Below, in pieces: positions 1 to 64,000 of a stretch of DNA of 64,000 nt. Both the position numbers and the translations under genes were made by a program. The notes under the pieces are model-generated. The model was not told the DNA's origin. It was given only the letters and a program-made list of their open reading frames with translations, and made no database searches. Every line of letters starts with the position of its first letter. The stretch's first letter is position 1. Origin of the DNA: Thermoanaerobaculia bacterium (GTDB lineage: Bacteria > Acidobacteriota > Thermoanaerobaculia > UBA5066); NCBI GenBank assembly GCA_038245905.1, contig JBBRRY010000005.1, forward strand, positions 1 to 64,000. The letters are read 5' to 3'.

Positions 1-41
1 ACTCCGGCCGAGTTCGCCGCGGCCCACCGGGAGACGGCCGC

Positions 42-824
42 ATGATTTCCACATTTCCACGCAATCCACAGCGCGACGACTGCTACTATTTTCAACCAGG
101 AATCTCACACCCCGAGTGGATCAACCTTGGGGAGCAGGTCGTGCGCTCTGACCTTCGTAAACCGCGCATCGGACGGCCGTTCGCTCCAAAGAACAGCGGC
201 CTACCGAAAGGAACGCTCCACAAGAAGACCAAGGTCGGCATCGAAATCTGTCGTGCCATGGCGGGACATGCGGCCGATCGTCTGGCTCAGCTCGTCGATT
301 CCCGCAGTCCGCGCATCGCGTTCGAAGCGACTCGGCTCGTGCTCGCCTACGCGTGGGGAGCGCCGCGACAGACTGTCGAAGTCTCCGGTGCGTTCGGCGA
401 CTTCGCGAAGGAGATCAGCCTCGCTCTCGCGAATGTTCGGGAGCGCAGAGCCGAGCGGGACGCTCTGGCAGCCACTCCGGAAGCGCCGATACTCTCTGCT
501 GTAATCTCCGCAGCCGATCCAAGTGCTTCGGACCAAACAACTTATGCGTCACAGGCGGACGGAATCGTACGTGGGGTGTTCGAGGCTGAGGTAATTGACG
601 CGTCCGGCCGATCGACGGCTTCTGGCGAAAAAGCTGTGCAGCAGTCGCTAGGCGGGTCGATCGTCAAGGTCGAAGCTGAGCTACTCCCGCCCTCGGTCGA
701 CGTCACCCACACGATCCTCGGTGCGCCACCGACGATCCTAGACGCTGTTACGGTCGACGAGCGCAACCCCTACGCGACGGACGCGACCGGCGACGCGGCC
801 GAGAAGCGGCGGGCCGACCCATGA
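42..824 (+). CDS. Terminase small subunit-like protein (DUF5681-type)
   Basis: GRPFxPxNSGxPKG motif, then AxxxLxxL...AxxxVLxxAWGxPxQ; lies upstream of terL; start uncertain. Confidence 0.6.
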   Translation: MISTFPRNPQRDDCYYFQPGISHPEWINLGEQVVRSDLRKPRIGRPFAPKNSGLPKGTLHKKTKVGIEICRAMAGHAADRLAQLVDSRSPRIAFEATRLVLAYAWGAPRQTVEVSGAFGDFAKEISLALANVRERRAERDALAATPEAPILSAVISAADPSASDQTTYASQADGIVRGVFEAEVIDASGRSTASGEKAVQQSLGGSIVKVEAELLPPSVDVTHTILGAPPTILDAVTVDERNPYATDATGDAAEKRRADP

Positions 825-1288
825 GCGAGCCTGTCCGCACAGGAGCCGCTCTGGACGGTCGAAACGTCGAAGGAATCTCCGCCACGCGTACCCAAACTGT
901 ACCCAACCGAGTCTGCGGTAGCGAAGAAAACGTGACTGGCGCTGCGATTTCGCTCTCGGAGCAACGGTTTGAAGAACCGCGTCCCGCTTTGTCGGCCGTC
1001 TCCGGCGCTGCCGCTACCCCCCCGCCTCTCGGAGCCCGGGTACCGTGTCCGTTAGGCCGGAGCCGTAAACAGCCGTCTAACGGCTCGACCGGCCGCCTCG
1101 GGTGGAAGCACGACCCGACGCTTAAGGACGTCACCACGACGATCCTCCACGCGGCGCCGAGTGTCGTGGCGCTTAGGCCTAGCGCGGCTGACGGCGCCGG
1201 GGCGGCTGAGGCGGACGTTCTTTCGGAAGTGAAAGACCAGCCCGAGGAGGTCTCTCCTCGCACTGCTCGTCCGAGGCCGTCACGATGA
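821..1288 (+). CDS. Hypothetical low-complexity protein between terS and terL
   Basis: ATGA overlaps with both neighbours (821-824 and 1285-1288); no recognisable domain. Confidence 0.4.
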   Translation: MSEPVRTGAALDGRNVEGISATRTQTVPNRVCGSEENVTGAAISLSEQRFEEPRPALSAVSGAAATPPPLGARVPCPLGRSRKQPSNGSTGRLGWKHDPTLKDVTTTILHAAPSVVALRPSAADGAGAAEADVLSEVKDQPEEVSPRTARPRPSR

Positions 1289-2688
1289 GCGACGTTGCGC
1301 GCGATCTAGCCGAGCTTCTCGTCGAGACGCGCGACGATCCGCGTGCTTTCATCGAGCTTGTCCTGCGCGCATCGCTCCGTCGCTGGCAGGCGGAGGTGAG
1401 CGAGGAGATCCGCCTCAAGCTGGCGGGTGGCGAGCGGCACCTCGAGATCCTCGTCCGGTCGTGTCACGGTGCCGGGAAGACGTTCTACAGCGCCGGCCTC
1501 GCGCTCTGGTACACGTCGACCCGCCCCGGTTCGCGCGGGTTGACCACGGCGCCTTCGTGGCAAGCGGTGGAAGGACTTCTCTGGGTCGAAATCGAGAAGC
1601 TCTACCGGCAGTCGCTACTCGCCGCCGTAGGTGTCGGACGGCTTCTCTCGACGTCGATCGAGTTCGCGCCCGCGTGGGACCTAGTCGGACTTTCGAGCGA
1701 CCATCCACAGAATCTCGAAGGCCGACACGGCTCGTCCGCTGTCCGCGTTGTTGACGAAGCGAAGGCTGTCGACGAGGGCATTTTTGAAAGCACCGAAGGC
1801 TTGTTGGATGCCGAAGAGACGGCCGATATCTGGATCTCGACACCCTCAATCGCGGCCGGTGCGTTCTTCGATCGCGACATCAAGGGCGGGCCGCGCGTAC
1901 TTCGGCGCGTCATCACGATCGACGACCTCATCGCCGAGGGCCTGCCCGGTAAAGCCGCATGGAAGCAACGCCGGCTCGAGGCGTGGGGCGAGAACAGCCC
2001 GGCATACCAGACGCGCGCTCTGGCCCGCTACGCCTCGGACGCCGAGGGTGCGCTGTTTCCGTTCGCGTGGGTTGAGCGCGCGATTGAGGCGTCGTTCGTC
2101 GTCGTCGGCGCCCCGGTCGCTGGTCTCGACGTCGCGGGATCCGTGGCTGGTGATGAGACGGCGCTCGCACTCGTCTCGGGCCCGGACTCTGCGGGGCGAT
2201 ATCAAGTCCACGTCACGCACGGCTGGCAGGTTCGGGATACGCAGGAGAGCAAAGGTCGCGCGCTTCTTCTCGTGCGCGACGCAAATGCGCGCGTGCTGCG
2301 TGTCGACGTGATCGGGCTCGGCCAAGGCGTCGCCGACTCGATCGCTCAGGACTTCGAGAGGGTCGAGCGGTTTCGCGCGTCCGACCGACCGACAGATGCA
2401 GAGCGCTTCACGAACAAGAAGGCCGAGGTCGCGTGGTTCGTTCGCGATCTGCTCGAAAAGGGTCTGTTGCGGCTACCGGCCGACGTGACGCTGAGATCTC
2501 AGCTCGTCGCGATGAGGTACGAGGTCAACGCTCAGGGTCGGATCAGAGTGGTCGACCCGCACGACTCCCCCGACCGTCTCGACGCGGTTCTCATCGCCCT
2601 GTCGGGATTCTCGACGCAGTATCCCGACCTCGTCGCGAATCCACCGATGGTAATCCGCTCGGAAACCGCTGACTGGATGGCGGTGTGA
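1285..2688 (+). CDS. terL: Phage terminase large subunit
   Basis: LRRWQ Q-motif, VRSCHGAGKT Walker A, VVDEA Walker B, ISTP motif III, GLDVA nuclease motif, SPDRLDA C-terminal motif. Confidence 0.9.
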   Translation: MSDVARDLAELLVETRDDPRAFIELVLRASLRRWQAEVSEEIRLKLAGGERHLEILVRSCHGAGKTFYSAGLALWYTSTRPGSRGLTTAPSWQAVEGLLWVEIEKLYRQSLLAAVGVGRLLSTSIEFAPAWDLVGLSSDHPQNLEGRHGSSAVRVVDEAKAVDEGIFESTEGLLDAEETADIWISTPSIAAGAFFDRDIKGGPRVLRRVITIDDLIAEGLPGKAAWKQRRLEAWGENSPAYQTRALARYASDAEGALFPFAWVERAIEASFVVVGAPVAGLDVAGSVAGDETALALVSGPDSAGRYQVHVTHGWQVRDTQESKGRALLLVRDANARVLRVDVIGLGQGVADSIAQDFERVERFRASDRPTDAERFTNKKAEVAWFVRDLLEKGLLRLPADVTLRSQLVAMRYEVNAQGRIRVVDPHDSPDRLDAVLIALSGFSTQYPDLVANPPMVIRSETADWMAV

Positions 2689-2776
2689 GTGGCGACGGTC
2701 CCGCCCAGAGGCGGGAAAAGCCGTGGTGAACTGTCAGCGGCTCGACCGCGGGATCACCCTAGCGGGCCGAGGCGTG

Positions 2777-3262
2777 CTACTTCGTTGCGGGCTCCGCGGG
2801 CGTGGTGGCAGGTGCGGGAGATGGCGCAGCAGCTGTCGCCCACGTCGCCCGGAGCGCCTCGAGCTTGTTGTCCCGCGCCTCCTGGAAGCAGACGTTCCAC
2901 TGGAACTTCCCGAAGCCCTTGACCGAGTAGGGGGTGTCTCCAAACCCGCAGGATCCCTCGAAAGTGAACCGAGCGAGATCCTTCGGGTCCATCCAGCCAT
3001 GGTGCTCCCCGCTTCCAGCCGGATTCCGCAGGTACGCAACCGGAACTCTGCCGTCCTTCTCCTCGAACTGGTAGCTCACCGAGTGCGGCCACGACCTCAG
3101 GTAGCCCGAGACCGATTCACCCTGCTTCAACCTCCACTCGACCTTGTCCCCCTTCGATTCGGCGTACACCGGCGCATCGTCGCGGATTACGACCCCTCCT
3201 TGTCCTCGGGGAGCGGCGAGGACTGGGGATGCGAACAGGAGAAGGAGAGCGATCTTCCTCAT
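2777..3262 (-). CDS. Secreted hypothetical protein, possible SH3-like fold
   Basis: Signal peptide MRKIALLLLFASPVLA; DAPVY...L..GE.V and GWM pattern. Confidence 0.7.
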   Translation of the reverse strand: MRKIALLLLFASPVLAAPRGQGGVVIRDDAPVYAESKGDKVEWRLKQGESVSGYLRSWPHSVSYQFEEKDGRVPVAYLRNPAGSGEHHGWMDPKDLARFTFEGSCGFGDTPYSVKGFGKFQWNVCFQEARDNKLEALRATWATAAAPSPAPATTPAEPATK

Positions 3263-3265
3263 TCT

Positions 3266-3997
3266 CTACTTCAGACCGTCGGCAGTAACAACGTAGCGGA
3301 ACCGTTCGTTGCTCGCCTCTCTAACGGTGATCGCTATATCGCGGAAGCGGATCGTCTTGGAGTCGGCCCGATACACGAGGTTCTGCGTGTAGGCCGCACG
3401 GACGAGATCCTCAGGCGTGTATTCGCGGTAGAGCACATTGATCGAGTCCTTCGTCACGCCGCCGAAAATAAGCTCGAAGTTCTTCCACCCTTTGGATGTG
3501 TCGACCTTCTGAATCTTCGTCGTGCCGACGAACCGGACTGTTGGTGGATTCGCGTGGTAGGAGTAGCCCATTTTTGCACCGGCGTAATTGATCGCCGAGC
3601 CTTCGAGCGAACCGTCTTCGTTCAAGAGGAACTTGAGAATCGCCGCCTTTGGATCGTTGATCGCGATCACGCGGTAAGTCTTGCCGTTCTTTGTTGTTGT
3701 GCCACGGACTACGGCAGCCGTTCCAACAGGTACATCTGCATGAGAAAAGGGCGGCAGGGACAGCCTAAAAGCTTCGCTGGCCGCGAGGGCGTCTGTGGTT
3801 TGAGTGAACTCGTAGTAGTCCTTCACTTTCGCGATCGGTTCGCCCACGTACGCGGATCCTTCAACCCCGAGCGAGTAGTTCTTCTCGAACACGTGCTTCG
3901 ACTCGACGCTGACCTGTGGAGCGACAGGCTGAACGCTGCCGCAGCCATACATAGCGACCATGAGAACACTTGCAGCGAGCATCCGCGTACGAATCAC
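3266..3997 (-). CDS. Lipoprotein, hypothetical
   Basis: AGGAGGA before GTG at 3997; hydrophobic stretch ending MYGC; start could be 4024 or 3982. Confidence 0.7.
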   Translation of the reverse strand: MIRTRMLAASVLMVAMYGCGSVQPVAPQVSVESKHVFEKNYSLGVEGSAYVGEPIAKVKDYYEFTQTTDALAASEAFRLSLPPFSHADVPVGTAAVVRGTTTKNGKTYRVIAINDPKAAILKFLLNEDGSLEGSAINYAGAKMGYSYHANPPTVRFVGTTKIQKVDTSKGWKNFELIFGGVTKDSINVLYREYTPEDLVRAAYTQNLVYRADSKTIRFRDIAITVREASNERFRYVVTADGLK

Positions 3998-4131
3998 AAC
4001 TCCTCCTGTTCTCCGTCTCGTCATTGCGCCTCTAGCCTGTCGTCAGCGTGTTCGTGTCTGTGGCCGCGGTCCCGCCGCGAACTGCCCGAACCCGGTCTGC
4101 CTCGTGAATCCCGCGCGGGATGGATGGCGAT

Positions 4132-4584
4132 CTACTTCTGGATCGAATTAAGGATGAGGTTTTCGAGGACACCCTTGGACACGCACGCCACAACCGTGCG
4201 GTCTGCGCCAGCTGCGCGGGTCTCCTCAAACTCAGTCGTGACAGTCACAGTCGGCCTGTTGTCATTCGCATGAGGGATGAACACGTTGAAGCTGGCGCGA
4301 CGGCTGACAGGGCGGAAGGGAAACCCCGCCTTGCCACAGTCCATAACCGTAGCGTCGAACTCACCGAGGTAAACCCTCTCGGCGAAAATAACGCCGCTGG
4401 ACTTATCGATGGTCTTGACCTGAACGTTGTTTTTCGCGAACCAGGCCACAGCGTCCTCCCACACGAGGTCGTATGGCCTCGCGTAGGTGCCGGAGTTCTT
4501 CACCGCGTACTTACCTGGCCCACTACTCCCACAACTGGAAACCGCAACAGCGAATGCAATGAGTGCCAACCTCTTGAACATCAT
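4132..4584 (-). CDS. Lipoprotein, hypothetical
   Basis: AAGGAGG RBS; lipobox VSSC. Confidence 0.75.
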   Translation of the reverse strand: MMFKRLALIAFAVAVSSCGSSGPGKYAVKNSGTYARPYDLVWEDAVAWFAKNNVQVKTIDKSSGVIFAERVYLGEFDATVMDCGKAGFPFRPVSRRASFNVFIPHANDNRPTVTVTTEFEETRAAGADRTVVACVSKGVLENLILNSIQK

Positions 4585-4664
4585 TTCCTCCTTGTGCCTC
4601 GAGAATCTGTGTGTACAGGATTGTAAGCGGTCCGAACCATGGATGGGCGCGGACGGTGGCCGCT

Positions 4665-5147
4665 TCAGACGTGGATGCGCTGGATCCGATCTGCCTCGAC
4701 CACGTCGTTATCCAGCCTGCGGAGCGTGCTGAGGTAGACCCGCCGCTGGCCCGTTTTCTGTACCTTCCCGGCCGCGTTCCATGCGGGGGCGCCAGGCCCG
4801 TTATAGAACTGCTCGAACGAGCCGTCGCGAGAGAGCTTCCCGGCGATAAGGAAGTCGGCCACCTCTCTTGCGTCGAGGGCTATAACGACGCCCTGCGTCA
4901 CCTTCACCTGCACTTTGCGGCCGGACGTGAAGCACGCGCCGTCGTGGCGTGTGGCCGAAGACTTCGAGAGGTCGAGCCCGTAGTAGTAGGCCGCCAGCAC
5001 CTCGCCGATGCTCCCGACGAGGTGACCGTCCGGAGTGAAATGTCGATGCTGATCGCCAAAGCGAGCCTCAAGCTCGGACACCACGCCGTACAGCCGCTCC
5101 ATGAGCTTCGGGATCGCCGCGATGCTCTCTTCGGAGATCTCCTTCAT
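4665..5147 (-). CDS. DUF6998-like protein (possible PD-(D/E)xK nuclease fold)
   Basis: FTPDGHLVGSIGEV, HD and VQVK motifs. Confidence 0.7.
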   Translation of the reverse strand: MKEISEESIAAIPKLMERLYGVVSELEARFGDQHRHFTPDGHLVGSIGEVLAAYYYGLDLSKSSATRHDGACFTSGRKVQVKVTQGVVIALDAREVADFLIAGKLSRDGSFEQFYNGPGAPAWNAAGKVQKTGQRRVYLSTLRRLDNDVVEADRIQRIHV

Positions 5148-5162
5148 GGTCTAGCCACAATC

Positions 5163-5366
5163 TTATCGTCGCGCTTTCAGGCTCGCCACCGTCGCAAACC
5201 GGCCGAATCCCGTCGGCCTCGTACATCCCGGCGTCGGGCACTCGCGGAGGCCCTGGCCCTTCGTCGCTTGAACGAACGAGCGGCACGACCCGCAGTAGAA
5301 GTTGTCGCGCTCGGGAACGTAGCGCCCGCCGATCCGGGCCGGGGACGAGGCGGTGCCGGTGGACAT
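5163..5366 (-). CDS. Small zinc-ribbon protein
   Basis: CxxC (CGSC) and CPxxxC; TATCTT -10-like hexamer 7 nt before ATG. Confidence 0.5.
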   Translation of the reverse strand: MSTGTASSPARIGGRYVPERDNFYCGSCRSFVQATKGQGLRECPTPGCTRPTGFGRFATVASLKARR

Positions 5367-5455
5367 GGAGCAGAAGATAATAGGACTCGGCGAGAAGCGG
5401 AGACATGAATGCCGCGCATAGGTCTACCCTTAGAAGCGCAATCGTCGGAGGAAAG

Positions 5456-5560
5456 ATGACGAGCTTCGACCGCTACCCGCTCGCGACCCTTGAAGGCTGG
5501 TTCGAGGGGGGGCGGCCGCCCGCGAAGGTGCTCAAGATCGTGGAGGAAGAGCGGCTCTAG
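5456..5560 (+). CDS. 34-aa truncated HTH-like peptide (not in ORF track)
   Basis: GGAGGAAAG RBS; MTSFDRYPLATLEGWFEGGRPPAKVLKIVEEERL resembles an Xre/Cro recognition helix. Confidence 0.35.
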   Translation: MTSFDRYPLATLEGWFEGGRPPAKVLKIVEEERL

Positions 5561-5618
5561 CGATTTTCTCGGTGCGCTCCGGCCCAAATGGCACTAGGTT
5601 TTCTCGAAGGAGGTTCTA

Positions 5619-6122
5619 ATGCTCGCAGTCCTCGTACTCCTCGCCGCGAGTGACGCCGCAATCAAGCCCGCCCCGACGCCGACCCCCGTCGTCGTCGAGA
5701 AGGCCGGAATCGGACAGACGCGAACCCTCGCGGACGTAGCGCGGGAGCGAAAGCTCGGCAAGAAGGGAGTCGCAGGCGGGACGATGTCCGTCGCCGGGGC
5801 GTCGGGCGGGTCGGAAACGCAGGTCAAGGCCCAGAACGCGAAGATGCAGGCCGAATACGACGCCACGGACGCCGCATGGCAGGCTCGCTTCGACGCGACG
5901 AAGAAGGAACTGTCGCTAGCGCAAGCGTCACTCGCGCAGGCAGACGCGACGATGCCGAACGTGGTGTCCTTCGGACGGCCCGGCGCGGCCCACGCGATCG
6001 CGCTTGAGGCGCGGGAAGGTGCGCTTCTGCCCTACCGGATGCGGGTGAAGGACGCCGAGGCGGCGATGGCCGCACTTCGCGAGGAGGCGTCGAGGGCGGG
6101 CGTTCCGGGATTAGTACGGTGA
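5619..6122 (+). CDS. Secreted coiled-coil hypothetical protein
   Basis: AAGGAGG RBS, signal peptide, TLADVARERK motif. Confidence 0.7.
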   Translation: MLAVLVLLAASDAAIKPAPTPTPVVVEKAGIGQTRTLADVARERKLGKKGVAGGTMSVAGASGGSETQVKAQNAKMQAEYDATDAAWQARFDATKKELSLAQASLAQADATMPNVVSFGRPGAAHAIALEAREGALLPYRMRVKDAEAAMAALREEASRAGVPGLVR

Positions 6123-6511
6123 ACAGCGGCGCCGAGTTCCTCGTCGGACTCGTTTTCTTCGCGCTTTTTCTTGCCGTCCTCTGGGCGATTTCGTCGATCA
6201 ACGGTAACGTGCGCAAGATCCGCGAGCATCTGGACGCGATGCAACCAAGGGCTCCGGTTTCAGGCGCACACCTGCCCGTCGCTCCCACACAGGCTTTCAG
6301 AGAGAAGCTTGAGGAACAAGATGCGACTGGTACCACGCCAGTCGCCGCCCCGGCCGCTGCATCGCCAGCCGACACCCAGCCGACCCCCGCCGAGATGCGC
6401 GAAAAGTTCCCGGTTCGCCGATCGGTCCCTGCGACCCCGCGGGCGCCGTGGGAGCCAGAGCCCGGCTCAAGCCCGGCGAAGCGGCCCCCGACCGGGATCT
6501 TGAAACTCTAG
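6119..6511 (+). CDS. Membrane-anchored hypothetical protein
   Basis: GTGA overlap with upstream stop; N-terminal TM helix; Pro/Ala-rich tail. Confidence 0.6.
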   Translation: MNSGAEFLVGLVFFALFLAVLWAISSINGNVRKIREHLDAMQPRAPVSGAHLPVAPTQAFREKLEEQDATGTTPVAAPAAASPADTQPTPAEMREKFPVRRSVPATPRAPWEPEPGSSPAKRPPTGILKL

Positions 6512-6650
6512 GAGCTGGCCGCCGCCTACCGGGCGAAGACGTTAAATCCTCAGACGGAGAGCCATTGAAATGCGAGGTGGAGCAAAACCTCAATGAAGAG
6601 CGTGGCGGGTCGCGTTATAGAGAGGCCTCTCTGGACGCCTCTGTCGGCCT

Positions 6651-6687
6651 TCGCCAACCACAAGCGACTTGTGTTATAGTGGCATCG
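6651..6687 (+). promoter_or_regulatory. Extended -10 promoter with overlapping palindrome
   Basis: TGnTATAGT at 6672-6680, 7 nt before ATG 6688; CACAAG-cga-CTTGTG at 6659-6673. Confidence 0.55.
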
Positions 6688-6863
6688 ATGAACAAGAAAG
6701 ACTTATCGGCTTACCTGGCGAAGATCGGATCGAAAGGTGGCCGCGCCGGTACCGGAAAGGCGAAGCTCCGAGGCGACACCGCGTATTACCGCGCGATCTC
6801 GAAGAAAGCCGCCGCGGCTCGAAAGGCGAAGGCGTCGAATAAGCGGGGGGGCGGAAGCCGTGA
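6688..6863 (+). CDS. Small basic KGG-motif putative DNA-binding protein, apparently frameshifted at a G7 tract
   Basis: MNKKDLSAYLAKIGSKGG...YYRAISKKAAAARK; as sequenced it reads through to 7176, while G8 or G5 would stop it at TGA 6861-6863. Confidence 0.5.
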
Positions 6864-7228
6864 AGAAGAAGACACAGAAGGGACTGCCTCAGAAGATCGA
6901 CGCCGGGGACCGCGTGGGCGCCGACGGCCTCTTCGTCGGGCACGCTATCTTTCACGGCGAGCCGGGCGCGCTCCAGCTCTCCTTCGGGAGCGATTGGAAC
7001 GAGCTGCTCGTCCGGAAGAAGGATGCCAACGCGATTCTCCGAGGATCAGACGAGGCGTTCCGTCTTGCGATGGCGGAGAAGATCGTCGCGTCGGGCGCAG
7101 CGATGCTCCATTTTTGGGTGAAGCCGTCCGAGGACGGCGACGCGGTCAACGTTCTGGACTGTGCGCCGGGCTGTGAGAACGCGGCCGAGGCGCGCTTGTT
7201 CTTAGGTCCGACGAAGGGCGTCTCGTGA
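6860..7228 (+). CDS. Hypothetical protein
   Basis: GTG start after G-rich RBS; GTGA overlap with next gene. Confidence 0.5.
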   Translation: MKKKTQKGLPQKIDAGDRVGADGLFVGHAIFHGEPGALQLSFGSDWNELLVRKKDANAILRGSDEAFRLAMAEKIVASGAAMLHFWVKPSEDGDAVNVLDCAPGCENAAEARLFLGPTKGVS

Positions 7229-7647
7229 GACGCCCCCCCGGTTTCTCGTTCTCCTTGCGCGTCGCGATCGGACTCTCGGCGCTGCTGCTCTTCGCGGCCG
7301 CGTCCGCCGCCGCTCAAACGCAGACGCTCTCTGACGTCGCGGTGAATCGGACGCTCGTGAAAGGTACGAAGATCGAAGCGCCTGGCGTCTACATCGAGAT
7401 CACAGGTGCCAAGGGCGAGCAGGAGCCCGTCTACCGTCCCGAGCAGGTCAGCGCTGGCGATCGCGAGCCGGAATGGGGCGGACACTACTACGACGCAGCT
7501 CCGCAGTATGGCTACGTCACGTCGCAGTACGGTTACGGCGGCGATCGCGGTACCCGGGTCTCGCGATCCTACGGTGGACGCAGCGAAGGCCGCTTTGCTG
7601 GCGGCTACGGCGGGCACGGAGCGGGTCGTGGCAGAGGTCACCGATGA
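7225..7647 (+). CDS. Secreted Gly/Tyr-rich hypothetical protein
   Basis: Signal peptide, QTLSDVA motif, G/Y/R-rich tail. Confidence 0.6.
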   Translation: MRRPPGFSFSLRVAIGLSALLLFAAASAAAQTQTLSDVAVNRTLVKGTKIEAPGVYIEITGAKGEQEPVYRPEQVSAGDREPEWGGHYYDAAPQYGYVTSQYGYGGDRGTRVSRSYGGRSEGRFAGGYGGHGAGRGRGHR

Positions 7648-7681
7648 AGCGCCTCCTTTCGTCGGCTCCGGTGGGCCTGGC

Positions 7682-8026
7682 ATGAACACGATCAAGAAAA
7701 TTCTGACCGCCAGCGGATTAGTCCTCGTCTGGATCTGCGGACTCGTCTTCATTCCCACCGATCTCAACTTGGTCCAGACCGCAATCCTCATCGGAATTCC
7801 TGTCCTCATCGCGGTTCTCGTCAAGGTCACGCACGATGAATTTTGTCCGTACAAAACGACGGCGGAACACGACGGCTACTTTGGAGAAGCGCGCGGCCAC
7901 AGAGGGCGCTTCTACCCGAAGTGCAAGCTGTGCGTTGACCTCGTGAGAACCGGGAGTGTCGATACGAACGACTCGGGAGCCGATAAGGCGCTTCGGCACG
8001 ACGCTCGAAAGAAGGAGGTCCGCTGA
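7682..8026 (+). CDS. Two-TM membrane protein with Cys/His-rich tail
   Basis: Two hydrophobic helices, then H...C...H...CxxC; TGATG overlap with integrase; start uncertain. Confidence 0.5.
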   Translation: MNTIKKILTASGLVLVWICGLVFIPTDLNLVQTAILIGIPVLIAVLVKVTHDEFCPYKTTAEHDGYFGEARGHRGRFYPKCKLCVDLVRTGSVDTNDSGADKALRHDARKKEVR

Positions 8027-9234
8027 TGGCTCACCACAAGGGATTCGCCGACGGTATCGCTCGCTCCCGTAACGGCCGCTGGAAACTCTTCATCCGCGTC
8101 AACAAACGCCGTATCAAGCGGACCTTTTCTACGCGGGAGGAAGCCGAACGCGTTCGCGACAACCTCCGGGGACGGCAGAAGCTTCAGAGCCTCGGCGTTC
8201 CGCTGGCTCAGAAGGCCGCATTCGTCGTGAAGACGGTCGGTAGCGTGCTCGACGCCTACGCCTTAGAGCGCGAGACCCTTTCTGTCGCAGCAGAGCCACG
8301 TCACGATATCCAGCAGGCGAAGGCTTACTTCGTCGCGTGGTGCGGCGAGCATCGCGAGGCGGACCTCACGCGGAAGGACCTAGTCGATTTCGTCGGGTGG
8401 ATGAAGAAGAACACCAATTCGAAGGGCCGGGTCATCCACAACGCGATCGTCATCCTGCGAACTGCGTTCAAGCTGGCCGACATTCCCGTACCGCCGAAGC
8501 CGCCTCTGGAGCTTCCAGAGCGGCAGCGTAAGACGCTCGCGAAGGCGGACGTCGAGAAGCTCCTCCGCGAGCTTCCGCTCGGTTCCGTTGCGCGCACGGC
8601 CGTCGAGATCGGGCTCCGCACCGCGGCGAGAGAGTCGGAGATCCGGCGCATTCGCGTCGGTGACGTCGATCTCTCGCGTGAAACGCTCGTCTTGCGCCGC
8701 GGGAAGGGGAAGCGCGGTCGTCGCGGGAGCGAGGAGATCGTGCCGCTCCCACAAGTACTGGTGAAGGTGCTTCGCGCCTACATGATCGGTCTACCGGCCG
8801 ACCTCGCCACGGACGCGCCGCTACTGGCTGTCGAGAGCACCCGTCGCGGCGTCGGCGCCGGACGGCATGCGCTCTTTGTCGGCTCACTACGCCGCGAGCT
8901 GGAGACCGCATGCAAGGCGGCGGGCGTCCCGACGAGGACGACGGTCGGCTGGACGCGCGCCGAGGCGACGACGCTCGGGCGCGAGAACGGAGCGACCCTG
9001 AGAGAAGCGTCGCTCGCCGCAGGACACGCCGACGAAAGGGTCACGCTCGACCACTACGACGAGTCCGAGAAGCGCACGACAGAGAAGTGGGACGTCCGCC
9101 GACGGGTCGGCGCTCAGATGGATAGAATCCTTCCTTTCGTGGGGCCGAAATCGGTAGAGAAGGTAGGGGTCACTTTGGGTACACTCGTGAGCGAAAGTGA
9201 CCCTAGTCCGTCCCTCACGCGCGGAGCTAAGTAA
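8026..9234 (+). CDS. Tyrosine recombinase/integrase
   Basis: N-terminal arm-binding-like domain (RTFSTREEA), TAARESE catalytic Arg, AGH...TLDHY; adjacent to tRNA. Confidence 0.85.
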   Translation: MAHHKGFADGIARSRNGRWKLFIRVNKRRIKRTFSTREEAERVRDNLRGRQKLQSLGVPLAQKAAFVVKTVGSVLDAYALERETLSVAAEPRHDIQQAKAYFVAWCGEHREADLTRKDLVDFVGWMKKNTNSKGRVIHNAIVILRTAFKLADIPVPPKPPLELPERQRKTLAKADVEKLLRELPLGSVARTAVEIGLRTAARESEIRRIRVGDVDLSRETLVLRRGKGKRGRRGSEEIVPLPQVLVKVLRAYMIGLPADLATDAPLLAVESTRRGVGAGRHALFVGSLRRELETACKAAGVPTRTTVGWTRAEATTLGRENGATLREASLAAGHADERVTLDHYDESEKRTTEKWDVRRRVGAQMDRILPFVGPKSVEKVGVTLGTLVSESDPSPSLTRGAK

Positions 9235-9240
9235 TTGAAA
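9167..9240. repeat. Putative att arm: 10-bp inverted repeat plus IHF-like site
   Basis: GGGTCACTTT (9167-9176) / AAAGTGACCC (9194-9203); TAAGTAATTGAAA (9228-9240) is one mismatch from YAANNNNTTGATW. Confidence 0.5.
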
Positions 9241-9249
9241 CTAAAGAGT

Positions 9250-9326
9250 GGGCCCGTAGCTCAGTTGGATAGAGCAGCGGTTTCCTAAACCGCTTGTCGC
9301 AGGTTCGATCCCTGTCGGGCCCACCA
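9250..9326 (+). tRNA. tRNA-Arg (anticodon CCT)
   Basis: Full cloverleaf: GGGCCCG acceptor stem, GCGGT-TTCCTAA-ACCGC anticodon arm, GGTTCGATCC T-arm, encoded CCA. Confidence 0.97.
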
Positions 9327-9349
9327 TGTTGACCGTGCGTAGTGTTCTT

Positions 9350-9820
9350 CTAATTCGGCGGCTCTTCGGCAGTGGACCGCATGACCGTAGAAGCCATCCA
9401 AAGAAACACGCACATACACGCTGCGTACGGGATTCGCCGAAGCCAGAAGTTCGTCTCGATGAGACGATCGATGAGCGGGATCGACAAGCCCCCCGAGCTG
9501 AGCTGGATTTGAATCGGAACCTGAATGGCTGCCGTCGACAGCCAGACGATCACCTGCAAGGCAATCGCTAACCAGACCACCCATGTCGGGATCGCCGCGG
9601 GCTTGAACCCGAGAAGGAGAAACGTGAAGACCGTTCCGAGCATTGCCGGTGCGACCAGAAAGGTCAGAATCCGCGGCGTGATGAATCTGTGGTACTGCGT
9701 GAATTCGGCTGGTCCGATGAGGTTCCAACTCGGATAGTTCACGAAGCTTTCAATGAAGGCAGCTCCGTTGCCGTAGAACACCAGCGCGAAGGCGATGAGG
9801 AAGATCCAACGTGATTTCAT
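9350..9820 (-). CDS. Four-TM membrane protein, integron-cassette-like
   Basis: Hydrophobic helices; lower GC than flanks; ends in PPN* over a core-site-like sequence. Confidence 0.75.
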   Translation of the reverse strand: MKSRWIFLIAFALVFYGNGAAFIESFVNYPSWNLIGPAEFTQYHRFITPRILTFLVAPAMLGTVFTFLLLGFKPAAIPTWVVWLAIALQVIVWLSTAAIQVPIQIQLSSGGLSIPLIDRLIETNFWLRRIPYAACMCVFLWMASTVMRSTAEEPPN

Positions 9821-9865
9821 CCGTGGTTGTCCTACTGTCTATTCGAGGCGTGGCGCCAAATGCGT

Positions 9866-9897
9866 GCCGCCTAACGATATCAAGTTCAGCGGCGAGA
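9866..9897 (-). repeat. attC-like right half (L' plus R' core GTTAGGC)
   Basis: Minus strand reads CTCGCCGCTGAACTTGATATCGTTAGGCGGC, about 50 bp upstream of the ATG at 9820. Confidence 0.55.
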
Positions 9898-10009
9898 AGA
9901 GACGGCGCTCCGGCAAACGCCACTAACTAATAGCGCGACAGCCAGCTTCCACGAACTCTTCATGTGAGACCTCGTCGCAAGTCTAACCTCAGCTTTCGGG
10001 GTCGGACCG

Positions 10010-10435
10010 CTACTTCAGCACGACATGCGCGGTCCCGCCCTCCGGAACCGCGAACGAAACGGGCGCCAGGCCCGGGCATGCGAGCGTGCCGGACACGGGC
10101 GGAAAGTTCGTGAGGTGCATCGAGGCGATGGGGACCGATAGCTCGCCGCGGTTGCCCCACTGGCGGAAGACGAGCGAGATCCCCCGAGGCCCCGTCAGGC
10201 CGCACTTCAGCGGCCCTCCCTTGAGCCGATCGGCCGGGACGTCGACGTCGAGCGTCCCTCCGGGAGAGAGAGCGACGGCGAGCGCGGGGCCCGGAACGAG
10301 GACACCGTCGAATGCCGCGGGCGCGAGTCCGTTGGCCGCCGCGACGATCGCATAGGAGCCCGGCTTGAGGGACGGGATCTCGCCCCGGCCCGCGCTGTCG
10401 AGCCGGACATACGTGTGACCGTGATCGTCCCGCGG
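10010..10435 (-). pseudogene. 5'-truncated fragment of a carboxypeptidase-regulatory-like/Cna-B-type surface protein
   Basis: Open frame without a start: ...LDSAGRGEIPSLKPGSYAIVAAANGLAP...LSPGGTLDV...VPEGGTAHVVLK*. Confidence 0.55.
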
Positions 10436-10446
10436 TCAAATGAGAT

Positions 10447-12429
10447 TCAGAACAGCTTCATCGCCCGGAGCTCGCGGATCCGGTCGCGGAGCTGGCCGGC
10501 CCTTTCGAATTCCAGCTCCTTCGCGGCCGTCTTCATCTCCTTCTCGAGGTCCGAGATCTCGCGGTCGAGCGACGAGGCGTCCTTCGGTTTCCGCCGCGTG
10601 TCGAGGCCTTGCGGCTCGAAGTAGTCGAGGTTCGACATGGCGAGAAGCGGGGAGTCGAGCGACTTCACGATCGTCTCCGGCACGATGCCGTGCTCCTCGT
10701 TGTAGGCCCCTTGAAGCACGCGACGACGCTCCGTCTCGCTCATCGCCCGGCGCATCGAGTCCGTGATGCGATCCGCGTAGAAGACCGCGATGCCATTCAC
10801 GTTCCGGGCCGCGCGCCCGGCCGTCTGGATGAGCGAGGTCTCCGACCGGAGAAATCCCTCCTTGTCGGCGTCCAGCACGGCGACGAGCGAGACCTCCGGC
10901 AGGTCCAGCCCCTCGCGCAGGAGGTTCACGCCCACGAGGACGTCGAAGACGCCGCGCCGGAAGTCCGAGATGATCTGGATGCGCTCCAGGGTCTCGATGT
11001 CGCTATGCAGGTAGCGTACGCGTATGCCGAGCTCGAGGTAGTAGTTCGTCAGGTCCTCGGCCATGCGCTTCGTGAGCGTCGTCACGAGTGTCCGTTCGCC
11101 CTTCGCCGTCCGCTCCTTCACCCGCGAAAGGAGGTCGTCCACCTGCCCCTTGACGGGCCGCACCTCGATCGGCGGGTCGAGGAGGCCCGTCGGCCGGAGG
11201 AGCTGCTCGACGACCTCGCCACCCGTCTCCGCAAGCTCGTAGGCCGCGGGCGTCGCCGAGACGAAGAGGCGCTGCCCGGTCCGCTCCAGCCACTCCTCGA
11301 ATTTCAACGGCCGGTTGTCGAGCGCGGACGGAAGGCGGAAGCCGTAGTTCACGAGCGTGCCCTTGCGGGACTGGTCGCCGTGGTACATCGCGCGAAGCTG
11401 AGGGATCGTCTGGTGGCTCTCGTCGACGATCGTGACGTAGTCCGACGGGAAGTAGTCGAGAAGTGTGGGCGGCGGTTCCCCCGGCTGGCGCCCGGAGAGA
11501 TGGCGCGAGTAGTTCTCGATGCCGGAGCAATAGCCGAGCTCGCGCATCATCTCGAGGTCGAAGCGGGTCCGTTGCTCGAGGCGCTGGGCCTCCAGCAGCT
11601 TGTCCTGCTTCTGGAGATCGTCGAGCCGCACGACGAGCTCGGCCTCGATGGAGCCGAGGGCCCTCTTCCGCGTCTCTTCGGGCGTGACGTAGTGAGACTT
11701 CGGAAAGAGCTCGAAGCGTTCGATCGTCTCCAGGGTCTTCCCGGTCACGATCTCGAAGCGCGTGATGCGGTCGATCTCGTCGCCGAAGAACTCGACGCGG
11801 AGGCCCTGGTCCTCGTACGACGGCTGGATGTCGAGAACGTCGCCACGGACCCGGAAGCCGCCGCGCTCGAGATCGAAGTTCGTTCGTTCGTACTGCGCCT
11901 CGACGAGCCGCTTCAGGTACCACGTCATGCCGTACTTCGCGCCCTTCGTGAACTCGATCGCCATCTTCCCGAACGACTCGGGGCTTCCGAGGCCATAGAT
12001 GCACGAGACCGACGCCACGATCAGGACGTCGCGCCGCTCGAAGAGCGCGGCGGTCGCCGCGATGCGCATCTTGTCGATCTCGTCGTTGATCTGCGTTTCC
12101 TTCTCGATGTACGTGTCCGACTGCGGGACGTACGCCTCGGGCTGGTAATAGTCGTAGTACGAGACGAAGTATTCGACCCGGTTCTTCGGAAAGAACCCCT
12201 TGAACTCCTGGTAGAGCTGCGCCGCGAGCGTCTTGTTGTGCGACAGGACGAGCGCCGGTCGGTTCAGCGCCTCGACGACCTTCGCCATCGTGAACGTCTT
12301 CCCCGAACCCGTCACGCCGAGAAGGACCTGCTTCTCCCGACCCTCGCGGTATGCCGCGACGAGCTGCTCGATGGCGCGGAATTGATCGCCCTGCGGCGTC
12401 AGGGGGGAGAGAAACTCGAAGTCGGGCAC
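10447..12429 (-). CDS. uvrB: Excinuclease ABC subunit B
   Basis: [40 protein letters not shown]-type motif, C-terminal UVR domain. Confidence 0.98.
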
Positions 12430-12433
12430 GGAG

Positions 12434-12874
12434 TCAGCGGGACGGATCCTTGAGAAAAGCCGTGAGGGAACTTAGCTCTTCCGGCGTCACCCGGTTGTCG
12501 GCAACGGCCGTGCGAACCCGGCCCTGGAAAGCCGCCACCTGCTGCGCCGTCACCGACCGGTTCCTGGCCTTCTCCGAGAACGCCTTCAGGGCCGCCCGGA
12601 ACTCCTCTTTTTCGGCGGGCGTCACGTCGGGGGCCGAGGCCGCGACGATCTGGTCGCCCATCTGGTCGAACGCGAAATCCATGAGCTTTTTCGCGTTGCT
12701 CATGAGAAACAGAAGGCCGACGATGACGGCCACCGAGGCTCCGGCACACCCGACGAGGCCCCATTTCAGGCAGCCCTGACGGCGGGCGCTCTCGGCCGCG
12801 TCTTCGAACGGCAGGGTGGTCGGCAGCCGCGGCGGCAGAACGGGCGCGGGCGTCGGCGGGAGAGATTCACTCAT
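12434..12874 (-). CDS. Hypothetical membrane protein
   Basis: [10 protein letters not shown] plus TM helix; ATG at 12874. Confidence 0.65.
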
Positions 12875-12908
12875 CGCCCCGAAATTACCACTAGTGCGAG
12901 AATGAGAC

Positions 12909-15314
12909 GTGAGAGCACGCCGCTGGGCGGCCATGGCCGTCCTGTTCCTTCCGGTCCTCCTCACGGCCGGCATCGGCGCGGGAGCCGGGTATGCCCTCTC
13001 GCGGGTGATTCGGATTCCGAGGGTTTCGGAGCTCGCGACCTACCGTCCGGACATCATGACCGAGCTCAGGGGCGTAGACGGCTCGGTCATCGCGCGGTTC
13101 GCGATCGAGCGCCGCATGCTCCTCGAGCGGCCGGACATTCCGGACGTAATGGTCAAGGCGCTCCTCGCCGCCGAGGACGCCCGGTTCTATGACCACAGCG
13201 GCATCGACCTCATCCGCATCGGCGGGGCGGCGCTTCGCGACATTGCGACGCGCCGAATGTCCCAGGGAGCCTCCACCCTCACGCAGCAGCTCGCTCGCGC
13301 TGTCTTCCTGACCCCCGAGAAGACCTGGGCGCGGAAGATCAACGAAGTCTTTCTCACCGTCGAGATCGAGAAGCAGTTCTCGAAAGACCAGATCCTCACG
13401 CTCTACCTCAACAAGATTCCGTTCGGACACGGCACGTATGGGGTCGAGGCGGCGTCGCGTTGGTACTTCGGCCACGGCACGAAGACCCTTTCACTTCCCG
13501 AGGCGGCTCTGCTCGCGGGAATCATCCAGCGGCCCGCGTACTACTCGCCGTTCAACAACATTGCCGCCGCGAAGAACCGGCGCGATCTCGTCCTCCGCCG
13601 AATGGCGGAGGAAGGATTTCTCTCGGATGCGCAACGCGTGGCCGCCCAGGGAACGTCTGTGGACGTCATTCGCACGTCGCGCGAGACGACTCTGGGACTC
13701 TATTTCTGCGAGGAGGTGCGCCAGTACCTCGAGAAGGAGTACGGCGAGGGCGACCTCTACCGGGAAGGCCTGAGAGTCGACACGACGCTCGACCCGCGGC
13801 TCGAGACGTGGGCGGAGGACGCGCTCCGCCGCGGCCTCCGGCGGGTCGACCGCCGCTCGGGCTTCCGAAAGCCCCGCAACCTCATTGCCGAAGGGATCGA
13901 CCCCGATGAATACCGCGACCCCTCGTGGGCGGAGGGTGCTCCCCCGTCCGACACGCTTACGGCCGTCGTCCTCCAGGCGTCCAAGACGGGCGCCGAGGTG
14001 CGCGTTGGCATGAAACGGTTCACGGTTCCAGCGGCGGCCTTCCGATGGACGCGCGCAGAGAGCCCTGCGAAGGCCGTGCAGCGTGGCGACGTCATCCAGA
14101 TCGAGACGTCCCAGAGCGACGCCGGCAAGGAGGAGACGCTCGTAGCGCAGGACCCGCACGTCGAGGGCGCGGTCGTCATCCTCGAAAACGGGACCGGCGC
14201 CGTGCGCGCCCTCACCGGCGGATACGACTTCAACCGCTCGAAGTTCGACCGCGCCGTGCAGGCCCTCCGGCAGGTGGGCTCCGCGTTCAAGCCCGTCGTC
14301 TACCTGGCGGCGGTCGAGCAGGGCTTCACGCCCGCGGACACGGCGCTCGACGCGCCGCTCTCGATCGTCATCGACCCGAAGCAGCCGCCGTGGGAGCCGC
14401 AAAACTACGAGCGCAAGTATCTCGGGATCGTGACGTATCAGTACGCCCTCGAACATTCCCTGAACGTTCCGACCGTCCGCGTCGACCTCCTCGTCGGGAC
14501 GAAAAGGGTGATCGAGACGGCGCGCCGCCTCGGAGTCCGCCAGAACCTCCTCGCGTACCCGTCGCTTGCCCTCGGCTCTTTCGAGGTGACCCCCGTCGAG
14601 ATGGCGCAGGCCTATTCGGCGATCGCGAGCGGCGGGGTCACCTACAAGCCGTACTTCGTCGAGCGCATCCGCAACGCCGACGGAGTGACCCTCGAGCAAA
14701 ACACGCCGGAGCCCAAGGAAGCGACCTCACCCGCGTCGGCGTATGTCCTCCTGAACATGATGAAGGGCGTCGTGGCACGCGGCACGGCGGCCTCGGCCGC
14801 GCGGCTGAAGCTTCCCCTGGCGGGCAAGACAGGTACCACGAACGACTTCACGGATGCGTGGTTCGTGGGGATGACGCCGCGGCACACGATTGCCGTGTGG
14901 GTCGGCCACGACACGAAAAAGACGCTCGGGCCGAAATCCGCGGGCGCCGACGTGGCGCTTCCGATCTTCGTGCGCATCGTCGAGAAGATGAAGGACGCGG
15001 GCCTCGTGACGGAGACCGAGGACTTCGAAACACCCCAGGGTGTGGTTCTCGTGCCCGTCGACGAATCCACCGGCTATCGGGCGACGCCGTCCTGCGGCCG
15101 GGTCGTCCTCATGGCGTTCGCGAACGGAACCCAGCCCACGGACCTTTGCGGTGACCAGCCGCATGCCGTCACGAGCCTGCCCCAGTATCTTCAGCGCGCG
15201 ATGTACTCCCCGAAGCGCGGGGAGACGAAGGCCGACGAAGTCACCGTCACGGACGCCCCGAGACTCGCGGCGCCGCTCCCGAAAGCGGGGCCCCAGGGCG
15301 GGCCACCAGGCTAA
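12909..15314 (+). CDS. mrcA: Penicillin-binding protein 1A (class A PBP)
   Basis: EDARFYDH, QGASTLTQQL, RQVGSAFKP, SLN, AGKTGTTND. Confidence 0.93.
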   Translation: MRARRWAAMAVLFLPVLLTAGIGAGAGYALSRVIRIPRVSELATYRPDIMTELRGVDGSVIARFAIERRMLLERPDIPDVMVKALLAAEDARFYDHSGIDLIRIGGAALRDIATRRMSQGASTLTQQLARAVFLTPEKTWARKINEVFLTVEIEKQFSKDQILTLYLNKIPFGHGTYGVEAASRWYFGHGTKTLSLPEAALLAGIIQRPAYYSPFNNIAAAKNRRDLVLRRMAEEGFLSDAQRVAAQGTSVDVIRTSRETTLGLYFCEEVRQYLEKEYGEGDLYREGLRVDTTLDPRLETWAEDALRRGLRRVDRRSGFRKPRNLIAEGIDPDEYRDPSWAEGAPPSDTLTAVVLQASKTGAEVRVGMKRFTVPAAAFRWTRAESPAKAVQRGDVIQIETSQSDAGKEETLVAQDPHVEGAVVILENGTGAVRALTGGYDFNRSKFDRAVQALRQVGSAFKPVVYLAAVEQGFTPADTALDAPLSIVIDPKQPPWEPQNYERKYLGIVTYQYALEHSLNVPTVRVDLLVGTKRVIETARRLGVRQNLLAYPSLALGSFEVTPVEMAQAYSAIASGGVTYKPYFVERIRNADGVTLEQNTPEPKEATSPASAYVLLNMMKGVVARGTAASAARLKLPLAGKTGTTNDFTDAWFVGMTPRHTIAVWVGHDTKKTLGPKSAGADVALPIFVRIVEKMKDAGLVTETEDFETPQGVVLVPVDESTGYRATPSCGRVVLMAFANGTQPTDLCGDQPHAVTSLPQYLQRAMYSPKRGETKADEVTVTDAPRLAAPLPKAGPQGGPPG

Positions 15315-15338
15315 TTCTCCCCGCGCCTCGAGGCGGGG

Positions 15339-15370
15339 GTCCGGGGGCGCCCGAAGGCAAGCCCCCGGAG
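15339..15370. repeat. GC-rich hairpin between convergent genes (REP-like or terminator)
   Basis: TCCGGGGG...CCCCCGGA stem; similar CCGGGGGATTCCCCCGG near 19088-19104. Confidence 0.35.
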
Positions 15371-15397
15371 AGCGACGGGGGCCCTCCGGGCTGACGC

Positions 15398-15847
15398 TCA
15401 GCTCGCGAGCGGACGGACTTCCAGGGTAAGGGCCACGGTCACGTCGCGGTGGAGCTTCACGTGGACCGTGTGCGTCCCGAGGCGCTTGATAGGCTCCTCG
15501 AGGTCGATCTTCCGCTTGTCGACCGTGATGCCCTTGGCCTCCAGCGCGTCCGCAACTTCGGACGAGGTCACGGAGCCGTAGAGCGAGTCGTTCTCGCCCG
15601 ACTTCTTGTGGAGGACGATCTTCGCGCCCTCGATGGACTTCGCGACGGCCGCGGCCTGGTCTTTCTCGTGCTCGATGCGCGTGTCGTAACGCTTCCTCTC
15701 CTGCTCGAGCCGCTTCACGTTCCCCGTCGTGGCGGGATACGCGAGCGCCTTGGGAAGCAGGAAGTTCCGGCCGTAGCCCTCGGCGACGGTCACCACGTCC
15801 CCACGGTGACCCAGCCCCTTCACGTCGTCGGTCAGTACCAATTTCAT
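15398..15847 (-). CDS. rplI: 50S ribosomal protein L9
   Basis: MKLVLTDDVKGLG...GYGRNFLLP, LYGSVT. Confidence 0.97.
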   Translation of the reverse strand: MKLVLTDDVKGLGHRGDVVTVAEGYGRNFLLPKALAYPATTGNVKRLEQERKRYDTRIEHEKDQAAAVAKSIEGAKIVLHKKSGENDSLYGSVTSSEVADALEAKGITVDKRKIDLEEPIKRLGTHTVHVKLHRDVTVALTLEVRPLAS

Positions 15848-15890
15848 CGCGAACTCCTCAAGTGACGTCGGGTGACGGGCGATGTGCCGG

Positions 15891-16823
15891 TCAGAAGCCG
15901 CCGGGAATGTCCGGACCCGCCGGACCGTCGTCGGCCCCCTTTTTTTCGAGCCGCGTCCTCACGTCGACGAACTCGTCGAAGAGGCCCGAGAGAGCGAGAA
16001 GGAGGGGGAAGGGCATCTGAAAGACCAGCATGTAGACGAGCGCCCGGCCCACGAGGCCGGCTCTTCCCCGATCGAGAAGAGCGCGGATTATGGCGAGACC
16101 CCTCAGAAAAAACAAGACGCCGAGCGGAAGCAGCAGATCGATCGCCGGCCGGCGGAGCTCCGGCCCTGCGACCGCCGCCAGCAGTCCGGCGGGCACGAAA
16201 GCGGCCGCGGCGGCCAGCGGAGTCCGGAATTTGCTGAAAGACGCCTCCGACCAGTCCGCCTCGGCGAGCCCGGCGCCGCGCGCGAACCCGTAGACGACGA
16301 GAGCCGCGTGGATCACGGCGACGGCGAGCACGATCCCCGGTAGCTGCTCCTCGATCAGGACCCGTCCGAATTCGAAAAGCCGCGCGACCGTGGCGACCGA
16401 GGACTCGCCCCAGCCGCTCGAACGGTAGTTGGCCAGCATCTCGGGCACGAGCGCGGCCCACCGGCCGGCGAGGATGGCGCCCGGATCCTGCCCCGTCGCC
16501 ACAGCCGATCCGAGAAGCACCGCGAGGCCGCCGATCCCCGTGAGCGAGAAGACGGCGAGGAGGACCACGTCCCTCCGGCGGCGGTCGCGCGCCGTCGCGA
16601 AGAGGCCGACGGCCGGCAGGGCGACGAGGACGATCGCGAGCACGGCGGCAACGATCGCGCCGTCGGGCACGAGAAGCGCGCCGAGAACGATCGCGATCGG
16701 AATTGACAGAGCCGGCACGAGGAACCCCGCCGCGAGGCGCCTCGACTCGAGAGCCGCGCGGCCCAGGCGCGCGGCCGCATGCGGCGCCAGAATGAGGCCG
16801 AAGGGCGGCGCCGCCGCGGTCAA
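15891..16823 (-). CDS. DUF2232/YybS-family membrane protein
   Basis: Multi-TM, FFLRGLA and GLFDEFVDVR motifs, between rpsR and rplI; true start may be ATT at 16868. Confidence 0.8.
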   Translation of the reverse strand: MTAAAPPFGLILAPHAAARLGRAALESRRLAAGFLVPALSIPIAIVLGALLVPDGAIVAAVLAIVLVALPAVGLFATARDRRRRDVVLLAVFSLTGIGGLAVLLGSAVATGQDPGAILAGRWAALVPEMLANYRSSGWGESSVATVARLFEFGRVLIEEQLPGIVLAVAVIHAALVVYGFARGAGLAEADWSEASFSKFRTPLAAAAAFVPAGLLAAVAGPELRRPAIDLLLPLGVLFFLRGLAIIRALLDRGRAGLVGRALVYMLVFQMPFPLLLALSGLFDEFVDVRTRLEKKGADDGPAGPDIPGGF

Positions 16824-16863
16824 CGCCGCCGCAAGCGCCGCCCCGAGGACGGCGAGGGCTCGC

Positions 16864-17115
16864 TTAATCGGAGACGTAGGGAAGAAGCGCGAGGTAACGG
16901 GCGCGCTTGATGGCGGTCGCGAGCTTGCGCTGGTAGAAGGCGGACGTCCCGCTGATTCGGCGCGGGAGGATCTTGGCGCGCTCGGGGACGAATCCCGCGA
17001 GCACCTTCACGTCCTTGAAATCGATGTACCCGATCTTCTCGACCGTGAACTTGCAGACGCGCTTGCGGCGCACGAAGAATTTCTTCTTGATGGGTTTGCG
17101 AATGGGAGCGGCCAT
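16864..17115 (-). CDS. rpsR: 30S ribosomal protein S18
   Basis: [33 protein letters not shown]. Confidence 0.97.
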
Positions 17116-17142
17116 GGTGTTTGTCTCCTGATGCTTCCCGCG

Positions 17143-17601
17143 CTACTCGGCGCGCGGATCGCCAGCCGGGTCGAGCGGCGGCATGGTGGGAGTGGGAGAG
17201 GGAGAGGGAGAGGGCGAGGAGTACGGCGCGTCGGAGACCTCGGGGCGGGGCCGGCGCGGCTTCGTGTTGCGCGCGACCTTCAGGCCGTGCTTGACCTCTT
17301 CGTCGATCCGGACGGAGAGGAACCGGAGGATGCTCTCCGAGAGGCGCATCTTGCGCTGCACCTCGGCGACACATGCGGTGGGCGCCCGGAAAAGGAAATT
17401 GTGATACGTGGCCTCCGTCCTCTTCTTGATGACGTAGGCGAGGCGACGGCGGCCCATCGACTCGTCCTTCTCGAGGGTCGCGCCGTTGTCGACGAGGAGC
17501 TTGCGGAACTCTTCGACGACGGCCTGCGCTCCCGCCTCGTCCTTCTCGGGGACGACGAGCAGGACCATGTCGTATTGGCGTTGCGGATTCGGGGTGGTCA
17601 C
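17143..17601 (-). CDS. rpsF: 30S ribosomal protein S6
   Basis: RQYDMVLLV, GRRRLAYVIKK, ILRF; AAGGAGG RBS. Confidence 0.95.
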   Translation of the reverse strand: MTTPNPQRQYDMVLLVVPEKDEAGAQAVVEEFRKLLVDNGATLEKDESMGRRRLAYVIKKRTEATYHNFLFRAPTACVAEVQRKMRLSESILRFLSVRIDEEVKHGLKVARNTKPRRPRPEVSDAPYSSPSPSPSPTPTMPPLDPAGDPRAE

Positions 17602-17690
17602 GTGGGTCTCCTCCTTCTGGATCGCGCCGGCGTCCGCCGGTCACGAGGCGCGGCTGTGGACCTCTGGTCCGGTGCCGAGCCAAGGTTGAA
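17602..17690 (-). promoter_or_regulatory. Possible structured rpsF leader (S6:S18-type autoregulation)
   Basis: CCTTGG can pair with CCAGAAGG over the RBS; internal hairpins GGACC/GGTCC and CCGGCG/CGCCGG. Confidence 0.3.
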
Positions 17691-17692
17691 AT

Positions 17693-18307
17693 TCAGCCTG
17701 CCGGATTCTCCTCCGGCAAGCGGTTGAAACGGTTCATGGCGGCGTCGATTCCCTCGGTCACGAAAACGGAGAGGGCGTCGCATGCCGTCGCAATCGACTC
17801 GTCCACGGCGGGGCGTTCCTTCTTCGAGAAGCGCGAGAGCACATAGGTGTCGAGGGGCTCGCCCGGCTGAAAGTTCTCGCCGCGCACGCCGAGGCGCAGG
17901 CGCGGGATGAGGTTCGTCCCGAAGCAGTCGATCACGGACTGCAGGCCCTTCTGGCCGCCCGAGGAGCCCGAGCGCCTGAGGCGGAGGGCCCCGACCGGAA
18001 GAGCCGCGTCGTCGGAGACGACGAGGAGACGGTCTAGAGGGACGTCGTACTTCGCCGCGAGGCCCTTCACGGACTCCCCCGAGGCATTCATGTAGGTCTG
18101 AGGCCGGGCCACGATCACCGGGCGGTCACCCACCTTCAGGCGCCCTGTGAGCGCGCGGCAGTCGAGCCGGTCGAGACGGGGTGGACCGCCGGCGGCCTTC
18201 TCCGCGAACGCCTGCACGACGTCGAAGCCGACGTTGTGCCGCGTCCCGGTATACCGGTCGCCGGGGTTGCCGAGTCCCACCACGAGGACGAGCCCGTCCG
18301 TTCCTAT
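17693..18307 (-). CDS. pth: Peptidyl-tRNA hydrolase
   Basis: VGLGNPG, TRHNVGF, PQTYMNASG; start is ATA at 18307 or GTG at 18283. Confidence 0.93.
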   Translation of the reverse strand: MGTDGLVLVVGLGNPGDRYTGTRHNVGFDVVQAFAEKAAGGPPRLDRLDCRALTGRLKVGDRPVIVARPQTYMNASGESVKGLAAKYDVPLDRLLVVSDDAALPVGALRLRRSGSSGGQKGLQSVIDCFGTNLIPRLRLGVRGENFQPGEPLDTYVLSRFSKKERPAVDESIATACDALSVFVTEGIDAAMNRFNRLPEENPAG

Positions 18308-19062
18308 TTCTTTTCCTTTTTCTCGGCCTTGGGAGCGGCCTTCGGGGCGGCCTTCGCTCCGGCTGCGGCGGGTTCGGCGCCTTCCTCTTCCTTCTTGCCC
18401 TTCTTGATCACCTCGGGCTCGGTGCCCGGCGCGGCGACGACACCTTCGGCACCCGGGACCGCGGCGACCGCCGCGACGACCTCCTCGGCCTTCGGGACGC
18501 CCACGTGCGCGAGGACGCGGTCGGCCTTCTCGAGGACCTTGATCCTGTCCCCGAGCTTGAGGTCCTGAACGCGGAACGAGTCGTGGATCTCCATCGCCGA
18601 GACGTCGATCTGGACGTGCTCCGGGATGTCTGCGGGGAGGCACTCGATGAGGATCTCGTGCGTGACGATGTTCAGGATGCCGCCCGCGTTCTTCACGCCG
18701 CTCGGCACCCCTTCGATCGCGACCTCGCTCTTGACGCGGAGCTTCCGGTCGAGGAGCACGCGGAAGAAGTCCACGTGAAGCAGCTTCCGCGACACCGGGT
18801 CGAGCGTGAGGTCACGGATCATCACGTGACGAGACTGATCGGTCCCCTTCAGGTTGAGCTTGAAGATCGCGTTGCCGTGGAGGCCCTTGTTGAGAAGAGT
18901 CGCGAGGGTCTTGCGCGGCACCTGCAGCGACCACGTCTCCATGTCCTTGCCGCCTCCGTAGAGGACGGCCGGGATCAGGTCGTTGGCGCGCAGGCGGTTT
19001 GCCGCGTTCTTCCCGGTGGTGAGACGCTTTTCGACTTCGACGACGATTTTTTCCTGGAGCAT
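18304..19062 (-). CDS. rplY: 50S ribosomal protein L25/Ctc
   Basis: GKNAANRLR, IPAVLYG, LLHVDF, EPEVIKKGKK. Confidence 0.96.
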   Translation of the reverse strand: MLQEKIVVEVEKRLTTGKNAANRLRANDLIPAVLYGGGKDMETWSLQVPRKTLATLLNKGLHGNAIFKLNLKGTDQSRHVMIRDLTLDPVSRKLLHVDFFRVLLDRKLRVKSEVAIEGVPSGVKNAGGILNIVTHEILIECLPADIPEHVQIDVSAMEIHDSFRVQDLKLGDRIKVLEKADRVLAHVGVPKAEEVVAAVAAVPGAEGVVAAPGTEPEVIKKGKKEEEGAEPAAAGAKAAPKAAPKAEKKEKK

Positions 19063-19119
19063 GGGTTCCTTTCCTGGGCGCCCGGTCCCGGGGGATTCCC
19101 CCGGAGCGGACGGTCCGGC

Positions 19120-20073
<954 letters not shown>

Positions 20074-20109
20074 GGGTTCTCAGGACCTCAATGGCGGCGG
20101 CCGGGAGAA

Positions 20110-20184
20110 TGGCTGGGGAGGGAGGATTCGAACCTCCGGTAGGCGGTTCCAAAGACCGCTGACTTACCACTTGTCGACTCCCCA
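20110..20184 (-). tRNA. tRNA-Gln (anticodon TTG)
   Basis: Cloverleaf TGGGGAG...GCGGT-CTTTGGA-ACCGC...GTTCGAATCC...CCA; usual position between ispE and prs. Confidence 0.96.
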
Positions 20185-20221
20185 TCCGGAAGTCCCGCGT
20201 GGATTCTCGCGCAGTCGGAGG

Positions 20222-21118
20222 TCATCTGCGTGGTGCCCCCGGCAGCGGCCTCGCGCGCCGCGCGAACGCTGCCCGGGAAACGGTCTTTACGATCGTCATC
20301 GTCGTCTCTTCCCGAAGCCCCGCGAGCCCTTCGAAGGCACGCCGGGCGCTTTCCTCATCTCCAAAAAACCCGAACACCGTCGAGCCGCTCCCGGACAGGC
20401 GCGCACTCGTGGCGCCGGAGTCCGACAGGGCCGCCCGGAACCTGCGCAATTCGCCCCGGAGAGACTCCGCCGCCGGTTCCAGATCGTTCCGATCCTGCCC
20501 GCCACCGGAATCAGAACCGGGAAGGTTAGTGGCGGCGGCCGAATCTGTCAACGCGGCGGCGGCGAGCGCCCCGTAAACTACTGCAGTCCGCAGGGAAAAC
20601 CGGGGAAGGACGAGGACGAGCCACTCCTCCGGCCCGTCGTCGAGCGGCTCCAGAATTTCGCCCCGTCCTGTGCCCCGGGCGCGGCCACCGAGAAGGAAGA
20701 ACGGGACGTCAGAGCCGAGGGAGGCCGCAAGTGAGTGTAGATCCTCCTCGGTGAGAGTCAGTTCCCAGAGCGCAGAGAGCCCTCGCAAGGCCGCAGCCGC
20801 ATTCGAGCTGCCGCCGCCCATCCCACCGCCGATGGGGATTCTCTTCGAAAGGTGAACGTCCGCGCCCCGCGTCACGCCGGCCCGCGCGAGTAGAGCCTTC
20901 GCCGCGCGCAACACCAGATTCTCGTCGCCGGAAGGCAGGTCTGCCCCTTCGATCGTCAGCGCGACGCCCTCTTCTTCCCTTTCTAAGAAATCCATCCGAT
21001 CCGAAAGGTCGACGGTCTGGAAGATCGTGTCGATCTCGTGATATCCGTCCGGCCTCTTCCCGAGTAAGCGCAGGGAGCGATTCACCTTCGCGAAGGACTC
21101 GAGGGTAAGCCGCTTCAC
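20222..21118 (-). CDS. ispE: 4-diphosphocytidyl-2-C-methyl-D-erythritol kinase
   Basis: AKVN, DGYHE, IPIGGGMGGGSSNAA, GSDVPFF, LSGSGST. Confidence 0.95.
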   Translation of the reverse strand: MKRLTLESFAKVNRSLRLLGKRPDGYHEIDTIFQTVDLSDRMDFLEREEEGVALTIEGADLPSGDENLVLRAAKALLARAGVTRGADVHLSKRIPIGGGMGGGSSNAAAALRGLSALWELTLTEEDLHSLAASLGSDVPFFLLGGRARGTGRGEILEPLDDGPEEWLVLVLPRFSLRTAVVYGALAAAALTDSAAATNLPGSDSGGGQDRNDLEPAAESLRGELRRFRAALSDSGATSARLSGSGSTVFGFFGDEESARRAFEGLAGLREETTMTIVKTVSRAAFARRARPLPGAPRR

Positions 21119-21795
21119 AGGGGCGGAACCTCTTCGCCTTCGGGCCACGACGAGTAGGCCTCGAGGGTGAGAACGGCTCGCCCGTCGGGGCCGTTCGCTT
21201 CGAGGCGGCGGGGTACGCCCTCTCCCGGCTGGAGTTTCACGACCTCGCCGCCCGGAAAGGACATCTCGGTCACGCGGCCTTCACGGTCCACGGAGGCCGA
21301 GGGCGACAGGGGCTCATCCGGAACGCCGAGAATGCAAGAGATGAGGTCGGAGGAAGACAGTTTTCCGGGAAATGGCCGGGCGCCGTCGTTCGTTCCATTT
21401 CTGAGAAATCCCCCTCTCCCGCTCCCTGCGATCGGCGCCGAAGCGCGCCAGTCGAGCGTCCTCGTCGCGCCATCCCACCAGACCGAAAGGTAGCCGTGGC
21501 CGATCGCGCCGACCTTGGGCGAGACCTCCGCCTTGAAGAGCGCCTTGAAGCGGCGGGTGGGATCCCAGGCGCGGGCGCGGAGCCGCTCATAGGCTTCGGA
21601 AGAAGATGAAGAAGAAGAAGAAAGAGAATTTTCTTTGAAGGGGGAAGAGGGCAAGGGCGTCGATTGCGCGGGTTGTGGAGGCGCCGCGCTCGCCGGCGCG
21701 CGCTGCGGCGCCCCGCTGCCGCATCCACTTTCTAAGCAAAAGAAAACCGAAACAAGAACCGATACTCCCGCCCGAAGCGCGAGGGTCCCCGTCAC
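21115..21795 (-). CDS. Putative lipoprotein at the lolB syntenic position
   Basis: Hydrophobic N-terminus ending SGC; GTGA-coupled between TPR gene and ispE. Confidence 0.6.
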   Translation of the reverse strand: MTGTLALRAGVSVLVSVFFCLESGCGSGAPQRAPASAAPPQPAQSTPLPSSPFKENSLSSSSSSSSEAYERLRARAWDPTRRFKALFKAEVSPKVGAIGHGYLSVWWDGATRTLDWRASAPIAGSGRGGFLRNGTNDGARPFPGKLSSSDLISCILGVPDEPLSPSASVDREGRVTEMSFPGGEVVKLQPGEGVPRRLEANGPDGRAVLTLEAYSSWPEGEEVPPL

Positions 21796-23780
21796 TTTTT
21801 CGCGTCGGTCTTCTGGAGCTTGTCGTCGAGACGGCGCTTGACGTCTTCGTCGGGCTTGAGCGTCAGCGCGCGTTTCCAGCTCTCCCGGGCGCCCGGGCGG
21901 TCTCCCTTCTTCTCGAAGAGATCCCCGAGGTGCTCCTCGACCGTGGCGTCATCGGGATTGAGGACGGCCGCGGCTCGGAGGTTTTCCTCTGCCTTGTCGA
22001 GCTTGTTCAGCTGGAAGTAAACCCATCCCAGCGAATCGAGGTAGGCGCCATTTCCCGGCTCCAGGTCGACGGCCTTCCGGATGAGCTCCAGCGCGCGCGG
22101 CAGGTTCTCGCCCCGGTCAGCCCACATGTATCCGAGGTAATTCATGCCCGGCGCGTGGTCGCTCCGAACTTTGAGGAGCTTCTCGAATGCATCCACCGAT
22201 TCGGAGACCTTCTTCTCCCTTTCCAGGGACGCGGCGAGACGGAAGAGAAGGTCCGGGTCTTCCTTGTCGCGTTCCAGCCCCGCACGCGCTGTGGCGGCCG
22301 CGCGGCCGAATTTGTCGAGGCGCTGCCAGGCATCCGCGGCCAGGAGCGTGCCGGCCTTGTCCTCGGCGGCAAGGGCGTCGAGCATCTTCACGCCCTCGGC
22401 CTGTTCTTCGGCAGACGCCGAGCGGAGGCGGAATTCCGCGTAGTTCGCGCGCAGCATCGGCGTCTTCTTCGGCGCCTTGTCGTAAGCGTCCTTCGACAGG
22501 CGGAGCCCCTCGGCCCAGTCCTCGCGGTCGCGGGCGATCTGCAGGAGCAGGCTGTACGCCTGGAGATTGAGACCTTCCTCGCCCCTGAGGTGCGGCTCGA
22601 GGCGCGCCGTGGCGGCCGCATAGTCTTTTCTGAGATAGGCGGCATACCCGAGCTGTCCGTCGATCTGGGCGATCTCGGGGCCGGCCGGCTTCTTCGCGAC
22701 GAGAGAGGCGCGCAACTCATGAAGCACCGCTTCGGCTTCCGGGATGCGGCGTGCCTCGAGGAAGTTCATGGCGCGTCGATATGGTATTTCGAGGTCGTCC
22801 GGTTCGAGCGCCTGGAGCTTTCGGAGAGCCTCATCGGCCTTGTCGGGCTCGCGCGTCTCCGAAAGAAGCGCCGCATGCAGGCGCAGGGCCTCGCGGTTCC
22901 CGGGATCGCCGGCAAGCACTTCCTCGAGGATCTTGCGAGCCTCGGCAAACCGTCGCCCTCGCAGGAGAAGTCCTCCGTACTGTGTCTTGAGTCCGAGATT
23001 ACCGGGCTGCTGCTTCAGGAAGCTCTGGAGAATGGGAACCGCCTTGTCGAACTGGCGGCCGCGGTCGAAGACGCGGAGGAGACCGAGCAGCGCCGCACCG
23101 TTCTCCGGGTCCAGCTTCAGGAGGCCCTTGTAGACTTCTTCGGCCTGCGGAAGCTGGTTGCTGCGCTCGAGCGTCTCGCCGTAGAGAAGGAGAACGGCGG
23201 GTCCGTTCGCGCGATCGAGAACCCCCTCGAGCACCGCGGAAGCCTCCTTCGGCTTCTCGAGACGGAGAAGGACCTGCGCATAGGCGACGGCTCCCTGAGG
23301 ATCGGAAGGCGCCAGCTCGTTCGCCGCCTTTAGCTGGGACGCAGCCTCTTCGAGGCGAGTCTTGTCCTTCGCGGTCGCGAGGAGTACCTGTCCGAGGAGC
23401 CGATGCGCTCCCGCGCTGTTCGGGGAAAGCTCGACGGCCTTGCGGGCCTCCTTCTCGGCTTCGGGATACACGGGAAGGTCGCGGAGAAGCTCACCGTATT
23501 CGCGGCGGAGCGCGCCGTCCGTCGGATCCAGCTCGACGGCCTTCTTGAATTCGCGTACGGCCGCCTCGAACTCGCTGTCCTGGGCGTAGAGCCTTGCCCG
23601 AAGGTAGTGCTCCACGGCCTCGCGGCGGCGGCTTTCCTTCTGGCCGAGCGCGTCCTTGACGGAGACTTTTCCGCTCTCCGCACCCGCTGTCTGGGCAGCC
23701 AGCGGCACGGCGGAAAACGACAGGAAGGCGCCAAGGGCACCGGCGAAAGCGAGAACACAGCGTCTATCCGGCATCGACAT
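21792..23780 (-). CDS. Exported TPR protein
   Basis: Signal peptide, many TPRs, NYLGYMWAD and AYLDSLGWVY C-terminal motifs. Confidence 0.9.
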   Translation of the reverse strand: MSMPDRRCVLAFAGALGAFLSFSAVPLAAQTAGAESGKVSVKDALGQKESRRREAVEHYLRARLYAQDSEFEAAVREFKKAVELDPTDGALRREYGELLRDLPVYPEAEKEARKAVELSPNSAGAHRLLGQVLLATAKDKTRLEEAASQLKAANELAPSDPQGAVAYAQVLLRLEKPKEASAVLEGVLDRANGPAVLLLYGETLERSNQLPQAEEVYKGLLKLDPENGAALLGLLRVFDRGRQFDKAVPILQSFLKQQPGNLGLKTQYGGLLLRGRRFAEARKILEEVLAGDPGNREALRLHAALLSETREPDKADEALRKLQALEPDDLEIPYRRAMNFLEARRIPEAEAVLHELRASLVAKKPAGPEIAQIDGQLGYAAYLRKDYAAATARLEPHLRGEEGLNLQAYSLLLQIARDREDWAEGLRLSKDAYDKAPKKTPMLRANYAEFRLRSASAEEQAEGVKMLDALAAEDKAGTLLAADAWQRLDKFGRAAATARAGLERDKEDPDLLFRLAASLEREKKVSESVDAFEKLLKVRSDHAPGMNYLGYMWADRGENLPRALELIRKAVDLEPGNGAYLDSLGWVYFQLNKLDKAEENLRAAAVLNPDDATVEEHLGDLFEKKGDRPGARESWKRALTLKPDEDVKRRLDDKLQKTDAKK

Positions 23781-23817
23781 GCAGTCTACTCCGCAAGAAA
23801 CGGGCCGCCGGATGGAT

Positions 23818-25530
23818 CTAGAAGACCGCCGGCTCTTGGTACGTCGCGAAGACCTCACGCATGACGTCGGAGATCTCCCCGACCGTCGCATAGGCTTTCA
23901 CGGCCTCGACGAGAGGGGGCATGACGTTCGCCCCGCCCGCGCAGGCCGCCTTGAGGTCGTGAAGCTTTTGCATGGCCGTGCGCGTGTCGCGGAGGCGGCG
24001 GACCTCGTTCAGCGTCTTCAGCTGCTCGGCGGCCGTCTCCTCGGAGATCGTCAGGATGGCCACTTCGTCCCCCGGAACGGACTCCGTGAACGCGTTGACC
24101 CCCACCATGACTTTTTCCTTCGCGTCGAAGGCGCGCTGAAAGCGATAGGCGGCATCCATGATCTCGCGCTGCGGAAAGCCCGCCTCGATCGCTTCCACCA
24201 TGCCGCCGTAAGCGTCGATGCGCCGGAAATAGTCGAGGGTGCCCGCTTCCATCCGATTCGTGAGCTCCTCGACGAAATACGAGCCGCCGAGGGGGTCGAC
24301 CGTGTTGGCGACGCCCGTTTCGTGAAGGATGATCTGCTGCGTCCTCACGGCGATCTTCGCGGCGAATTCGGTCGGGAGCGCGAGCGTCTCGTCGAGCGCG
24401 TTCGCGTGGAGCGAGTTCGTGCCGCCGAGAACGGCCGCGAGGGACTGAATCGCGACGCGGGCGACGTTGTTATAAGGCTGCTGCGCCGTGAGCGAGACGC
24501 CGGCGGTCTGCGAGTGGAAGCGCATCTTCCAGCTCTCGGGCTTCTTCGCGCCGTAGCGATCGCGCATGACCTTCGCCCAGATGCGGCGCGCCGCACGATA
24601 CTTCGCGATCTCCTCGAAGAAATCGTTGTGCGCGTTGAAGAAGAACGAGAGCCGCGGCGCGAAGTCATCCACGTCGAGCCCGCTGTCGACGCCGTACTGG
24701 ACGTACTCCATCCCGTCCCGCAGCGTGAAGGCGAGCTCCTGGAGCGCCGTCGAGCCGGCCTCGCGGATGTGATACCCAGAGATCGAAACGGTGTTCCACT
24801 TCGGGACGTGCTTCGCGCAGAACGCGAACTGATCGGTCACGAGCCGCATCGAGGGCCGCGGCGGGAAGATGTACTCCTTCTGGGCGATGTATTCCTTCAG
24901 GATGTCGTTCTGCAGCGTGCCGCCGACCTTTGACCATGGCGTCCCGTGCTGCTCGGCGACCGCGAGGTACATCGCGAGCGCGATCGGCGCCGTCGAGTTG
25001 ATCGTCATGGAGGTCGTCACCGTACCGAGGTCGATGCCGTCGAACAAGGCCTCGAAGTCGCGCAGGGTGTCGATCGCGACGCCGCACTTCCCGACTTCGC
25101 CGGCCGACATCGGGTGGTCGGAGTCGTAGCCGTAGAGCGTCGGCAGGTGAAAGGCCGTGGAGAGGCCCGTCTGGCCGTGCGCGAGGAGCTGTTTGAAGCG
25201 CTCGTTCGTCTGCCGCGCGGTGCCGAAGCCCGCGAACTGGCGGATCGTCCAGGGCTTGCCGCGGTACATCGTGGGCTGCACGCCACGCGTGTAGGGAAAC
25301 TCGCCGGGCCATCCGAGATCGCGGTCGAAATCGAAGGCGCCGAGGTCGTCCGGCGTCGCGAGCGTGTTCACCTCGGCCGACGAGACCGTCGTGAAGTCCT
25401 TCCGCCACGCGGGTGTCTTCGCGAAGGCGGCCGCGGCCTTCACGCGCCATTCTTCCTTGGCCTTCCGGATCCGCTCCTGCTCGGGGGTCAAGGGGAGAAC
25501 AGATTCGTGCCCGGCGGGCTTCTCGCTCAT
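23818..25530 (-). CDS. Methylmalonyl-CoA mutase family, substrate-binding subunit
   Basis: [37 protein letters not shown]; no B12-binding domain. Confidence 0.95.
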
Positions 25531-25555
25531 GAGGCCATTGTATTTCGTGGGAGTT

Positions 25556-26818
25556 TCAAAAGGGAGTCCTCTGGCCACGCTGAAGAGCGGCGACCGAGGG
25601 AGGCTTCCGAAGAAGGGCGAGGCGGCCCTTTCGGACGCCGGCCTCCGTCGGCCATTCGTGCGAGAGGAAGAGCGGCATCGACTCCGTGTAGCCGTAAGCG
25701 CCCGCATTCTCGAAGGCGAGGAGGTCGCCCCGTTCGGGCAGCGGGAGGCGGGCGGCGGGGTGCAGGACGTCGAGGCTGGTACAGAGGGGACCGGAAAGAA
25801 CCAGGGATTTCTTTGAAGGTGAAGAGGGCTGCGGGCTGCGGCTCCTCTTCGCCTGGATCAGCCTCACTTGGTGCGGCGTCCCGAGGAGGACGGGCCGGAG
25901 GAAATGGTGGACGCCGCCGTCCACGAGGACATAGTCCACGCCGATGCTGCGCTTCGTCCCGAGGACGCGCGTCACGTACGTCCCGGCTTCGGCCACGAGA
26001 AACCGCCCGGGCTCGAATACGAGGCGGACTGAGTCGGGCAGCCCTCTCGCGCGCGCCTCCCGTACTACTGCCCCCATACCCTTTCTAAGAATCTTCAAAT
26101 CCAACGGTCTTTCTGCCGCGGCATAGGGCACTCCGAAGCCGCCTCCGAAATCAACGGAGCGAAGAAGCACCGAGTATCTCTTTGAAAGTGAAAGAGCGAG
26201 GTTCAGGACGTTTCGCGTGTTCTCGACGAGCAGCGCCGCGTCGAGGACGTTGGACGCGTTGAAGACCTGAAAGCCGCAGATGTCGAGATGCCGAAATCTC
26301 TCTTTCACTCGAAGAATCTTCACGGCGCTCGCCAGGTCGAAACCAAACTTTTTCGCTCCCGGGCCGCCGATGATCACGCGCTTCTCGGCGATCCCCCACG
26401 GCGGATTCAAGCGAAGGCCGACAGGCACGGTTCGCCGCGCCCGCCTGGCGATCTCCTCCAGCCTCTCGAGCTCCCACTCCCCTTCCGCGTGAATGATCGA
26501 CACTCGGGCGCGCACGAGCGCTTCGAGATCCGCGTCGGATTTCGCGGGGCCTGTGGAAAGAATCTTCGAAGGTGGACATCCGGCGCGGCGCACCGCGAGC
26601 AGCTCGCCCCGGGATGCGACGTCCGAGGAGAGACCGAATTTGCTTAGAAAGGTAAGAACTCCGAGCGAGGGGTTAGCTTTGACCGCGTAGGCAATCTCGA
26701 AGCGCGGCCCAATCGCCGAGCGGAGCGCGCGTACGCGCGCCTCGATGACATCGAAGTCGTAGAGATACAGCGGCGTCCCGAACCGAACCGCCGCACGACG
26801 CACCACAGAGTCCGACAA
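25556..26818 (-). CDS. lysA: Diaminopimelate decarboxylase
   Basis: [40 protein letters not shown]; last gene of dap operon. Confidence 0.85.
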
Positions 26819-26881
26819 AGGCCTATTACCCTTCTAAGAAATCCCCGGTCGCGCGGCCGAAGGCCGCGTGCAGAAATCTCC

Positions 26882-27649
26882 TCATCTCAGCGCGCTCTCG
26901 AGCACCGTCCTCGCGTCCGTCTTCGCGTCGCGGTACTTCACGATCACGGGCGCCGCGAGGGAAAGGCCGTGACATTTGCCCCACGCGCCGGGCGCGGGGC
27001 GCGCGCCCATGACGACGACTGCGCCCTCCGGCACGACGAGCGGGCGCTCGGGTGTCGAGCGATGCTCCTTCTCGTTCACGAGGTCGAAGAGAACGCTCGA
27101 CGCCGTCAGGATCACGCCCGCCGCGAGCACCGCCCGTCGCTTCACGCAGACGCCCTCGTAGACGCCTGCTCCGCCGCCCACGAAGACCTCGTCCTCGAGG
27201 ACCACCGGCACCGCGCCCACCGGCTCGAGGACGCCGCCCACCTGCGCGGCCGCCGAAAGGTGCACGCGCTTCCCCACCTGCGCGCACGAGCCGACGAGCG
27301 CATGGCTGTCGATCATCGAGCCCTCGTCGACGTACGCTCCGACGTTCACGTAGGCGGGCGGCATCACGACGACACCCTTCGCGAGGAACGCCCCACGTCG
27401 GATGGCCGTCCCGCCGGGAACGACGCGGACCCCCGCGGGCAGGGGCTGGCGCGGCGGAAGCGTGTCGCGGTCGCGGAAGAGGAATGGGCCCGCCTCGCTC
27501 GGCTCCTCGACGCCGAGCCGGAACGCCTCCAGGATGCCCTCCTTGACCGCCGCGTTCGCCACCCAGTCGCCGTTCGCGTCGGGAGAAGCGGCGCGGACCT
27601 CGCCGCGCTCTAGCGCCCCGAGCAGCGCGAAGACGTCTTCGCGCGTCAT
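26882..27649 (-). CDS. dapD: Tetrahydrodipicolinate N-succinyltransferase
   Basis: YVNVGAYVD, VGSCAQVG, GGVLEP, KYRDAKT. Confidence 0.95.
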   Translation of the reverse strand: MTREDVFALLGALERGEVRAASPDANGDWVANAAVKEGILEAFRLGVEEPSEAGPFLFRDRDTLPPRQPLPAGVRVVPGGTAIRRGAFLAKGVVVMPPAYVNVGAYVDEGSMIDSHALVGSCAQVGKRVHLSAAAQVGGVLEPVGAVPVVLEDEVFVGGGAGVYEGVCVKRRAVLAAGVILTASSVLFDLVNEKEHRSTPERPLVVPEGAVVVMGARPAPGAWGKCHGLSLAAPVIVKYRDAKTDARTVLESALR

Positions 27650-28599
27650 GCGGCGACCGCCTCGACGGGCCTTCCAGCCGCATCGAGGAGGCCGGCCGCC
27701 GTCAGAGCTTCCTCCATCGGCTTGTGGTGCGCGGGCGAGAGGGGCACGAGCGGAAGGCGCAGCGTGCCGCCGACGAGGCCCAGCCTCTCGAGAGCCCACT
27801 TCACGGGGATCGGGTTCGACTCCCGAAAATTCGTCTTCATGAGAGGGAAGATTCTCGCCTGAAGCTCGGCGGCACGGATTCTGTTTCCGGCGAGGGCCGC
27901 GGCGATCGCCTCCCCATACAAGGCCGGAGCTTCGTTCGAGACGACGGCAATCACGCCTTCCGCTCCGCAGGCGATCATCGGAACCGCGAGCGAATCTTCG
28001 CCCGAGAGCACCGAGAATCCGTCAGGACGCGCGCGGAGGATCTCGCAGGCCTGGTCGAGGCTGCCCGAGGCTTCCTTCACGGCCACGATGCGCGGGTCCT
28101 TCGCAAGCTCGAGCACGGTGTCGGGCAGCATGTTGAGCCCCGTACGGCCCGGCACGTTGTAAAGGACGATCGGCAGCCCGCCCGCGTCCGCGACGGCCTT
28201 GAAATGCGCGACGAGGCCACGCGGCGTGGGCTTGTTGTAGTAGGGCGTGACGACGAGAAGCGCGTCCGCGCCGGCCCGCCGGCACCGCCCGGCGAGGTCC
28301 CGCGCCTTCTTCGTGTCGTTCGAGCCGCAGCCCGCGATGACATTTACGCGTCGGGACGCCGCGCGCGCTTCCTCGACCGCAATCGCGACGACACGCTCGT
28401 GCTCATCGGGATCGAGCGTGACCGCCTCCCCCGTGGTCCCGCACGGTACGAGGCCGGCGACGCCGCCGGCGATCTGACGCTTGACGAGGCGGCGGAGGCC
28501 CAGTTCGTCGAGCGCGCCATCGTCTTTGAATGGTGTCACGAGAGCCGTGAACACGCCGGAAAAAGAAAGAGAAGAGCTCCTTGAATGTGAAGAGGTCAT
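27646..28599 (-). CDS. dapA: 4-hydroxy-tetrahydrodipicolinate synthase
   Basis: TALVTPF, GTTGE, PYYNKP, YNVPGRTG, KEASG. Confidence 0.97.
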   Translation of the reverse strand: MTSSHSRSSSLSFSGVFTALVTPFKDDGALDELGLRRLVKRQIAGGVAGLVPCGTTGEAVTLDPDEHERVVAIAVEEARAASRRVNVIAGCGSNDTKKARDLAGRCRRAGADALLVVTPYYNKPTPRGLVAHFKAVADAGGLPIVLYNVPGRTGLNMLPDTVLELAKDPRIVAVKEASGSLDQACEILRARPDGFSVLSGEDSLAVPMIACGAEGVIAVVSNEAPALYGEAIAAALAGNRIRAAELQARIFPLMKTNFRESNPIPVKWALERLGLVGGTLRLPLVPLSPAHHKPMEEALTAAGLLDAAGRPVEAVAA

Positions 28600-29354
28600 G
28601 AGGATCGCCCTCCGTTGCCGTGGGACGCGCCGGCTTTCGCGGCCGCCGCGAAGAAGTCGTCAAAGGTCAGGGGGCCCGTCCGCCCGCTCTCGAGCATCCA
28701 CTCCGCGGCACGGACCGCGCCCAGCGCGAAGATCGCGCGCGAACGGGCGCGATGCACGAATTCCAGAGTCTCGCTCTCTCCCTCGAAGAAGACCAGATGC
28801 TCTCCCGGGAGCCCACCCTGACGGAGGGAAGCGATCGGGACGCCCGCGCGCCCCGACTCCTCTTCGAGAACCGCCGCCAGCAGCTTCGCGGTTCCCGAGG
28901 GCGTGTCCTTCTTTTTCGAATGGTGTCTCTCCACGATGCCCGGCTCGAACTCGGGAAACGCTGCGAGGGCCGCGGCAGCCGCGGCGACCGCGCGCTTGAG
29001 CGCGGCGACACCGATGGAGAAATTCGAAGAATGAAGGAAGGGGATTTCTTGCTCCCGAGCGAGCCGCGCCGCCGAAGCAATGTCCCAACCCGTGGTGCCG
29101 GAGAGCACGGGGATTTTATTTGAAAGGAGGAAGGAGACCACCGGCGCTGCGGAATCCGGCGCGGTGAATTCGAAGGCGAGGTCGCAGGTCGAGGCGGTCC
29201 AGTTCCACGGTCTGCCTTTCTCCTCTTCCCCTTCTAAGCAAATCTTTCTTCCCTCTTCTCCTCCTACTCTTCCTGCGACAGAGTGGCCTCTCGCCACGAG
29301 TACCTGCTCGATCGCCTTTCCCATCTTCCCGTATCCGACCAGCAGCGCATTCAT
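28596..29354 (-). CDS. dapB: 4-hydroxy-tetrahydrodipicolinate reductase
   Basis: GYGKMG, GTTGW, NFSIG, ERHHSKKKDTPSGTA. Confidence 0.95.
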   Translation of the reverse strand: MNALLVGYGKMGKAIEQVLVARGHSVAGRVGGEEGRKICLEGEEEKGRPWNWTASTCDLAFEFTAPDSAAPVVSFLLSNKIPVLSGTTGWDIASAARLAREQEIPFLHSSNFSIGVAALKRAVAAAAAALAAFPEFEPGIVERHHSKKKDTPSGTAKLLAAVLEEESGRAGVPIASLRQGGLPGEHLVFFEGESETLEFVHRARSRAIFALGAVRAAEWMLESGRTGPLTFDDFFAAAAKAGASHGNGGRSS

Positions 29355-30715
29355 TCGAAGAACTCCCGATGCAGCCGGCGGAGCGATTCCGGCGCGTCCC
29401 CCTCGGCGACGACGAACGTCAGGTTCGTGTCCGAGGCGCCCTGCGAGATGAGGACGACGTTGACGTCGCCGAGCGCGGCAAAGACGCGGACGGCGATGCC
29501 CGCCGTCGACCTCAGGTTGCGCCCGACGACCGAGACGACCGCGAGATGCTTCAGGAGCGAGACCTCGGCGAATTCCGAGAGGTCGCGGACGATTTCCTCG
29601 AGCGGAGCCCTCTCGTCCACCGTGATCGAAATCGACACTTCGCTCGTCGCGATGACGTCGACCGAGACGCGGTGGCGCTCGAAGACGGAGAACACCCTCG
29701 ACGCGTAGCCGTACGCGAGGAGCATGCGCGGGCTGCCCACGAAGAGCGCCGTGACGCCCTTGCGCATCGCGAGGGCGCGCACGCCGGTCCCCGGAGCGTC
29801 CTTCCGGACGACGGTGCCCGGGGCGTCCGGGTGGAACGTGTTCCGGACGGCCACGGGAATGCCGCGCTGGACAGCCGGCCGGATCGTCGCCGGATGAAGG
29901 ACCTTCGCGCCGAAGAACGCGAGCTCCGCTGCCTCCGGGTAGCTCACTTCGGGGACGGCGCGCGCGGCCGGGACGACACGCGGATCGGCCGTCAGGATTC
30001 CGTCCACGTCCGTCCAGATCTCGATCACGCCGACCGCGAGCCCGGCGTCCTTCAGGGCGCCCCCGAGGACAGCCGCGGAGGTGTCCGAGCCGCCGCGGCC
30101 CAGCGTCGTCGTCGAACCGCCGGGAGCCGCGCCGACGAAGCCGCCCGTCACGACGACGCGTCCCGCTTCAAGCTCCGGAAGAACGCGTGCGGCGACGCGG
30201 CGGGCCGTCTCGGCCTCGTCGGTCCGCGCGGCTCCGTGCGTCGCGTCGGTCGCGAGGATCTCGCGCGGGTCCACCCAGACCGCCTCCGAACCACCCGCGC
30301 TAAGGGCCGCGGCAAGGAGGCGGGAGGAGATCAGCTCGCCCACGGAGAGGAGCGCATCCGAGGTTCGCGGGGAGATTTCTTCGAGTAGTAAGACGCCGGA
30401 CGAGATCTCCTCGACACGCCGCAGCTCGGCTGCGACGGACTCGTTCAACGCTGCGCGCTCGGCCGCGGGCAAGTCCAACCCCCCCACCGCCTCCTCGTGG
30501 CGCTGTGCGAGGATCGCCCTCGCGCGCCCCGCCGCCTCCCGATCCCTTCCACTCAAAGAAATCTTCAGACCGACCAACAAGTCCGTGACTCCACCCATCG
30601 CGGACGCGACGACGACGCACGGGTCTCCTCCGCGCGCGGCCACGAGGCGCGCGACGTCCCGGATCCGCTCGGCCGATCCGAGCGAGGTCCCGCCGAACTT
30701 GAGGACGTCGGTCAA
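29351..30715 (-). CDS. lysC: Aspartokinase
   Basis: LKFGGTS, TTLGRGGSD, WTDVDG, ACT domains. Confidence 0.95.
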   Translation of the reverse strand: MTDVLKFGGTSLGSAERIRDVARLVAARGGDPCVVVASAMGGVTDLLVGLKISLSGRDREAAGRARAILAQRHEEAVGGLDLPAAERAALNESVAAELRRVEEISSGVLLLEEISPRTSDALLSVGELISSRLLAAALSAGGSEAVWVDPREILATDATHGAARTDEAETARRVAARVLPELEAGRVVVTGGFVGAAPGGSTTTLGRGGSDTSAAVLGGALKDAGLAVGVIEIWTDVDGILTADPRVVPAARAVPEVSYPEAAELAFFGAKVLHPATIRPAVQRGIPVAVRNTFHPDAPGTVVRKDAPGTGVRALAMRKGVTALFVGSPRMLLAYGYASRVFSVFERHRVSVDVIATSEVSISITVDERAPLEEIVRDLSEFAEVSLLKHLAVVSVVGRNLRSTAGIAVRVFAALGDVNVVLISQGASDTNLTFVVAEGDAPESLRRLHREFFE

Positions 30716-30719
30716 GCGG

Positions 30720-31799
30720 TCACCGCGCCATCGTCCGCGCCGCGAGCCGGCCCTGCGCGAGGAGGAGCTCGGCGTTGAGGAGAGCCGCGCCGGCGGCTCC
30801 GCGGATCGTGTTGTGGACGAGGAGCGTGAAGCGGACGTCGTAGAAGGGGTCGGGGCGCAGGCGGCCGACGGTGACCGTCATGCCGGCGCCGGCTTCGACG
30901 TCGCGGATGGGCTGCGGGCGGTCGCGCTCGTCGCGCACGACGATGGGCCTCAGGGGTGCCGAAGGGAGCTTCAGGCGCTGCGGCTCACCGGTGAAGCCCT
31001 CGAGCGCGGCCCTAACGTCCGCGAGGGAAGCCTTCGCCTTGAGCTTCAGGAAAACCGACTCGGTGTGGCCGTCGCGCACGGGCACGCGGTTCACGGAGAC
31101 ACTGATCGGGAAGTCGGCGTCAAGGACGCGCCCTCCCTCGAGCCGGCCGAGGATCTTCTTCGGTTCGCGCTCGATCTTCTCCTCTTCGCCGTCGATGAAC
31201 GGGATGACGTTCGCGTTCGAATCGAGCGACGGGACCCCCGGATAGCCCGCACCCGAGAGGGCCTGCAGCGTCATGACGGCCACGGCCTCGATGCCGAACG
31301 CACGATGGAGCGGGGCGAGCGCCATCGCGAGGCCGACGACCGAGCAGTTTGGGTTCGTCACGATGCCACCGCCGGAGGCGCGCGTGGGCTGCCCGTCGAG
31401 GAGGGCGAGGTGGTCCGCGTTCACCTCGGGGATCACGAGCGGGACGTCGGGCCGCATCCGAAACGACTTCGTGTTCGAGACGACGAGCTTGCCGCGGCCA
31501 GCCTGCAGCGGCTCGATCGTGTCGGCGACCGCCGCGTCGAGGCCTGAGAGAAGGACCGCCGACGCGAAGTCGACGTCCACCTGCGTCACGACGAGGCCGC
31601 GCGCCTCTCCCGGGATGTCGCCCGGGAGGATCCAACGCGTCGCCTCCGCGTATGTTTTCCCCGCCGAGCGCTCGGAAGCGGCGACCTCCGCGAGGACGAA
31701 CTGCGGGTGCCCTTCGAGCAGCGAGACGAGGCGCTGCCCGACGGCGCCTGTCGCGCCGAGGATCGCCACCGGAATCCGGGCGTCGTTCTGGGTCGCCAT
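30720..31799 (-). CDS. asd: Aspartate-semialdehyde dehydrogenase
   Basis: ILGATGAVGQ, TNPNCS, QALSGAG, HNTIRGAAG. Confidence 0.96.
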   Translation of the reverse strand: MATQNDARIPVAILGATGAVGQRLVSLLEGHPQFVLAEVAASERSAGKTYAEATRWILPGDIPGEARGLVVTQVDVDFASAVLLSGLDAAVADTIEPLQAGRGKLVVSNTKSFRMRPDVPLVIPEVNADHLALLDGQPTRASGGGIVTNPNCSVVGLAMALAPLHRAFGIEAVAVMTLQALSGAGYPGVPSLDSNANVIPFIDGEEEKIEREPKKILGRLEGGRVLDADFPISVSVNRVPVRDGHTESVFLKLKAKASLADVRAALEGFTGEPQRLKLPSAPLRPIVVRDERDRPQPIRDVEAGAGMTVTVGRLRPDPFYDVRFTLLVHNTIRGAAGAALLNAELLLAQGRLAARTMAR

Positions 31800-31819
31800 G
31801 AAATCTCCTCTCGAGCTCC

Positions 31820-31852
31820 AAAAAGCAAAGGGCCCGCCTTGCGGCGGGCCCT
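31820..31852 (-). terminator. Intrinsic terminator (attenuator) in asd leader
   Basis: Minus strand AGGGCCCGCC-GCAA-GGCGGGCCCT followed by TTGCTTTTT. Confidence 0.85.
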
Positions 31853-31884
31853 GGTGTGTCTTGTGATCGCCGAAATTCCGCGAT

Positions 31885-31968
31885 CTAGAGAACGCTCCAT
31901 CGCCCGCCGCGCTGCGGCGTCGTCTTCTTCGCGGTCATCCGCTTTCGGGAAATGGCTATAGCGTTCAT
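31885..31968 (-). CDS. Leader peptide of asd-lysC-dap operon (27 aa)
   Basis: MNAIAISRKRMTAKKTTPQRGGRWSVL*; clustered I/K/M/T codons; contains the antiterminator strand. Confidence 0.75.
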   Translation of the reverse strand: MNAIAISRKRMTAKKTTPQRGGRWSVL

Positions 31969-31977
31969 ATGGCGCGA

Positions 31978-32006
31978 AGCCTAGTGGCGCACCGGCGACG
32001 TGTCAA
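31978..32006 (-). promoter_or_regulatory. Sigma70 promoter of asd leader
   Basis: TTGACA-17 bp-TAGGCT on minus strand. Confidence 0.75.
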
Positions 32007-32024
32007 GGCGGACATGCGCCTATG

Positions 32025-32609
32025 TCACCTCGAAGTCGTCGTCCCCATGCCCGAAGTCGCCGGGCTCCCGGAGACGGATTGGGGCCTCCCGATCGCACCG
32101 GGCTTCGGACCGACTGGACCTGGACCCTTCTGCTCCGGGTACTTCAGCTCGATCGAGGCGAAGTTGAGCGTCAGACTCTCCGTCTGCACGGCGGCACCGC
32201 GTCCGCCTCCAGCCATGTTGAACGACGAGACCATCACGTTCTTCAGCTCGTACTTCAGATAAGCCGGGGACCCGGAGCCTGTCTTCCGCATCTCGATCAC
32301 GACCGAGGGAAAGTGCTTTCCGGTTGCCTTCTGGAGAAGAGGCGACGCCTTATCGACGGTTTTCGTAAAGGTAAAGGTTCCGGGCCCGCTCTTCGCCAGA
32401 CCGGCTGGAGCAGCGCCTGCCGGCGGCGCGGGAGCTGGTGAGGAAAAGTTGTAGGACTGCAACTCGATCCAGCCCTGGTGCTGGGGGTCCATGCTCTCCC
32501 CCTTGATGCTGTCGAACCACATGAAGGCGTCGACGGCCGCGTGCGCGACGGGCGCGGACATCAGCCCGGCGGCCAGGAGGCAGAGGGCGAAGACAAACGA
32601 GCGTTTCAT
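32025..32609 (-). CDS. Hcp-family tube protein with Sec signal peptide
   Basis: IKGES.D..H.GWIEL.S, TKTVDKASPLL, YLKYELKNVMVSS, ESLTLNFASI; signal peptide ending AHA. Confidence 0.85.
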   Translation of the reverse strand: MKRSFVFALCLLAAGLMSAPVAHAAVDAFMWFDSIKGESMDPQHQGWIELQSYNFSSPAPAPPAGAAPAGLAKSGPGTFTFTKTVDKASPLLQKATGKHFPSVVIEMRKTGSGSPAYLKYELKNVMVSSFNMAGGGRGAAVQTESLTLNFASIELKYPEQKGPGPVGPKPGAIGRPQSVSGSPATSGMGTTTSR

Positions 32610-32633
32610 AGGATCCTCCCAATTCGTACGGAG

Positions 32634-32701
32634 AATCTAGGCCGAAGTCGGACCGCCGCAAGGCAAATCTCTGGCCCCGGCACGAAAGCCCGTGGTCCCT
32701 G
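32634..32701 (-). promoter_or_regulatory. Promoter with 9-bp direct repeats, copy 1
   Basis: CAGGGACCA-12 bp-CCGGGGCCA-10 bp-TTGCGG-16 bp-TAGATT. Confidence 0.55.
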
Positions 32702-32848
32702 CGCGCCATGGGGCCGTTTGACCCTCTCCGGACCGGCCCCCGATAATCGCCGTCCGCGCCGCGTTCCCGCGGGGAACACGGCCATCACCCCGACGAGAGT
32801 CGTGAGGGCGAGAAGTCGGCGAGAAGCGTTCTTGTCCACGAGTCCTCC

Positions 32849-33766
32849 CTATTTCCGAAACGCCGGCGCTACTACCATCGTCGACTTCGCGGCGACGCTC
32901 GTCGTCGCGTGGCCCATACAGGCGTGGTCTGAGGACTTCGGCGGCGTCTTCTGCATCGCCCACGGGTCCGCGAGACCGTATGCCTTGACCGTGAACGTGC
33001 CGCCTTTCATGTACGCGTGCATCGGCGCGGGCTGGGATTTCCCGCTCACGATCGGGTACTCGACAACCGGCGAACCGTCGCCGAAATCGATTCGCGAACG
33101 CTGGCAATCCCCCGTCGCTTCGACCGTGAACGTGACGCTCGCGCCGACGGACAAGGACGCGACGCTCGACGTGACCTTCGTGACCGTCGGCGGAGCCTTC
33201 ACGGCGCCGAAAGCCACTGCGGGCGCTCCCGCGCCGGTTGGGGCGGAGTATCCATCGCCCTTCGTGTGTCCAACGTCCCACCTTCCGGGCTTCGGCGTCC
33301 CTTGCGGGGACACTGGCTCCGGGTAGTGGGTCTCGATCGAGGAGAAGTTCAGCGAGAACGACTCGGTGCCGCCGCCACCACCCACCTGGTACGACGAGAC
33401 CATCACGTTCTTTAGCTCGTACCGAAGGCTGCCGCCGGCCGTCGAGCCCTGGACCTCGAGCGTCGCCGAGGGAAATAGAGTTCCGTTCGCGGCGGCTTTC
33501 TGCAGGGCGGGCGAGGCCTTATCGCCCTTCTTCGAGAGCCTGAGGCTGCTCGGGCCGGCGGTTGCCACGCCCGTGCGGCCAGGAACGGAGGGCGGCGCCG
33601 ATTGCCAGCTGAAAGACTCGACTTCGATCCAGCCCTGGTGCGGGGCGACGGTCACCTCGCCGGCCACGCCATCGATCTTCATGTAGATGGGGCCGCCGAG
33701 CGCCGGTGCCGCGAGCCCGAGGGCGGCAGCGAGGACGACTGCGGACAGGGCGATGGATCGCTTCAT
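32849..33766 (-). CDS. Signal peptide + Hcp-family domain + C-terminal PKD-like domain
   Basis: IYMKIDGVAGE...HQGWIEVESFSW, DKASPAL, ESFSLNFSSI, GRWDV; then IDFGDGS...HAY..GGTFTV. Confidence 0.85.
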   Translation of the reverse strand: MKRSIALSAVVLAAALGLAAPALGGPIYMKIDGVAGEVTVAPHQGWIEVESFSWQSAPPSVPGRTGVATAGPSSLRLSKKGDKASPALQKAAANGTLFPSATLEVQGSTAGGSLRYELKNVMVSSYQVGGGGGTESFSLNFSSIETHYPEPVSPQGTPKPGRWDVGHTKGDGYSAPTGAGAPAVAFGAVKAPPTVTKVTSSVASLSVGASVTFTVEATGDCQRSRIDFGDGSPVVEYPIVSGKSQPAPMHAYMKGGTFTVKAYGLADPWAMQKTPPKSSDHACMGHATTSVAAKSTMVVAPAFRK

Positions 33767-33823
33767 GGGGCCTCCTTGCCTTCCTCCGCCGCTTCGGATG
33801 CTCCGGCGTCGGTGTCGAGAATC

Positions 33824-33891
33824 AATCTAGGCCGAAGTGCGCTTTTCGCAACTCGAATCGCTGGCCCCGGAGCGAAAACGGGTGGTCCCTG
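33824..33891 (-). promoter_or_regulatory. Promoter with 9-bp direct repeats, copy 2
   Basis: CAGGGACCA-12 bp-CCGGGGCCA-10 bp-TTGCGA-16 bp-TAGATT; same spacing as copy 1. Confidence 0.55.
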
Positions 33892-33958
33892 CGCGCCGCC
33901 CGGGACGTTTCGTGACCTCGAACACTGCAGGAGTAGCGTTCGCGAAGTAATGCCGCGT

Positions 33959-33987
33959 TTGACCCTCCCTGAAGCGGCCCCGATAAT
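33959..33987 (+). promoter_or_regulatory. Sigma70 promoter of E1-alpha operon
   Basis: TTGACC-17 bp-GATAAT, 37 bp before ATG. Confidence 0.6.
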
Positions 33988-34024
33988 CGCGGTCCGCGTC
34001 GCGCACCCGCGGCGTACCCACGAC

Positions 34025-35041
34025 ATGACGACGTCCCTCTCCCACGAACGCCAGAAGGACCTTTACCGGACAATGCTGCTGAACCGGCTGCTCGAGGAGC
34101 GTCTGGTCAACCTCTATCGCCAGGGCAAGGTCGTGGGGGGGCTCTACCGCTCGCTCGGGCAGGAGGCGACGTCGGTCGCGACCGCCTTCGCGCTCGACGA
34201 GGGCGACATCCTGGCGCCTCTCATTCGAAACCTCGGCTCCGTTCTGGCCCGGGGAATCCCGGCGCGCGACATCCTCACGCAGTACATGGCGCGCGCGACC
34301 GCGCCCTCTGGCGGCAAGGACGCGAACCTCCATTTTTCGGTCCCGGGTAGAGGCGTCTATTCGCCGATCGCGATGCTCGGCACGCTCGTGCCCGTCGTTT
34401 CCGGAATGCTCCTCGCCGACCGCATGCAGGGAAAAAGCACCGTGGGCATCACGTATCTCGGGGACGGGGGCACGTCCGTCGGCGCCTTCCACGAAGGCAT
34501 CAACTTCGCCGCCGTTCAGAAGCTTCCGCTCGTCCTCGTCGTCGAGTCCAACGGATGGGCGTATTCGACGCCCACCGAACAGCAGTGCGTCGCGCGGACG
34601 CTCGCAGACAAGGCCGTCGGCTACGGGATTCCCGGCGTGGTCGTGGACGGCAACGACGCGCTGATGGTGTACGAGGTCGCCCGGGCAGCCGTCGACCGCG
34701 CGCGCGCCGGCGGCGGGCCGACGCTCCTGGAGTGCAAGACCTACCGCATGAAGGGACACGCCGAGCACGACGCGCAAGCGTACGTCGATCCTAAAGAGCT
34801 TGCCGCGTGGCGGACCCGCGACCCGCTCGCTCTCCTCGAATCCGCGCTCGAGACGTCGGGAGCGATGCCGGCCGCGGTGCGCCGCCAAGTTCACGATGAC
34901 GTCGAGAGTCAGCTCCACGCGGACGTCGCGTTCGCCGAAGCCTCGCCCTTCCCGGATCCTTCCCTCGCGTTTCGCGGCGTCTACGCCGACGAGGGCATTC
35001 TCGAACGCGGGCGCGCCGGCGTGTTCACGGGGGGCTCCTGA
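34025..35041 (+). CDS. 2-oxoacid (pyruvate or branched-chain) dehydrogenase E1 alpha
   Basis: GQEA, GDGGTS...ESN TPP motif, YRMKGHAEHD. Confidence 0.92.
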   Translation: MTTSLSHERQKDLYRTMLLNRLLEERLVNLYRQGKVVGGLYRSLGQEATSVATAFALDEGDILAPLIRNLGSVLARGIPARDILTQYMARATAPSGGKDANLHFSVPGRGVYSPIAMLGTLVPVVSGMLLADRMQGKSTVGITYLGDGGTSVGAFHEGINFAAVQKLPLVLVVESNGWAYSTPTEQQCVARTLADKAVGYGIPGVVVDGNDALMVYEVARAAVDRARAGGGPTLLECKTYRMKGHAEHDAQAYVDPKELAAWRTRDPLALLESALETSGAMPAAVRRQVHDDVESQLHADVAFAEASPFPDPSLAFRGVYADEGILERGRAGVFTGGS

Positions 35042-36078
35042 TGGCAGACCCTCGCGTCGCGCGAGGCGGGGCGACCCTCACGCTCGCGACCGGCGGCGCT
35101 GCAGGCGTCGAAATCTTCTACCTCGAGGCGATCCGCCAGGCCCTCTTCGAGGAGATGGAACGCGATGAGCGCGTCTTCGTCCTCGGGCAGGACGTGGGTG
35201 TTTACGGCGGCGCCTTCAAGGTGACGGAAGGGCTGCAGGCCCGGTTCGGGAAAGAACGCGTCCTCGACACGCCGCTCGCCGAAGAGGCGATCGTGGGCGG
35301 CGCCATCGGCGCGGCGATGCGCGGCATGCGTCCCGTCGCCGAGATGCAATTCATCGACTTCATCTCGCGCGCCTTCGACCTCCTCACGAACTTCGCCGCC
35401 AAGAACCGCTACCGGACGGGAGTCGGGGTGCCCATGGTCGTGCGCGGGCCCTGCGGTGGAGGGGTCCACGGGGGGCCGTACCACTCCCAGAGCCCCGAGA
35501 TGTATTTCGTGAAGACACCGGGCCTCAAGGTCGTGGCTCCAGCGACCGCATACGACGCGAAGGGTCTCCTGAAGGCCGCGATCCGCGACGACGACCCCGT
35601 TCTCTTCCTGGAGCACAAATTCCTCTACCGAAGGGTGAAGGACCGCGTGCCGGAAGAGGACTACATCGTCCCGATCGGAAAGGCCGCGATCCGGCGGCCC
35701 GGGGCGGACTTCACGATCGTGACCTATGGCGCGATGGTCTGGACCGCCCTCGAGGCGGCCGAAATTCTCGCGAAGGACGGCGTCTCGGCCGAAGTCCTCG
35801 ATCTCCGCACCCTCCTTCCGCTCGACGAGGAGGCAATCCTCGCGTCCGTCAGGCGCACCGGCAAGTGCCTCGTCCTTCACGAGGACACGCGCACGGGCGG
35901 GCTTGGCGGCGAGATCGCCGCAACTTTGTCCGAGAAGGCCTTCGAGTGGCTGGACGGCCCAATTCTCCGCGTGACGGCGCCGGACACGCCCGTGCCGTAC
36001 TCTCCTCCCCTGGAAGAGGCGTTCCTCCCGAACGTGAACACCTTGCTTGCCGCCGCGCGTAAGCTCGTGCGCTACTAG
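35041..36078 (+). CDS. 2-oxoacid dehydrogenase E1 beta
   Basis: YGGAFKVT, DTPLAE, EMQFIDF, HSQSPE, DLRTLLPLD. Confidence 0.93.
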   Translation: MADPRVARGGATLTLATGGAAGVEIFYLEAIRQALFEEMERDERVFVLGQDVGVYGGAFKVTEGLQARFGKERVLDTPLAEEAIVGGAIGAAMRGMRPVAEMQFIDFISRAFDLLTNFAAKNRYRTGVGVPMVVRGPCGGGVHGGPYHSQSPEMYFVKTPGLKVVAPATAYDAKGLLKAAIRDDDPVLFLEHKFLYRRVKDRVPEEDYIVPIGKAAIRRPGADFTIVTYGAMVWTALEAAEILAKDGVSAEVLDLRTLLPLDEEAILASVRRTGKCLVLHEDTRTGGLGGEIAATLSEKAFEWLDGPILRVTAPDTPVPYSPPLEEAFLPNVNTLLAAARKLVRY

Positions 36079-36097
36079 CCGACCGGAGAACAAGACC

Positions 36098-37678
36098 ATG
36101 CCGACCAACGTCATCATGCCGCAGATGGGCGAGTCGATCGCCGAGGGAACACTCACAAAGTGGCTCAAGAAGCCCGGAGACGCCGTCAAGCGCGACGAGC
36201 CGCTCTTCGAAATTTCGACCGACAAGGTCGACGCGGAGATCCCCTCCCCGGGTGCCGGCACCCTCCTCGAGATCCTCGTCCCCGAGGGCCAGACCGTCCC
36301 GATCAACACGGTCGTCGCGCGCCTTGCCGAGGCGGGGGAAGCGGCGGCCCCGGCTCCCGCCGCCGCCGCGGCGGCTCCGCCGCCGTCAACGAAGGAAAAA
36401 GAAGATTCTGCGAATGAAATAGAGAGCTCGACTCCCGCGGGAATGGCGGCGCAGGCTTCAGCGGCTCCCCGCCCGGCGGCTGCGCCGCAGGAAGATTCTT
36501 CGAAGGGTGTGCCGGCTGCTGCCCCCGCGGCACCGCCCGCGCAGGCCGCGTCGCCCGCGCCCGCGCCTTCTCAGCAGTCTTCTGTTCCCTCTTCTCCCAA
36601 GCCCCCTTCTTCCTCCGCTCCGCCGCAACCGGGCGAGTCGCAGGAAGACCTCGTGAAACGCCGCTCGTCTCCCGTCGTCCGCGCGATCGCCGAGGAGAAG
36701 GGCGTCGACATTTCGCAGATCCCCGGCACGGGCATTTCCGGCCGCGTGACGAAGGCCGACATCGAGGGCTTTCTCTCCAGCGCGCCGGCTACCGGCACAC
36801 CGGCCGCGGCGCCGGCCCCGCAGGCCGCTCCTCCTGCCTTCGCGTCTTCAGAGAAGTCTCCCTCTTCCTCCCCCACCCCCTCGGTCCTCGCCGCGCGCCC
36901 CGCCGAGGCCCCCGTCCCGGCGCGCGCCCCCGCGCCCTCGCCAACGGCGCTCGCGTTCCCGTCCGGAAGCAGCATCACGATCGAGCCGATGAGCGCGATG
37001 CGCAAGAAGATCGCGCAGCGCATGGTCGAGTCGAAGCAGACGTCGGCCCACGTCACGACCGTCTTCGAGATCGACTACTCCGGGATCGCGAAATTGCGGA
37101 ATCGCGTCAAGGCGCGCTTCGAGCAGCAGTACGGCACGAAGCTGTCCTATCTGCCGTTCATCCTTCAGGCGACGGTCGCGGCGCTCAAGGCGCGGCCCCT
37201 CGTGAACGCCTCGATCGTGGGCGACGACATCGTGCACCACCGCGAGGTGAACCTCGGCATTGCCGTCGCGCTCGACTGGGGCCTCATCGTGCCGGTCATC
37301 CGGCGCGCCGACGACCTCTCGCTCGTGGGCCTCGCGCGGGCCGCGAACGACCTCGCGGCACGGGCGCGCGCCAAGAAGCTCGTGCCGGACGAAGTGGCGG
37401 GCGGCACGTTCACCGTGACGAACCACGGTTCCTTCGGCTCGCTCTTCGCGACTCCCGTCATCAATCAGCCGCAGGTCGCGATCATGGGCATCGGGGCGAT
37501 CGAGAAGCGGGCGAAGGTCGTCGAGATGCCGGACGGCTCCGACTCCCTCGCGATCAAGACGATGGGCTACATCGCCCTCACGTTCGACCACCGGATCGTG
37601 GACGGCGCCGAGGGCGACACGTTCGTGAACGTCGTGAAGAAGGCGCTCGAAAACGGGTCGTGGCCCGAGCTGGAGTAA
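36098..37678 (+). CDS. Dihydrolipoamide acyltransferase E2
   Basis: Lipoyl domain STDKV, E3-binding GTGISGRVTK, catalytic DHRIVDG. Confidence 0.95.
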   Translation: MPTNVIMPQMGESIAEGTLTKWLKKPGDAVKRDEPLFEISTDKVDAEIPSPGAGTLLEILVPEGQTVPINTVVARLAEAGEAAAPAPAAAAAAPPPSTKEKEDSANEIESSTPAGMAAQASAAPRPAAAPQEDSSKGVPAAAPAAPPAQAASPAPAPSQQSSVPSSPKPPSSSAPPQPGESQEDLVKRRSSPVVRAIAEEKGVDISQIPGTGISGRVTKADIEGFLSSAPATGTPAAAPAPQAAPPAFASSEKSPSSSPTPSVLAARPAEAPVPARAPAPSPTALAFPSGSSITIEPMSAMRKKIAQRMVESKQTSAHVTTVFEIDYSGIAKLRNRVKARFEQQYGTKLSYLPFILQATVAALKARPLVNASIVGDDIVHHREVNLGIAVALDWGLIVPVIRRADDLSLVGLARAANDLAARARAKKLVPDEVAGGTFTVTNHGSFGSLFATPVINQPQVAIMGIGAIEKRAKVVEMPDGSDSLAIKTMGYIALTFDHRIVDGAEGDTFVNVVKKALENGSWPELE

Positions 37679-37685
37679 GCGACCG

Positions 37686-40600
37686 TCAGCGCCTCACCCA
37701 AACGGGCGACGACCACGCCTGCTCGCCGTCGGCCTGGGTGACGCGCACGTACCAGCTCGTCTCCCCCGACGCGTCCGGGGAATCCTGCACGGCGAAGGAA
37801 ACGCGCCGCGTATCCGCCGCGGGGAGCCACGTGACCCCCTGCGGGTCTTTCGGGTCGTAGAGGACGTACGCGCCATCCGGTGCGCCCGGCGTCTGGCGCA
37901 TCCGGACCGCCGCAAATGTGTCCCGGAGGTTCCGGACGATCTCGACGCGGTCGATCGCGGCGGTGCCCTCCACGCGGACCGCGAACGTGAGCGGCCCGTT
38001 CGATTTCAGAATCGAGCCCATCGGAGCGCCGTCCGCCGTGAACTCGAGGACGATCCGCGCGCCCGTCGTCGCGTAGTTCCGGCGGTTCCGGATCGCCTCG
38101 AAGATCGAGGCGCGGTCGAGCGTCTCGGCGAGGACGGCCGTGAGGCCGCCCTCCCCCGGCGAGAGATGATGCGTGTCGCTCGCCCCCATGGCGCCAACGT
38201 GGCGGCCGAGGCGAAGGGCGTCCTGGTACTGGTGGCCCGGCACCTGCCGCCGGCCCTCGCGCGGGTTGCCGTAGAACTCGTACCGCCCGTGCCATGAGGC
38301 GATCTCGAAGTTCGGCTCGAGGGCCTCGTCGTGCGGCGCGGCCGGGTTCCACCTGCCCCAGAGGGCGTGCCCCGTGTGGTGCGGTGACATCACGGCGTCG
38401 TGCTCTTTCGCGTGGCGGTAGAGCTTCTCGATCGTGTCGCTGTCCGGATCCGACGAGCGCAGCGTGCGGTCCGGCCCGTCGTCCTTGTAGAGAAGGACGC
38501 GGTGGCCGAACGCGGACCCCGCCGTCCACTCCCATCCCGAGAGGCTGACGAAGCGGCCGGGCGCGTCGAAGGCGGCCGCCGTCGCGCGGAGCTCGGCAAA
38601 CTCCGACGGCTGGAGGAGTCCCATCTCGGAGTGGTCGCTCACGACCGCGAAGTCGAGACCGAGGCGATCGCGTGAGAGCCAGAGAAGCTGATCGGGGAGA
38701 CCGGTCTTCGCGTCGGAAAGCACGCTATGGCTGTGCGGGTCGCCGAAGTAGACGTGCCAGCGGCCGCCTCCCGCCGTCGCCGTCCGCGGCTCCGGCCCCG
38801 CGGTGCGCGGCTCGAGGTCGGGCAGCGCGTCGAAGTGGTCGGGCGGCGCCGCCGCGATCTCCCCCGGCGTCCAGCCGTCTCGGGAGGCCGTGAGCCGCCC
38901 GAGGAAGACGACGTTGCGGCTCGAGTGCGTGTTGTAGGCGTCGACGTCGCCGCCCTCCACCTTTTCGCCCGGCTTCGGCAGCGCTTGCCCCTCCCACGCA
39001 AGCGCGAGGGACCCGTCGGGCGCAAGAGCCGCCGCGGGAAACTCGTCGCGGCCGGGCGAGAACGTCGTGAGGTGCAGCTCCGGCGACCAGCGTTGTCCGT
39101 CGTGGACGCGCGCCCAGAGGTCGAAATTGTGCGCGCCCGTCGCGTCCGTCCTCCAGACGATCCACGCGCGCCCCGCACCGTCGAGAAAGACGGATGGATA
39201 GTTCTGCGTCTGCTTCCAGTGCCAGTAGGGCTCCTCCGTGTCACGGACCGACTTGTCCACCATGCCGAAGCTGACCTGGCCCGGCAAGGCGGAGGGCGCG
39301 ACGCCGACCGGCGCCGCGAACACGCCGTCCTTGTACGTGCGGACGAAGGCGTCCCCGGAGTGCCGGTCGGCGCGGAAGAGGTCCGCCGAGTGGCCGCGCA
39401 TCGAGTTCCACGCAATCCAGAGCGTCCCGTCCTTCGCGCAGGCGAGGGATGGCGAGTCGTCGATCGCGGCGTCCGACGTCACCGGGACGGGCGCCTCGAG
39501 ACGGGGCGCCGCGCCTCCAGAAAGGCGCGCCCGCGCGACAAAGACGTCAAGGTTGCCGGTCCGCGTCGAGTCCCACGCGAGCCACATGCCGCCGTCCGGC
39601 GGAGCCGCGAGGGCAGGCCGCCGGTCAGTCCCGTCGCTCGCGATCCGCATGGGTGCGCTCCAGCCCGAGTCGCGCGCCGCGACGAGCGAGATCCCGAAGC
39701 CACCCCTCTTGAGGAACTCCCACGCGACCCAAAGTCGGCCTGTCGCATCCAGAGCCACTGAGGGATGCAAAGCGTCTTCCCCCTTCAAAGAAATCCTGTT
39801 CTCCGGCCCCCACCCGTCGCCGCCCCGCGCGCGCGAATAGACCGCCCAGCCGCCCTTTCTCTTGCCGTGCCAGAAGACCCGGATGCGTTTCTTCCCGTCG
39901 AGGACGAGCTTCGCGCCGGACTCCAGGCCCTCGCCGGCGTCGAGACGCTCCTCCTCCGCCCACGCGCTCCCTTTCCGACGGCGGACGACGACGCGGTCGT
40001 TTCCGCCGTCCGTAGACGTGTACGCGCACCAGAGGTCGCCCGCGGCGTCGAACGCGATGGACGGGTACTTGTCGAAACGCCCGGGCTTCGAGAGGGTCGC
40101 GACGCCGTCGAGAGCCGAGGGCGCCGTGGGTATTGGGACGAAGCGCCCGCCCGCTGGTGGCTCGACTCGTCCCGCTTCTCGCAGGAATTCCGCCACGACG
40201 TCCGAGAGGAGGACGCCACCGTCCGCGACCCCTGCCGCTTTCAGGAACGTCTGGTAGAGGTCGCCCCCCTGCGCGATGAAGCTGTTCGTCGCGACGCGGT
40301 AGGTTCGCGCGTCGTCGAGCGGCCGGCCGCCGATCCCCACCGAAAGAAGGCGCGCTCCCGGCGGATGCCCGAGGTCGTACGTGCCGGCCAGGCCCGAAAC
40401 CTGGATGAGACCCCGCTCGAGCGTAAGGCCCTGCTCGAGAAACTCGCGGATCTGCTTTCCCGTCAGCTCGAGGGTCACGAGGGAGTTCACGAACGGGAGC
40501 GCGTCGATCACGTTCGCGCGCGTGACGGGACCGGCGGGAAGGTCGGCCCGGAGCCCGCCCGCGTTCTCGAACGCGACCTCGGCACCCGATTTCAGGCGCA

Positions 40601-41681
40601 TGACGTCGGCAACGAAGTCCCCCAGCGAAGACTCGGCCCGGTAGTCGCGGACGAGGCGCTTCGTGAGCGTCCCCGCGGGCGCGCCGGCGGCTTTCCGGGC
40701 CTCTTCGCGATAGGGCGCGAAAAGTGCGACGACCGCCGGGTCGGGCGGCAGCTCGTCGGACCGCACCTCGAGGAGCTCGCCGCGGTAATCCGCGACGCGA
40801 CCGTTCCGGAGCTTGAGCTTCAGATACCCGAGGCGCGTCCCGTAGCCGTACGTCTGGACGATGAGCGTCCCCGTCTTCGGGTGGACGTAGGGTTTCTCGA
40901 TCCCGCGGTGAGCGTGGCCACCGACGAACACGTCGATCCCCGGGACGGCGCCCGCGAGCGCGATGTCCTCGGCGAAGTCACGCTGGACCTCGGGGCGCGC
41001 CTCGGCATCCGTCTGCATCGGGCCCGTCTTTCCCTGGTGGGCGAGCACGACGACGAGGTCGACCCTCGGGCGCAGCTCCTTCACGGCCGCGCGGACTTCC
41101 TCGACGGGGTCCGTGAAGTCCAGCGACGTGATGCCGGACGGGAGCGCGACGCTGCGCGCGTCCATTCCGATGATTCCGATGACGCCGACTCTCAGGCCGT
41201 CCCGCTCGAGAATCACCCAGGGCGGTGCGTAGCGCTTCCCCGTCGCCTTCTCGTAGATGTTCGCGCCGAGCACCGGGAACGAGGCTCCCCTCATGAGCGG
41301 CGTGAAGACGGCCGAGCCGTAGTCGAACTCGTGGTTCCCGATCGCCATCGCGTCGACCTTCAAGACGTCCCATAGGCGCATGAGCGCCTCGCCCTTCGTC
41401 AGGAACGAAAACGTCCCCGTGAAGAGGTCGCCCGAGTCGAACAGGAACGTCGTCTTCTCGCGTGCGCGGATCCGGTTGATCAGCGTCGAGAGCTGCGCGG
41501 CGCCGCCGAGCTGAGGCGAGCCCGGACGCCAGTAGGCCGGGATCGGATCGATCGCGGAGTGAAAGTCGTTCGTATAGAGGATCGTGACCTCACGCTCGGC
41601 GGCGGCAGGAGGTGCGGCAAGGGAGGAGGAGGCCAGACCCGCGGCGACGAGGAGGCATGAAGCGGCGCGCAGCGATTTCAT
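37686..41681 (-). CDS. Secreted fusion: 5'-nucleotidase + beta-propeller-like repeats + PHP-type (DUF3604-like) metallohydrolase
   Basis: TNDFHS, DSGD, GNHEFD, GGHAH, NAGGLR; repeats P.[IL]A.D..G..W.AW; GDPHSHS, VSDH, PHH, ASDTH. Confidence 0.85.
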   Translation of the reverse strand: MKSLRAASCLLVAAGLASSSLAAPPAAAEREVTILYTNDFHSAIDPIPAYWRPGSPQLGGAAQLSTLINRIRAREKTTFLFDSGDLFTGTFSFLTKGEALMRLWDVLKVDAMAIGNHEFDYGSAVFTPLMRGASFPVLGANIYEKATGKRYAPPWVILERDGLRVGVIGIIGMDARSVALPSGITSLDFTDPVEEVRAAVKELRPRVDLVVVLAHQGKTGPMQTDAEARPEVQRDFAEDIALAGAVPGIDVFVGGHAHRGIEKPYVHPKTGTLIVQTYGYGTRLGYLKLKLRNGRVADYRGELLEVRSDELPPDPAVVALFAPYREEARKAAGAPAGTLTKRLVRDYRAESSLGDFVADVMRLKSGAEVAFENAGGLRADLPAGPVTRANVIDALPFVNSLVTLELTGKQIREFLEQGLTLERGLIQVSGLAGTYDLGHPPGARLLSVGIGGRPLDDARTYRVATNSFIAQGGDLYQTFLKAAGVADGGVLLSDVVAEFLREAGRVEPPAGGRFVPIPTAPSALDGVATLSKPGRFDKYPSIAFDAAGDLWCAYTSTDGGNDRVVVRRRKGSAWAEEERLDAGEGLESGAKLVLDGKKRIRVFWHGKRKGGWAVYSRARGGDGWGPENRISLKGEDALHPSVALDATGRLWVAWEFLKRGGFGISLVAARDSGWSAPMRIASDGTDRRPALAAPPDGGMWLAWDSTRTGNLDVFVARARLSGGAAPRLEAPVPVTSDAAIDDSPSLACAKDGTLWIAWNSMRGHSADLFRADRHSGDAFVRTYKDGVFAAPVGVAPSALPGQVSFGMVDKSVRDTEEPYWHWKQTQNYPSVFLDGAGRAWIVWRTDATGAHNFDLWARVHDGQRWSPELHLTTFSPGRDEFPAAALAPDGSLALAWEGQALPKPGEKVEGGDVDAYNTHSSRNVVFLGRLTASRDGWTPGEIAAAPPDHFDALPDLEPRTAGPEPRTATAGGGRWHVYFGDPHSHSVLSDAKTGLPDQLLWLSRDRLGLDFAVVSDHSEMGLLQPSEFAELRATAAAFDAPGRFVSLSGWEWTAGSAFGHRVLLYKDDGPDRTLRSSDPDSDTIEKLYRHAKEHDAVMSPHHTGHALWGRWNPAAPHDEALEPNFEIASWHGRYEFYGNPREGRRQVPGHQYQDALRLGRHVGAMGASDTHHLSPGEGGLTAVLAETLDRASIFEAIRNRRNYATTGARIVLEFTADGAPMGSILKSNGPLTFAVRVEGTAAIDRVEIVRNLRDTFAAVRMRQTPGAPDGAYVLYDPKDPQGVTWLPAADTRRVSFAVQDSPDASGETSWYVRVTQADGEQAWSSPVWVRR

Positions 41682-41727
41682 GAGTGCGGAGTGTATCGGC
41701 GGGCGCGCCAACGCTGTAACATCAACC

Positions 41728-42405
41728 ATGCCGCCCCGGATCGACATCGTCTCGCTCCTTCCCGAGGGCCGCGTCTCGTGGGACGCGGCCTTCGCGCTTC
41801 AGAAAGAGGCCGAGGCGCGGGTGAAGGCAGGCGGACGCGAGACGCTCTTCCTGCTCGAGCACACCGACGTCATCACGGCGGGCCGCAACGCTGACCTCGG
41901 CGAGCTTCTGGTCTCCGAGGACCTCCTCTTGCAAAGAGGCGTCCAGCTTCGGATCACGGACCGCGGCGGCAAGCTCACATTCCACGGTCCCGGCCAGCTC
42001 GTCGTCTACCCGGTCCTCGACCTCTCGCATGGACTGCGCGACGTGCGGCAATACGTGCACGACCTCGAAGAGGTGCTCATCCGCAGCGCGGCCGACTTCG
42101 GCGTCGCGGCCGCGCGCAGCGCCGCACCGGAGCGATGGGCCTCGGTCTGGGTGGGAAACGACAAGCTCGCGGCGATCGGCGTCCATCTTTCGCGCTGGGT
42201 CACGACGCACGGCGCCGCCCTGAACGTCGCGACGGACCTGGCAAGGTTTTCGCTCTTTATTCCATGCGGGATCGCCGACGGCGGCGTAACGTCTCTTTCA
42301 GGAGAGAACCCGGGGAATACGCCGCCGGCCCTGCACGAGGTCGCAGACTGTTTCGTGAGCCACTTTCTCGAGGTCTTCGAAAGGGAGAAGGGTGACGCGC
42401 CATGA
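41728..42405 (+). CDS. lipB: Octanoyltransferase
   Basis: LEH..VIT.GR, DRGGKLTFHGPGQ, KLAAIG, HGAALN, PCG. Confidence 0.95.
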   Translation: MPPRIDIVSLLPEGRVSWDAAFALQKEAEARVKAGGRETLFLLEHTDVITAGRNADLGELLVSEDLLLQRGVQLRITDRGGKLTFHGPGQLVVYPVLDLSHGLRDVRQYVHDLEEVLIRSAADFGVAAARSAAPERWASVWVGNDKLAAIGVHLSRWVTTHGAALNVATDLARFSLFIPCGIADGGVTSLSGENPGNTPPALHEVADCFVSHFLEVFEREKGDAP

Positions 42406-43070
42406 CGGGACACGCAGACGGGGGGATCTACGAGCTTCTGACCGCGCGTATCGCGCCGTACACCGGAGAGGGCGAAACGCTGCAGTTCGACCGGATCGTG
42501 CGCGCTCCCGTGGACGACGAGACCGTCGGCCTCGTCGCGCAGGCGCTCGTGGACTCCGACTCGGACACGCGTCGTGCGGGGCTGTTCGTCTTCGCGGGCC
42601 TGCAGGACGAATCGCCGGCCCGGCTCGAACCGTTCCGGCCGCTTGCCGGAAAGATCCGCGATCTCCTCCTCGACGTCGAGCCCGCGGTTCGGTGCGACGC
42701 GCTGATGGCGTTTGCGTATTTCGATCCCGAGGATCTCCACGTGGCCGTGCGCGAGTTCCTCACGGACCCCCACGGCCGCAATCGCCTGCAGGCCGTGCGG
42801 ATCCTCGACGCCGAATGCAGCCCGAAGAACCTGTCCACGCTTCTCACGCTCGGCGTCGACCCGTACCACGAAGGCGCCATGAACCTCGCGGACGCGCGCG
42901 AATGGCTCGTCGTGCGCGAAGCCGCGCGCGCCGCCGTCGAGCACACGGTGGACACCCGCTTTCCCGCACGCCTGGAGGAGGAAGAGGTGGAAGGGGTCCG
43001 CTGCGTCTACCACGCGTGGGACCCCGTGTGGAAGTGGGCGGCGCGCGAGGGGATTCGCGGCGCCGGCTAG
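42402..43070 (+). CDS. HEAT-repeat-like hypothetical protein
   Basis: L.D....VR..A repeats; ATGA-coupled to lipB. Confidence 0.65.
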   Translation: MTGHADGGIYELLTARIAPYTGEGETLQFDRIVRAPVDDETVGLVAQALVDSDSDTRRAGLFVFAGLQDESPARLEPFRPLAGKIRDLLLDVEPAVRCDALMAFAYFDPEDLHVAVREFLTDPHGRNRLQAVRILDAECSPKNLSTLLTLGVDPYHEGAMNLADAREWLVVREAARAAVEHTVDTRFPARLEEEEVEGVRCVYHAWDPVWKWAAREGIRGAG

Positions 43071-43074
43071 GGCG

Positions 43075-43632
43075 TCACTTCGGCCAGAGCCAGCCGAAAA
43101 AGCCCGCGGTCAGGAGCGCGTAGATCAGGCCGTCGAACGCGCTTCGGAGCGTCGACGCCCAGGACTTCTTGTACCAGATCGACGCCTGCAGAAGCGCAAG
43201 GCTGTAGCCGTAGAACGCCGTGGCGCCCGCGAACCGGAAGACCTTCAGGTAGTGGGCGCCTGGTCCGAGGGCACGGCCGGAGATGTACGCGGCCGTGATC
43301 CCGATGAGGATGCTGTAAAGGAACCACTGTGTGAACTGCTTCCCCATGCCGAATTCGCCGCTGAACACGGTCATCATCGCCCGCGGCCCCGCCTTGAACT
43401 TCTCCTGGAACGCCGGATCCTTCCAGCCCTTCGCGCTCTCGGCGCACGGCACCATGTAATCGCCGGCCGGAATGTCGAGCTTGCGGACGATGGCCATGAA
43501 CTCGTCCTCGGCGGGGAGCTTCTTGTAGTCGGCGGCGTGGTAGCCGAGGAACATGTGGATGATCGAGCTCGTGATGAAGACGGCGACCGCCGAGAGCACG
43601 ATGGGCAGCCAGAGAGAAGCGATGGGCACCAT
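43075..43632 (-). CDS. Conserved membrane protein
   Basis: LWLPIVLSAV..., several TM helices, GGAGG RBS. Confidence 0.8.
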   Translation of the reverse strand: MVPIASLWLPIVLSAVAVFITSSIIHMFLGYHAADYKKLPAEDEFMAIVRKLDIPAGDYMVPCAESAKGWKDPAFQEKFKAGPRAMMTVFSGEFGMGKQFTQWFLYSILIGITAAYISGRALGPGAHYLKVFRFAGATAFYGYSLALLQASIWYKKSWASTLRSAFDGLIYALLTAGFFGWLWPK

Positions 43633-43697
43633 GGGGCCTCCTCCGTATTGAGATGAGTTCTCGGGCGGATCCTATCGCGTCCCGGTACACTCGGCCC

Positions 43698-44612
43698 GTG
43701 AGCGCGGACGCCCGCCCCCGCTACGGAATCACGCCCCGGCCGGATTGGCTGAAGGTGCACGTGCACGACAACGAGCTGTCGCGCGGCATCGCGGCACTCG
43801 TGGTGGACAAGCACCTCAATACGGTCTGCCAGGAAGCCCGCTGCCCAAATCTCTTCGAGTGCTGGGGAGTCGAAAAGACCGCCACCTTCATGCTCATGGG
43901 TGACGTCTGCACGCGGCACTGCGGCTTCTGCGCGGTCACACAGGGGGCCGGAAAGCCGCTCGATCCCGAGGAGCCGCGGCACGTCGCCGAGGCCGTCAAG
44001 ACGCTCGGAGTCCGCCACGCGGTCGTGACCTCCGTCAACCGCGACGAGCTGCCCGACGGCGGTGCCGCACACTTCGCCGCCACGATCAGAGAGATTCGGA
44101 GCCTCAGCCCCGGCGTCACAGTCGAGGTCCTCATTCCGGACTTCCTCGGGAGCGAGGCCGCGCTCAGGACGGTCCTCGACGAGGCGCCCGAAGTCTTGAA
44201 CCACAACGTCGAGACCGTCGAGCGCCTCTATCGCCGGGTGCGCCCGGACGCGATCTACGCGCGGTCGCTCGAGCTGCTCGCGCGAGCGGCGGGGAGGAGA
44301 GACGAAGAGAAAGAGAAGAAGAAGATTTTTTTGAAGGTGAAGAGCGGCTTGATGGTCGGCCTCGGCGAAACTCGTGAGGAGCTCTCTCGGGCGCTCAGCG
44401 ACCTGCGCGCGGCGGGTGTCGACGTCGTCACCGTGGGCCAGTACCTGCAGCCGCACGCACGGCGGCTCCCGATCGAGCGCTACGTCACCCCGCAGGAGTT
44501 CGAGGAGATCCAGAGAGAGGGAACGGAAATGGGATTCTCGAGGGTGGAATCAGGGCCGCTCGTGCGGTCTAGCTATCACGCGAGAAGGGCGCTTCCCCCT
44601 CCTACCTTCTAA
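43698..44612 (+). CDS. lipA: Lipoyl synthase
   Basis: CQEARCPNLFEC, CTRHCGFC, VRSSYHA. Confidence 0.97.
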   Translation: MSADARPRYGITPRPDWLKVHVHDNELSRGIAALVVDKHLNTVCQEARCPNLFECWGVEKTATFMLMGDVCTRHCGFCAVTQGAGKPLDPEEPRHVAEAVKTLGVRHAVVTSVNRDELPDGGAAHFAATIREIRSLSPGVTVEVLIPDFLGSEAALRTVLDEAPEVLNHNVETVERLYRRVRPDAIYARSLELLARAAGRRDEEKEKKKIFLKVKSGLMVGLGETREELSRALSDLRAAGVDVVTVGQYLQPHARRLPIERYVTPQEFEEIQREGTEMGFSRVESGPLVRSSYHARRALPPPTF

Positions 44613-44624
44613 GAAATCCCTCTT

Positions 44625-44858
44625 CTACTCCCCGTCGTTCCCGATCGCCTCGACCGGGCAGGAATCCATGGCCTCCTGGCACTGGGCCTCTTCTTCGGAG
44701 GTCTCCGCCTGTTTCATCACGTACGAGAAGCCCTTGTCTTCCTGGCGCGTGAAATTGGCCGGCGCGGTGACGCGGCAGACGTCGCAGTCGATACACTGCG
44801 TGTCGACGTAAAATTTTCCGGGCGCGTTTTCCTCGTAGCGGTCGTCTTTGTTCGCCAT
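44625..44858 (-). CDS. Ferredoxin
   Basis: CIDCDVC...CPVEAIG. Confidence 0.92.
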   Translation of the reverse strand: MANKDDRYEENAPGKFYVDTQCIDCDVCRVTAPANFTRQEDKGFSYVMKQAETSEEEAQCQEAMDSCPVEAIGNDGE

Positions 44859-44921
44859 CGCAGTGAAAGATAACATGCTGGAATCGGGACTCACTCATCA
44901 GGTTGCATCATTTTAGAGCCC

Positions 44922-45590
44922 ATGACTCCGCGCCGACTCCTCCCACTCTTCCCGCTCGGGAACGTCCTCCTGCTCCCGGAGACAGTCCTTCCCCTCCACA
45001 TCTTCGAGCCCCGCTATCAGGCCATGCTCTCGGACGCGCTCGCGGGCGAACGGCTCCTCGGTATCCAGCTCCTGAATCCGTGGGGTCCCCCAGACGACGC
45101 GGGCCGGCCGGCCGTGTTCGCGGTGGGCTGCGCGGGCGAGGTCGTGGAGCACGAACCGCTCGAGGACGGCCGCTCTAACATTCTCCTCCGGGGCACGTTT
45201 CGGTACCGGATCTCCGGCGAGCGCGACACGCCCACGCCCTACCGGGTGGCCGAGGTCGCCCCCCTTCCGATGCAGCCGCTCCCGACGGACCCCGCCCGAC
45301 CCTCCCGGCTCGAGCTGCGGCATCTCCTTGCGAAGAGCGTGGAGCGCCTCGCGGACTCCGTTGGGCGCGCGCACTCGCGCTCGCTGCCTCCTGAGCTTTC
45401 GGACGAGGGGTTCGTGAACGAGGCTCTCACCCGGCTCGGGCTGGACGCTGAAGAAGGCTATCGCGTGCTCGTGATGGACCGCCTCGAGGAGCGCTACGAC
45501 TGGGCGCTCCAACACATCGTCGGAGTCCAGAAGCGGCTCGATTTTCTCGCGCCGTTCCGGCGGCCCGGGCTCGACCCCCGCTGGAACTGA
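44922..45590 (+). CDS. Lon protease N-terminal-domain protein
   Basis: LPLFPL, LPLHIFEPRY, DGRSNI. Confidence 0.9.
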   Translation: MTPRRLLPLFPLGNVLLLPETVLPLHIFEPRYQAMLSDALAGERLLGIQLLNPWGPPDDAGRPAVFAVGCAGEVVEHEPLEDGRSNILLRGTFRYRISGERDTPTPYRVAEVAPLPMQPLPTDPARPSRLELRHLLAKSVERLADSVGRAHSRSLPPELSDEGFVNEALTRLGLDAEEGYRVLVMDRLEERYDWALQHIVGVQKRLDFLAPFRRPGLDPRWN

Positions 45591-45604
45591 GGGAGAATGC
45601 CAGC

Positions 45605-45964
45605 ATGACGCATCCCATGACGACGACGACGTTCACACTGGACGGCTACCGGGTCACCCGCAACCTCGGCGTGGTGCGCGGCATCACCGTGCGCTCACGC
45701 TCGATCTTCGGCACGATCGGTGGCTCCCTCCAGACGATCGTCGGGGGAAACATCACGCTCTTCACTGAGCTCTGCGAGAAGACCCGGAACGAGGCCTTCG
45801 ACATGATGCTCGCGCACGCGCGGAACGTGGGCGCGAACGCGGTGATCGGCGTGCGCTATGACGCGACGGAGGTCATGCAGGGCGTCACGGAGGTGCTCTG
45901 CTACGGCACCGCGGTCGTCGTGGCGTCCGAAGGCACGGCTCCGCATCCCCCGCCGCTCGCCTGA
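45605..45964 (+). CDS. YbjQ/UPF0145 family protein
   Basis: LGVVRG, GANAVIGVRYD, YGTAV. Confidence 0.92.
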   Translation: MTHPMTTTTFTLDGYRVTRNLGVVRGITVRSRSIFGTIGGSLQTIVGGNITLFTELCEKTRNEAFDMMLAHARNVGANAVIGVRYDATEVMQGVTEVLCYGTAVVVASEGTAPHPPPLA

Positions 45965-46035
45965 GCCTTCGTCGCGATGACGAGGTTCCGGCCGCTGTCC
46001 TTCGACTCATAAAGCGCGCGGTCGGCGGCCGCGCG
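45965..46035 (-). pseudogene. Remnant of a GGDEF domain C-terminus
   Basis: Minus frame reads AAADRALYESKDSGRNLV (ADxALYxxKxxGRN). Confidence 0.55.
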
Positions 46036-46052
46036 CTCTTCATCCCGCACCG

Positions 46053-46280
46053 CTATTTCTTCGCGGCCTTCTTCTTCGGGACGGCCTTCTTCTTCGCGGC
46101 CGTCTTCTTGCCGCTCGCCTTCTTCGCCGCGGCCTCGAGCTCGGCCTTGGACTTGCGACGCATGTCCATCGCGTGCGCACGGCTGTACTGCTGGATGTCC
46201 TTGAAACGGCCCTCGGCGTCCCTCACGGCGTAGAGCTTCTTCCCCTTGCTCGAGTACATGGTCGTGCGGCGTGCAGGCAT
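46053..46280 (-). CDS. Small basic protein with Lys/Ala histone-like tail
   Basis: GGAGG RBS; KLYAVRD..GRFKDIQ; KKAAKK tail. Confidence 0.75.
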   Translation of the reverse strand: MPARRTTMYSSKGKKLYAVRDAEGRFKDIQQYSRAHAMDMRRKSKAELEAAAKKASGKKTAAKKKAVPKKKAAKK

Positions 46281-46336
46281 CGTTCCTCCAGCCCCGAAGG
46301 GCGCTTCGAACATGGCGCGACGGACGCGATCTTACG

Positions 46337-47827
46337 TCAGGCCTTCGACGCCGGCATCGCGCGGTCGTGCGCCCAGCTCTTGATGGCCTTGATCTGCTCG
46401 TCCATCGTCCGCGAGAGAGGTACGGTCGCCGTCAGCATCTTCGACATATCGTCCTCGTTCAGCTTCCGCCCCTGGTTGAAAGCCTCTACCGCGGCAGCCT
46501 GCACGGCGGCCTCGATCTCCGAGCCCACGAAGCCCTTCGTCGCCTTCGCGAGGAAGACGACGTCGAAGAGGCTCGGGTCGGACCCGACCTTCTTCAGGTG
46601 GACGTTGAAGATCGCCTTTCGCTCGTTCTCGTTCGGCAAGTCGAGAAAGAACACCTGGTCGAATCGGCCCTTGCGGATGATCTCGGCGGGTAGGAGGTGG
46701 ATGCGGTTTGCCGTCGCCGCGACGAACACGAGCCCCTGCTTTTCCTGCATCCACGTGAGAAACGTCGAGAAGATGCGTCCGAGCGAGGCGTCGCCTCCCG
46801 TGCTCGCCTCCCGGCCGCCCGTGATCGCCATCTCGATCTCGTCGATCCAGAGGAGCGCGGGCGAGAGCGACTCCACCGTGCGGAGGGCTCGTTGAAAAGT
46901 CTGCTCCGGATTGTCCGTGCCGAAAACGAGGTTCATGTCGAGGCGGAAGAGGGGCAGGTTCCAGAGAGCGGAGATGGCCTTCACGGAGAGCGATTTCCCG
47001 CAGCCCGACATCCCCATGAGGAGGATTCCCTTGGGCACCGGCATGCCGGCGTCGAGCGCCTCCTTCGTGAAGAGCTTCTTACGCTTCACGAGCCACTCCT
47101 TGAGGTTCTCCAGCCCCCCGACGTCCGCGAGAGTGAAGCGCGGCGGCACGAACTCGAGTACGCCGTCCTTGCGCGTCGCCTGCTCCTTCTCGGCGAGGAC
47201 CTCGAAGTAGGATTCTTCGTCGAAGACGGGCCGGCGCGAGAACACCTTCGAGACGACGTGCTCGGTCTCGTCCTGTGTGAGCCCCTTCAATCCCATGGCA
47301 AGGCGCTTCGCGTCCTCGTCCGAGAGGCCCTTCTCGCCGAAGTAACGCTTCCCGAGGTGGCCGAGGAGGAAAAGGATCTCGCTCTCGTCCGGAAGGTCGT
47401 AGTCGAGGACGTAGATCTCTTTCTTCAAGTCGTCGGGGATGACGAGACGCGGTGAGACGAGGATGAGAAACCGGCCCTTGCCCTTGAGCGCCCGGTAGGC
47501 GTCCCGGAGTCGCCGCACGACCTCCGGTTTGGCGACGAAAGCGGTGAGGTCCTTCATCAGGAAGAACCCCGGCCCGGCCGCCGCGAGGATCGCGTCGAGC
47601 GCCTTGAGGGGGTCCGCCGTGTCGGGCCAGCGCTCGGTTCCCGCCACGATCCCGTCGACGCAGCTCCAGATGGCGAACGGCACGGGCTTGTCGTAGAACT
47701 TTTGCGCGAGGGTCGCGACGGCGCGCTCGACGCGCCCTTCCTCCCAGGACACCACGTAGAGAAGCGGGTAGCCGCCCAGCAGGGCGCGCCGGATCCGCTC
47801 GGGTCCACGGACCGCTATTTCATTCAT
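46337..47827 (-). CDS. AAA+ ATPase (Ycf46-like)
   Basis: VGGLENLKEWL, GMSGCGKS, LWIDEIE, RKGRFD. Confidence 0.9.
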   Translation of the reverse strand: MNEIAVRGPERIRRALLGGYPLLYVVSWEEGRVERAVATLAQKFYDKPVPFAIWSCVDGIVAGTERWPDTADPLKALDAILAAAGPGFFLMKDLTAFVAKPEVVRRLRDAYRALKGKGRFLILVSPRLVIPDDLKKEIYVLDYDLPDESEILFLLGHLGKRYFGEKGLSDEDAKRLAMGLKGLTQDETEHVVSKVFSRRPVFDEESYFEVLAEKEQATRKDGVLEFVPPRFTLADVGGLENLKEWLVKRKKLFTKEALDAGMPVPKGILLMGMSGCGKSLSVKAISALWNLPLFRLDMNLVFGTDNPEQTFQRALRTVESLSPALLWIDEIEMAITGGREASTGGDASLGRIFSTFLTWMQEKQGLVFVAATANRIHLLPAEIIRKGRFDQVFFLDLPNENERKAIFNVHLKKVGSDPSLFDVVFLAKATKGFVGSEIEAAVQAAAVEAFNQGRKLNEDDMSKMLTATVPLSRTMDEQIKAIKSWAHDRAMPASKA

Positions 47828-47835
47828 TCCCGTGA

Positions 47836-49362
47836 ATGTTACAGGCTCCGCTAAACTACGAGGCCGTGAACCCGGAACATCTCGAGCGCCTGCAGTCGCC
47901 CGACTGGAACGAGTGGCGGGCCGAGCGCCCCTCGCTCACTCCGGACTTCACCGAGGTGCGCCTCAGCGGCGCCGATCTCTCGGGAAAGAATCTCGCCGGC
48001 GCCGACCTCTCCCGGGCGAAGTTCGAGGGGTGCAACCTCGAGGGCGCCAGCCTTTCGCGCGCGCATCTCACGGGAGCCTCCCTGAACGGCTCGAAGCTCG
48101 ACCGGGCCGACCTCTCGGAGACGGACCTCGACTACCTGATTTTCGAACGCGTGTCGTTCATCGGCGCGATCTTCCGGAACGCGACGCTCCGAAGCGCCAG
48201 CGTGCGCGAATCGGTCATGACGGCCGTGGACATGACCGGCGCGAAGCTGGATGGCACCGACTTCACCGCGACCGACTTCTCCTACGGCCGACTCCTCTAT
48301 GCGAATTTTCGCGGCGCGCAGCTCGACCGCTGCGTCTTCGAGGGCACCGACCTCACGCAGGCGGTCTTCGACGGCGTGACCTACCGGAAGGGCCGATTCG
48401 ACAAGGCGAACCTGACGCTTTCGTTCTTTCGCGACGCGAAGCTGACGGGAACGTCTTTCAAGGGCGCCAAGCTCCAGCGCGCCGTTCTCCGCGGCGCTGA
48501 GGCGAACGGAGCCGACTTCACGGGCGCCGACCTCTCCGAGGCCGACTTCGAGCGCGTCGTGGCGCAGGCTGCCATCTTCTCGGACGCCGTCATGCGGAAG
48601 ACGAGCGCCCATCGCGCGGACTTCCGGAACGCGACCTTCCTGGGCGCGCAGCTCGAAGAGACCGACTTCACGGGGGCCGCTCTCGACAAGGTCGACCTCC
48701 GAACGCCGAAGATGCGGCTCCCGAACTTCACGGCGGCGCGCCTCCTGGAGGCGAACGGCGCCCGCGCGAACCTCCGCGGATCGAACTTCACGGAAGCCGA
48801 CCTCTCGGGCGCCGACCTCTCGGAGGCGAACCTCGAAGGCTGCATCATGGCAAAGGTGAAGCTCGCACGGACGAACCTCCGCCGCGCGAATCTGAAACGG
48901 GCCCGGCTCTCGGGCGCGATCGCGGTGGGAGCGGACCTGTCCGGCGCCAACCTCTTCGGCATCGAGGCCGACGACGCCGATTTCTCGGCCAGCGATCTGC
49001 GCTTCGCCCAGCTCGTCGGCGCGAAGCTCGACGGAGCCGCGTTCAAGCAGGCGAATATCGGGGGCGCCGACTTCTCGGAGGCGCGGCTCAGCGGAACCTC
49101 TTTCATCGGGGCGTTCGGAGAGAACGCGAAGTTCACGGGCCAGCTGCACCTGAAGCTGGTTCTGGCCGCGAGCTCGTTCCTCGGCTCGGCGAAGAAGAAG
49201 AGCGCTCAGATCGAGCGCGAGAAAGAAACCGAACGCCTCTCCCGGCTCGCCACGCTCGAGCGAAACGCGGACGATCGCGCGCGCGCGATGGGGATCCGTC
49301 GCGACGCGGACGACGCGAAGGAGCCTGTCCGCTCGTCGCCCGGAACCCCGAAGAAAAGCTGA
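47836..49362 (+). CDS. Pentapeptide-repeat protein
   Basis: WNEWR motif, then long A[DN][LF]xx repeats. Confidence 0.92.
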   Translation: MLQAPLNYEAVNPEHLERLQSPDWNEWRAERPSLTPDFTEVRLSGADLSGKNLAGADLSRAKFEGCNLEGASLSRAHLTGASLNGSKLDRADLSETDLDYLIFERVSFIGAIFRNATLRSASVRESVMTAVDMTGAKLDGTDFTATDFSYGRLLYANFRGAQLDRCVFEGTDLTQAVFDGVTYRKGRFDKANLTLSFFRDAKLTGTSFKGAKLQRAVLRGAEANGADFTGADLSEADFERVVAQAAIFSDAVMRKTSAHRADFRNATFLGAQLEETDFTGAALDKVDLRTPKMRLPNFTAARLLEANGARANLRGSNFTEADLSGADLSEANLEGCIMAKVKLARTNLRRANLKRARLSGAIAVGADLSGANLFGIEADDADFSASDLRFAQLVGAKLDGAAFKQANIGGADFSEARLSGTSFIGAFGENAKFTGQLHLKLVLAASSFLGSAKKKSAQIEREKETERLSRLATLERNADDRARAMGIRRDADDAKEPVRSSPGTPKKS

Positions 49363-49366
49363 CCGG

Positions 49367-50809
49367 CTACTTCTTCGCGGGCGGGGTGATCTTGACGAGA
49401 TTGCCCGGCTCCGGCGTCGGCCGAACCTTTTCGGCAGCCTTCGCCCTGGGCGGCTCTTTTAGCTTCCCGGCCGACGCGTCACGCAGCGCGGACGCCTGGC
49501 GCTTGAGGTCTTCGAGAACGGTCCTGTCGACGAGCATCGGTTCCGGGCGGCCCGTGGCTTCGGCCAGAAATCCCGCGACGCCGGAAGGCGCCTCGAAGAA
49601 GGAAACAACCCGCGCCGGAGCCACCCCTTCGGTCAGGAGCTCGAGCGTGGCGACGGGCTTCTCCTTCGCGGCCTTCCCAGTGCGCCGGGGAAGGAAGGCC
49701 TTGACCTCGGCGCGCGCGACGCTGCTTCCGAGAGCCTCCGCGACATCCGCGGGAATGTCGCGTCCTGCAGAGCGCCACGCCCCGTCCACCTTTTCGGCTC
49801 CCGCCCGGAGCTCGTCCGCCGCGAACGAAACGCGCCGGAGTGCGGGAAGGTCGACCGGCAGGACCTTGCCTTCGCGCCAGGCCGACATCTCTGTGTCGAG
49901 GGACTCGCGGACTCGGTCGCCCACGACGCCGACGACGTTGCCGACCTTCGCGTAGATCTTGCCGCCGGCATCCGCCTTCGCGGACCCGAAGGAGACCGTC
50001 GCGACGACCTCTACGCCCTTCTCGAGCTTCACGGTCGCCCACCCGGGAGCCAGGCCGACGCGGGCCAGGTCCCCCGCGGGAATGGCCGGAAACTCGGAGA
50101 TCCGCTCGCTTGCGAGATCGCTCAGCAGACGGTCGACGAACGCATCCGAGGCTAAGTCCGCGACCGGCTTCTCCATCTTCCAGCCGCCGGCCGCGCGGTC
50201 CGGCTTCGACCCGCGCGCGACGACGACCGTCGCGGGACCCTTCGTGATGGTGAGGCGCGTGATCTCGGCCGACGGCGTCTCGAACAGGGAGTGGTTGCGA
50301 TACTCGTCCACCGGCTTCGTCAGGGCCGCGAGCGGCGCCGCGCGAACGGCCGCGAAACGCGCCCCTTCCGCGGCGGCGGTGGCGTCCGTTCCCGGAATCG
50401 CCTGCCCGAACAGAAATGTCTTCACGGACTTGTCCTTGAACATGAGCGTCGCCTTTGCCTTCGGTGCGTCGAGTCCAAATTCCTTCGGGTCGACGTCGGT
50501 GCGCACCTCGCCGACGACATCGAGCCGCCCGAGGTCGCCCACGAGGTTCTCGGCCGCGAACCCGTCCGCGGGCCCCTCGTGATCGCCCTTGAGCGTCCAG
50601 CGGTTCTTCTCGCGACGCAGAAGCTCCACTTTCGGAAGGCCGGGACGCTCGAGAAGGACCGAGACGACGTCTTCGGCGTTCACGTCCACGAGCCTCTTCG
50701 CCGCCTTCGCCCGCTCCTCGGACGTCGGCTGCTTGCGCTCGAACAACACGACGAACGCGAGGAGCGCGAGGAAGACGCCGCTCAGGATGAGGAGTTTCTT
50801 CGTCGGCAT
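49367..50809 (-). CDS. DUF4340-domain protein
   Basis: N-terminal TM, FGLDAP and VGLAP repeats, downstream of GldG-like gene. Confidence 0.8.
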   Translation of the reverse strand: MPTKKLLILSGVFLALLAFVVLFERKQPTSEERAKAAKRLVDVNAEDVVSVLLERPGLPKVELLRREKNRWTLKGDHEGPADGFAAENLVGDLGRLDVVGEVRTDVDPKEFGLDAPKAKATLMFKDKSVKTFLFGQAIPGTDATAAAEGARFAAVRAAPLAALTKPVDEYRNHSLFETPSAEITRLTITKGPATVVVARGSKPDRAAGGWKMEKPVADLASDAFVDRLLSDLASERISEFPAIPAGDLARVGLAPGWATVKLEKGVEVVATVSFGSAKADAGGKIYAKVGNVVGVVGDRVRESLDTEMSAWREGKVLPVDLPALRRVSFAADELRAGAEKVDGAWRSAGRDIPADVAEALGSSVARAEVKAFLPRRTGKAAKEKPVATLELLTEGVAPARVVSFFEAPSGVAGFLAEATGRPEPMLVDRTVLEDLKRQASALRDASAGKLKEPPRAKAAEKVRPTPEPGNLVKITPPAKK

Positions 50810-50816
50810 GGAGCGG

Positions 50817-52325
50817 TCACTTTCTCCGGCGGACCCAGATCGCGATGCCCATGGCGACCGCGGCGAGAGGGAGAAGAAGCATGACCACGAACGCGACCTG
50901 GCCGATGTCGCGCCGCGTGAGCGTCACCGCGACCTGATCCGCGCTTTTCGGAGGAATCGCCACGAGCGATTCCCGCTCGAGGGCCCAGTTCGCCGCCGAG
51001 GACAAGAGCAGGCGGTTCGCGGCGTTCGCGATCCCGGCGTTCGACGCCCAATCCGCGTCGCCGAACACGACGACGCGACCCTTCTTCTTCAAGGGGTCGG
51101 CCGGCTTCACGCTTCCTTCTGGACCCGCTGCCGGAGCGTCGTCCGACTCGGCCGCCGCGGCCAGAGTGACGGGACCCGGGACATCCTTGTCGTCTTTCTG
51201 CGGCTGGCCTGACTTTTCGAGATCCTTGAGGTTCGTCTCGCCCCAGCCGTCGGCCGAAGTCTCGACGAGCGGCGTCGCCTTCCAGCCCGGGACGGGCGCC
51301 TTCGAGAAGCTTACCGATCGCGCGAGCGGGAACACGACCGGCAGCCCCGTGAGGAGCTTCGTGACGGGATGGGCCCGGTAGGACTTCGCGAAGACCGTCT
51401 CGGCTCCCATCATGGGCAGCGCATTCTTCGGGTCCAGCACGACGTCGCTGTCGAGCGTCAGGCCCAGAGAAGAAAGAAGCGGGGCCAGACCGAAATCCGA
51501 GAGCGTGCGGCTTCCTCCCGGAAGGAATTCGACGTCGAGGAACAGGAGGGCGCGGCCTCCGGCGTCGAGGTACTTCTTCAGGGCCTCCCGCTCGGCGTCC
51601 GTAAAGGGTGAGCGCGGACCTGCCACCACGACGAGGTCCGTTCCGACGGGCACGCCGGGAGCACCGAGCGAGGCCCACCCCTCGACGGTGCAGTTGTCGG
51701 CCTTGAGCGATTCGGCGACCTCTGAAAATCCCTCGCGGCTCCGGGCGGCGTCGAACGCGCGCTCCCCGTGACCGGACGTAAAGAGCACCTTCGGGACTTT
51801 CCCCTCTGTGACGGCGAGAATCGCGGACGTGAACTCCTGCTCGCCGCGGAAGTTCTTGACCGACGGATCGCCCCCCATGCGGGCGCGCGCGTAGTCGTAC
51901 TCTACGATCCGATCCTCGGTTACGACCTTTTTCTTGTCGCCCGCCCGAAAGACGACCGCGAGATTTCGAAGGCCCATCTCCTCGACAAACGTTTTCGCGC
52001 GCGCCGGATTGCGCGTCGGATCGAGCGTCTCGACGGTGAGCATCGGGCTCTTTGCCTTGTAGCGCTTGAGAAGCTCGTCGACCTCCGGATAGAGCGGCGT
52101 TCCCGCCGTCATGAAGACCGTGACCTGGACGGGCGTCTTGAGATCCTTGAGGACGTTGACCGTCTTGTCGGAAAGCGAGTAGCGGCCTGTCGTCGTCCAG
52201 TCGAAGCGCTTGTAACGCCTCGAGCCGATGTAGTTCACGAGCACGAGGATACCGAGCCCGAGGACGATGGAGAGCGCGAGCGTCGCGCGATACGTGGACC
52301 GGGAAGGGATCTCTTTTTCCGCCAT
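50817..52325 (-). CDS. GldG-family ABC auxiliary protein
   Basis: RFDWT...YSLS..T, FTSGHGE, VVFGDAD. Confidence 0.88.
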   Translation of the reverse strand: MAEKEIPSRSTYRATLALSIVLGLGILVLVNYIGSRRYKRFDWTTTGRYSLSDKTVNVLKDLKTPVQVTVFMTAGTPLYPEVDELLKRYKAKSPMLTVETLDPTRNPARAKTFVEEMGLRNLAVVFRAGDKKKVVTEDRIVEYDYARARMGGDPSVKNFRGEQEFTSAILAVTEGKVPKVLFTSGHGERAFDAARSREGFSEVAESLKADNCTVEGWASLGAPGVPVGTDLVVVAGPRSPFTDAEREALKKYLDAGGRALLFLDVEFLPGGSRTLSDFGLAPLLSSLGLTLDSDVVLDPKNALPMMGAETVFAKSYRAHPVTKLLTGLPVVFPLARSVSFSKAPVPGWKATPLVETSADGWGETNLKDLEKSGQPQKDDKDVPGPVTLAAAAESDDAPAAGPEGSVKPADPLKKKGRVVVFGDADWASNAGIANAANRLLLSSAANWALERESLVAIPPKSADQVAVTLTRRDIGQVAFVVMLLLPLAAVAMGIAIWVRRRK

Positions 52326-52326
52326 C

Positions 52327-53073
52327 TCAGCGTCCCTTGTTCGCCTCGAGGGCGCGCGTAGAAAGGAAGAGGAAGAAAACGACGGTCGAGACGACGTAGA
52401 GGATGCGCCGCGTGTCGACGATGCCCCTGGAGAAGTCGTCCATATGTTCGAGGATGTTCAGATACGAGAGAGCGTCGCGCATCTCCGGGAAAGGCAGGAA
52501 GTCTCGCGCGACCCCGATGATGAAGGTGCCGAGGATGAGAACGAACGCGAGAATGGCGGCGACAATCTGGTTTTTCGTGAGCGCCGAGGCGAACGTACCC
52601 GCACTGATGAAGAGCGCCCCGATGAGCGCGATCCCCAGGTAGCCCGCGAGAACGGGACCGAGGTCGAGCCCTCCGAAGCGGGAAAGCAGAAGAGGATAGA
52701 GCGCGGTCGGAACGAAAAGGAACAGAAAGAAGCACCAGGCTCCCGCGAACTTGGCGGCGACGACGGTCGCCTCGGACACGGGCGCCGTCAGAAGCGTCTC
52801 GATCGAGCCCGACCGGCGTTCCTCCGTGAGGAGGCGCATCGCGATGATCGCCGAGACGAGCATCAGGAAGATCCACTGGAACACGTTCGTGAAGAACGTG
52901 GACATGAGGGCCATCCGTGGCGTCTCCGGCGAATTGAGCGCCCCGACGAGCACCATGAACACCCATCCGCTCACGAGCAGGAACGACGTGAGCACGAGAT
53001 AGCCGAGAGGCGAGACGAAGTACGAGAAGAACTCCCGCTTCACGATCGCCACGAAGGCCTTGAACGTGTTCAC
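52327..53073 (-). CDS. ABC-2 permease (GldF-like)
   Basis: KREFFSYFVSP, EERRSGSIETLLTAP, KNQIVA. Confidence 0.9.
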   Translation of the reverse strand: MNTFKAFVAIVKREFFSYFVSPLGYLVLTSFLLVSGWVFMVLVGALNSPETPRMALMSTFFTNVFQWIFLMLVSAIIAMRLLTEERRSGSIETLLTAPVSEATVVAAKFAGAWCFFLFLFVPTALYPLLLSRFGGLDLGPVLAGYLGIALIGALFISAGTFASALTKNQIVAAILAFVLILGTFIIGVARDFLPFPEMRDALSYLNILEHMDDFSRGIVDTRRILYVVSTVVFFLFLSTRALEANKGR

Positions 53074-54080
53074 TGCGGCACCGCGGTGCCTTCGGGCGGC
53101 GTCGACGAGTCCCGGTCGATGGCGCCGCGCAGCGTTTCGACTTCGACGGCCGCGTCCCGCGAGACGAGGCGCACGAAGACGTCCTCGAGCGAAGCCTCGC
53201 GAGGCGTGAGCTCGAGAAGAGTCCATCCGCGGAGGACCGACTCCTTGAAGACCGACTCACGAAGGTCCGTTCCCGGCACGCCGTCCAGCATCACACGCGT
53301 CTCGCCTCCGGCGCCGATGCGCGACGCTCCCGCGACACCGGGGAGCTGGCGGAGGATGCTGTCGGCCTCGGGAACCTCGCCCTTCAGCGCGACCGTAACG
53401 CTGGGAGTCTGCGACATCTGGTGGCGAAGGGTCTCGGGAGTCCCGGACGCGACGATCCGTCCCTTGTCGATGATGAGGATGCGGTCGCAAACGAGCTCGA
53501 CCTCGGGAAGAATGTGAGTGGAGAGAAGAATCGTGTGGTCCTGCCGGAGGTCGCGGATGAGCGCGCGGACCTTCACGATCTGCCGGGGGTCGAGCCCGAC
53601 GGTGGGCTCGTCGAGGACGAGGACTTTCGGCTTGTGGACGAGGGCCCCGGCGAGGCCGACGCGCTGCCGATATCCTTTCGAGAGGTTCCCGATGGGCTTC
53701 TCGGCGACGTCGTCGACGAAGCACTTTCCGAGCGCTTCGTCGACGCGCGCCTTGACGTCGCGACCCGCCACACCGCAGAGCTCGGCCCGGAAAGCCACGT
53801 ACTCCCGGACCCGCATTTCCGGGTAGAGGGCGAGCGTCTCGGGCAGGTACCCGAGAGAGCGCTTGGCCAGGATCGGGTTCTCGAGGACGTCCACGTCCGC
53901 CAGCGTGACCCTGCCAGCCGTCGGCCTCAGGAAGCCCGTGATCATGCGCATCGTCGTGGTCTTTCCGGCCCCGTTCGGGCCGAGAAATCCCAGAATCTCG
54001 CCGCTTTCGACACGGAAGCTCACGTCCGTGACGGCGGGCGTTCCGTAAAACGACTTCGAGAGTCCGTGTGCTTCGAGCAT
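53070..54080 (-). CDS. ABC ATP-binding protein (GldA-like)
   Basis: GPNGAGKTT, LSKGYRQR, LDEPT. Confidence 0.93.
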   Translation of the reverse strand: MLEAHGLSKSFYGTPAVTDVSFRVESGEILGFLGPNGAGKTTTMRMITGFLRPTAGRVTLADVDVLENPILAKRSLGYLPETLALYPEMRVREYVAFRAELCGVAGRDVKARVDEALGKCFVDDVAEKPIGNLSKGYRQRVGLAGALVHKPKVLVLDEPTVGLDPRQIVKVRALIRDLRQDHTILLSTHILPEVELVCDRILIIDKGRIVASGTPETLRHQMSQTPSVTVALKGEVPEADSILRQLPGVAGASRIGAGGETRVMLDGVPGTDLRESVFKESVLRGWTLLELTPREASLEDVFVRLVSRDAAVEVETLRGAIDRDSSTPPEGTAVPQ

Positions 54081-54166
54081 CTCTTTCGGTGACCTCCGCG
54101 CGGGGCCTCGACCGGACACCGCGTCGCCGCCGGCGGGCCGCAGAAGCCGTGGGAATATAGCAGGCC

Positions 54167-55081
54167 TTGAGGGAGAGTGAGAACGTAACTGCGCCCCTCA
54201 GGCGGTCCCTCGCCGTCCTCGCCGCGCTCACCTCCATCGTCATCTGGGCGGTGAACTACCCCGCCATGAAGGTCGCCTTTCGCGAGCTCTCCCCGCTGGC
54301 GTTCACCGGCTGGCGATTCCTTCTCGCCACGACGTTCCTCTTCGCGGAGGCTCTCGTCCGGCGGGAGCCCCTCGTCCCGCCGCCCGGAGCGCGCGGCCTC
54401 GCCCTTCTGCTCGCTCTGTCCGGTGTCGGCCTTTACCAATGGCTCTACGCGCTCGGACTCGCCTCCACGAGCGGTTTTTCCGCGGCCCTCCTGAACTCCG
54501 TCTCTCCGCTCATCGCGATGCTGCTCGTCGTCCTCCTCGGCTGGGAGCACATGTCGAAACTCGCGGGCGCGGGCTCGCTTCTGGCATGGGGCGGTGTTGC
54601 CCTCTTCGTCACCTCGGCCCGCGGCGCGGACTTCGGGAGCACCGCGGGAAACCTCATGTGCCTCGGAGCCGCCACGTCCTGGGCCGTCTACAACGTGGTG
54701 TCGGTCCGCGCCGGCCGGCTGCTCTCGCCTCGCGCCGCCCAGCTCGCGACCTTCGGCGGCGGGACCGTCCTGATTCTAGCGTACGCCCTGCCCGACATGC
54801 TCCGGCAGGACTATGCGCGCGTGAGCCCGTTCACATGGGCGCTCGTCGTTTTTTCGGCGATCCTTCCCCTCGCCGTCGCCTTCCGTCTCTGGCTCGAAGC
54901 CGTGCGTTCGCTCGGCGTCGCGCAGGCGACGAGCTTCGGCTTCCTCGTGCCCGTGCTCGCCGGCATCGCGTCGGCGATATTCACGGGCGAGCGCTTCGAC
55001 GCGCGGAAGGTCTTGTCGGCGGCCGTCGTTCTCTCCGGCCTCGCGCTCATCCGGATCGCGCGAACGAAGGGCACGACCTGA
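54167..55081 (+). CDS. DMT/EamA family transporter
   Basis: About ten TM helices; IWAVN, GWRF, GWE and GE motifs. Confidence 0.88.
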   Translation: MRESENVTAPLRRSLAVLAALTSIVIWAVNYPAMKVAFRELSPLAFTGWRFLLATTFLFAEALVRREPLVPPPGARGLALLLALSGVGLYQWLYALGLASTSGFSAALLNSVSPLIAMLLVVLLGWEHMSKLAGAGSLLAWGGVALFVTSARGADFGSTAGNLMCLGAATSWAVYNVVSVRAGRLLSPRAAQLATFGGGTVLILAYALPDMLRQDYARVSPFTWALVVFSAILPLAVAFRLWLEAVRSLGVAQATSFGFLVPVLAGIASAIFTGERFDARKVLSAAVVLSGLALIRIARTKGTT

Positions 55082-55140
55082 CCTTTCCTGGAACGTCCTG
55101 TCTCCCCCGCGCTAGGATCGCGGGAATTCACGGAGGTTCG

Positions 55141-56469
55141 ATGTACCGTTCCGTCGCCCGCGTCGTCGATCTCACCGATCCCGCGCTTAACCAGCTCCGG
55201 GGAGTCTCTCTCGCCGAGGCACGAGCGTGCGTCGCTTCGGGCGACGCTGCGGCCGCCTCCGCTCTCGACGGGTCGTACGCCCTCGTAGGCGTGGACGGCA
55301 TCACCGTGCGGCTCGCGCGTTCGCTGGATCGCCCGCTCCGCTACTTCCTCGCGAAGGAGGCGGACGGCCCGATTCTCGTCGTCGCGGACCGGATCGACGC
55401 CGTGCACGACTGGCTGAAAGAGCACGGGCACGGTGATCAGTTCCACCCGAGCTATACGCGCATGGTTCCGGCGCACCACGTCGTCACGCTGCGGCTCGTG
55501 GGCTGCCCGGATCCGGCGCCAACTTATGTGCGGACGTTCACACCGGCACGAAATGTCCTTCCGCAGGACCTCGACGAGATCGGGCGCCTCTACGTCGGGG
55601 CGCTCGCCGACGAGATCGCGAAATGGGTCGAGTCGATTCCCGCCCACGAGCCGATCGGCGTCACCTTTTCCGGCGGCATCGACAGCGGCGCGGTCTTTCT
55701 CGTCACGCACCACGTCCTTCACCACCTCGGCCTCGGTCCCGCGCGCCTCAAGGCCTTCACGCTCTCGGCCGGGAACGGCCCCGACCTCGAGCAGGCCCGC
55801 TGCTTCCTCGACGCGCTGGACCTCGGTTTCTTCCTCGAGCCCGTCGCCGTCGACCCGGCGTCCCTGAATCCCCGGGAGGCTGTCCGTCTCATCGAGGACT
55901 ACAAGCCTCGCGACGTGGAGTCCGCCACGATGGCGCTCGCGCTCTTGCGCGGAATACGGGAGCGTTATCCGGAGTGGCACTTCGTCCTCGACGGCGACGG
56001 CGGCGACGAGAACTTGAAGGACTACCCCATCGAGGAGAATCCGGAGCTCACGATCCGGAGCGTCGTGAACAACCTGATGCTCTACCAGGAGGGTTGGGGC
56101 GTCGGCTCGCTCAAGCACTCCGAAACGTACACGGGCGGCCAGAGCCGTTCCTCGACGCGCACGTACGCGCCCCTACAGGCATGCGGTTTTGCGGGCTTCA
56201 GCCCGTTCACGAGGCCGCGCGTGATCGCGGTGGCCGAAGGAATTCCGTTCGCCGCATTGACGGAAGGGTCCGTCGAGAAGCTCTACGCGCTGAAGGGCGA
56301 GATCGTCTCGCGGGGTGTCCGCGCGATCACCGGCTTCACGATGCCCGTCTTCCCGAAGCGTCGCTTCCAGCATGGCGCCGGAGGGGACGAGGTGTTCGCG
56401 CGCCTCTTCGGCGACACAGAAGCCCAGTACCGCGCCGCGTTCCTCTCGCGATACATCGGCGCCGCGTGA
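55141..56469 (+). CDS. Asparagine-synthase-like ATP-dependent ligase with degenerate glutaminase domain
   Basis: FSGGIDSG PP-loop, LDGDGGDE, SPF; no N-terminal Cys; GGAGG RBS. Confidence 0.8.
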   Translation: MYRSVARVVDLTDPALNQLRGVSLAEARACVASGDAAAASALDGSYALVGVDGITVRLARSLDRPLRYFLAKEADGPILVVADRIDAVHDWLKEHGHGDQFHPSYTRMVPAHHVVTLRLVGCPDPAPTYVRTFTPARNVLPQDLDEIGRLYVGALADEIAKWVESIPAHEPIGVTFSGGIDSGAVFLVTHHVLHHLGLGPARLKAFTLSAGNGPDLEQARCFLDALDLGFFLEPVAVDPASLNPREAVRLIEDYKPRDVESATMALALLRGIRERYPEWHFVLDGDGGDENLKDYPIEENPELTIRSVVNNLMLYQEGWGVGSLKHSETYTGGQSRSSTRTYAPLQACGFAGFSPFTRPRVIAVAEGIPFAALTEGSVEKLYALKGEIVSRGVRAITGFTMPVFPKRRFQHGAGGDEVFARLFGDTEAQYRAAFLSRYIGAA

Positions 56470-57449
56470 TCGACCTCGAAACCGCGGGCCGCGAGGCTCG
56501 GGACGCGTTCGTCCTCGGCCTCCGGCCGCCGCGAAACGCCGTGGACCCATTCCGTCCGTCCGGATTCTTCGTGGAAGAGGAGCCGCGGCGGGGCGGCGGC
56601 ACGGAGCAGGTCGCGACGGTCCTCCTCACGAATCGCGAGTGCCCGTGGCGCTGCGTCATGTGCGACCTCTGGAAAAACACGCTCGAAGGACCGACGTCGA
56701 AAGGCGCGATCCCGGCGCAGATGCGATTCGCGCTCGAGAGGCTGCCCCCCGCGGCCGTCCTGAAGCTCTACAACGCGGGCAGCTTCTTCGACCGCGCGTC
56801 GATCCCGAAAGACGACCACGAGGAGATCGCATCGCTCGCGCGCGGATTCGAGCGCGTGGTCGTGGAATGCCATCCCGCTCTCGTCGGCGATTCGACGCTG
56901 AAGTTTCGCGATCTCCTCGGCGGCCCGGCGCTCGAGGTCGCGCTCGGGCTCGAGACCGCGCACGCGGAGGCGCTCGAGAAGCTCAACAAGGGGATGACGC
57001 TCGAGGACTTCGAGAACGCGAGCCGCTTTCTCGTGGCTCACGGGGTTCGCGTTCGCAGTTTCATCCTCGTAGGAGTTCCTTTTCTTCGGAGGGAAGAATG
57101 GGCGGAGGCGACCCGCGCGAGCATCGACCTTTCCTTCCGGGCGGGCGCCGAAGCCGTCTCGCTCATTCCCACGCGTCTCGGGAACGGCGCGATGGAGGAG
57201 CTGCAGAGAGAAGGACAGTTCGTCACTCCCACGCTTCGGGATCTGGAGACGGCGCTGGAAGATTTCTTTGAAGGGGAAGACGGACGGGGTGGCGCGCCGA
57301 GTTTCGTTCTCGCGGATCTCTGGGACGCCGACGCTCTTCCGGCGCCTCCCTGTTGCTCGGCCGCCCGCATCGAGCGCCTCCGCTCCATGAACCTCCTTCA
57401 AAGAAATCTTCCTCCCTCTCCCTGCTCGTCGGGCCGCCATCCTTCGTGA
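56466..57449 (+). CDS. Radical SAM protein, RaSEA (TIGR01210)-like
   Basis: CPWRCVMC, KLYNAGSFFD, LEVALGLETA, LNKG; GTGA coupling. Confidence 0.8.
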   Translation: MIDLETAGREARDAFVLGLRPPRNAVDPFRPSGFFVEEEPRRGGGTEQVATVLLTNRECPWRCVMCDLWKNTLEGPTSKGAIPAQMRFALERLPPAAVLKLYNAGSFFDRASIPKDDHEEIASLARGFERVVVECHPALVGDSTLKFRDLLGGPALEVALGLETAHAEALEKLNKGMTLEDFENASRFLVAHGVRVRSFILVGVPFLRREEWAEATRASIDLSFRAGAEAVSLIPTRLGNGAMEELQREGQFVTPTLRDLETALEDFFEGEDGRGGAPSFVLADLWDADALPAPPCCSAARIERLRSMNLLQRNLPPSPCSSGRHPS

Positions 57450-58807
57450 AAGAGCTCTTCGATGTCGCGATCGTCGGGTCCGGCTTCGCGGGCTCGCTCC
57501 TCGCGCTCGTCGCGCGTCGCATCGGCCTTTCGGTCGTTCTCCTCGAAAAGGGATCGCATCCGCGCTTCGCGATCGGCGAGTCCACGTCTCCGCTCACGAA
57601 CCTGATGCTCGAGAGTCTCGCGACCCGCTACGATCTGCCGCGCCTCCTCCCTCTGACGAAGTGGGGCCTCTGGCAGGCGACGTACCCGGGGATCGGCGCA
57701 GGCCTGAAACGCGGATTTACGTTCTTCGGCCACGAGGACGGGCGTCCCTTCGCGAACCTCGGCAACGGCCGCGACCGGCATCTCGTCCCCGCGAGTCCCC
57801 GCGACGCGATCGCCGACACACACTGGTACCGCCCCGACGTCGATGCGTTCCTCGTGAAGGAGGCTGCGGACGCCGGCGTCGATTATCGCGATCGCTTCGC
57901 TCTTGACGCCGTCGACCGGAGCGGGGCCGTCTGGGACATCGAGGGTCGGCGGGACGACGCGCCCGCCACGTTTTCGGCGCGCTTCCTCGTGGATGCGACG
58001 GGCCGCGAGACCGCTCTCGCGAGGACTTTCGGCGCTCCACTCGCCTTCTCCGCCGGCATGCCCGCCACGCAGGCTCTCTTCTCCCATTTCGCGGGCGTGA
58101 GGCGCCTCGACTCGATGGCGGAATTCCGGACCACGACCGCACCCCCCTATCCGCTCGACGACGCGGCCGTGCATCACATCTTCGAGGGAGGCTGGATCTG
58201 GGTGCTTCGTTTCGCGAACGGGATCACGAGCGCGGGCGTCGCCGCGACGGAGGCGCTCGCCCGAGACCTCGATTTCGCCGCGGGTGGGCCTGCATGGAGG
58301 AGGCTCCTCGACCGCTTTCCCACGATTCGCGCCCAGTTCAGCGAGGCGCGTGCTCTCCGGGCTTTCGATCACTGTCCGCGGGTCGCGTTCCGGCGGGCCC
58401 GCGCGGCAGGCCTCGGGTGGGCGCTTCTTCCCTCCGCGGCCGCCTTCGCCGACCCGCTCCTCTCGACAGGCTTCCCCCTGACGCTGCTCGGGATCGACCG
58501 CCTCGCGAGCGCTTTCAAGGAAGACTTCGGAACGCCCCGGTTCGACTCGCGCCTTCGGGATTACGAATCGAACACGCTCCAGGAGGCGGACCGCACCGCC
58601 GCGTTCGTCGGATCGCTCTACCGTGTCCTCGGCGACTTTCCGCGCTTCGTCGAACGCGCGTCGCTCTATTTCAGGGCTGCGGAATCCGTGGAGTCGATCG
58701 CCCGCGCACACCTCTCGGGCGACCCCTCGCGCCCGATCGCATTCCTCGACCTGCCGGAGCAAATCGAGGTCAGCGCCTCTTGCGCGACTTCTTCGGCGCC
58801 TTCTTGA
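57446..58807 (+). CDS. FAD-dependent halogenase-like oxidoreductase
   Basis: GSGFAG, RFAIGEST, LKRG, WIWVLRF, FADPLLSTG; GTGA coupling. Confidence 0.8.
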   Translation: MKELFDVAIVGSGFAGSLLALVARRIGLSVVLLEKGSHPRFAIGESTSPLTNLMLESLATRYDLPRLLPLTKWGLWQATYPGIGAGLKRGFTFFGHEDGRPFANLGNGRDRHLVPASPRDAIADTHWYRPDVDAFLVKEAADAGVDYRDRFALDAVDRSGAVWDIEGRRDDAPATFSARFLVDATGRETALARTFGAPLAFSAGMPATQALFSHFAGVRRLDSMAEFRTTTAPPYPLDDAAVHHIFEGGWIWVLRFANGITSAGVAATEALARDLDFAAGGPAWRRLLDRFPTIRAQFSEARALRAFDHCPRVAFRRARAAGLGWALLPSAAAFADPLLSTGFPLTLLGIDRLASAFKEDFGTPRFDSRLRDYESNTLQEADRTAAFVGSLYRVLGDFPRFVERASLYFRAAESVESIARAHLSGDPSRPIAFLDLPEQIEVSASCATSSAPS

Positions 58808-60554
58808 CCGGCCGCGCCGGCTCCGGAGCCGCGCGCATCGTGACCGTCAGCGGCACCGGGCCGTAGAGCGGCGGCGGCGGCCCGCCGAAGAAGCTCACGA
58901 CGGCCGACGCCATGGACTCGGCGAAGGCGTCGCGGAATCCGCGCGTCTTCATGAGAGCGCGGTCCTCCTCGTTGCCGAGATTCGCGAGCTCGACGAGGAC
59001 GCGATTCGGAACCCGGTTGTACCGGAGAACGGCCGGCACCCACTCGCGGCCTCCCCGGATGACGTGCGTACGCACCGGCGAGAACGGATGGACGGGGAGG
59101 CCGGCCTCGCGCAGCGCGGAGACGATGCTGTTCGCGAGGGCCGTGGACGCGCCTTCCGACGCGACGCGCTCCTTGCGGTTGAAGGAGACGACAGGCTGCT
59201 CCTTCACCTCCCGATACCCCGCGTACGCCGGACCCGTCTTGCTGTATCGGTCGCGGAGGTAGCGCTCACCCGGCACGTACACCATCGCGCCGCGCACGGA
59301 CGGGTGCAACGAGTCGGCATGCAGCGAGACGAACACGGTCCTCTCCGGCGGCACCTTCGAGCCGTCCGGCCCCGGCCGCCGGATCAGGCTGTTCGCGAGG
59401 TACCACCGGAGGTTGACGCCAACCGTCGGATCCTGCAGCGAATATGCCGGCTCCGTGAGGAGAACCTGGTTCCGGGCGCTGCGAAGCGCGTCGCGCTCAG
59501 GCACCCTCCACCCGAGGGCCGTGTCCCGCGTCGTCATGAGGACGTCGGCGCGCGTCCTCTCGGAGAGGATCTTCCGTAGCCGGCAGGCGACGTCGTAGAC
59601 ATACGTCGACTCCCACACGCCGCCGTGAAGCGTGCCCGTGTCGCGGCCGCCGTGGCCCGCGTCGAGGATCACGCGTACGCCCGCGAGCCCCCGGGCGATC
59701 TCGGGCCGCGCGAACTGGACCGTCTCGGCCTTCTCCCGCGCGCGCTCCAAAGAGCGTGGGTCGTCTTTCGGCAGAAACTCCTCCGACAAGTATTCGAGGG
59801 GAACCTTCACGGGAAAGCCCACGGGGATCGCGTGGACGTTCTCGACACCGGAACGCGAGGCGATCGTCATGGCGAGCTCGTTCACGTCGACCGCGTCGAG
59901 ACGGCCCGTGAAGCGCACGACGACCGCCGAATAGAGTGCCTCGCCCTTACGGAGCCTGTAGACAGCGTAGCGGCCCTTCTCGTCCTGATCGAAGACGAGG
60001 TTCGGGGGCTCGGTGTCGGGGATGGGCTCGGCGCCCTGGAACGGGCTCGTGAGCAGCTCCGCGGGAATCCGAACCGTTGCGCCGGGAGGGACGACGTCAC
60101 CCGTGAGTCCGTTTTCCTTCGCGAGGGCGGGAGCGTTCTCCGGCGCTCCAGTGAACCACTCGGCGATGTCGACGAGGCGTTCTTCCTCGACGGCGATGTG
60201 GAGCCAACCCGCCGTCGCGCGCACGTCGGACGGGAAAAGCGCCTGGATCGCGGCGCGCCGCGATTCGTCCGAAAGCGCCCCGAAAGAAAGCACCGCGCTC
60301 CGGGAGCCGGAGGCAACTCCCGGCAGAGCGAGAACGCGCTGTGCGGTTGCTTCGTCTTTCGACACGCGGCGCGCGAACCCGGCGGGCGTCTCGCCCTCGA
60401 GAGGCCGCGTTTCGACCGTGATGGCGCCATCTACGCGCTGGACGGTGAAGTCGCGGGACACCTCGACGCGACGGGCCGGGGCGGGCGGGGACGAGGCGGC
60501 CGGAAACAGAAGGAAGGCCGAGACCGCGGCGGCGGCCGCGCGGTGACCGCTCAA
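58770..60554 (-). CDS. N-acetylmuramoyl-L-alanine amidase (Amidase_3) with long N-terminal region
   Basis: ILDAGHGGRD.G, FVSLHADS, VLVELAN; TTG start overlapping gatA stop. Confidence 0.85.
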   Translation of the reverse strand: MSGHRAAAAAVSAFLLFPAASSPPAPARRVEVSRDFTVQRVDGAITVETRPLEGETPAGFARRVSKDEATAQRVLALPGVASGSRSAVLSFGALSDESRRAAIQALFPSDVRATAGWLHIAVEEERLVDIAEWFTGAPENAPALAKENGLTGDVVPPGATVRIPAELLTSPFQGAEPIPDTEPPNLVFDQDEKGRYAVYRLRKGEALYSAVVVRFTGRLDAVDVNELAMTIASRSGVENVHAIPVGFPVKVPLEYLSEEFLPKDDPRSLERAREKAETVQFARPEIARGLAGVRVILDAGHGGRDTGTLHGGVWESTYVYDVACRLRKILSERTRADVLMTTRDTALGWRVPERDALRSARNQVLLTEPAYSLQDPTVGVNLRWYLANSLIRRPGPDGSKVPPERTVFVSLHADSLHPSVRGAMVYVPGERYLRDRYSKTGPAYAGYREVKEQPVVSFNRKERVASEGASTALANSIVSALREAGLPVHPFSPVRTHVIRGGREWVPAVLRYNRVPNRVLVELANLGNEEDRALMKTRGFRDAFAESMASAVVSFFGGPPPPLYGPVPLTVTMRAAPEPARPVKKAPKKSRKRR

Positions 60555-62038
60555 CTCACAGCGCCCGGGGCGCGACGCAGGAGAACGCCGGACGCGTCCT
60601 CGAGGACCCGCGCGAGCGCGAAAAGCAGCGGCTCCGCGTCGCCCTTCCCGATTAGCTGCATCCCGATGGGGAGTCCGTCGCGGGAAAAGCCGGACGGTAC
60701 CGAGACCGCCGGAAGGCCCGCCAGGCTCGGCGGGACCGTGAACACGTCGGCGAGATACATCGCGAGCGGGTCGTCCGTCTTCACCCCAAGAAGGAAGGCA
60801 GGTTCGGGCGACGTCGGGCACAGGATGGCGTCCACGTGCCGGAAGGCCGCGGCGAAATCGCGCGCGAGAAGCGCACGCACTTTCTGGGCGCGGCCGTAGT
60901 ACGCGTCGTGATACCCCGACGAGAGTGCAAACGTTCCGAGCAGGATGCGCCGTTTGACCTCGGGACCGAAGCCGCCCGACCGTGTCTCCCGGTAGAGCGC
61001 GGCGAGCGACGCCTCGCCCTTCCTCGCGCCGTACCTCACGCCGTCGAAACGCGCGAGATTCGACGAGGCCTCGGCCGTGGCCGTGAGGTAGTAGACCGGG
61101 ACGGCATAAGGCACGCGCGGGACGGACACCGTCGTCACCACGGCCCCCGCGGCCCGCAGCGTCTCCGCCGCCTGCTCGAAGGACGCCTTCACGTCCGCGT
61201 GCAGGCCTCCCTCCGCGGACGTCGCCTCCGCGAGAAGGCCGATCCGCGTTCCGGGGAGACGCGCCCCGAGCCGCGCGGCCACATCCGGCACCGGAGTCGT
61301 GAGAGCCGTCGCGTCCTTCGGGTCGGCCCCCGCCATCACCGAGAAGGCGCGTGCCCCCTCGTCCACGGACCGCGTGAGCGCGCCCGCCTGGTCGAAGGAC
61401 GACGCGAACGCGATGAGGCCGTAGCGCGAGACGCGCCCGTATGTCGGCTTCCATCCCACGAGGCCGCAGAAAGAGGCCGGCTGGCGCACGGAACCGCCCG
61501 TGTCGGTCCCGATCGAGAGCGGCACAGCGCGAGCGGCGACCGCCGCGGCCGAGCCTCCCGAGGAACCGCCCGGTACGCGCGTCGGGTCCCAGGGGTTTCG
61601 TACCGGGCCGTACGCCGAGTTCTCGTTCGAGGAACCCATGCCGAACGCGTCGCAATTCGTCTTGCCGACGACGACGGCGCCCGCGTCCACGAGCCGCTCG
61701 ACGCACGTCGCATGATCGGGCGACACGAATCCGGCGAGGATCTTCGAGCCCGCCGTCGACGGGCGGTCCGCAACGTTGATGTTGTCCTTGACGGCGAGGG
61801 GGACGCCGGCGAGAGACAGCCGCTCGCCCGCACCGACGCGGCGGTCGATCGCTTCGGCCTCGCGGAGGGTCGCCTCCGGGTCCGTCGAAAGGAACGCCCC
61901 GAACGCTTTCTGCGCCTTCTCGACGCGTGCGAGCGACTCCTCGGCGATCGCGCGGGCCGTCACGCGCCCGGAGCCGACGGCGTCCGCGAGAACGATGAAC
62001 GAACCCTCGAGAAGGGCGGCCGGGGAAAGCTCGGTCAC
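60551..62038 (-). CDS. gatA: Asp/Glu-tRNA amidotransferase subunit A
   Basis: AVKDN, GGSSGGSAA, GTDTGGSVRQPA, SSNLARFDG, EVKRRI.LG. Confidence 0.96.
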   Translation of the reverse strand: MTELSPAALLEGSFIVLADAVGSGRVTARAIAEESLARVEKAQKAFGAFLSTDPEATLREAEAIDRRVGAGERLSLAGVPLAVKDNINVADRPSTAGSKILAGFVSPDHATCVERLVDAGAVVVGKTNCDAFGMGSSNENSAYGPVRNPWDPTRVPGGSSGGSAAAVAARAVPLSIGTDTGGSVRQPASFCGLVGWKPTYGRVSRYGLIAFASSFDQAGALTRSVDEGARAFSVMAGADPKDATALTTPVPDVAARLGARLPGTRIGLLAEATSAEGGLHADVKASFEQAAETLRAAGAVVTTVSVPRVPYAVPVYYLTATAEASSNLARFDGVRYGARKGEASLAALYRETRSGGFGPEVKRRILLGTFALSSGYHDAYYGRAQKVRALLARDFAAAFRHVDAILCPTSPEPAFLLGVKTDDPLAMYLADVFTVPPSLAGLPAVSVPSGFSRDGLPIGMQLIGKGDAEPLLFALARVLEDASGVLLRRAPGAVS

Positions 62039-62042
62039 CCCG

Positions 62043-62330
62043 TCAATCCCTCGTGACGACGCGCGGAACCACGAAGTGCCCGTGCGCGAACGCCGGTGCG
62101 TTCGCCTCGACGACACGGACGGGAAGGCACACGTCCACGGCGTCCGCGCGGAGGGGCATCGCGCGGGGCGCCTCGTCTCCCACGAGAAGCTCGTCCGGAA
62201 TTTCCCGGAGCGCCTCGAAATGCTCGACAATTCTCGTGAGCTGCTCGGCCATCGCGCTCCGCTCGGCGTCCGTCAGGTCGAGGGACGCGAGAGCGGCCAC
62301 CTTCGAGACGAGCACGGCGTCGATCTTCAC
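62043..62330 (-). CDS. gatC: Asp/Glu-tRNA amidotransferase subunit C
   Basis: VAALASL.L, LRAD, NAP, FVVPRV. Confidence 0.92.
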   Translation of the reverse strand: MKIDAVLVSKVAALASLDLTDAERSAMAEQLTRIVEHFEALREIPDELLVGDEAPRAMPLRADAVDVCLPVRVVEANAPAFAHGHFVVPRVVTRD

Positions 62331-62400
62331 GGAGAAAGTATAGCGAGCCGCTTGACGCCCGCTGGGCTCGCCCGTACCGTCTCTTGCGAGGAGTGCCAAC

Positions 62401-64000
62401 GTGAGACCCTTCCTCCTCTTTCGCCCCGGCGGCGAGGTGCCGGAGGCCATTCGGATTCCGCTCGAGAAGGCGGGCACCGAGATTCTCGTGGCGCGTTCGC
62501 TCGAGGAAGCCGGGGCTCTCCTGCACGCTTCGATGCCGGACGTCCTCCTCATCGTGCCCCCGGGCACGGCGGCGGACGCGGCGAAGCTCCTGGCCCTCCT
62601 CCCCCAGGCGATCGCGCCCCCCTCGATTTTCGTCCTCACCGACGATGGAACTCCGAGCCGTCCGCTCGCGCTCGAGACGATCTCCCGCAACCCGTGGAAC
62701 CGGGCCACGGCGGCGCTCGGGGACGGCTCGGACGACCCGGCCCCTGCGATCTTCCTCTCCCGGGTTCAGCTCACCTCTCTTCTGGAGCTGTGGGAGCAGC
62801 TCGCAGCCGAGGGACGCGACTTCGTAGAACACGCGCTCCGCGCGCTCTCCCTCTCCCTGGACGCGTCGCGCGTCAGCCTCTTCCGCTGGAAGGCGGGCTC
62901 GGCGGTCGCCACTCTTGTGGGCTCGAGCCTCGGGCCAGGGGTCGTCGGGCGCGAGGTCGAGATCGTGCGCTATCCCGAGCTGCGTGCGGCCGCGTCCCGG
63001 TCAGGCCCCGTCCTCGTTGAGGAAATCGACCGCGATCCCCTGATGGGCGAGGCCAAGGGTTTCCTCGAGGGCGCTCCGATCCGGTCCCTGCTCTGTCGCC
63101 AGCTCCCCGGCGAAGGCAGCGACATTTACCTCCACGCGGTCCGCGGGCGTGTGCCGTTCGGCCTCGTGGACGTCGCCCTTCTCGGAGCCGCCGCCCGACT
63201 GCTTCGGGCCGCACACGATCAGGGCCGCCCGAGCGAGCCTCTCGAAAAGAACCCCGACCGCAAGCGTTTGCGCACCGTACATCGCATCCTCAGCGGGATC
63301 CCGGACGCGACCGCGATGGTGGGTCCGACGGGCGAGATCCTGATCGTGAATCCGCCCTTCTGCGCGCTGGTTGGCCGGCTCGAGTCCGAGCTGATCGGGC
63401 TCGACTATCACGCGCTGCTCCGCCCGACCGTACCCGAGGACACGCTCGACGAGCCGCCGCTTTCAGACGGGTCGCCCCTTGCGCGAGAGAGGCTGCGCCT
63501 TCTCACCGGCTCCGGCCGGACGATCCCCGTCGAGGTCATTTCGATGCCGACGCCGGACGAAACGGCGGGACAGGCCGGCTGGTCGACACTCACGCTTCGC
63601 GACCGCCGTATGGAAAACTCGCGCGCGGCCCGCGCGAAAGAGCTCGGCAAGGAGCTTGCCGAGACCTCGTACCAGCTCGACACGCTCGAGACGAGCGTGC
63701 GGGAGGCGGAGGTCATGCGCGCGCGCTTCTGGACGGCGGCGGCCCACGAGCTCCGAACTCCTCTCGCGATCGTCCAGAGCTACCTCGAAGTCGTCCTCAC
63801 CGACCTTGCCGCCGAGGTCCCCGAGCGGCCGACTCAGCTCCTGAAGACGGCCGCGGACGGGCTCTCGCGTCTCGAGCGGCTCATCGCCGACGTGCTGGAC
63901 GCGGCCGTCACGGGCCGGGCGCGGGCCACGCTCCGCCTCGCAGACGTCGACCTGGCCGAGGTCGTCCGCGGCCTTTCGGGGGCTCTCTCGGCAGCGGCGT
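62401..64000 (+). CDS. Sensor histidine kinase, partial (receiver-like, GAF-like, PAS, HisKA); runs off window
   Basis: Frame from GTG 62401 gives IPDA..MV...GEILIVNPPFC (PAS) and AAHELRTPL (H-box). Confidence 0.85.
   Translation, partial: MRPFLLFRPGGEVPEAIRIPLEKAGTEILVARSLEEAGALLHASMPDVLLIVPPGTAADAAKLLALLPQAIAPPSIFVLTDDGTPSRPLALETISRNPWNRATAALGDGSDDPAPAIFLSRVQLTSLLELWEQLAAEGRDFVEHALRALSLSLDASRVSLFRWKAGSAVATLVGSSLGPGVVGREVEIVRYPELRAAASRSGPVLVEEIDRDPLMGEAKGFLEGAPIRSLLCRQLPGEGSDIYLHAVRGRVPFGLVDVALLGAAARLLRAAHDQGRPSEPLEKNPDRKRLRTVHRILSGIPDATAMVGPTGEILIVNPPFCALVGRLESELIGLDYHALLRPTVPEDTLDEPPLSDGSPLARERLRLLTGSGRTIPVEVISMPTPDETAGQAGWSTLTLRDRRMENSRAARAKELGKELAETSYQLDTLETSVREAEVMRARFWTAAAHELRTPLAIVQSYLEVVLTDLAAEVPERPTQLLKTAADGLSRLERLIADVLDAAVTGRARATLRLADVDLAEVVRGLSGALSAAA

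Follow-up and report, generated by a model that had tools for sequence, protein, structure and literature searches.

We identified an asymmetric 23-letter motif in the window (the whole stretch analysed, 64,000 nt of contig JBBRRY010000005.1 of a Thermoanaerobaculia bacterium) that is strongly enriched inside genes, persists at orthologous sites, is constrained at the DNA level and is typically arranged in convergent pairs; tentatively, it is best read as a clade-specific DNA-level recognition site for a putative dedicated protein. The motif has the order [AG-rich tract] GATTTCTTWGAA GGTGAAGAGGG, with the fuller consensus [variable AG-rich tract] GATTTCTTWGAA GG(T/G)(G/A)AAGAGGG, of which about 23-26 bp are specified. 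An arm consists of the core and an 11-nt inner extension (e.g., core 20981-20992 within 20970..20992); the first-pass annotation had noticed this extension as CTCTTC(A/C)CC ahead of the core, and it is seen genome-wide. In the genome-wide alignment, the inner side ends at +23, and on the outer side the consensus weakens step by step into the AG tract, with no sharp element end in the profile; such a gradual fade is what a binding-energy matrix would give, and it is counted for the recognition-site reading. Arm variants with three T (T3) or four T (T4) before the C combine at random.

The usual unit is a pair of convergent arms, 46-350 nt apart with the GGTGAAGAGGG ends inward, a feature that the first-pass annotation missed. 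Among neighbouring arms within 600 nt (PWM sites, whole genome), 82 were convergent, 21 tandem and 4 divergent. For 197 'solos', a positive-scoring partner on the opposite strand was found on the inner side in 99 and on the outer side in 13. A partner was absent altogether in 125 of the 361 sites, a partnerless third that is counted against reading the motif as a (paired) protein site. Arms are also repeated in tandem at 24-42 nt spacing, the outer AG/CT tracts are hypervariable, and arms or whole units are occasionally duplicated in tandem (one whole unit in G012); hypervariable tracts and tandem duplications are not predicted by simple binding.

The two arms of a pair are independent of each other. 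Arms were no better matched to their own partners than to arms taken from other pairs, with z from -0.07 to 0.9, and in many pairs the W position did not match (24 A/A and 11 T/T of 79). Among 15 HisA orthologues there was no compensatory change: 88.3% of cells paired, a level reached in 108 of 500 shuffles, compared to 87.6% in the shuffled data. The longest exact run common to copies was at most 30 nt, and the interiors are unrelated. In the window, we identified the following arms (PWM scores in bits).

20970..20992, minus strand: single arm with exact core (36.3 bits) in the GHMP-kinase (IspE-like) gene 20222-21118(-), Pfam GHMP_kinases_N/C; reads M-D-F-L-E-R-E-E-E-G; best partner only -3.6 bits
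21388..21410, minus strand: degenerate single arm, core 21399-21410 with 1 mismatch (18.4 bits)
21628..21650, plus strand: left arm, T4 variant (ATTTTCTTTGAA; 23.6 bits); 21912 (8.0 bits) may be a weak partner
25806..25828, plus strand: left arm with exact core (40.3 bits) in the LysA-like decarboxylase gene 25556-26806(-), Pfam Orn_Arg_deC_N / Orn_DAP_Arg_deC; coding strand reads P-S-S-P-S-K-K-S
26072..26094, minus strand: weak right-arm partner of 25806, 277 nt off on its inner side and opposite strand (11.3 bits)
26175..26197, plus strand: degenerate single arm in the LysA-like gene 25556-26806(-) (24.9 bits); 1 mismatch in the G017 orthologue
26638..26660, plus strand: very weak possible left partner of 26832 (6.1 bits)
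26821..26843, minus strand: arm with exact core (36.3 bits) in the 75 nt that separate gene 26882-27649(-) from the LysA-like gene
28574..28596, plus strand: degenerate single arm (16.1 bits)
29113..29135, plus strand: weak left arm, pairs with 29232 (12.0 bits)
29221..29243, minus strand: right arm in gene 28596-29354(-) (16.5 bits)
30374..30396, plus strand: left arm (15.1 bits) of a convergent pair spaced 178 nt, inside gene 29351-30715(-)
30541..30563, minus strand: right arm of the 30374 pair (24.9 bits)
39773..39795, minus strand: single arm with exact core (30.7 bits) and no partner in the 1331-aa gene 37686-41681(-); reads R-I-S-L-K-G-E-D
44324..44346, plus strand: left arm with 1 mismatch (33.9 bits), following an AG tract, in the radical SAM (LipA-like) gene 43698-44612(+); reads E-E-K-E-K-K-K-I-F-L-K-V-K-S
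44596..44618, minus strand: right arm of the 44324 pair (283 nt) with exact core (35.3 bits); its TAA is the stop codon of gene 43698-44612(+), whose translation ends ...PPPTF*
57261..57283, plus strand: left arm of a 136-nt pair with exact core (40.1 bits), near the C-terminus of the radical SAM gene 56466-57449(+); reads E-D-F-F-E-G-E-D
57386..57408, minus strand: right arm of the 57261 pair with exact core (29.5 bits), 38 nt before the next gene's start; reads M-N-L-L-Q-R-N-L with the rare codons CAA AGA AAT CTT

All seven exact copies that the first-pass annotation had reported are present where it placed them (20981+, 25806-, 26832+, 39784+, 44607+, 57261- and 57397+), and, with 20981 the lowest, its remark that positions 1-9300 hold none is correct. 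Ten of its 11 near copies were recovered, six of these with at most two mismatches (21399, 21628, 26176, here 26175, 30374, 30552 and 44324), one by the PWM (29232, 16.5 bits) and three as weak partner arms (26083, 26637, here 26638, and 29112, here 29113, with 11.3, 6.1 and 12.0 bits, respectively); the copy at 21730 was not recovered. The translations agree as well: the GHMP kinase contains DFLE, the LysA-like decarboxylase PSKKS, the 37686-41681 protein RISLK, and the radical SAM protein both DFFE and LQRN; gene 43698-44612 has its stop within the motif, and a rare TTA codon occurs in GAT TTC TTA GAA. An assembly artefact, which it had listed as a refutation, can be dismissed: in Logan contigs from run X1, which may be the source run, both arm pairs are covered unchanged, and the motif occurs in dozens of independently assembled MAGs.

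The window contains 7 exact copies compared to a mean of 0.02 in dinucleotide shuffles (0 of 100 shuffles reached 7), and 19 matches with at most two mismatches, where 2.53 are expected. Genome-wide (GC content 67.8%, close to the earlier estimate of ~68%), we identified 94 exact copies and, with a PWM trained on these 94 sites of the same genome that it scans, 362 matches compared to about 3.5 per simulated genome. The codon-preserving shuffle that the first-pass annotation had proposed as a check leaves a 66-fold excess: called genes contain 66 exact copies and 257 PWM hits, whereas 15 synonymous-codon shuffles gave means of 1.0 (maximum 4) and 27, respectively. All frames and both orientations are used, and rare codons are retained at orthologous sites, in line with the earlier claim that selection acts on DNA rather than protein, with selection or drive as the force. 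About 70% of the sites lie inside called genes, Pfam domains included, as delimited by a crude codon-score caller that assigned 92.8% of the genome to coding sequence; the interiors of in-gene pairs have a median coding score of 0.13 vs. 0.38 for average coding sequence, so that some in-gene calls may be wrong. At partnerless sites, the purine strand was coding in 38 cases and the pyrimidine strand in 44. The sites form 251 loci, about one per 15 kb of the 3.8 Mb, with a near-even spread (variance/mean 1.33) and no replication polarity; in a 3.88-Mb contig, sites on the two strands are interspersed (runs test z -0.33). The sites shun promoter-only spacers: the density of motif-bearing spacers was 0.13 per kb for divergent, 0.38 for tandem and 0.30 for convergent spacers.

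The sites originated in situ. Compared to Pfam profiles, arms overlie conserved enzyme domains without matching insertions, and pairs lie within single unbroken matches, in three cases with only 10-13 extra residues over the whole domain (His_biosynth, 8-245 on profile positions 2-226, MraW and AMP-binding_C), bracketing functional host sequence that includes conserved parts of housekeeping enzymes. In 80 site-by-genome comparisons, identity was 0.78 in the core and 0.725 in the inner extension, but 0.60-0.63 in the sequence directly beside them. All 17 aligned genomes of the genus have the HisA pair, and all 6 aligned sister-genus genomes have it in decayed form. Among the window's sites, the 20970..20992 core had 1 mismatch in one of five relatives and 2-6 mismatches in four, with no indel in the four relatives aligned; the 21388..21410 site was exact in G009, with 1-3 mismatches in G013, G001 and G004; the 21628..21650 site was exact in G001 and lost through an indel in G013; and the 23-mer at 25806..25828 was identical in G001, with 2-3 mismatches in three other relatives and no indel. 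The 57261..57283 core had 0-1 mismatch in 3 of 5 relatives, was split by a 15-nt insert in G004 and gave way to unrelated sequence in G013, and the 57386..57408 site was exact in 4 of 5 relatives, with one mismatch in the fifth and less conserved flanks. The arm at 26821..26843 lies within a 50-64-nt segment in G000 and G001; G009 and G017 are without this segment, and the genes abut. The AG tract at 44313 has an extra AGA in relatives from runs X2 and X4.

Within Thermoanaerobaculia, the motif is restricted to one clade, being found in all 26 genomes of genus g1 and all 8 of the sister genus g10, the latter with a dialect that differs by one letter (consensus GATCTTCTTAGAAGGTGAA), and in none of the 26 genomes from eight other genera; across 200 genomes of the class, more than 10 copies occurred nowhere outside g1. 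The motif-bearing clade consists of uncultured soil and sediment Acidobacteria. Literature searches with motif strings matched only unrelated primers, and no Rfam family matches the motif; it thus appears undescribed, as had been claimed, and clade-specific with a dialect, like DUS/USS. The earlier interpretation is supported in part: either of the two models proposed with that claim, an uptake sequence or a nucleoid-protein site, may apply, but neither predicts the dominant, strictly convergent pairs. Because it is asymmetric and almost evenly spread, the motif is not a matS-, SlmA- or Noc-like site.

The main rival of the protein-site reading is a DNA uptake signal, whereby a competence receptor would prefer motif DNA, and biased uptake followed by recombination would fix motif-improving substitutions. 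DUS/USS occur at one per kb, and their known inverted pairs are tight terminator hairpins. The motif resembles them as an over-represented short word built into coding sequence on both strands by substitution rather than insertion, enriched in spacers 3' of genes and depleted in divergent ones, conserved at orthologous sites, evenly spread without polarity and limited to a clade with dialects. Dialects and patterns of intragenic orientation are described for uptake sequences (PMC7371117, PMC2346458, PMC2397512). Viral contigs almost lack the motif, with a single stretch across the whole collection. The genome encodes ComEC and two secretins, but ComEC was present in 10 of 14 control genomes and a secretin in 6 of 14, so that their presence says little. 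Against this reading, which we consider rather unlikely, about 250 loci per 3.8 Mb are roughly ten times sparser than DUS/USS, the specified part is longer (23-26 nt) and comes with a homopurine flank, and the strict convergent pairing at 46-350 nt, in place of lone words or tight hairpins at terminators, serves no function in known uptake systems.

It is improbable that the arms pair in RNA or single-stranded DNA, with the stem as the functional unit of a hairpin repeat (suggested roles being to stabilise or process mRNA, or to serve as a substrate for gyrase or a nuclease). The window pair 57261/57397 does fold as a single strand, its arms forming a 20-bp stem (-79.2 kcal/mol, z -3.99). The motif also recalls REP/BIME elements and REPINs, i.e., inverted REP doublets (PMC3116915, PMC3337134): inverted doublets are its main form, it is clade-specific and vertically inherited in hundreds of copies, and it prefers transcribed spacers that follow genes. 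However, the complementarity is neither pair-specific nor compensated in the 15 orthologues, with W often mismatched; a divergent order would form the same stem, yet convergent neighbours outnumber divergent ones 82 to 4; and the partnerless third of sites has no strand bias relative to transcription. In contrast to REP/BIME/REPIN elements, most sites lie in genes and Pfam domains, the arms are not palindromes, spacing is highly variable, and no Y1_Tnp/RAYT was found in G000 (96% complete). Ssn nucleases read hairpin repeats in many phyla, and these NTS/SRM repeats likewise number in the hundreds and are clade-specific, with variants that follow the protein, but the SRMs are compact hairpins (a palindrome with an 8-nt loop) flanking the ssn gene (PMC11893778), whereas the motif forms no compact hairpin and flanks no gene beyond chance.

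That the arms are terminal inverted repeats of old fixed miniature transposons, or crossover sites of a clade-specific invertase (invertons), is highly improbable: their absolute inward/outward polarity, as at transposon ends, the tandem arm repeats, the intergenic copies present or absent as 50-64-nt indels and the unit duplicated in G012 would fit, but no exact run exceeds 30 nt, interiors are unrelated, no sharp end is seen, pairs sit within continuous Pfam domains, and pairs 0.6-5 kb apart enclose housekeeping genes rather than transposases. Bacterial intragenic inversions are known, and invertons share a consensus and have inverted repeats bracketing 50-350-bp segments, some genic (PMC10028968); unlike these, the motif shows no inversion between genomes (0 nested inverted matches in 163 loci of relatives, 1.2 Mb, compared to G000) or in contigs, where no strand-change joint at arms is listed and from which rare variants are dropped. 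No invertase tracks the motif. The genome search found no serine recombinase, four tyrosine recombinases, one of them an integron integrase whose presence does not follow the motif (it occurs in motif-less genera and is not seen above the cut-off in the motif-rich G014, G242 and G006), and two rve-domain transposases, in an IS21-type pair and an IS3/IS481-like protein. Rickettsia palindromic elements are likewise inverted-end repeats kept across species in protein-coding genes, and they insert in frame. They are, however, inserted units with conserved internal sequence that add residues, whereas the arms overlay existing domain sequence and have host-specific interiors. The cyanobacterial HIP1 is also a hyper-abundant, selected and clade-conserved genic word of unknown function (PMC5861425, PMC4390886), but it is an 8-bp palindrome tied to methyltransferases at about one per gene, in contrast to the long, asymmetric, paired and far sparser motif.

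The recognition-site reading draws on the enrichment, the strict layout, the independent arms, the strand symmetry, the origin in situ, the persistence, the clade restriction with a dialect, the even spread and the avoidance of promoters. The pair spacings, on the other hand, show no clear 10.5-bp phasing (64 listed spacings, 17, 8, 17, 11 and 11 in five phase bins; chi-square about 5, 4 df, by hand calculation), which counts against a protein bridge, since phasing would be expected if short loops were bridged rigidly. The search for a protein that reads the motif identified none. Genes flanked by copies are no more frequent than chance would give (4 vs. 4.6 expected). A 197-aa gene with no Pfam family and three tandem arms upstream was rejected as the reader, as its distribution differs from that of the motif (21/26 in g1, 0/8 in g10, and also in motif-less genera).

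Under the recognition-site reading, a dedicated sequence-specific protein would read the motif on duplex DNA, binding each arm by itself, and the favoured head-to-head layout at 46-350 bp suggests that two bound proteins may touch across the bracketed segment. Sites would be created and kept by point substitution, under selection or biased transmission, and would settle at any position that is tolerated by the protein or the 3' spacer. The pairs would then have an architectural role, each of the roughly 250 loci forming a small clamp or loop.

We counted seven exact copies of the 12-mer TTCWAAGAAATC in the window, where dinucleotide shuffles lead one to expect 0.02; all lie at the positions and on the strands reported in the first-pass annotation (20981, 26832, 39784, 44607 and 57397 on the plus strand, 25806 and 57261 on the minus strand). 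Matches with at most two mismatches numbered 19 (2.53 expected). The genome that holds the window (G000; 3.80 Mb in 113 contigs, 67.8% GC, the window being C5:1-64000) contains 94 exact copies, and 41 more with C at the W (A/T) position. A weight matrix (PWM) of 26 columns, built from the 94 exact G000 sites and applied at a cut-off of 14 bits, identified 362 sites in G000, compared to 7 across two genomes simulated with a third-order Markov model. Of the 11 near copies listed previously, six were recovered at two mismatches or fewer and four by the PWM (three of these as weak partner arms), and the one at 21730 was not recovered. The comparison with a codon-preserving shuffle that the annotation had proposed turned out in its favour, with 66 exact copies in called genes against a shuffled mean of 1.0 (largest value, 4). 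Likewise, PWM matches in called genes numbered 257, compared to 27 after shuffling synonymous codons within each gene. Because the observed counts greatly exceed those after synonymous-codon shuffling, codon choice is bent toward building the motif. Chance or artefact is ruled out by the shuffles, the simulated genomes, the agreement among contigs and the independently assembled MAGs.

On the purine-rich strand, the consensus consists of an AG-rich tract followed by GATTTCTTWGAA and GG(T/G)(G/A)AAGAGGG. The AG tract is variable in length, longest in spacers, and tapers off outward with no abrupt boundary, and the inner side of the motif stops at about +23. A minority variant with one extra T, GATTTTCTT, accounts for 55 of the 362 PWM sites, and the three-T form for 198. 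The arrangement of the sites in convergent pairs is the main finding beyond the first-pass annotation: among neighbouring sites at most 600 nt apart, 82 are convergent, with the GGTGAAGAGGG ends facing each other, 4 are divergent and 21 are in tandem. The unit is an inverted doublet, as in the REP/BIME/REPIN families, made up of two arms, each comprising the core and the inner extension. The spacing between core starts within pairs ranges from 46 to several hundred nt, mostly about 80-170, with no 10.5-bp phasing apparent in a hand count. Of the 197 sites that have no strong partner, 99 have an opposite-strand partner with a positive score on their inner side, and 13 have one on their outer side. 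Altogether, strong pairs account for 162 sites and weak pairs for 74, and 125 sites are unpaired. Preferential pairing of three-T (T3) with four-T (T4) arms was rejected, as the counts (25 T3/T3, 17 T3/T4 and 2 T4/T4) are those of random combination (25.1, 16.3 and 2.7, respectively).

Motif arms in the window, as classified with the PWM
30374 and 30552: strong pair
44324 and 44607: strong pair
57261 and 57397: strong pair
25806 and 26083: weak pair
29113 and 29232: weak pair
26638 and 26832: perhaps a weak pair
21628 and 21912: perhaps a weak pair
20981, 21399, 26175, 28574 and 39784: single arms

Genes were called with our own codon-score caller, which is crude and assigns 92.8% of G000 to coding sequence. 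Of the 362 sites, 259 are within called genes, 93 in spacers and 10 at gene edges, so that spacers are about four-fold enriched per base. Within genes, the purine strand is coding in 122 cases and non-coding in 137, and all three frames are in use; the translations contain all the peptides, as well as the stop and TTA codons, that had been read from the motif copies in the window. The partnerless sites are divided similarly (purine strand coding in 38, pyrimidine strand coding in 44). Motif-bearing spacers occur at 0.38 per kb between tandem genes and 0.30 between convergent genes, and are three times rarer between divergent genes (0.13). In view of the mixed orientation of sites to flanking genes and the near-equal strand counts (122 vs. 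137, and 38 vs. 44), we rejected a promoter, a ribosome-binding site or another RNA-level signal as the role of single sites. A resemblance of the purine arm to a Shine-Dalgarno-like sequence was considered and dropped, there being no strand bias, and G000 has no 16S 3' end for comparison.

The sites form 251 loci with a near-Poisson spread (variance/mean 1.33 in 20-kb bins). This spread and the asymmetric consensus differ from the palindromy and regional clustering of parS, matS, Noc and SlmA sites. We detected no replication polarity of the kind typical of Chi and KOPS among 82 unpaired sites on a relative's 3.88-Mb contig (33 plus, 49 minus); a runs test of the strands on this contig gave z = -0.33, with dnaA and the origin located on another contig, so that there may be a mild bias. 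Four genes have copies on either side, compared to 4.6 expected, which is no excess over chance. No motif copy lies at positions 1-9323 of the window (their absence from 1-9300 was noted previously), but a gap of 9 kb is to be expected when loci occur once per 15 kb. The segment 1-9323 is probably an integrated element, of lower GC content (0.61-0.65) and ending with a tyrosine recombinase gene (8026-9234, plus strand) followed by a tRNA gene (9250-9323). Elsewhere in the window, the summed contig depth at 53520-54020 is about ten times that of other positions in all four runs (about 320-580 vs. 5-80), and many loose contig ends fall at 53587-53984, which looks like a segment common to many organisms, or a repeat.

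Comparison with protein families and orthologues suggests that the coding copies were written in situ rather than inserted. Pairs lie within single continuous Pfam matches in HisA, RsmH/MraW and AMP-binding_C, in which the extra length is 10-13 residues per whole domain, compared to the 40-70 residues spanned by a pair; the pair in MnmE is uninformative on domain length.

Positions of motif pairs relative to Pfam matches
HisA: His_biosynth, residues 8-245 on profile positions 2-226; pair at residues 97-135
RsmH/MraW: residues 52-365 on profile positions 3-306; pair at residues 202-247
AMP-binding_C: residues 420-507 on profile positions 1-76; left arm inside the domain
MnmE: pair at residues 322-372, straddling the end of the GTPase-domain match (229-338), within MnmE_helical (135-476, 211-position profile)

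In orthologous alignments of the GHMP kinase and the LysA-like gene, the differences are point substitutions, not indels. Some intergenic copies are indels, such as the spacer copy at 26832, which is inside a 50-64-nt segment absent from two relatives. Beside this arm, at 26845-26885, the G000 sequence includes a GC-rich hairpin of 28 nt, with a stem of 8 bp and a TTCG loop. The hairpin lies between an incomplete copy of the beginning of the motif and the full core, which gives the impression of an insertion that duplicated GATTTCT; the relative G001 has an AG tract in its place. The interiors of in-gene pairs have a median codon score of 0.13, compared to 0.38 for average coding windows, and because of this low score some of them may be fast-evolving linkers or mis-called genes.

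To assess persistence, we compared each of 27 sites with its counterparts in as many as five genus genomes, which made 80 comparisons. At most orthologous positions the motif is retained with 0-3 mismatches; 5 of the 80 show an indel at the core. The core has an identity of 0.78 and the inner extension one of 0.725. In the immediately adjoining sequence, the value is 0.60-0.63; at greater distance it is 0.73-0.83, but these distal values are inflated by BLAST anchoring. The rare codons CAA AGA AAT CTT are kept at the right arm within the radical SAM gene, where four of five relatives are exact and one (G013) shows a single mismatch. The HisA pair was found in all 17 genus genomes aligned, in which its right arm is bordered on the outer side by a CT-rich tract of a few to about 80 nt. 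At this locus, the whole unit (left arm, HisA-coding interior and right arm) is duplicated in tandem in G012 (locus L191), the right arm is followed in G008 (L190) by about 80 nt of additional CT-rich sequence that keeps the frame, and G007 carries, at this position, an additional arm pair that differs from the first. In contigs from two other runs, the AG tract adjoining arm 44324 has an extra AGA. Four paralogous Ser/Thr-kinase-like genes of G000 (C11:59929, C24:11446, C24:27681 and C25:29576) contain a pair with 96-nt spacing at the same place in the N-terminal lobe, which points to inheritance through gene duplication.

The 12-mer occurs in 35-162 copies in all 18 genomes of the genus examined and in 0-1 copies in 12 genomes from two other families of the order, and a reversed control word is absent everywhere but in G021 (1 copy). 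Among 200 genomes of the class, only those of the window organism's genus, g1, are rich in the word (10 of 10), all others having at most 10 copies; the unpublished genomes G024 and G193 are counted solely in these class tallies. The 14-mer TTCTTWGAAGGTRA was found in 26 of 26 g1 genomes (32-176 copies), in 8 of 8 genomes of g10, a sister genus in the same family (1-21 copies), and in none of 26 genomes from eight other genera of the family. The most over-represented 11-mers in 400 kb of one g10 genome spell GATCTTCTTAGAAGGTGAA, one letter off the four-T variant of g1, and 3 among 11 listed g10 sites form convergent pairs. Because g10 carries this dialect, including decayed GATCTTCTTAGAAGGTGAA-type arms at the orthologous HisA site in six genomes, the system is older than the split between g1 and g10. 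With G000 HisA (C17:36429-37214) as the query, we obtained matches in 18 of 18 genus and 8 of 8 sister-genus genomes; this single query gave no match in the 12 genomes of the two other families, which, on this comparison, may lack histidine biosynthesis or have replaced it.

We tentatively favour, as a quite possible explanation, a trans-acting reader, that is, a protein that would recognise each arm on duplex DNA, with two such readers meeting across a convergent pair. This proposal is prompted by the graded asymmetric consensus, the independence of the arms, the symmetry with respect to the transcribed strand, the in-situ substitution, the persistence at orthologous positions and the dialect of the sister genus. 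An architectural role is the most likely use of such a reader. Against the proposal stand the failure to find the reader, the lack of apparent 10.5-bp phasing and the third of the sites that are single. A 197-aa protein with no assigned family, encoded downstream of three tandem arms, was rejected because its distribution among genomes does not follow that of the motif.

An uptake signal, one of the readings suggested in the first-pass annotation and here supposed to be maintained by transformation drive, is a credible rival that we nonetheless consider unlikely. As in uptake sequences, the motif is over-represented on both strands, within genes as well as spacers, and is shared clade-wide with dialects. 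Such a signal would explain all observations but the low density and the pair rule: DUS/USS occur about once per kb, whereas we found 362 sites at 251 loci in 3.8 Mb. As for the competence genes proposed as a check, ComEC and two secretins are the ones shown to be encoded, and these are uninformative.

It is improbable that the pair functions as a hairpin, whether in RNA or in single-stranded DNA. Single-stranded arms are still able to form a 20-bp stem, but selection for pairing is contradicted by the absence of pair-specific complementarity (arms match their own partners no better than arms of other pairs) and of compensatory change. In 15 HisA orthologues, 88.3% of cells were pairing, compared to 87.6% after shuffling, and both-side changes numbered 2, compared to 1.8. 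No Rfam family fits the motif, the only matches in the window being two tRNAs.

A recombination or transposition site is less probable still, being contradicted by the unrelated interiors, the lack of inversions in the loci and contigs compared, and the lack of a recombinase that tracks the motif. The longest exact run common to arms of different loci is 30 nt; together with the unrelated interiors, the housekeeping genes between distant arms and the scarcity in viral contigs, this speaks against a recently mobile repeat. A parent transposon or autonomous element is rejected, as arm pairs 0.6-5 kb apart enclose housekeeping genes only, and so is phage origin, the extended motif occurring in one stretch only of a viral contig collection. 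In G000, the sole genome searched (96.4% complete), we found no match to RAYT (PF01797, Y1 transposase); nor was a serine recombinase of the resolvase family found there. No inverted nested match was seen in 163 relatives' loci, and no strand-change or inversion joint at arms is listed for the assembled run contigs (contigs, not raw reads); 'skips' joints in the contig alignments had short sides (21-35 letters, two of 87) and 90% likeness, and were not taken as real. The sole rve-domain (DDE) transposases detected in G000, an IS21-type istA/istB pair and an IS3/IS481-like protein (C6:96325-98384 and C19:68498-70240, respectively), are not linked to the motif. G000 also encodes a full-length integron integrase (C58:7811-8788, L231:812-1789; TIGR02249, 462.6 bits vs. 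a cut-off of 265), divergent from two genes split by a motif pair and about 1 kb from a motif cluster. This proximity made it attractive as a reader, but it was rejected because IntI is common across the family, motif-less genera included, and scores below the cut-off in the motif-rich G014, G242 and G006.

The motif departs in at least one defining feature from each known system compared. Like DUS/USS and HIP1, it is written into genes, but it lacks the density of the former and the palindromy of the latter. It shares with REP/BIME/REPINs an inverted doublet at hundreds of loci, but not their extragenic location (259 of 362 sites are in called genes, and pairs lie inside single Pfam matches), hairpin covariation or RAYT. 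The conserved interior typical of MITEs and RPEs and the cognate invertase of invertons are missing as well. The insertion that marks MITEs and RPEs was not seen for coding copies, though some intergenic copies are indels, and the inversion that marks invertons was not seen in the loci and contigs compared. In place of the attC arrays beside intI, we found dispersed sites, with IntI presence untied to the motif. Literature matches listed for the 12-mer strings come only from unrelated eukaryotic, viral and primer contexts, and those listed for Thermoanaerobaculia with repeat, uptake or competence include nothing relevant; for this reason, we file the motif under the broad kind of clade-specific over-represented DNA signals. 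With more reserve than for a trans-acting reader as such, we also consider a new class of signal: an asymmetric 23-26-bp site in strictly head-to-head pairs, written in situ into enzyme domains at about 250 loci, with dialects co-evolving with a putative clade-specific reader. The head-to-head pairs bracket 50-350 bp of ordinary gene sequence, and the reader of such a signal could be a clamping or looping protein that makes the bracketed DNA a fixed topological or cohesion barrier, or the receptor of a hitherto unseen pair-dependent DNA uptake or recombination system of Acidobacteriota.

Study of over-represented words (DUS/USS, Chi, KOPS, REP and HIP1, for example) has in each case brought some aspect of chromosome biology to light. 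Here, in an uncultured class of Acidobacteriota that is common in the environment, the motif overrides codon choice and even residues in housekeeping enzymes, and follows a strict head-to-head pair rule that fits no described family. The motif and its dialect could serve as markers of the two genera in metagenomes and flag native versus foreign DNA in MAGs. The reader, if found, would reveal either that Acidobacteriota have natural transformation with self-recognition or that a new DNA-protein system, architectural or rearranging, is at work.
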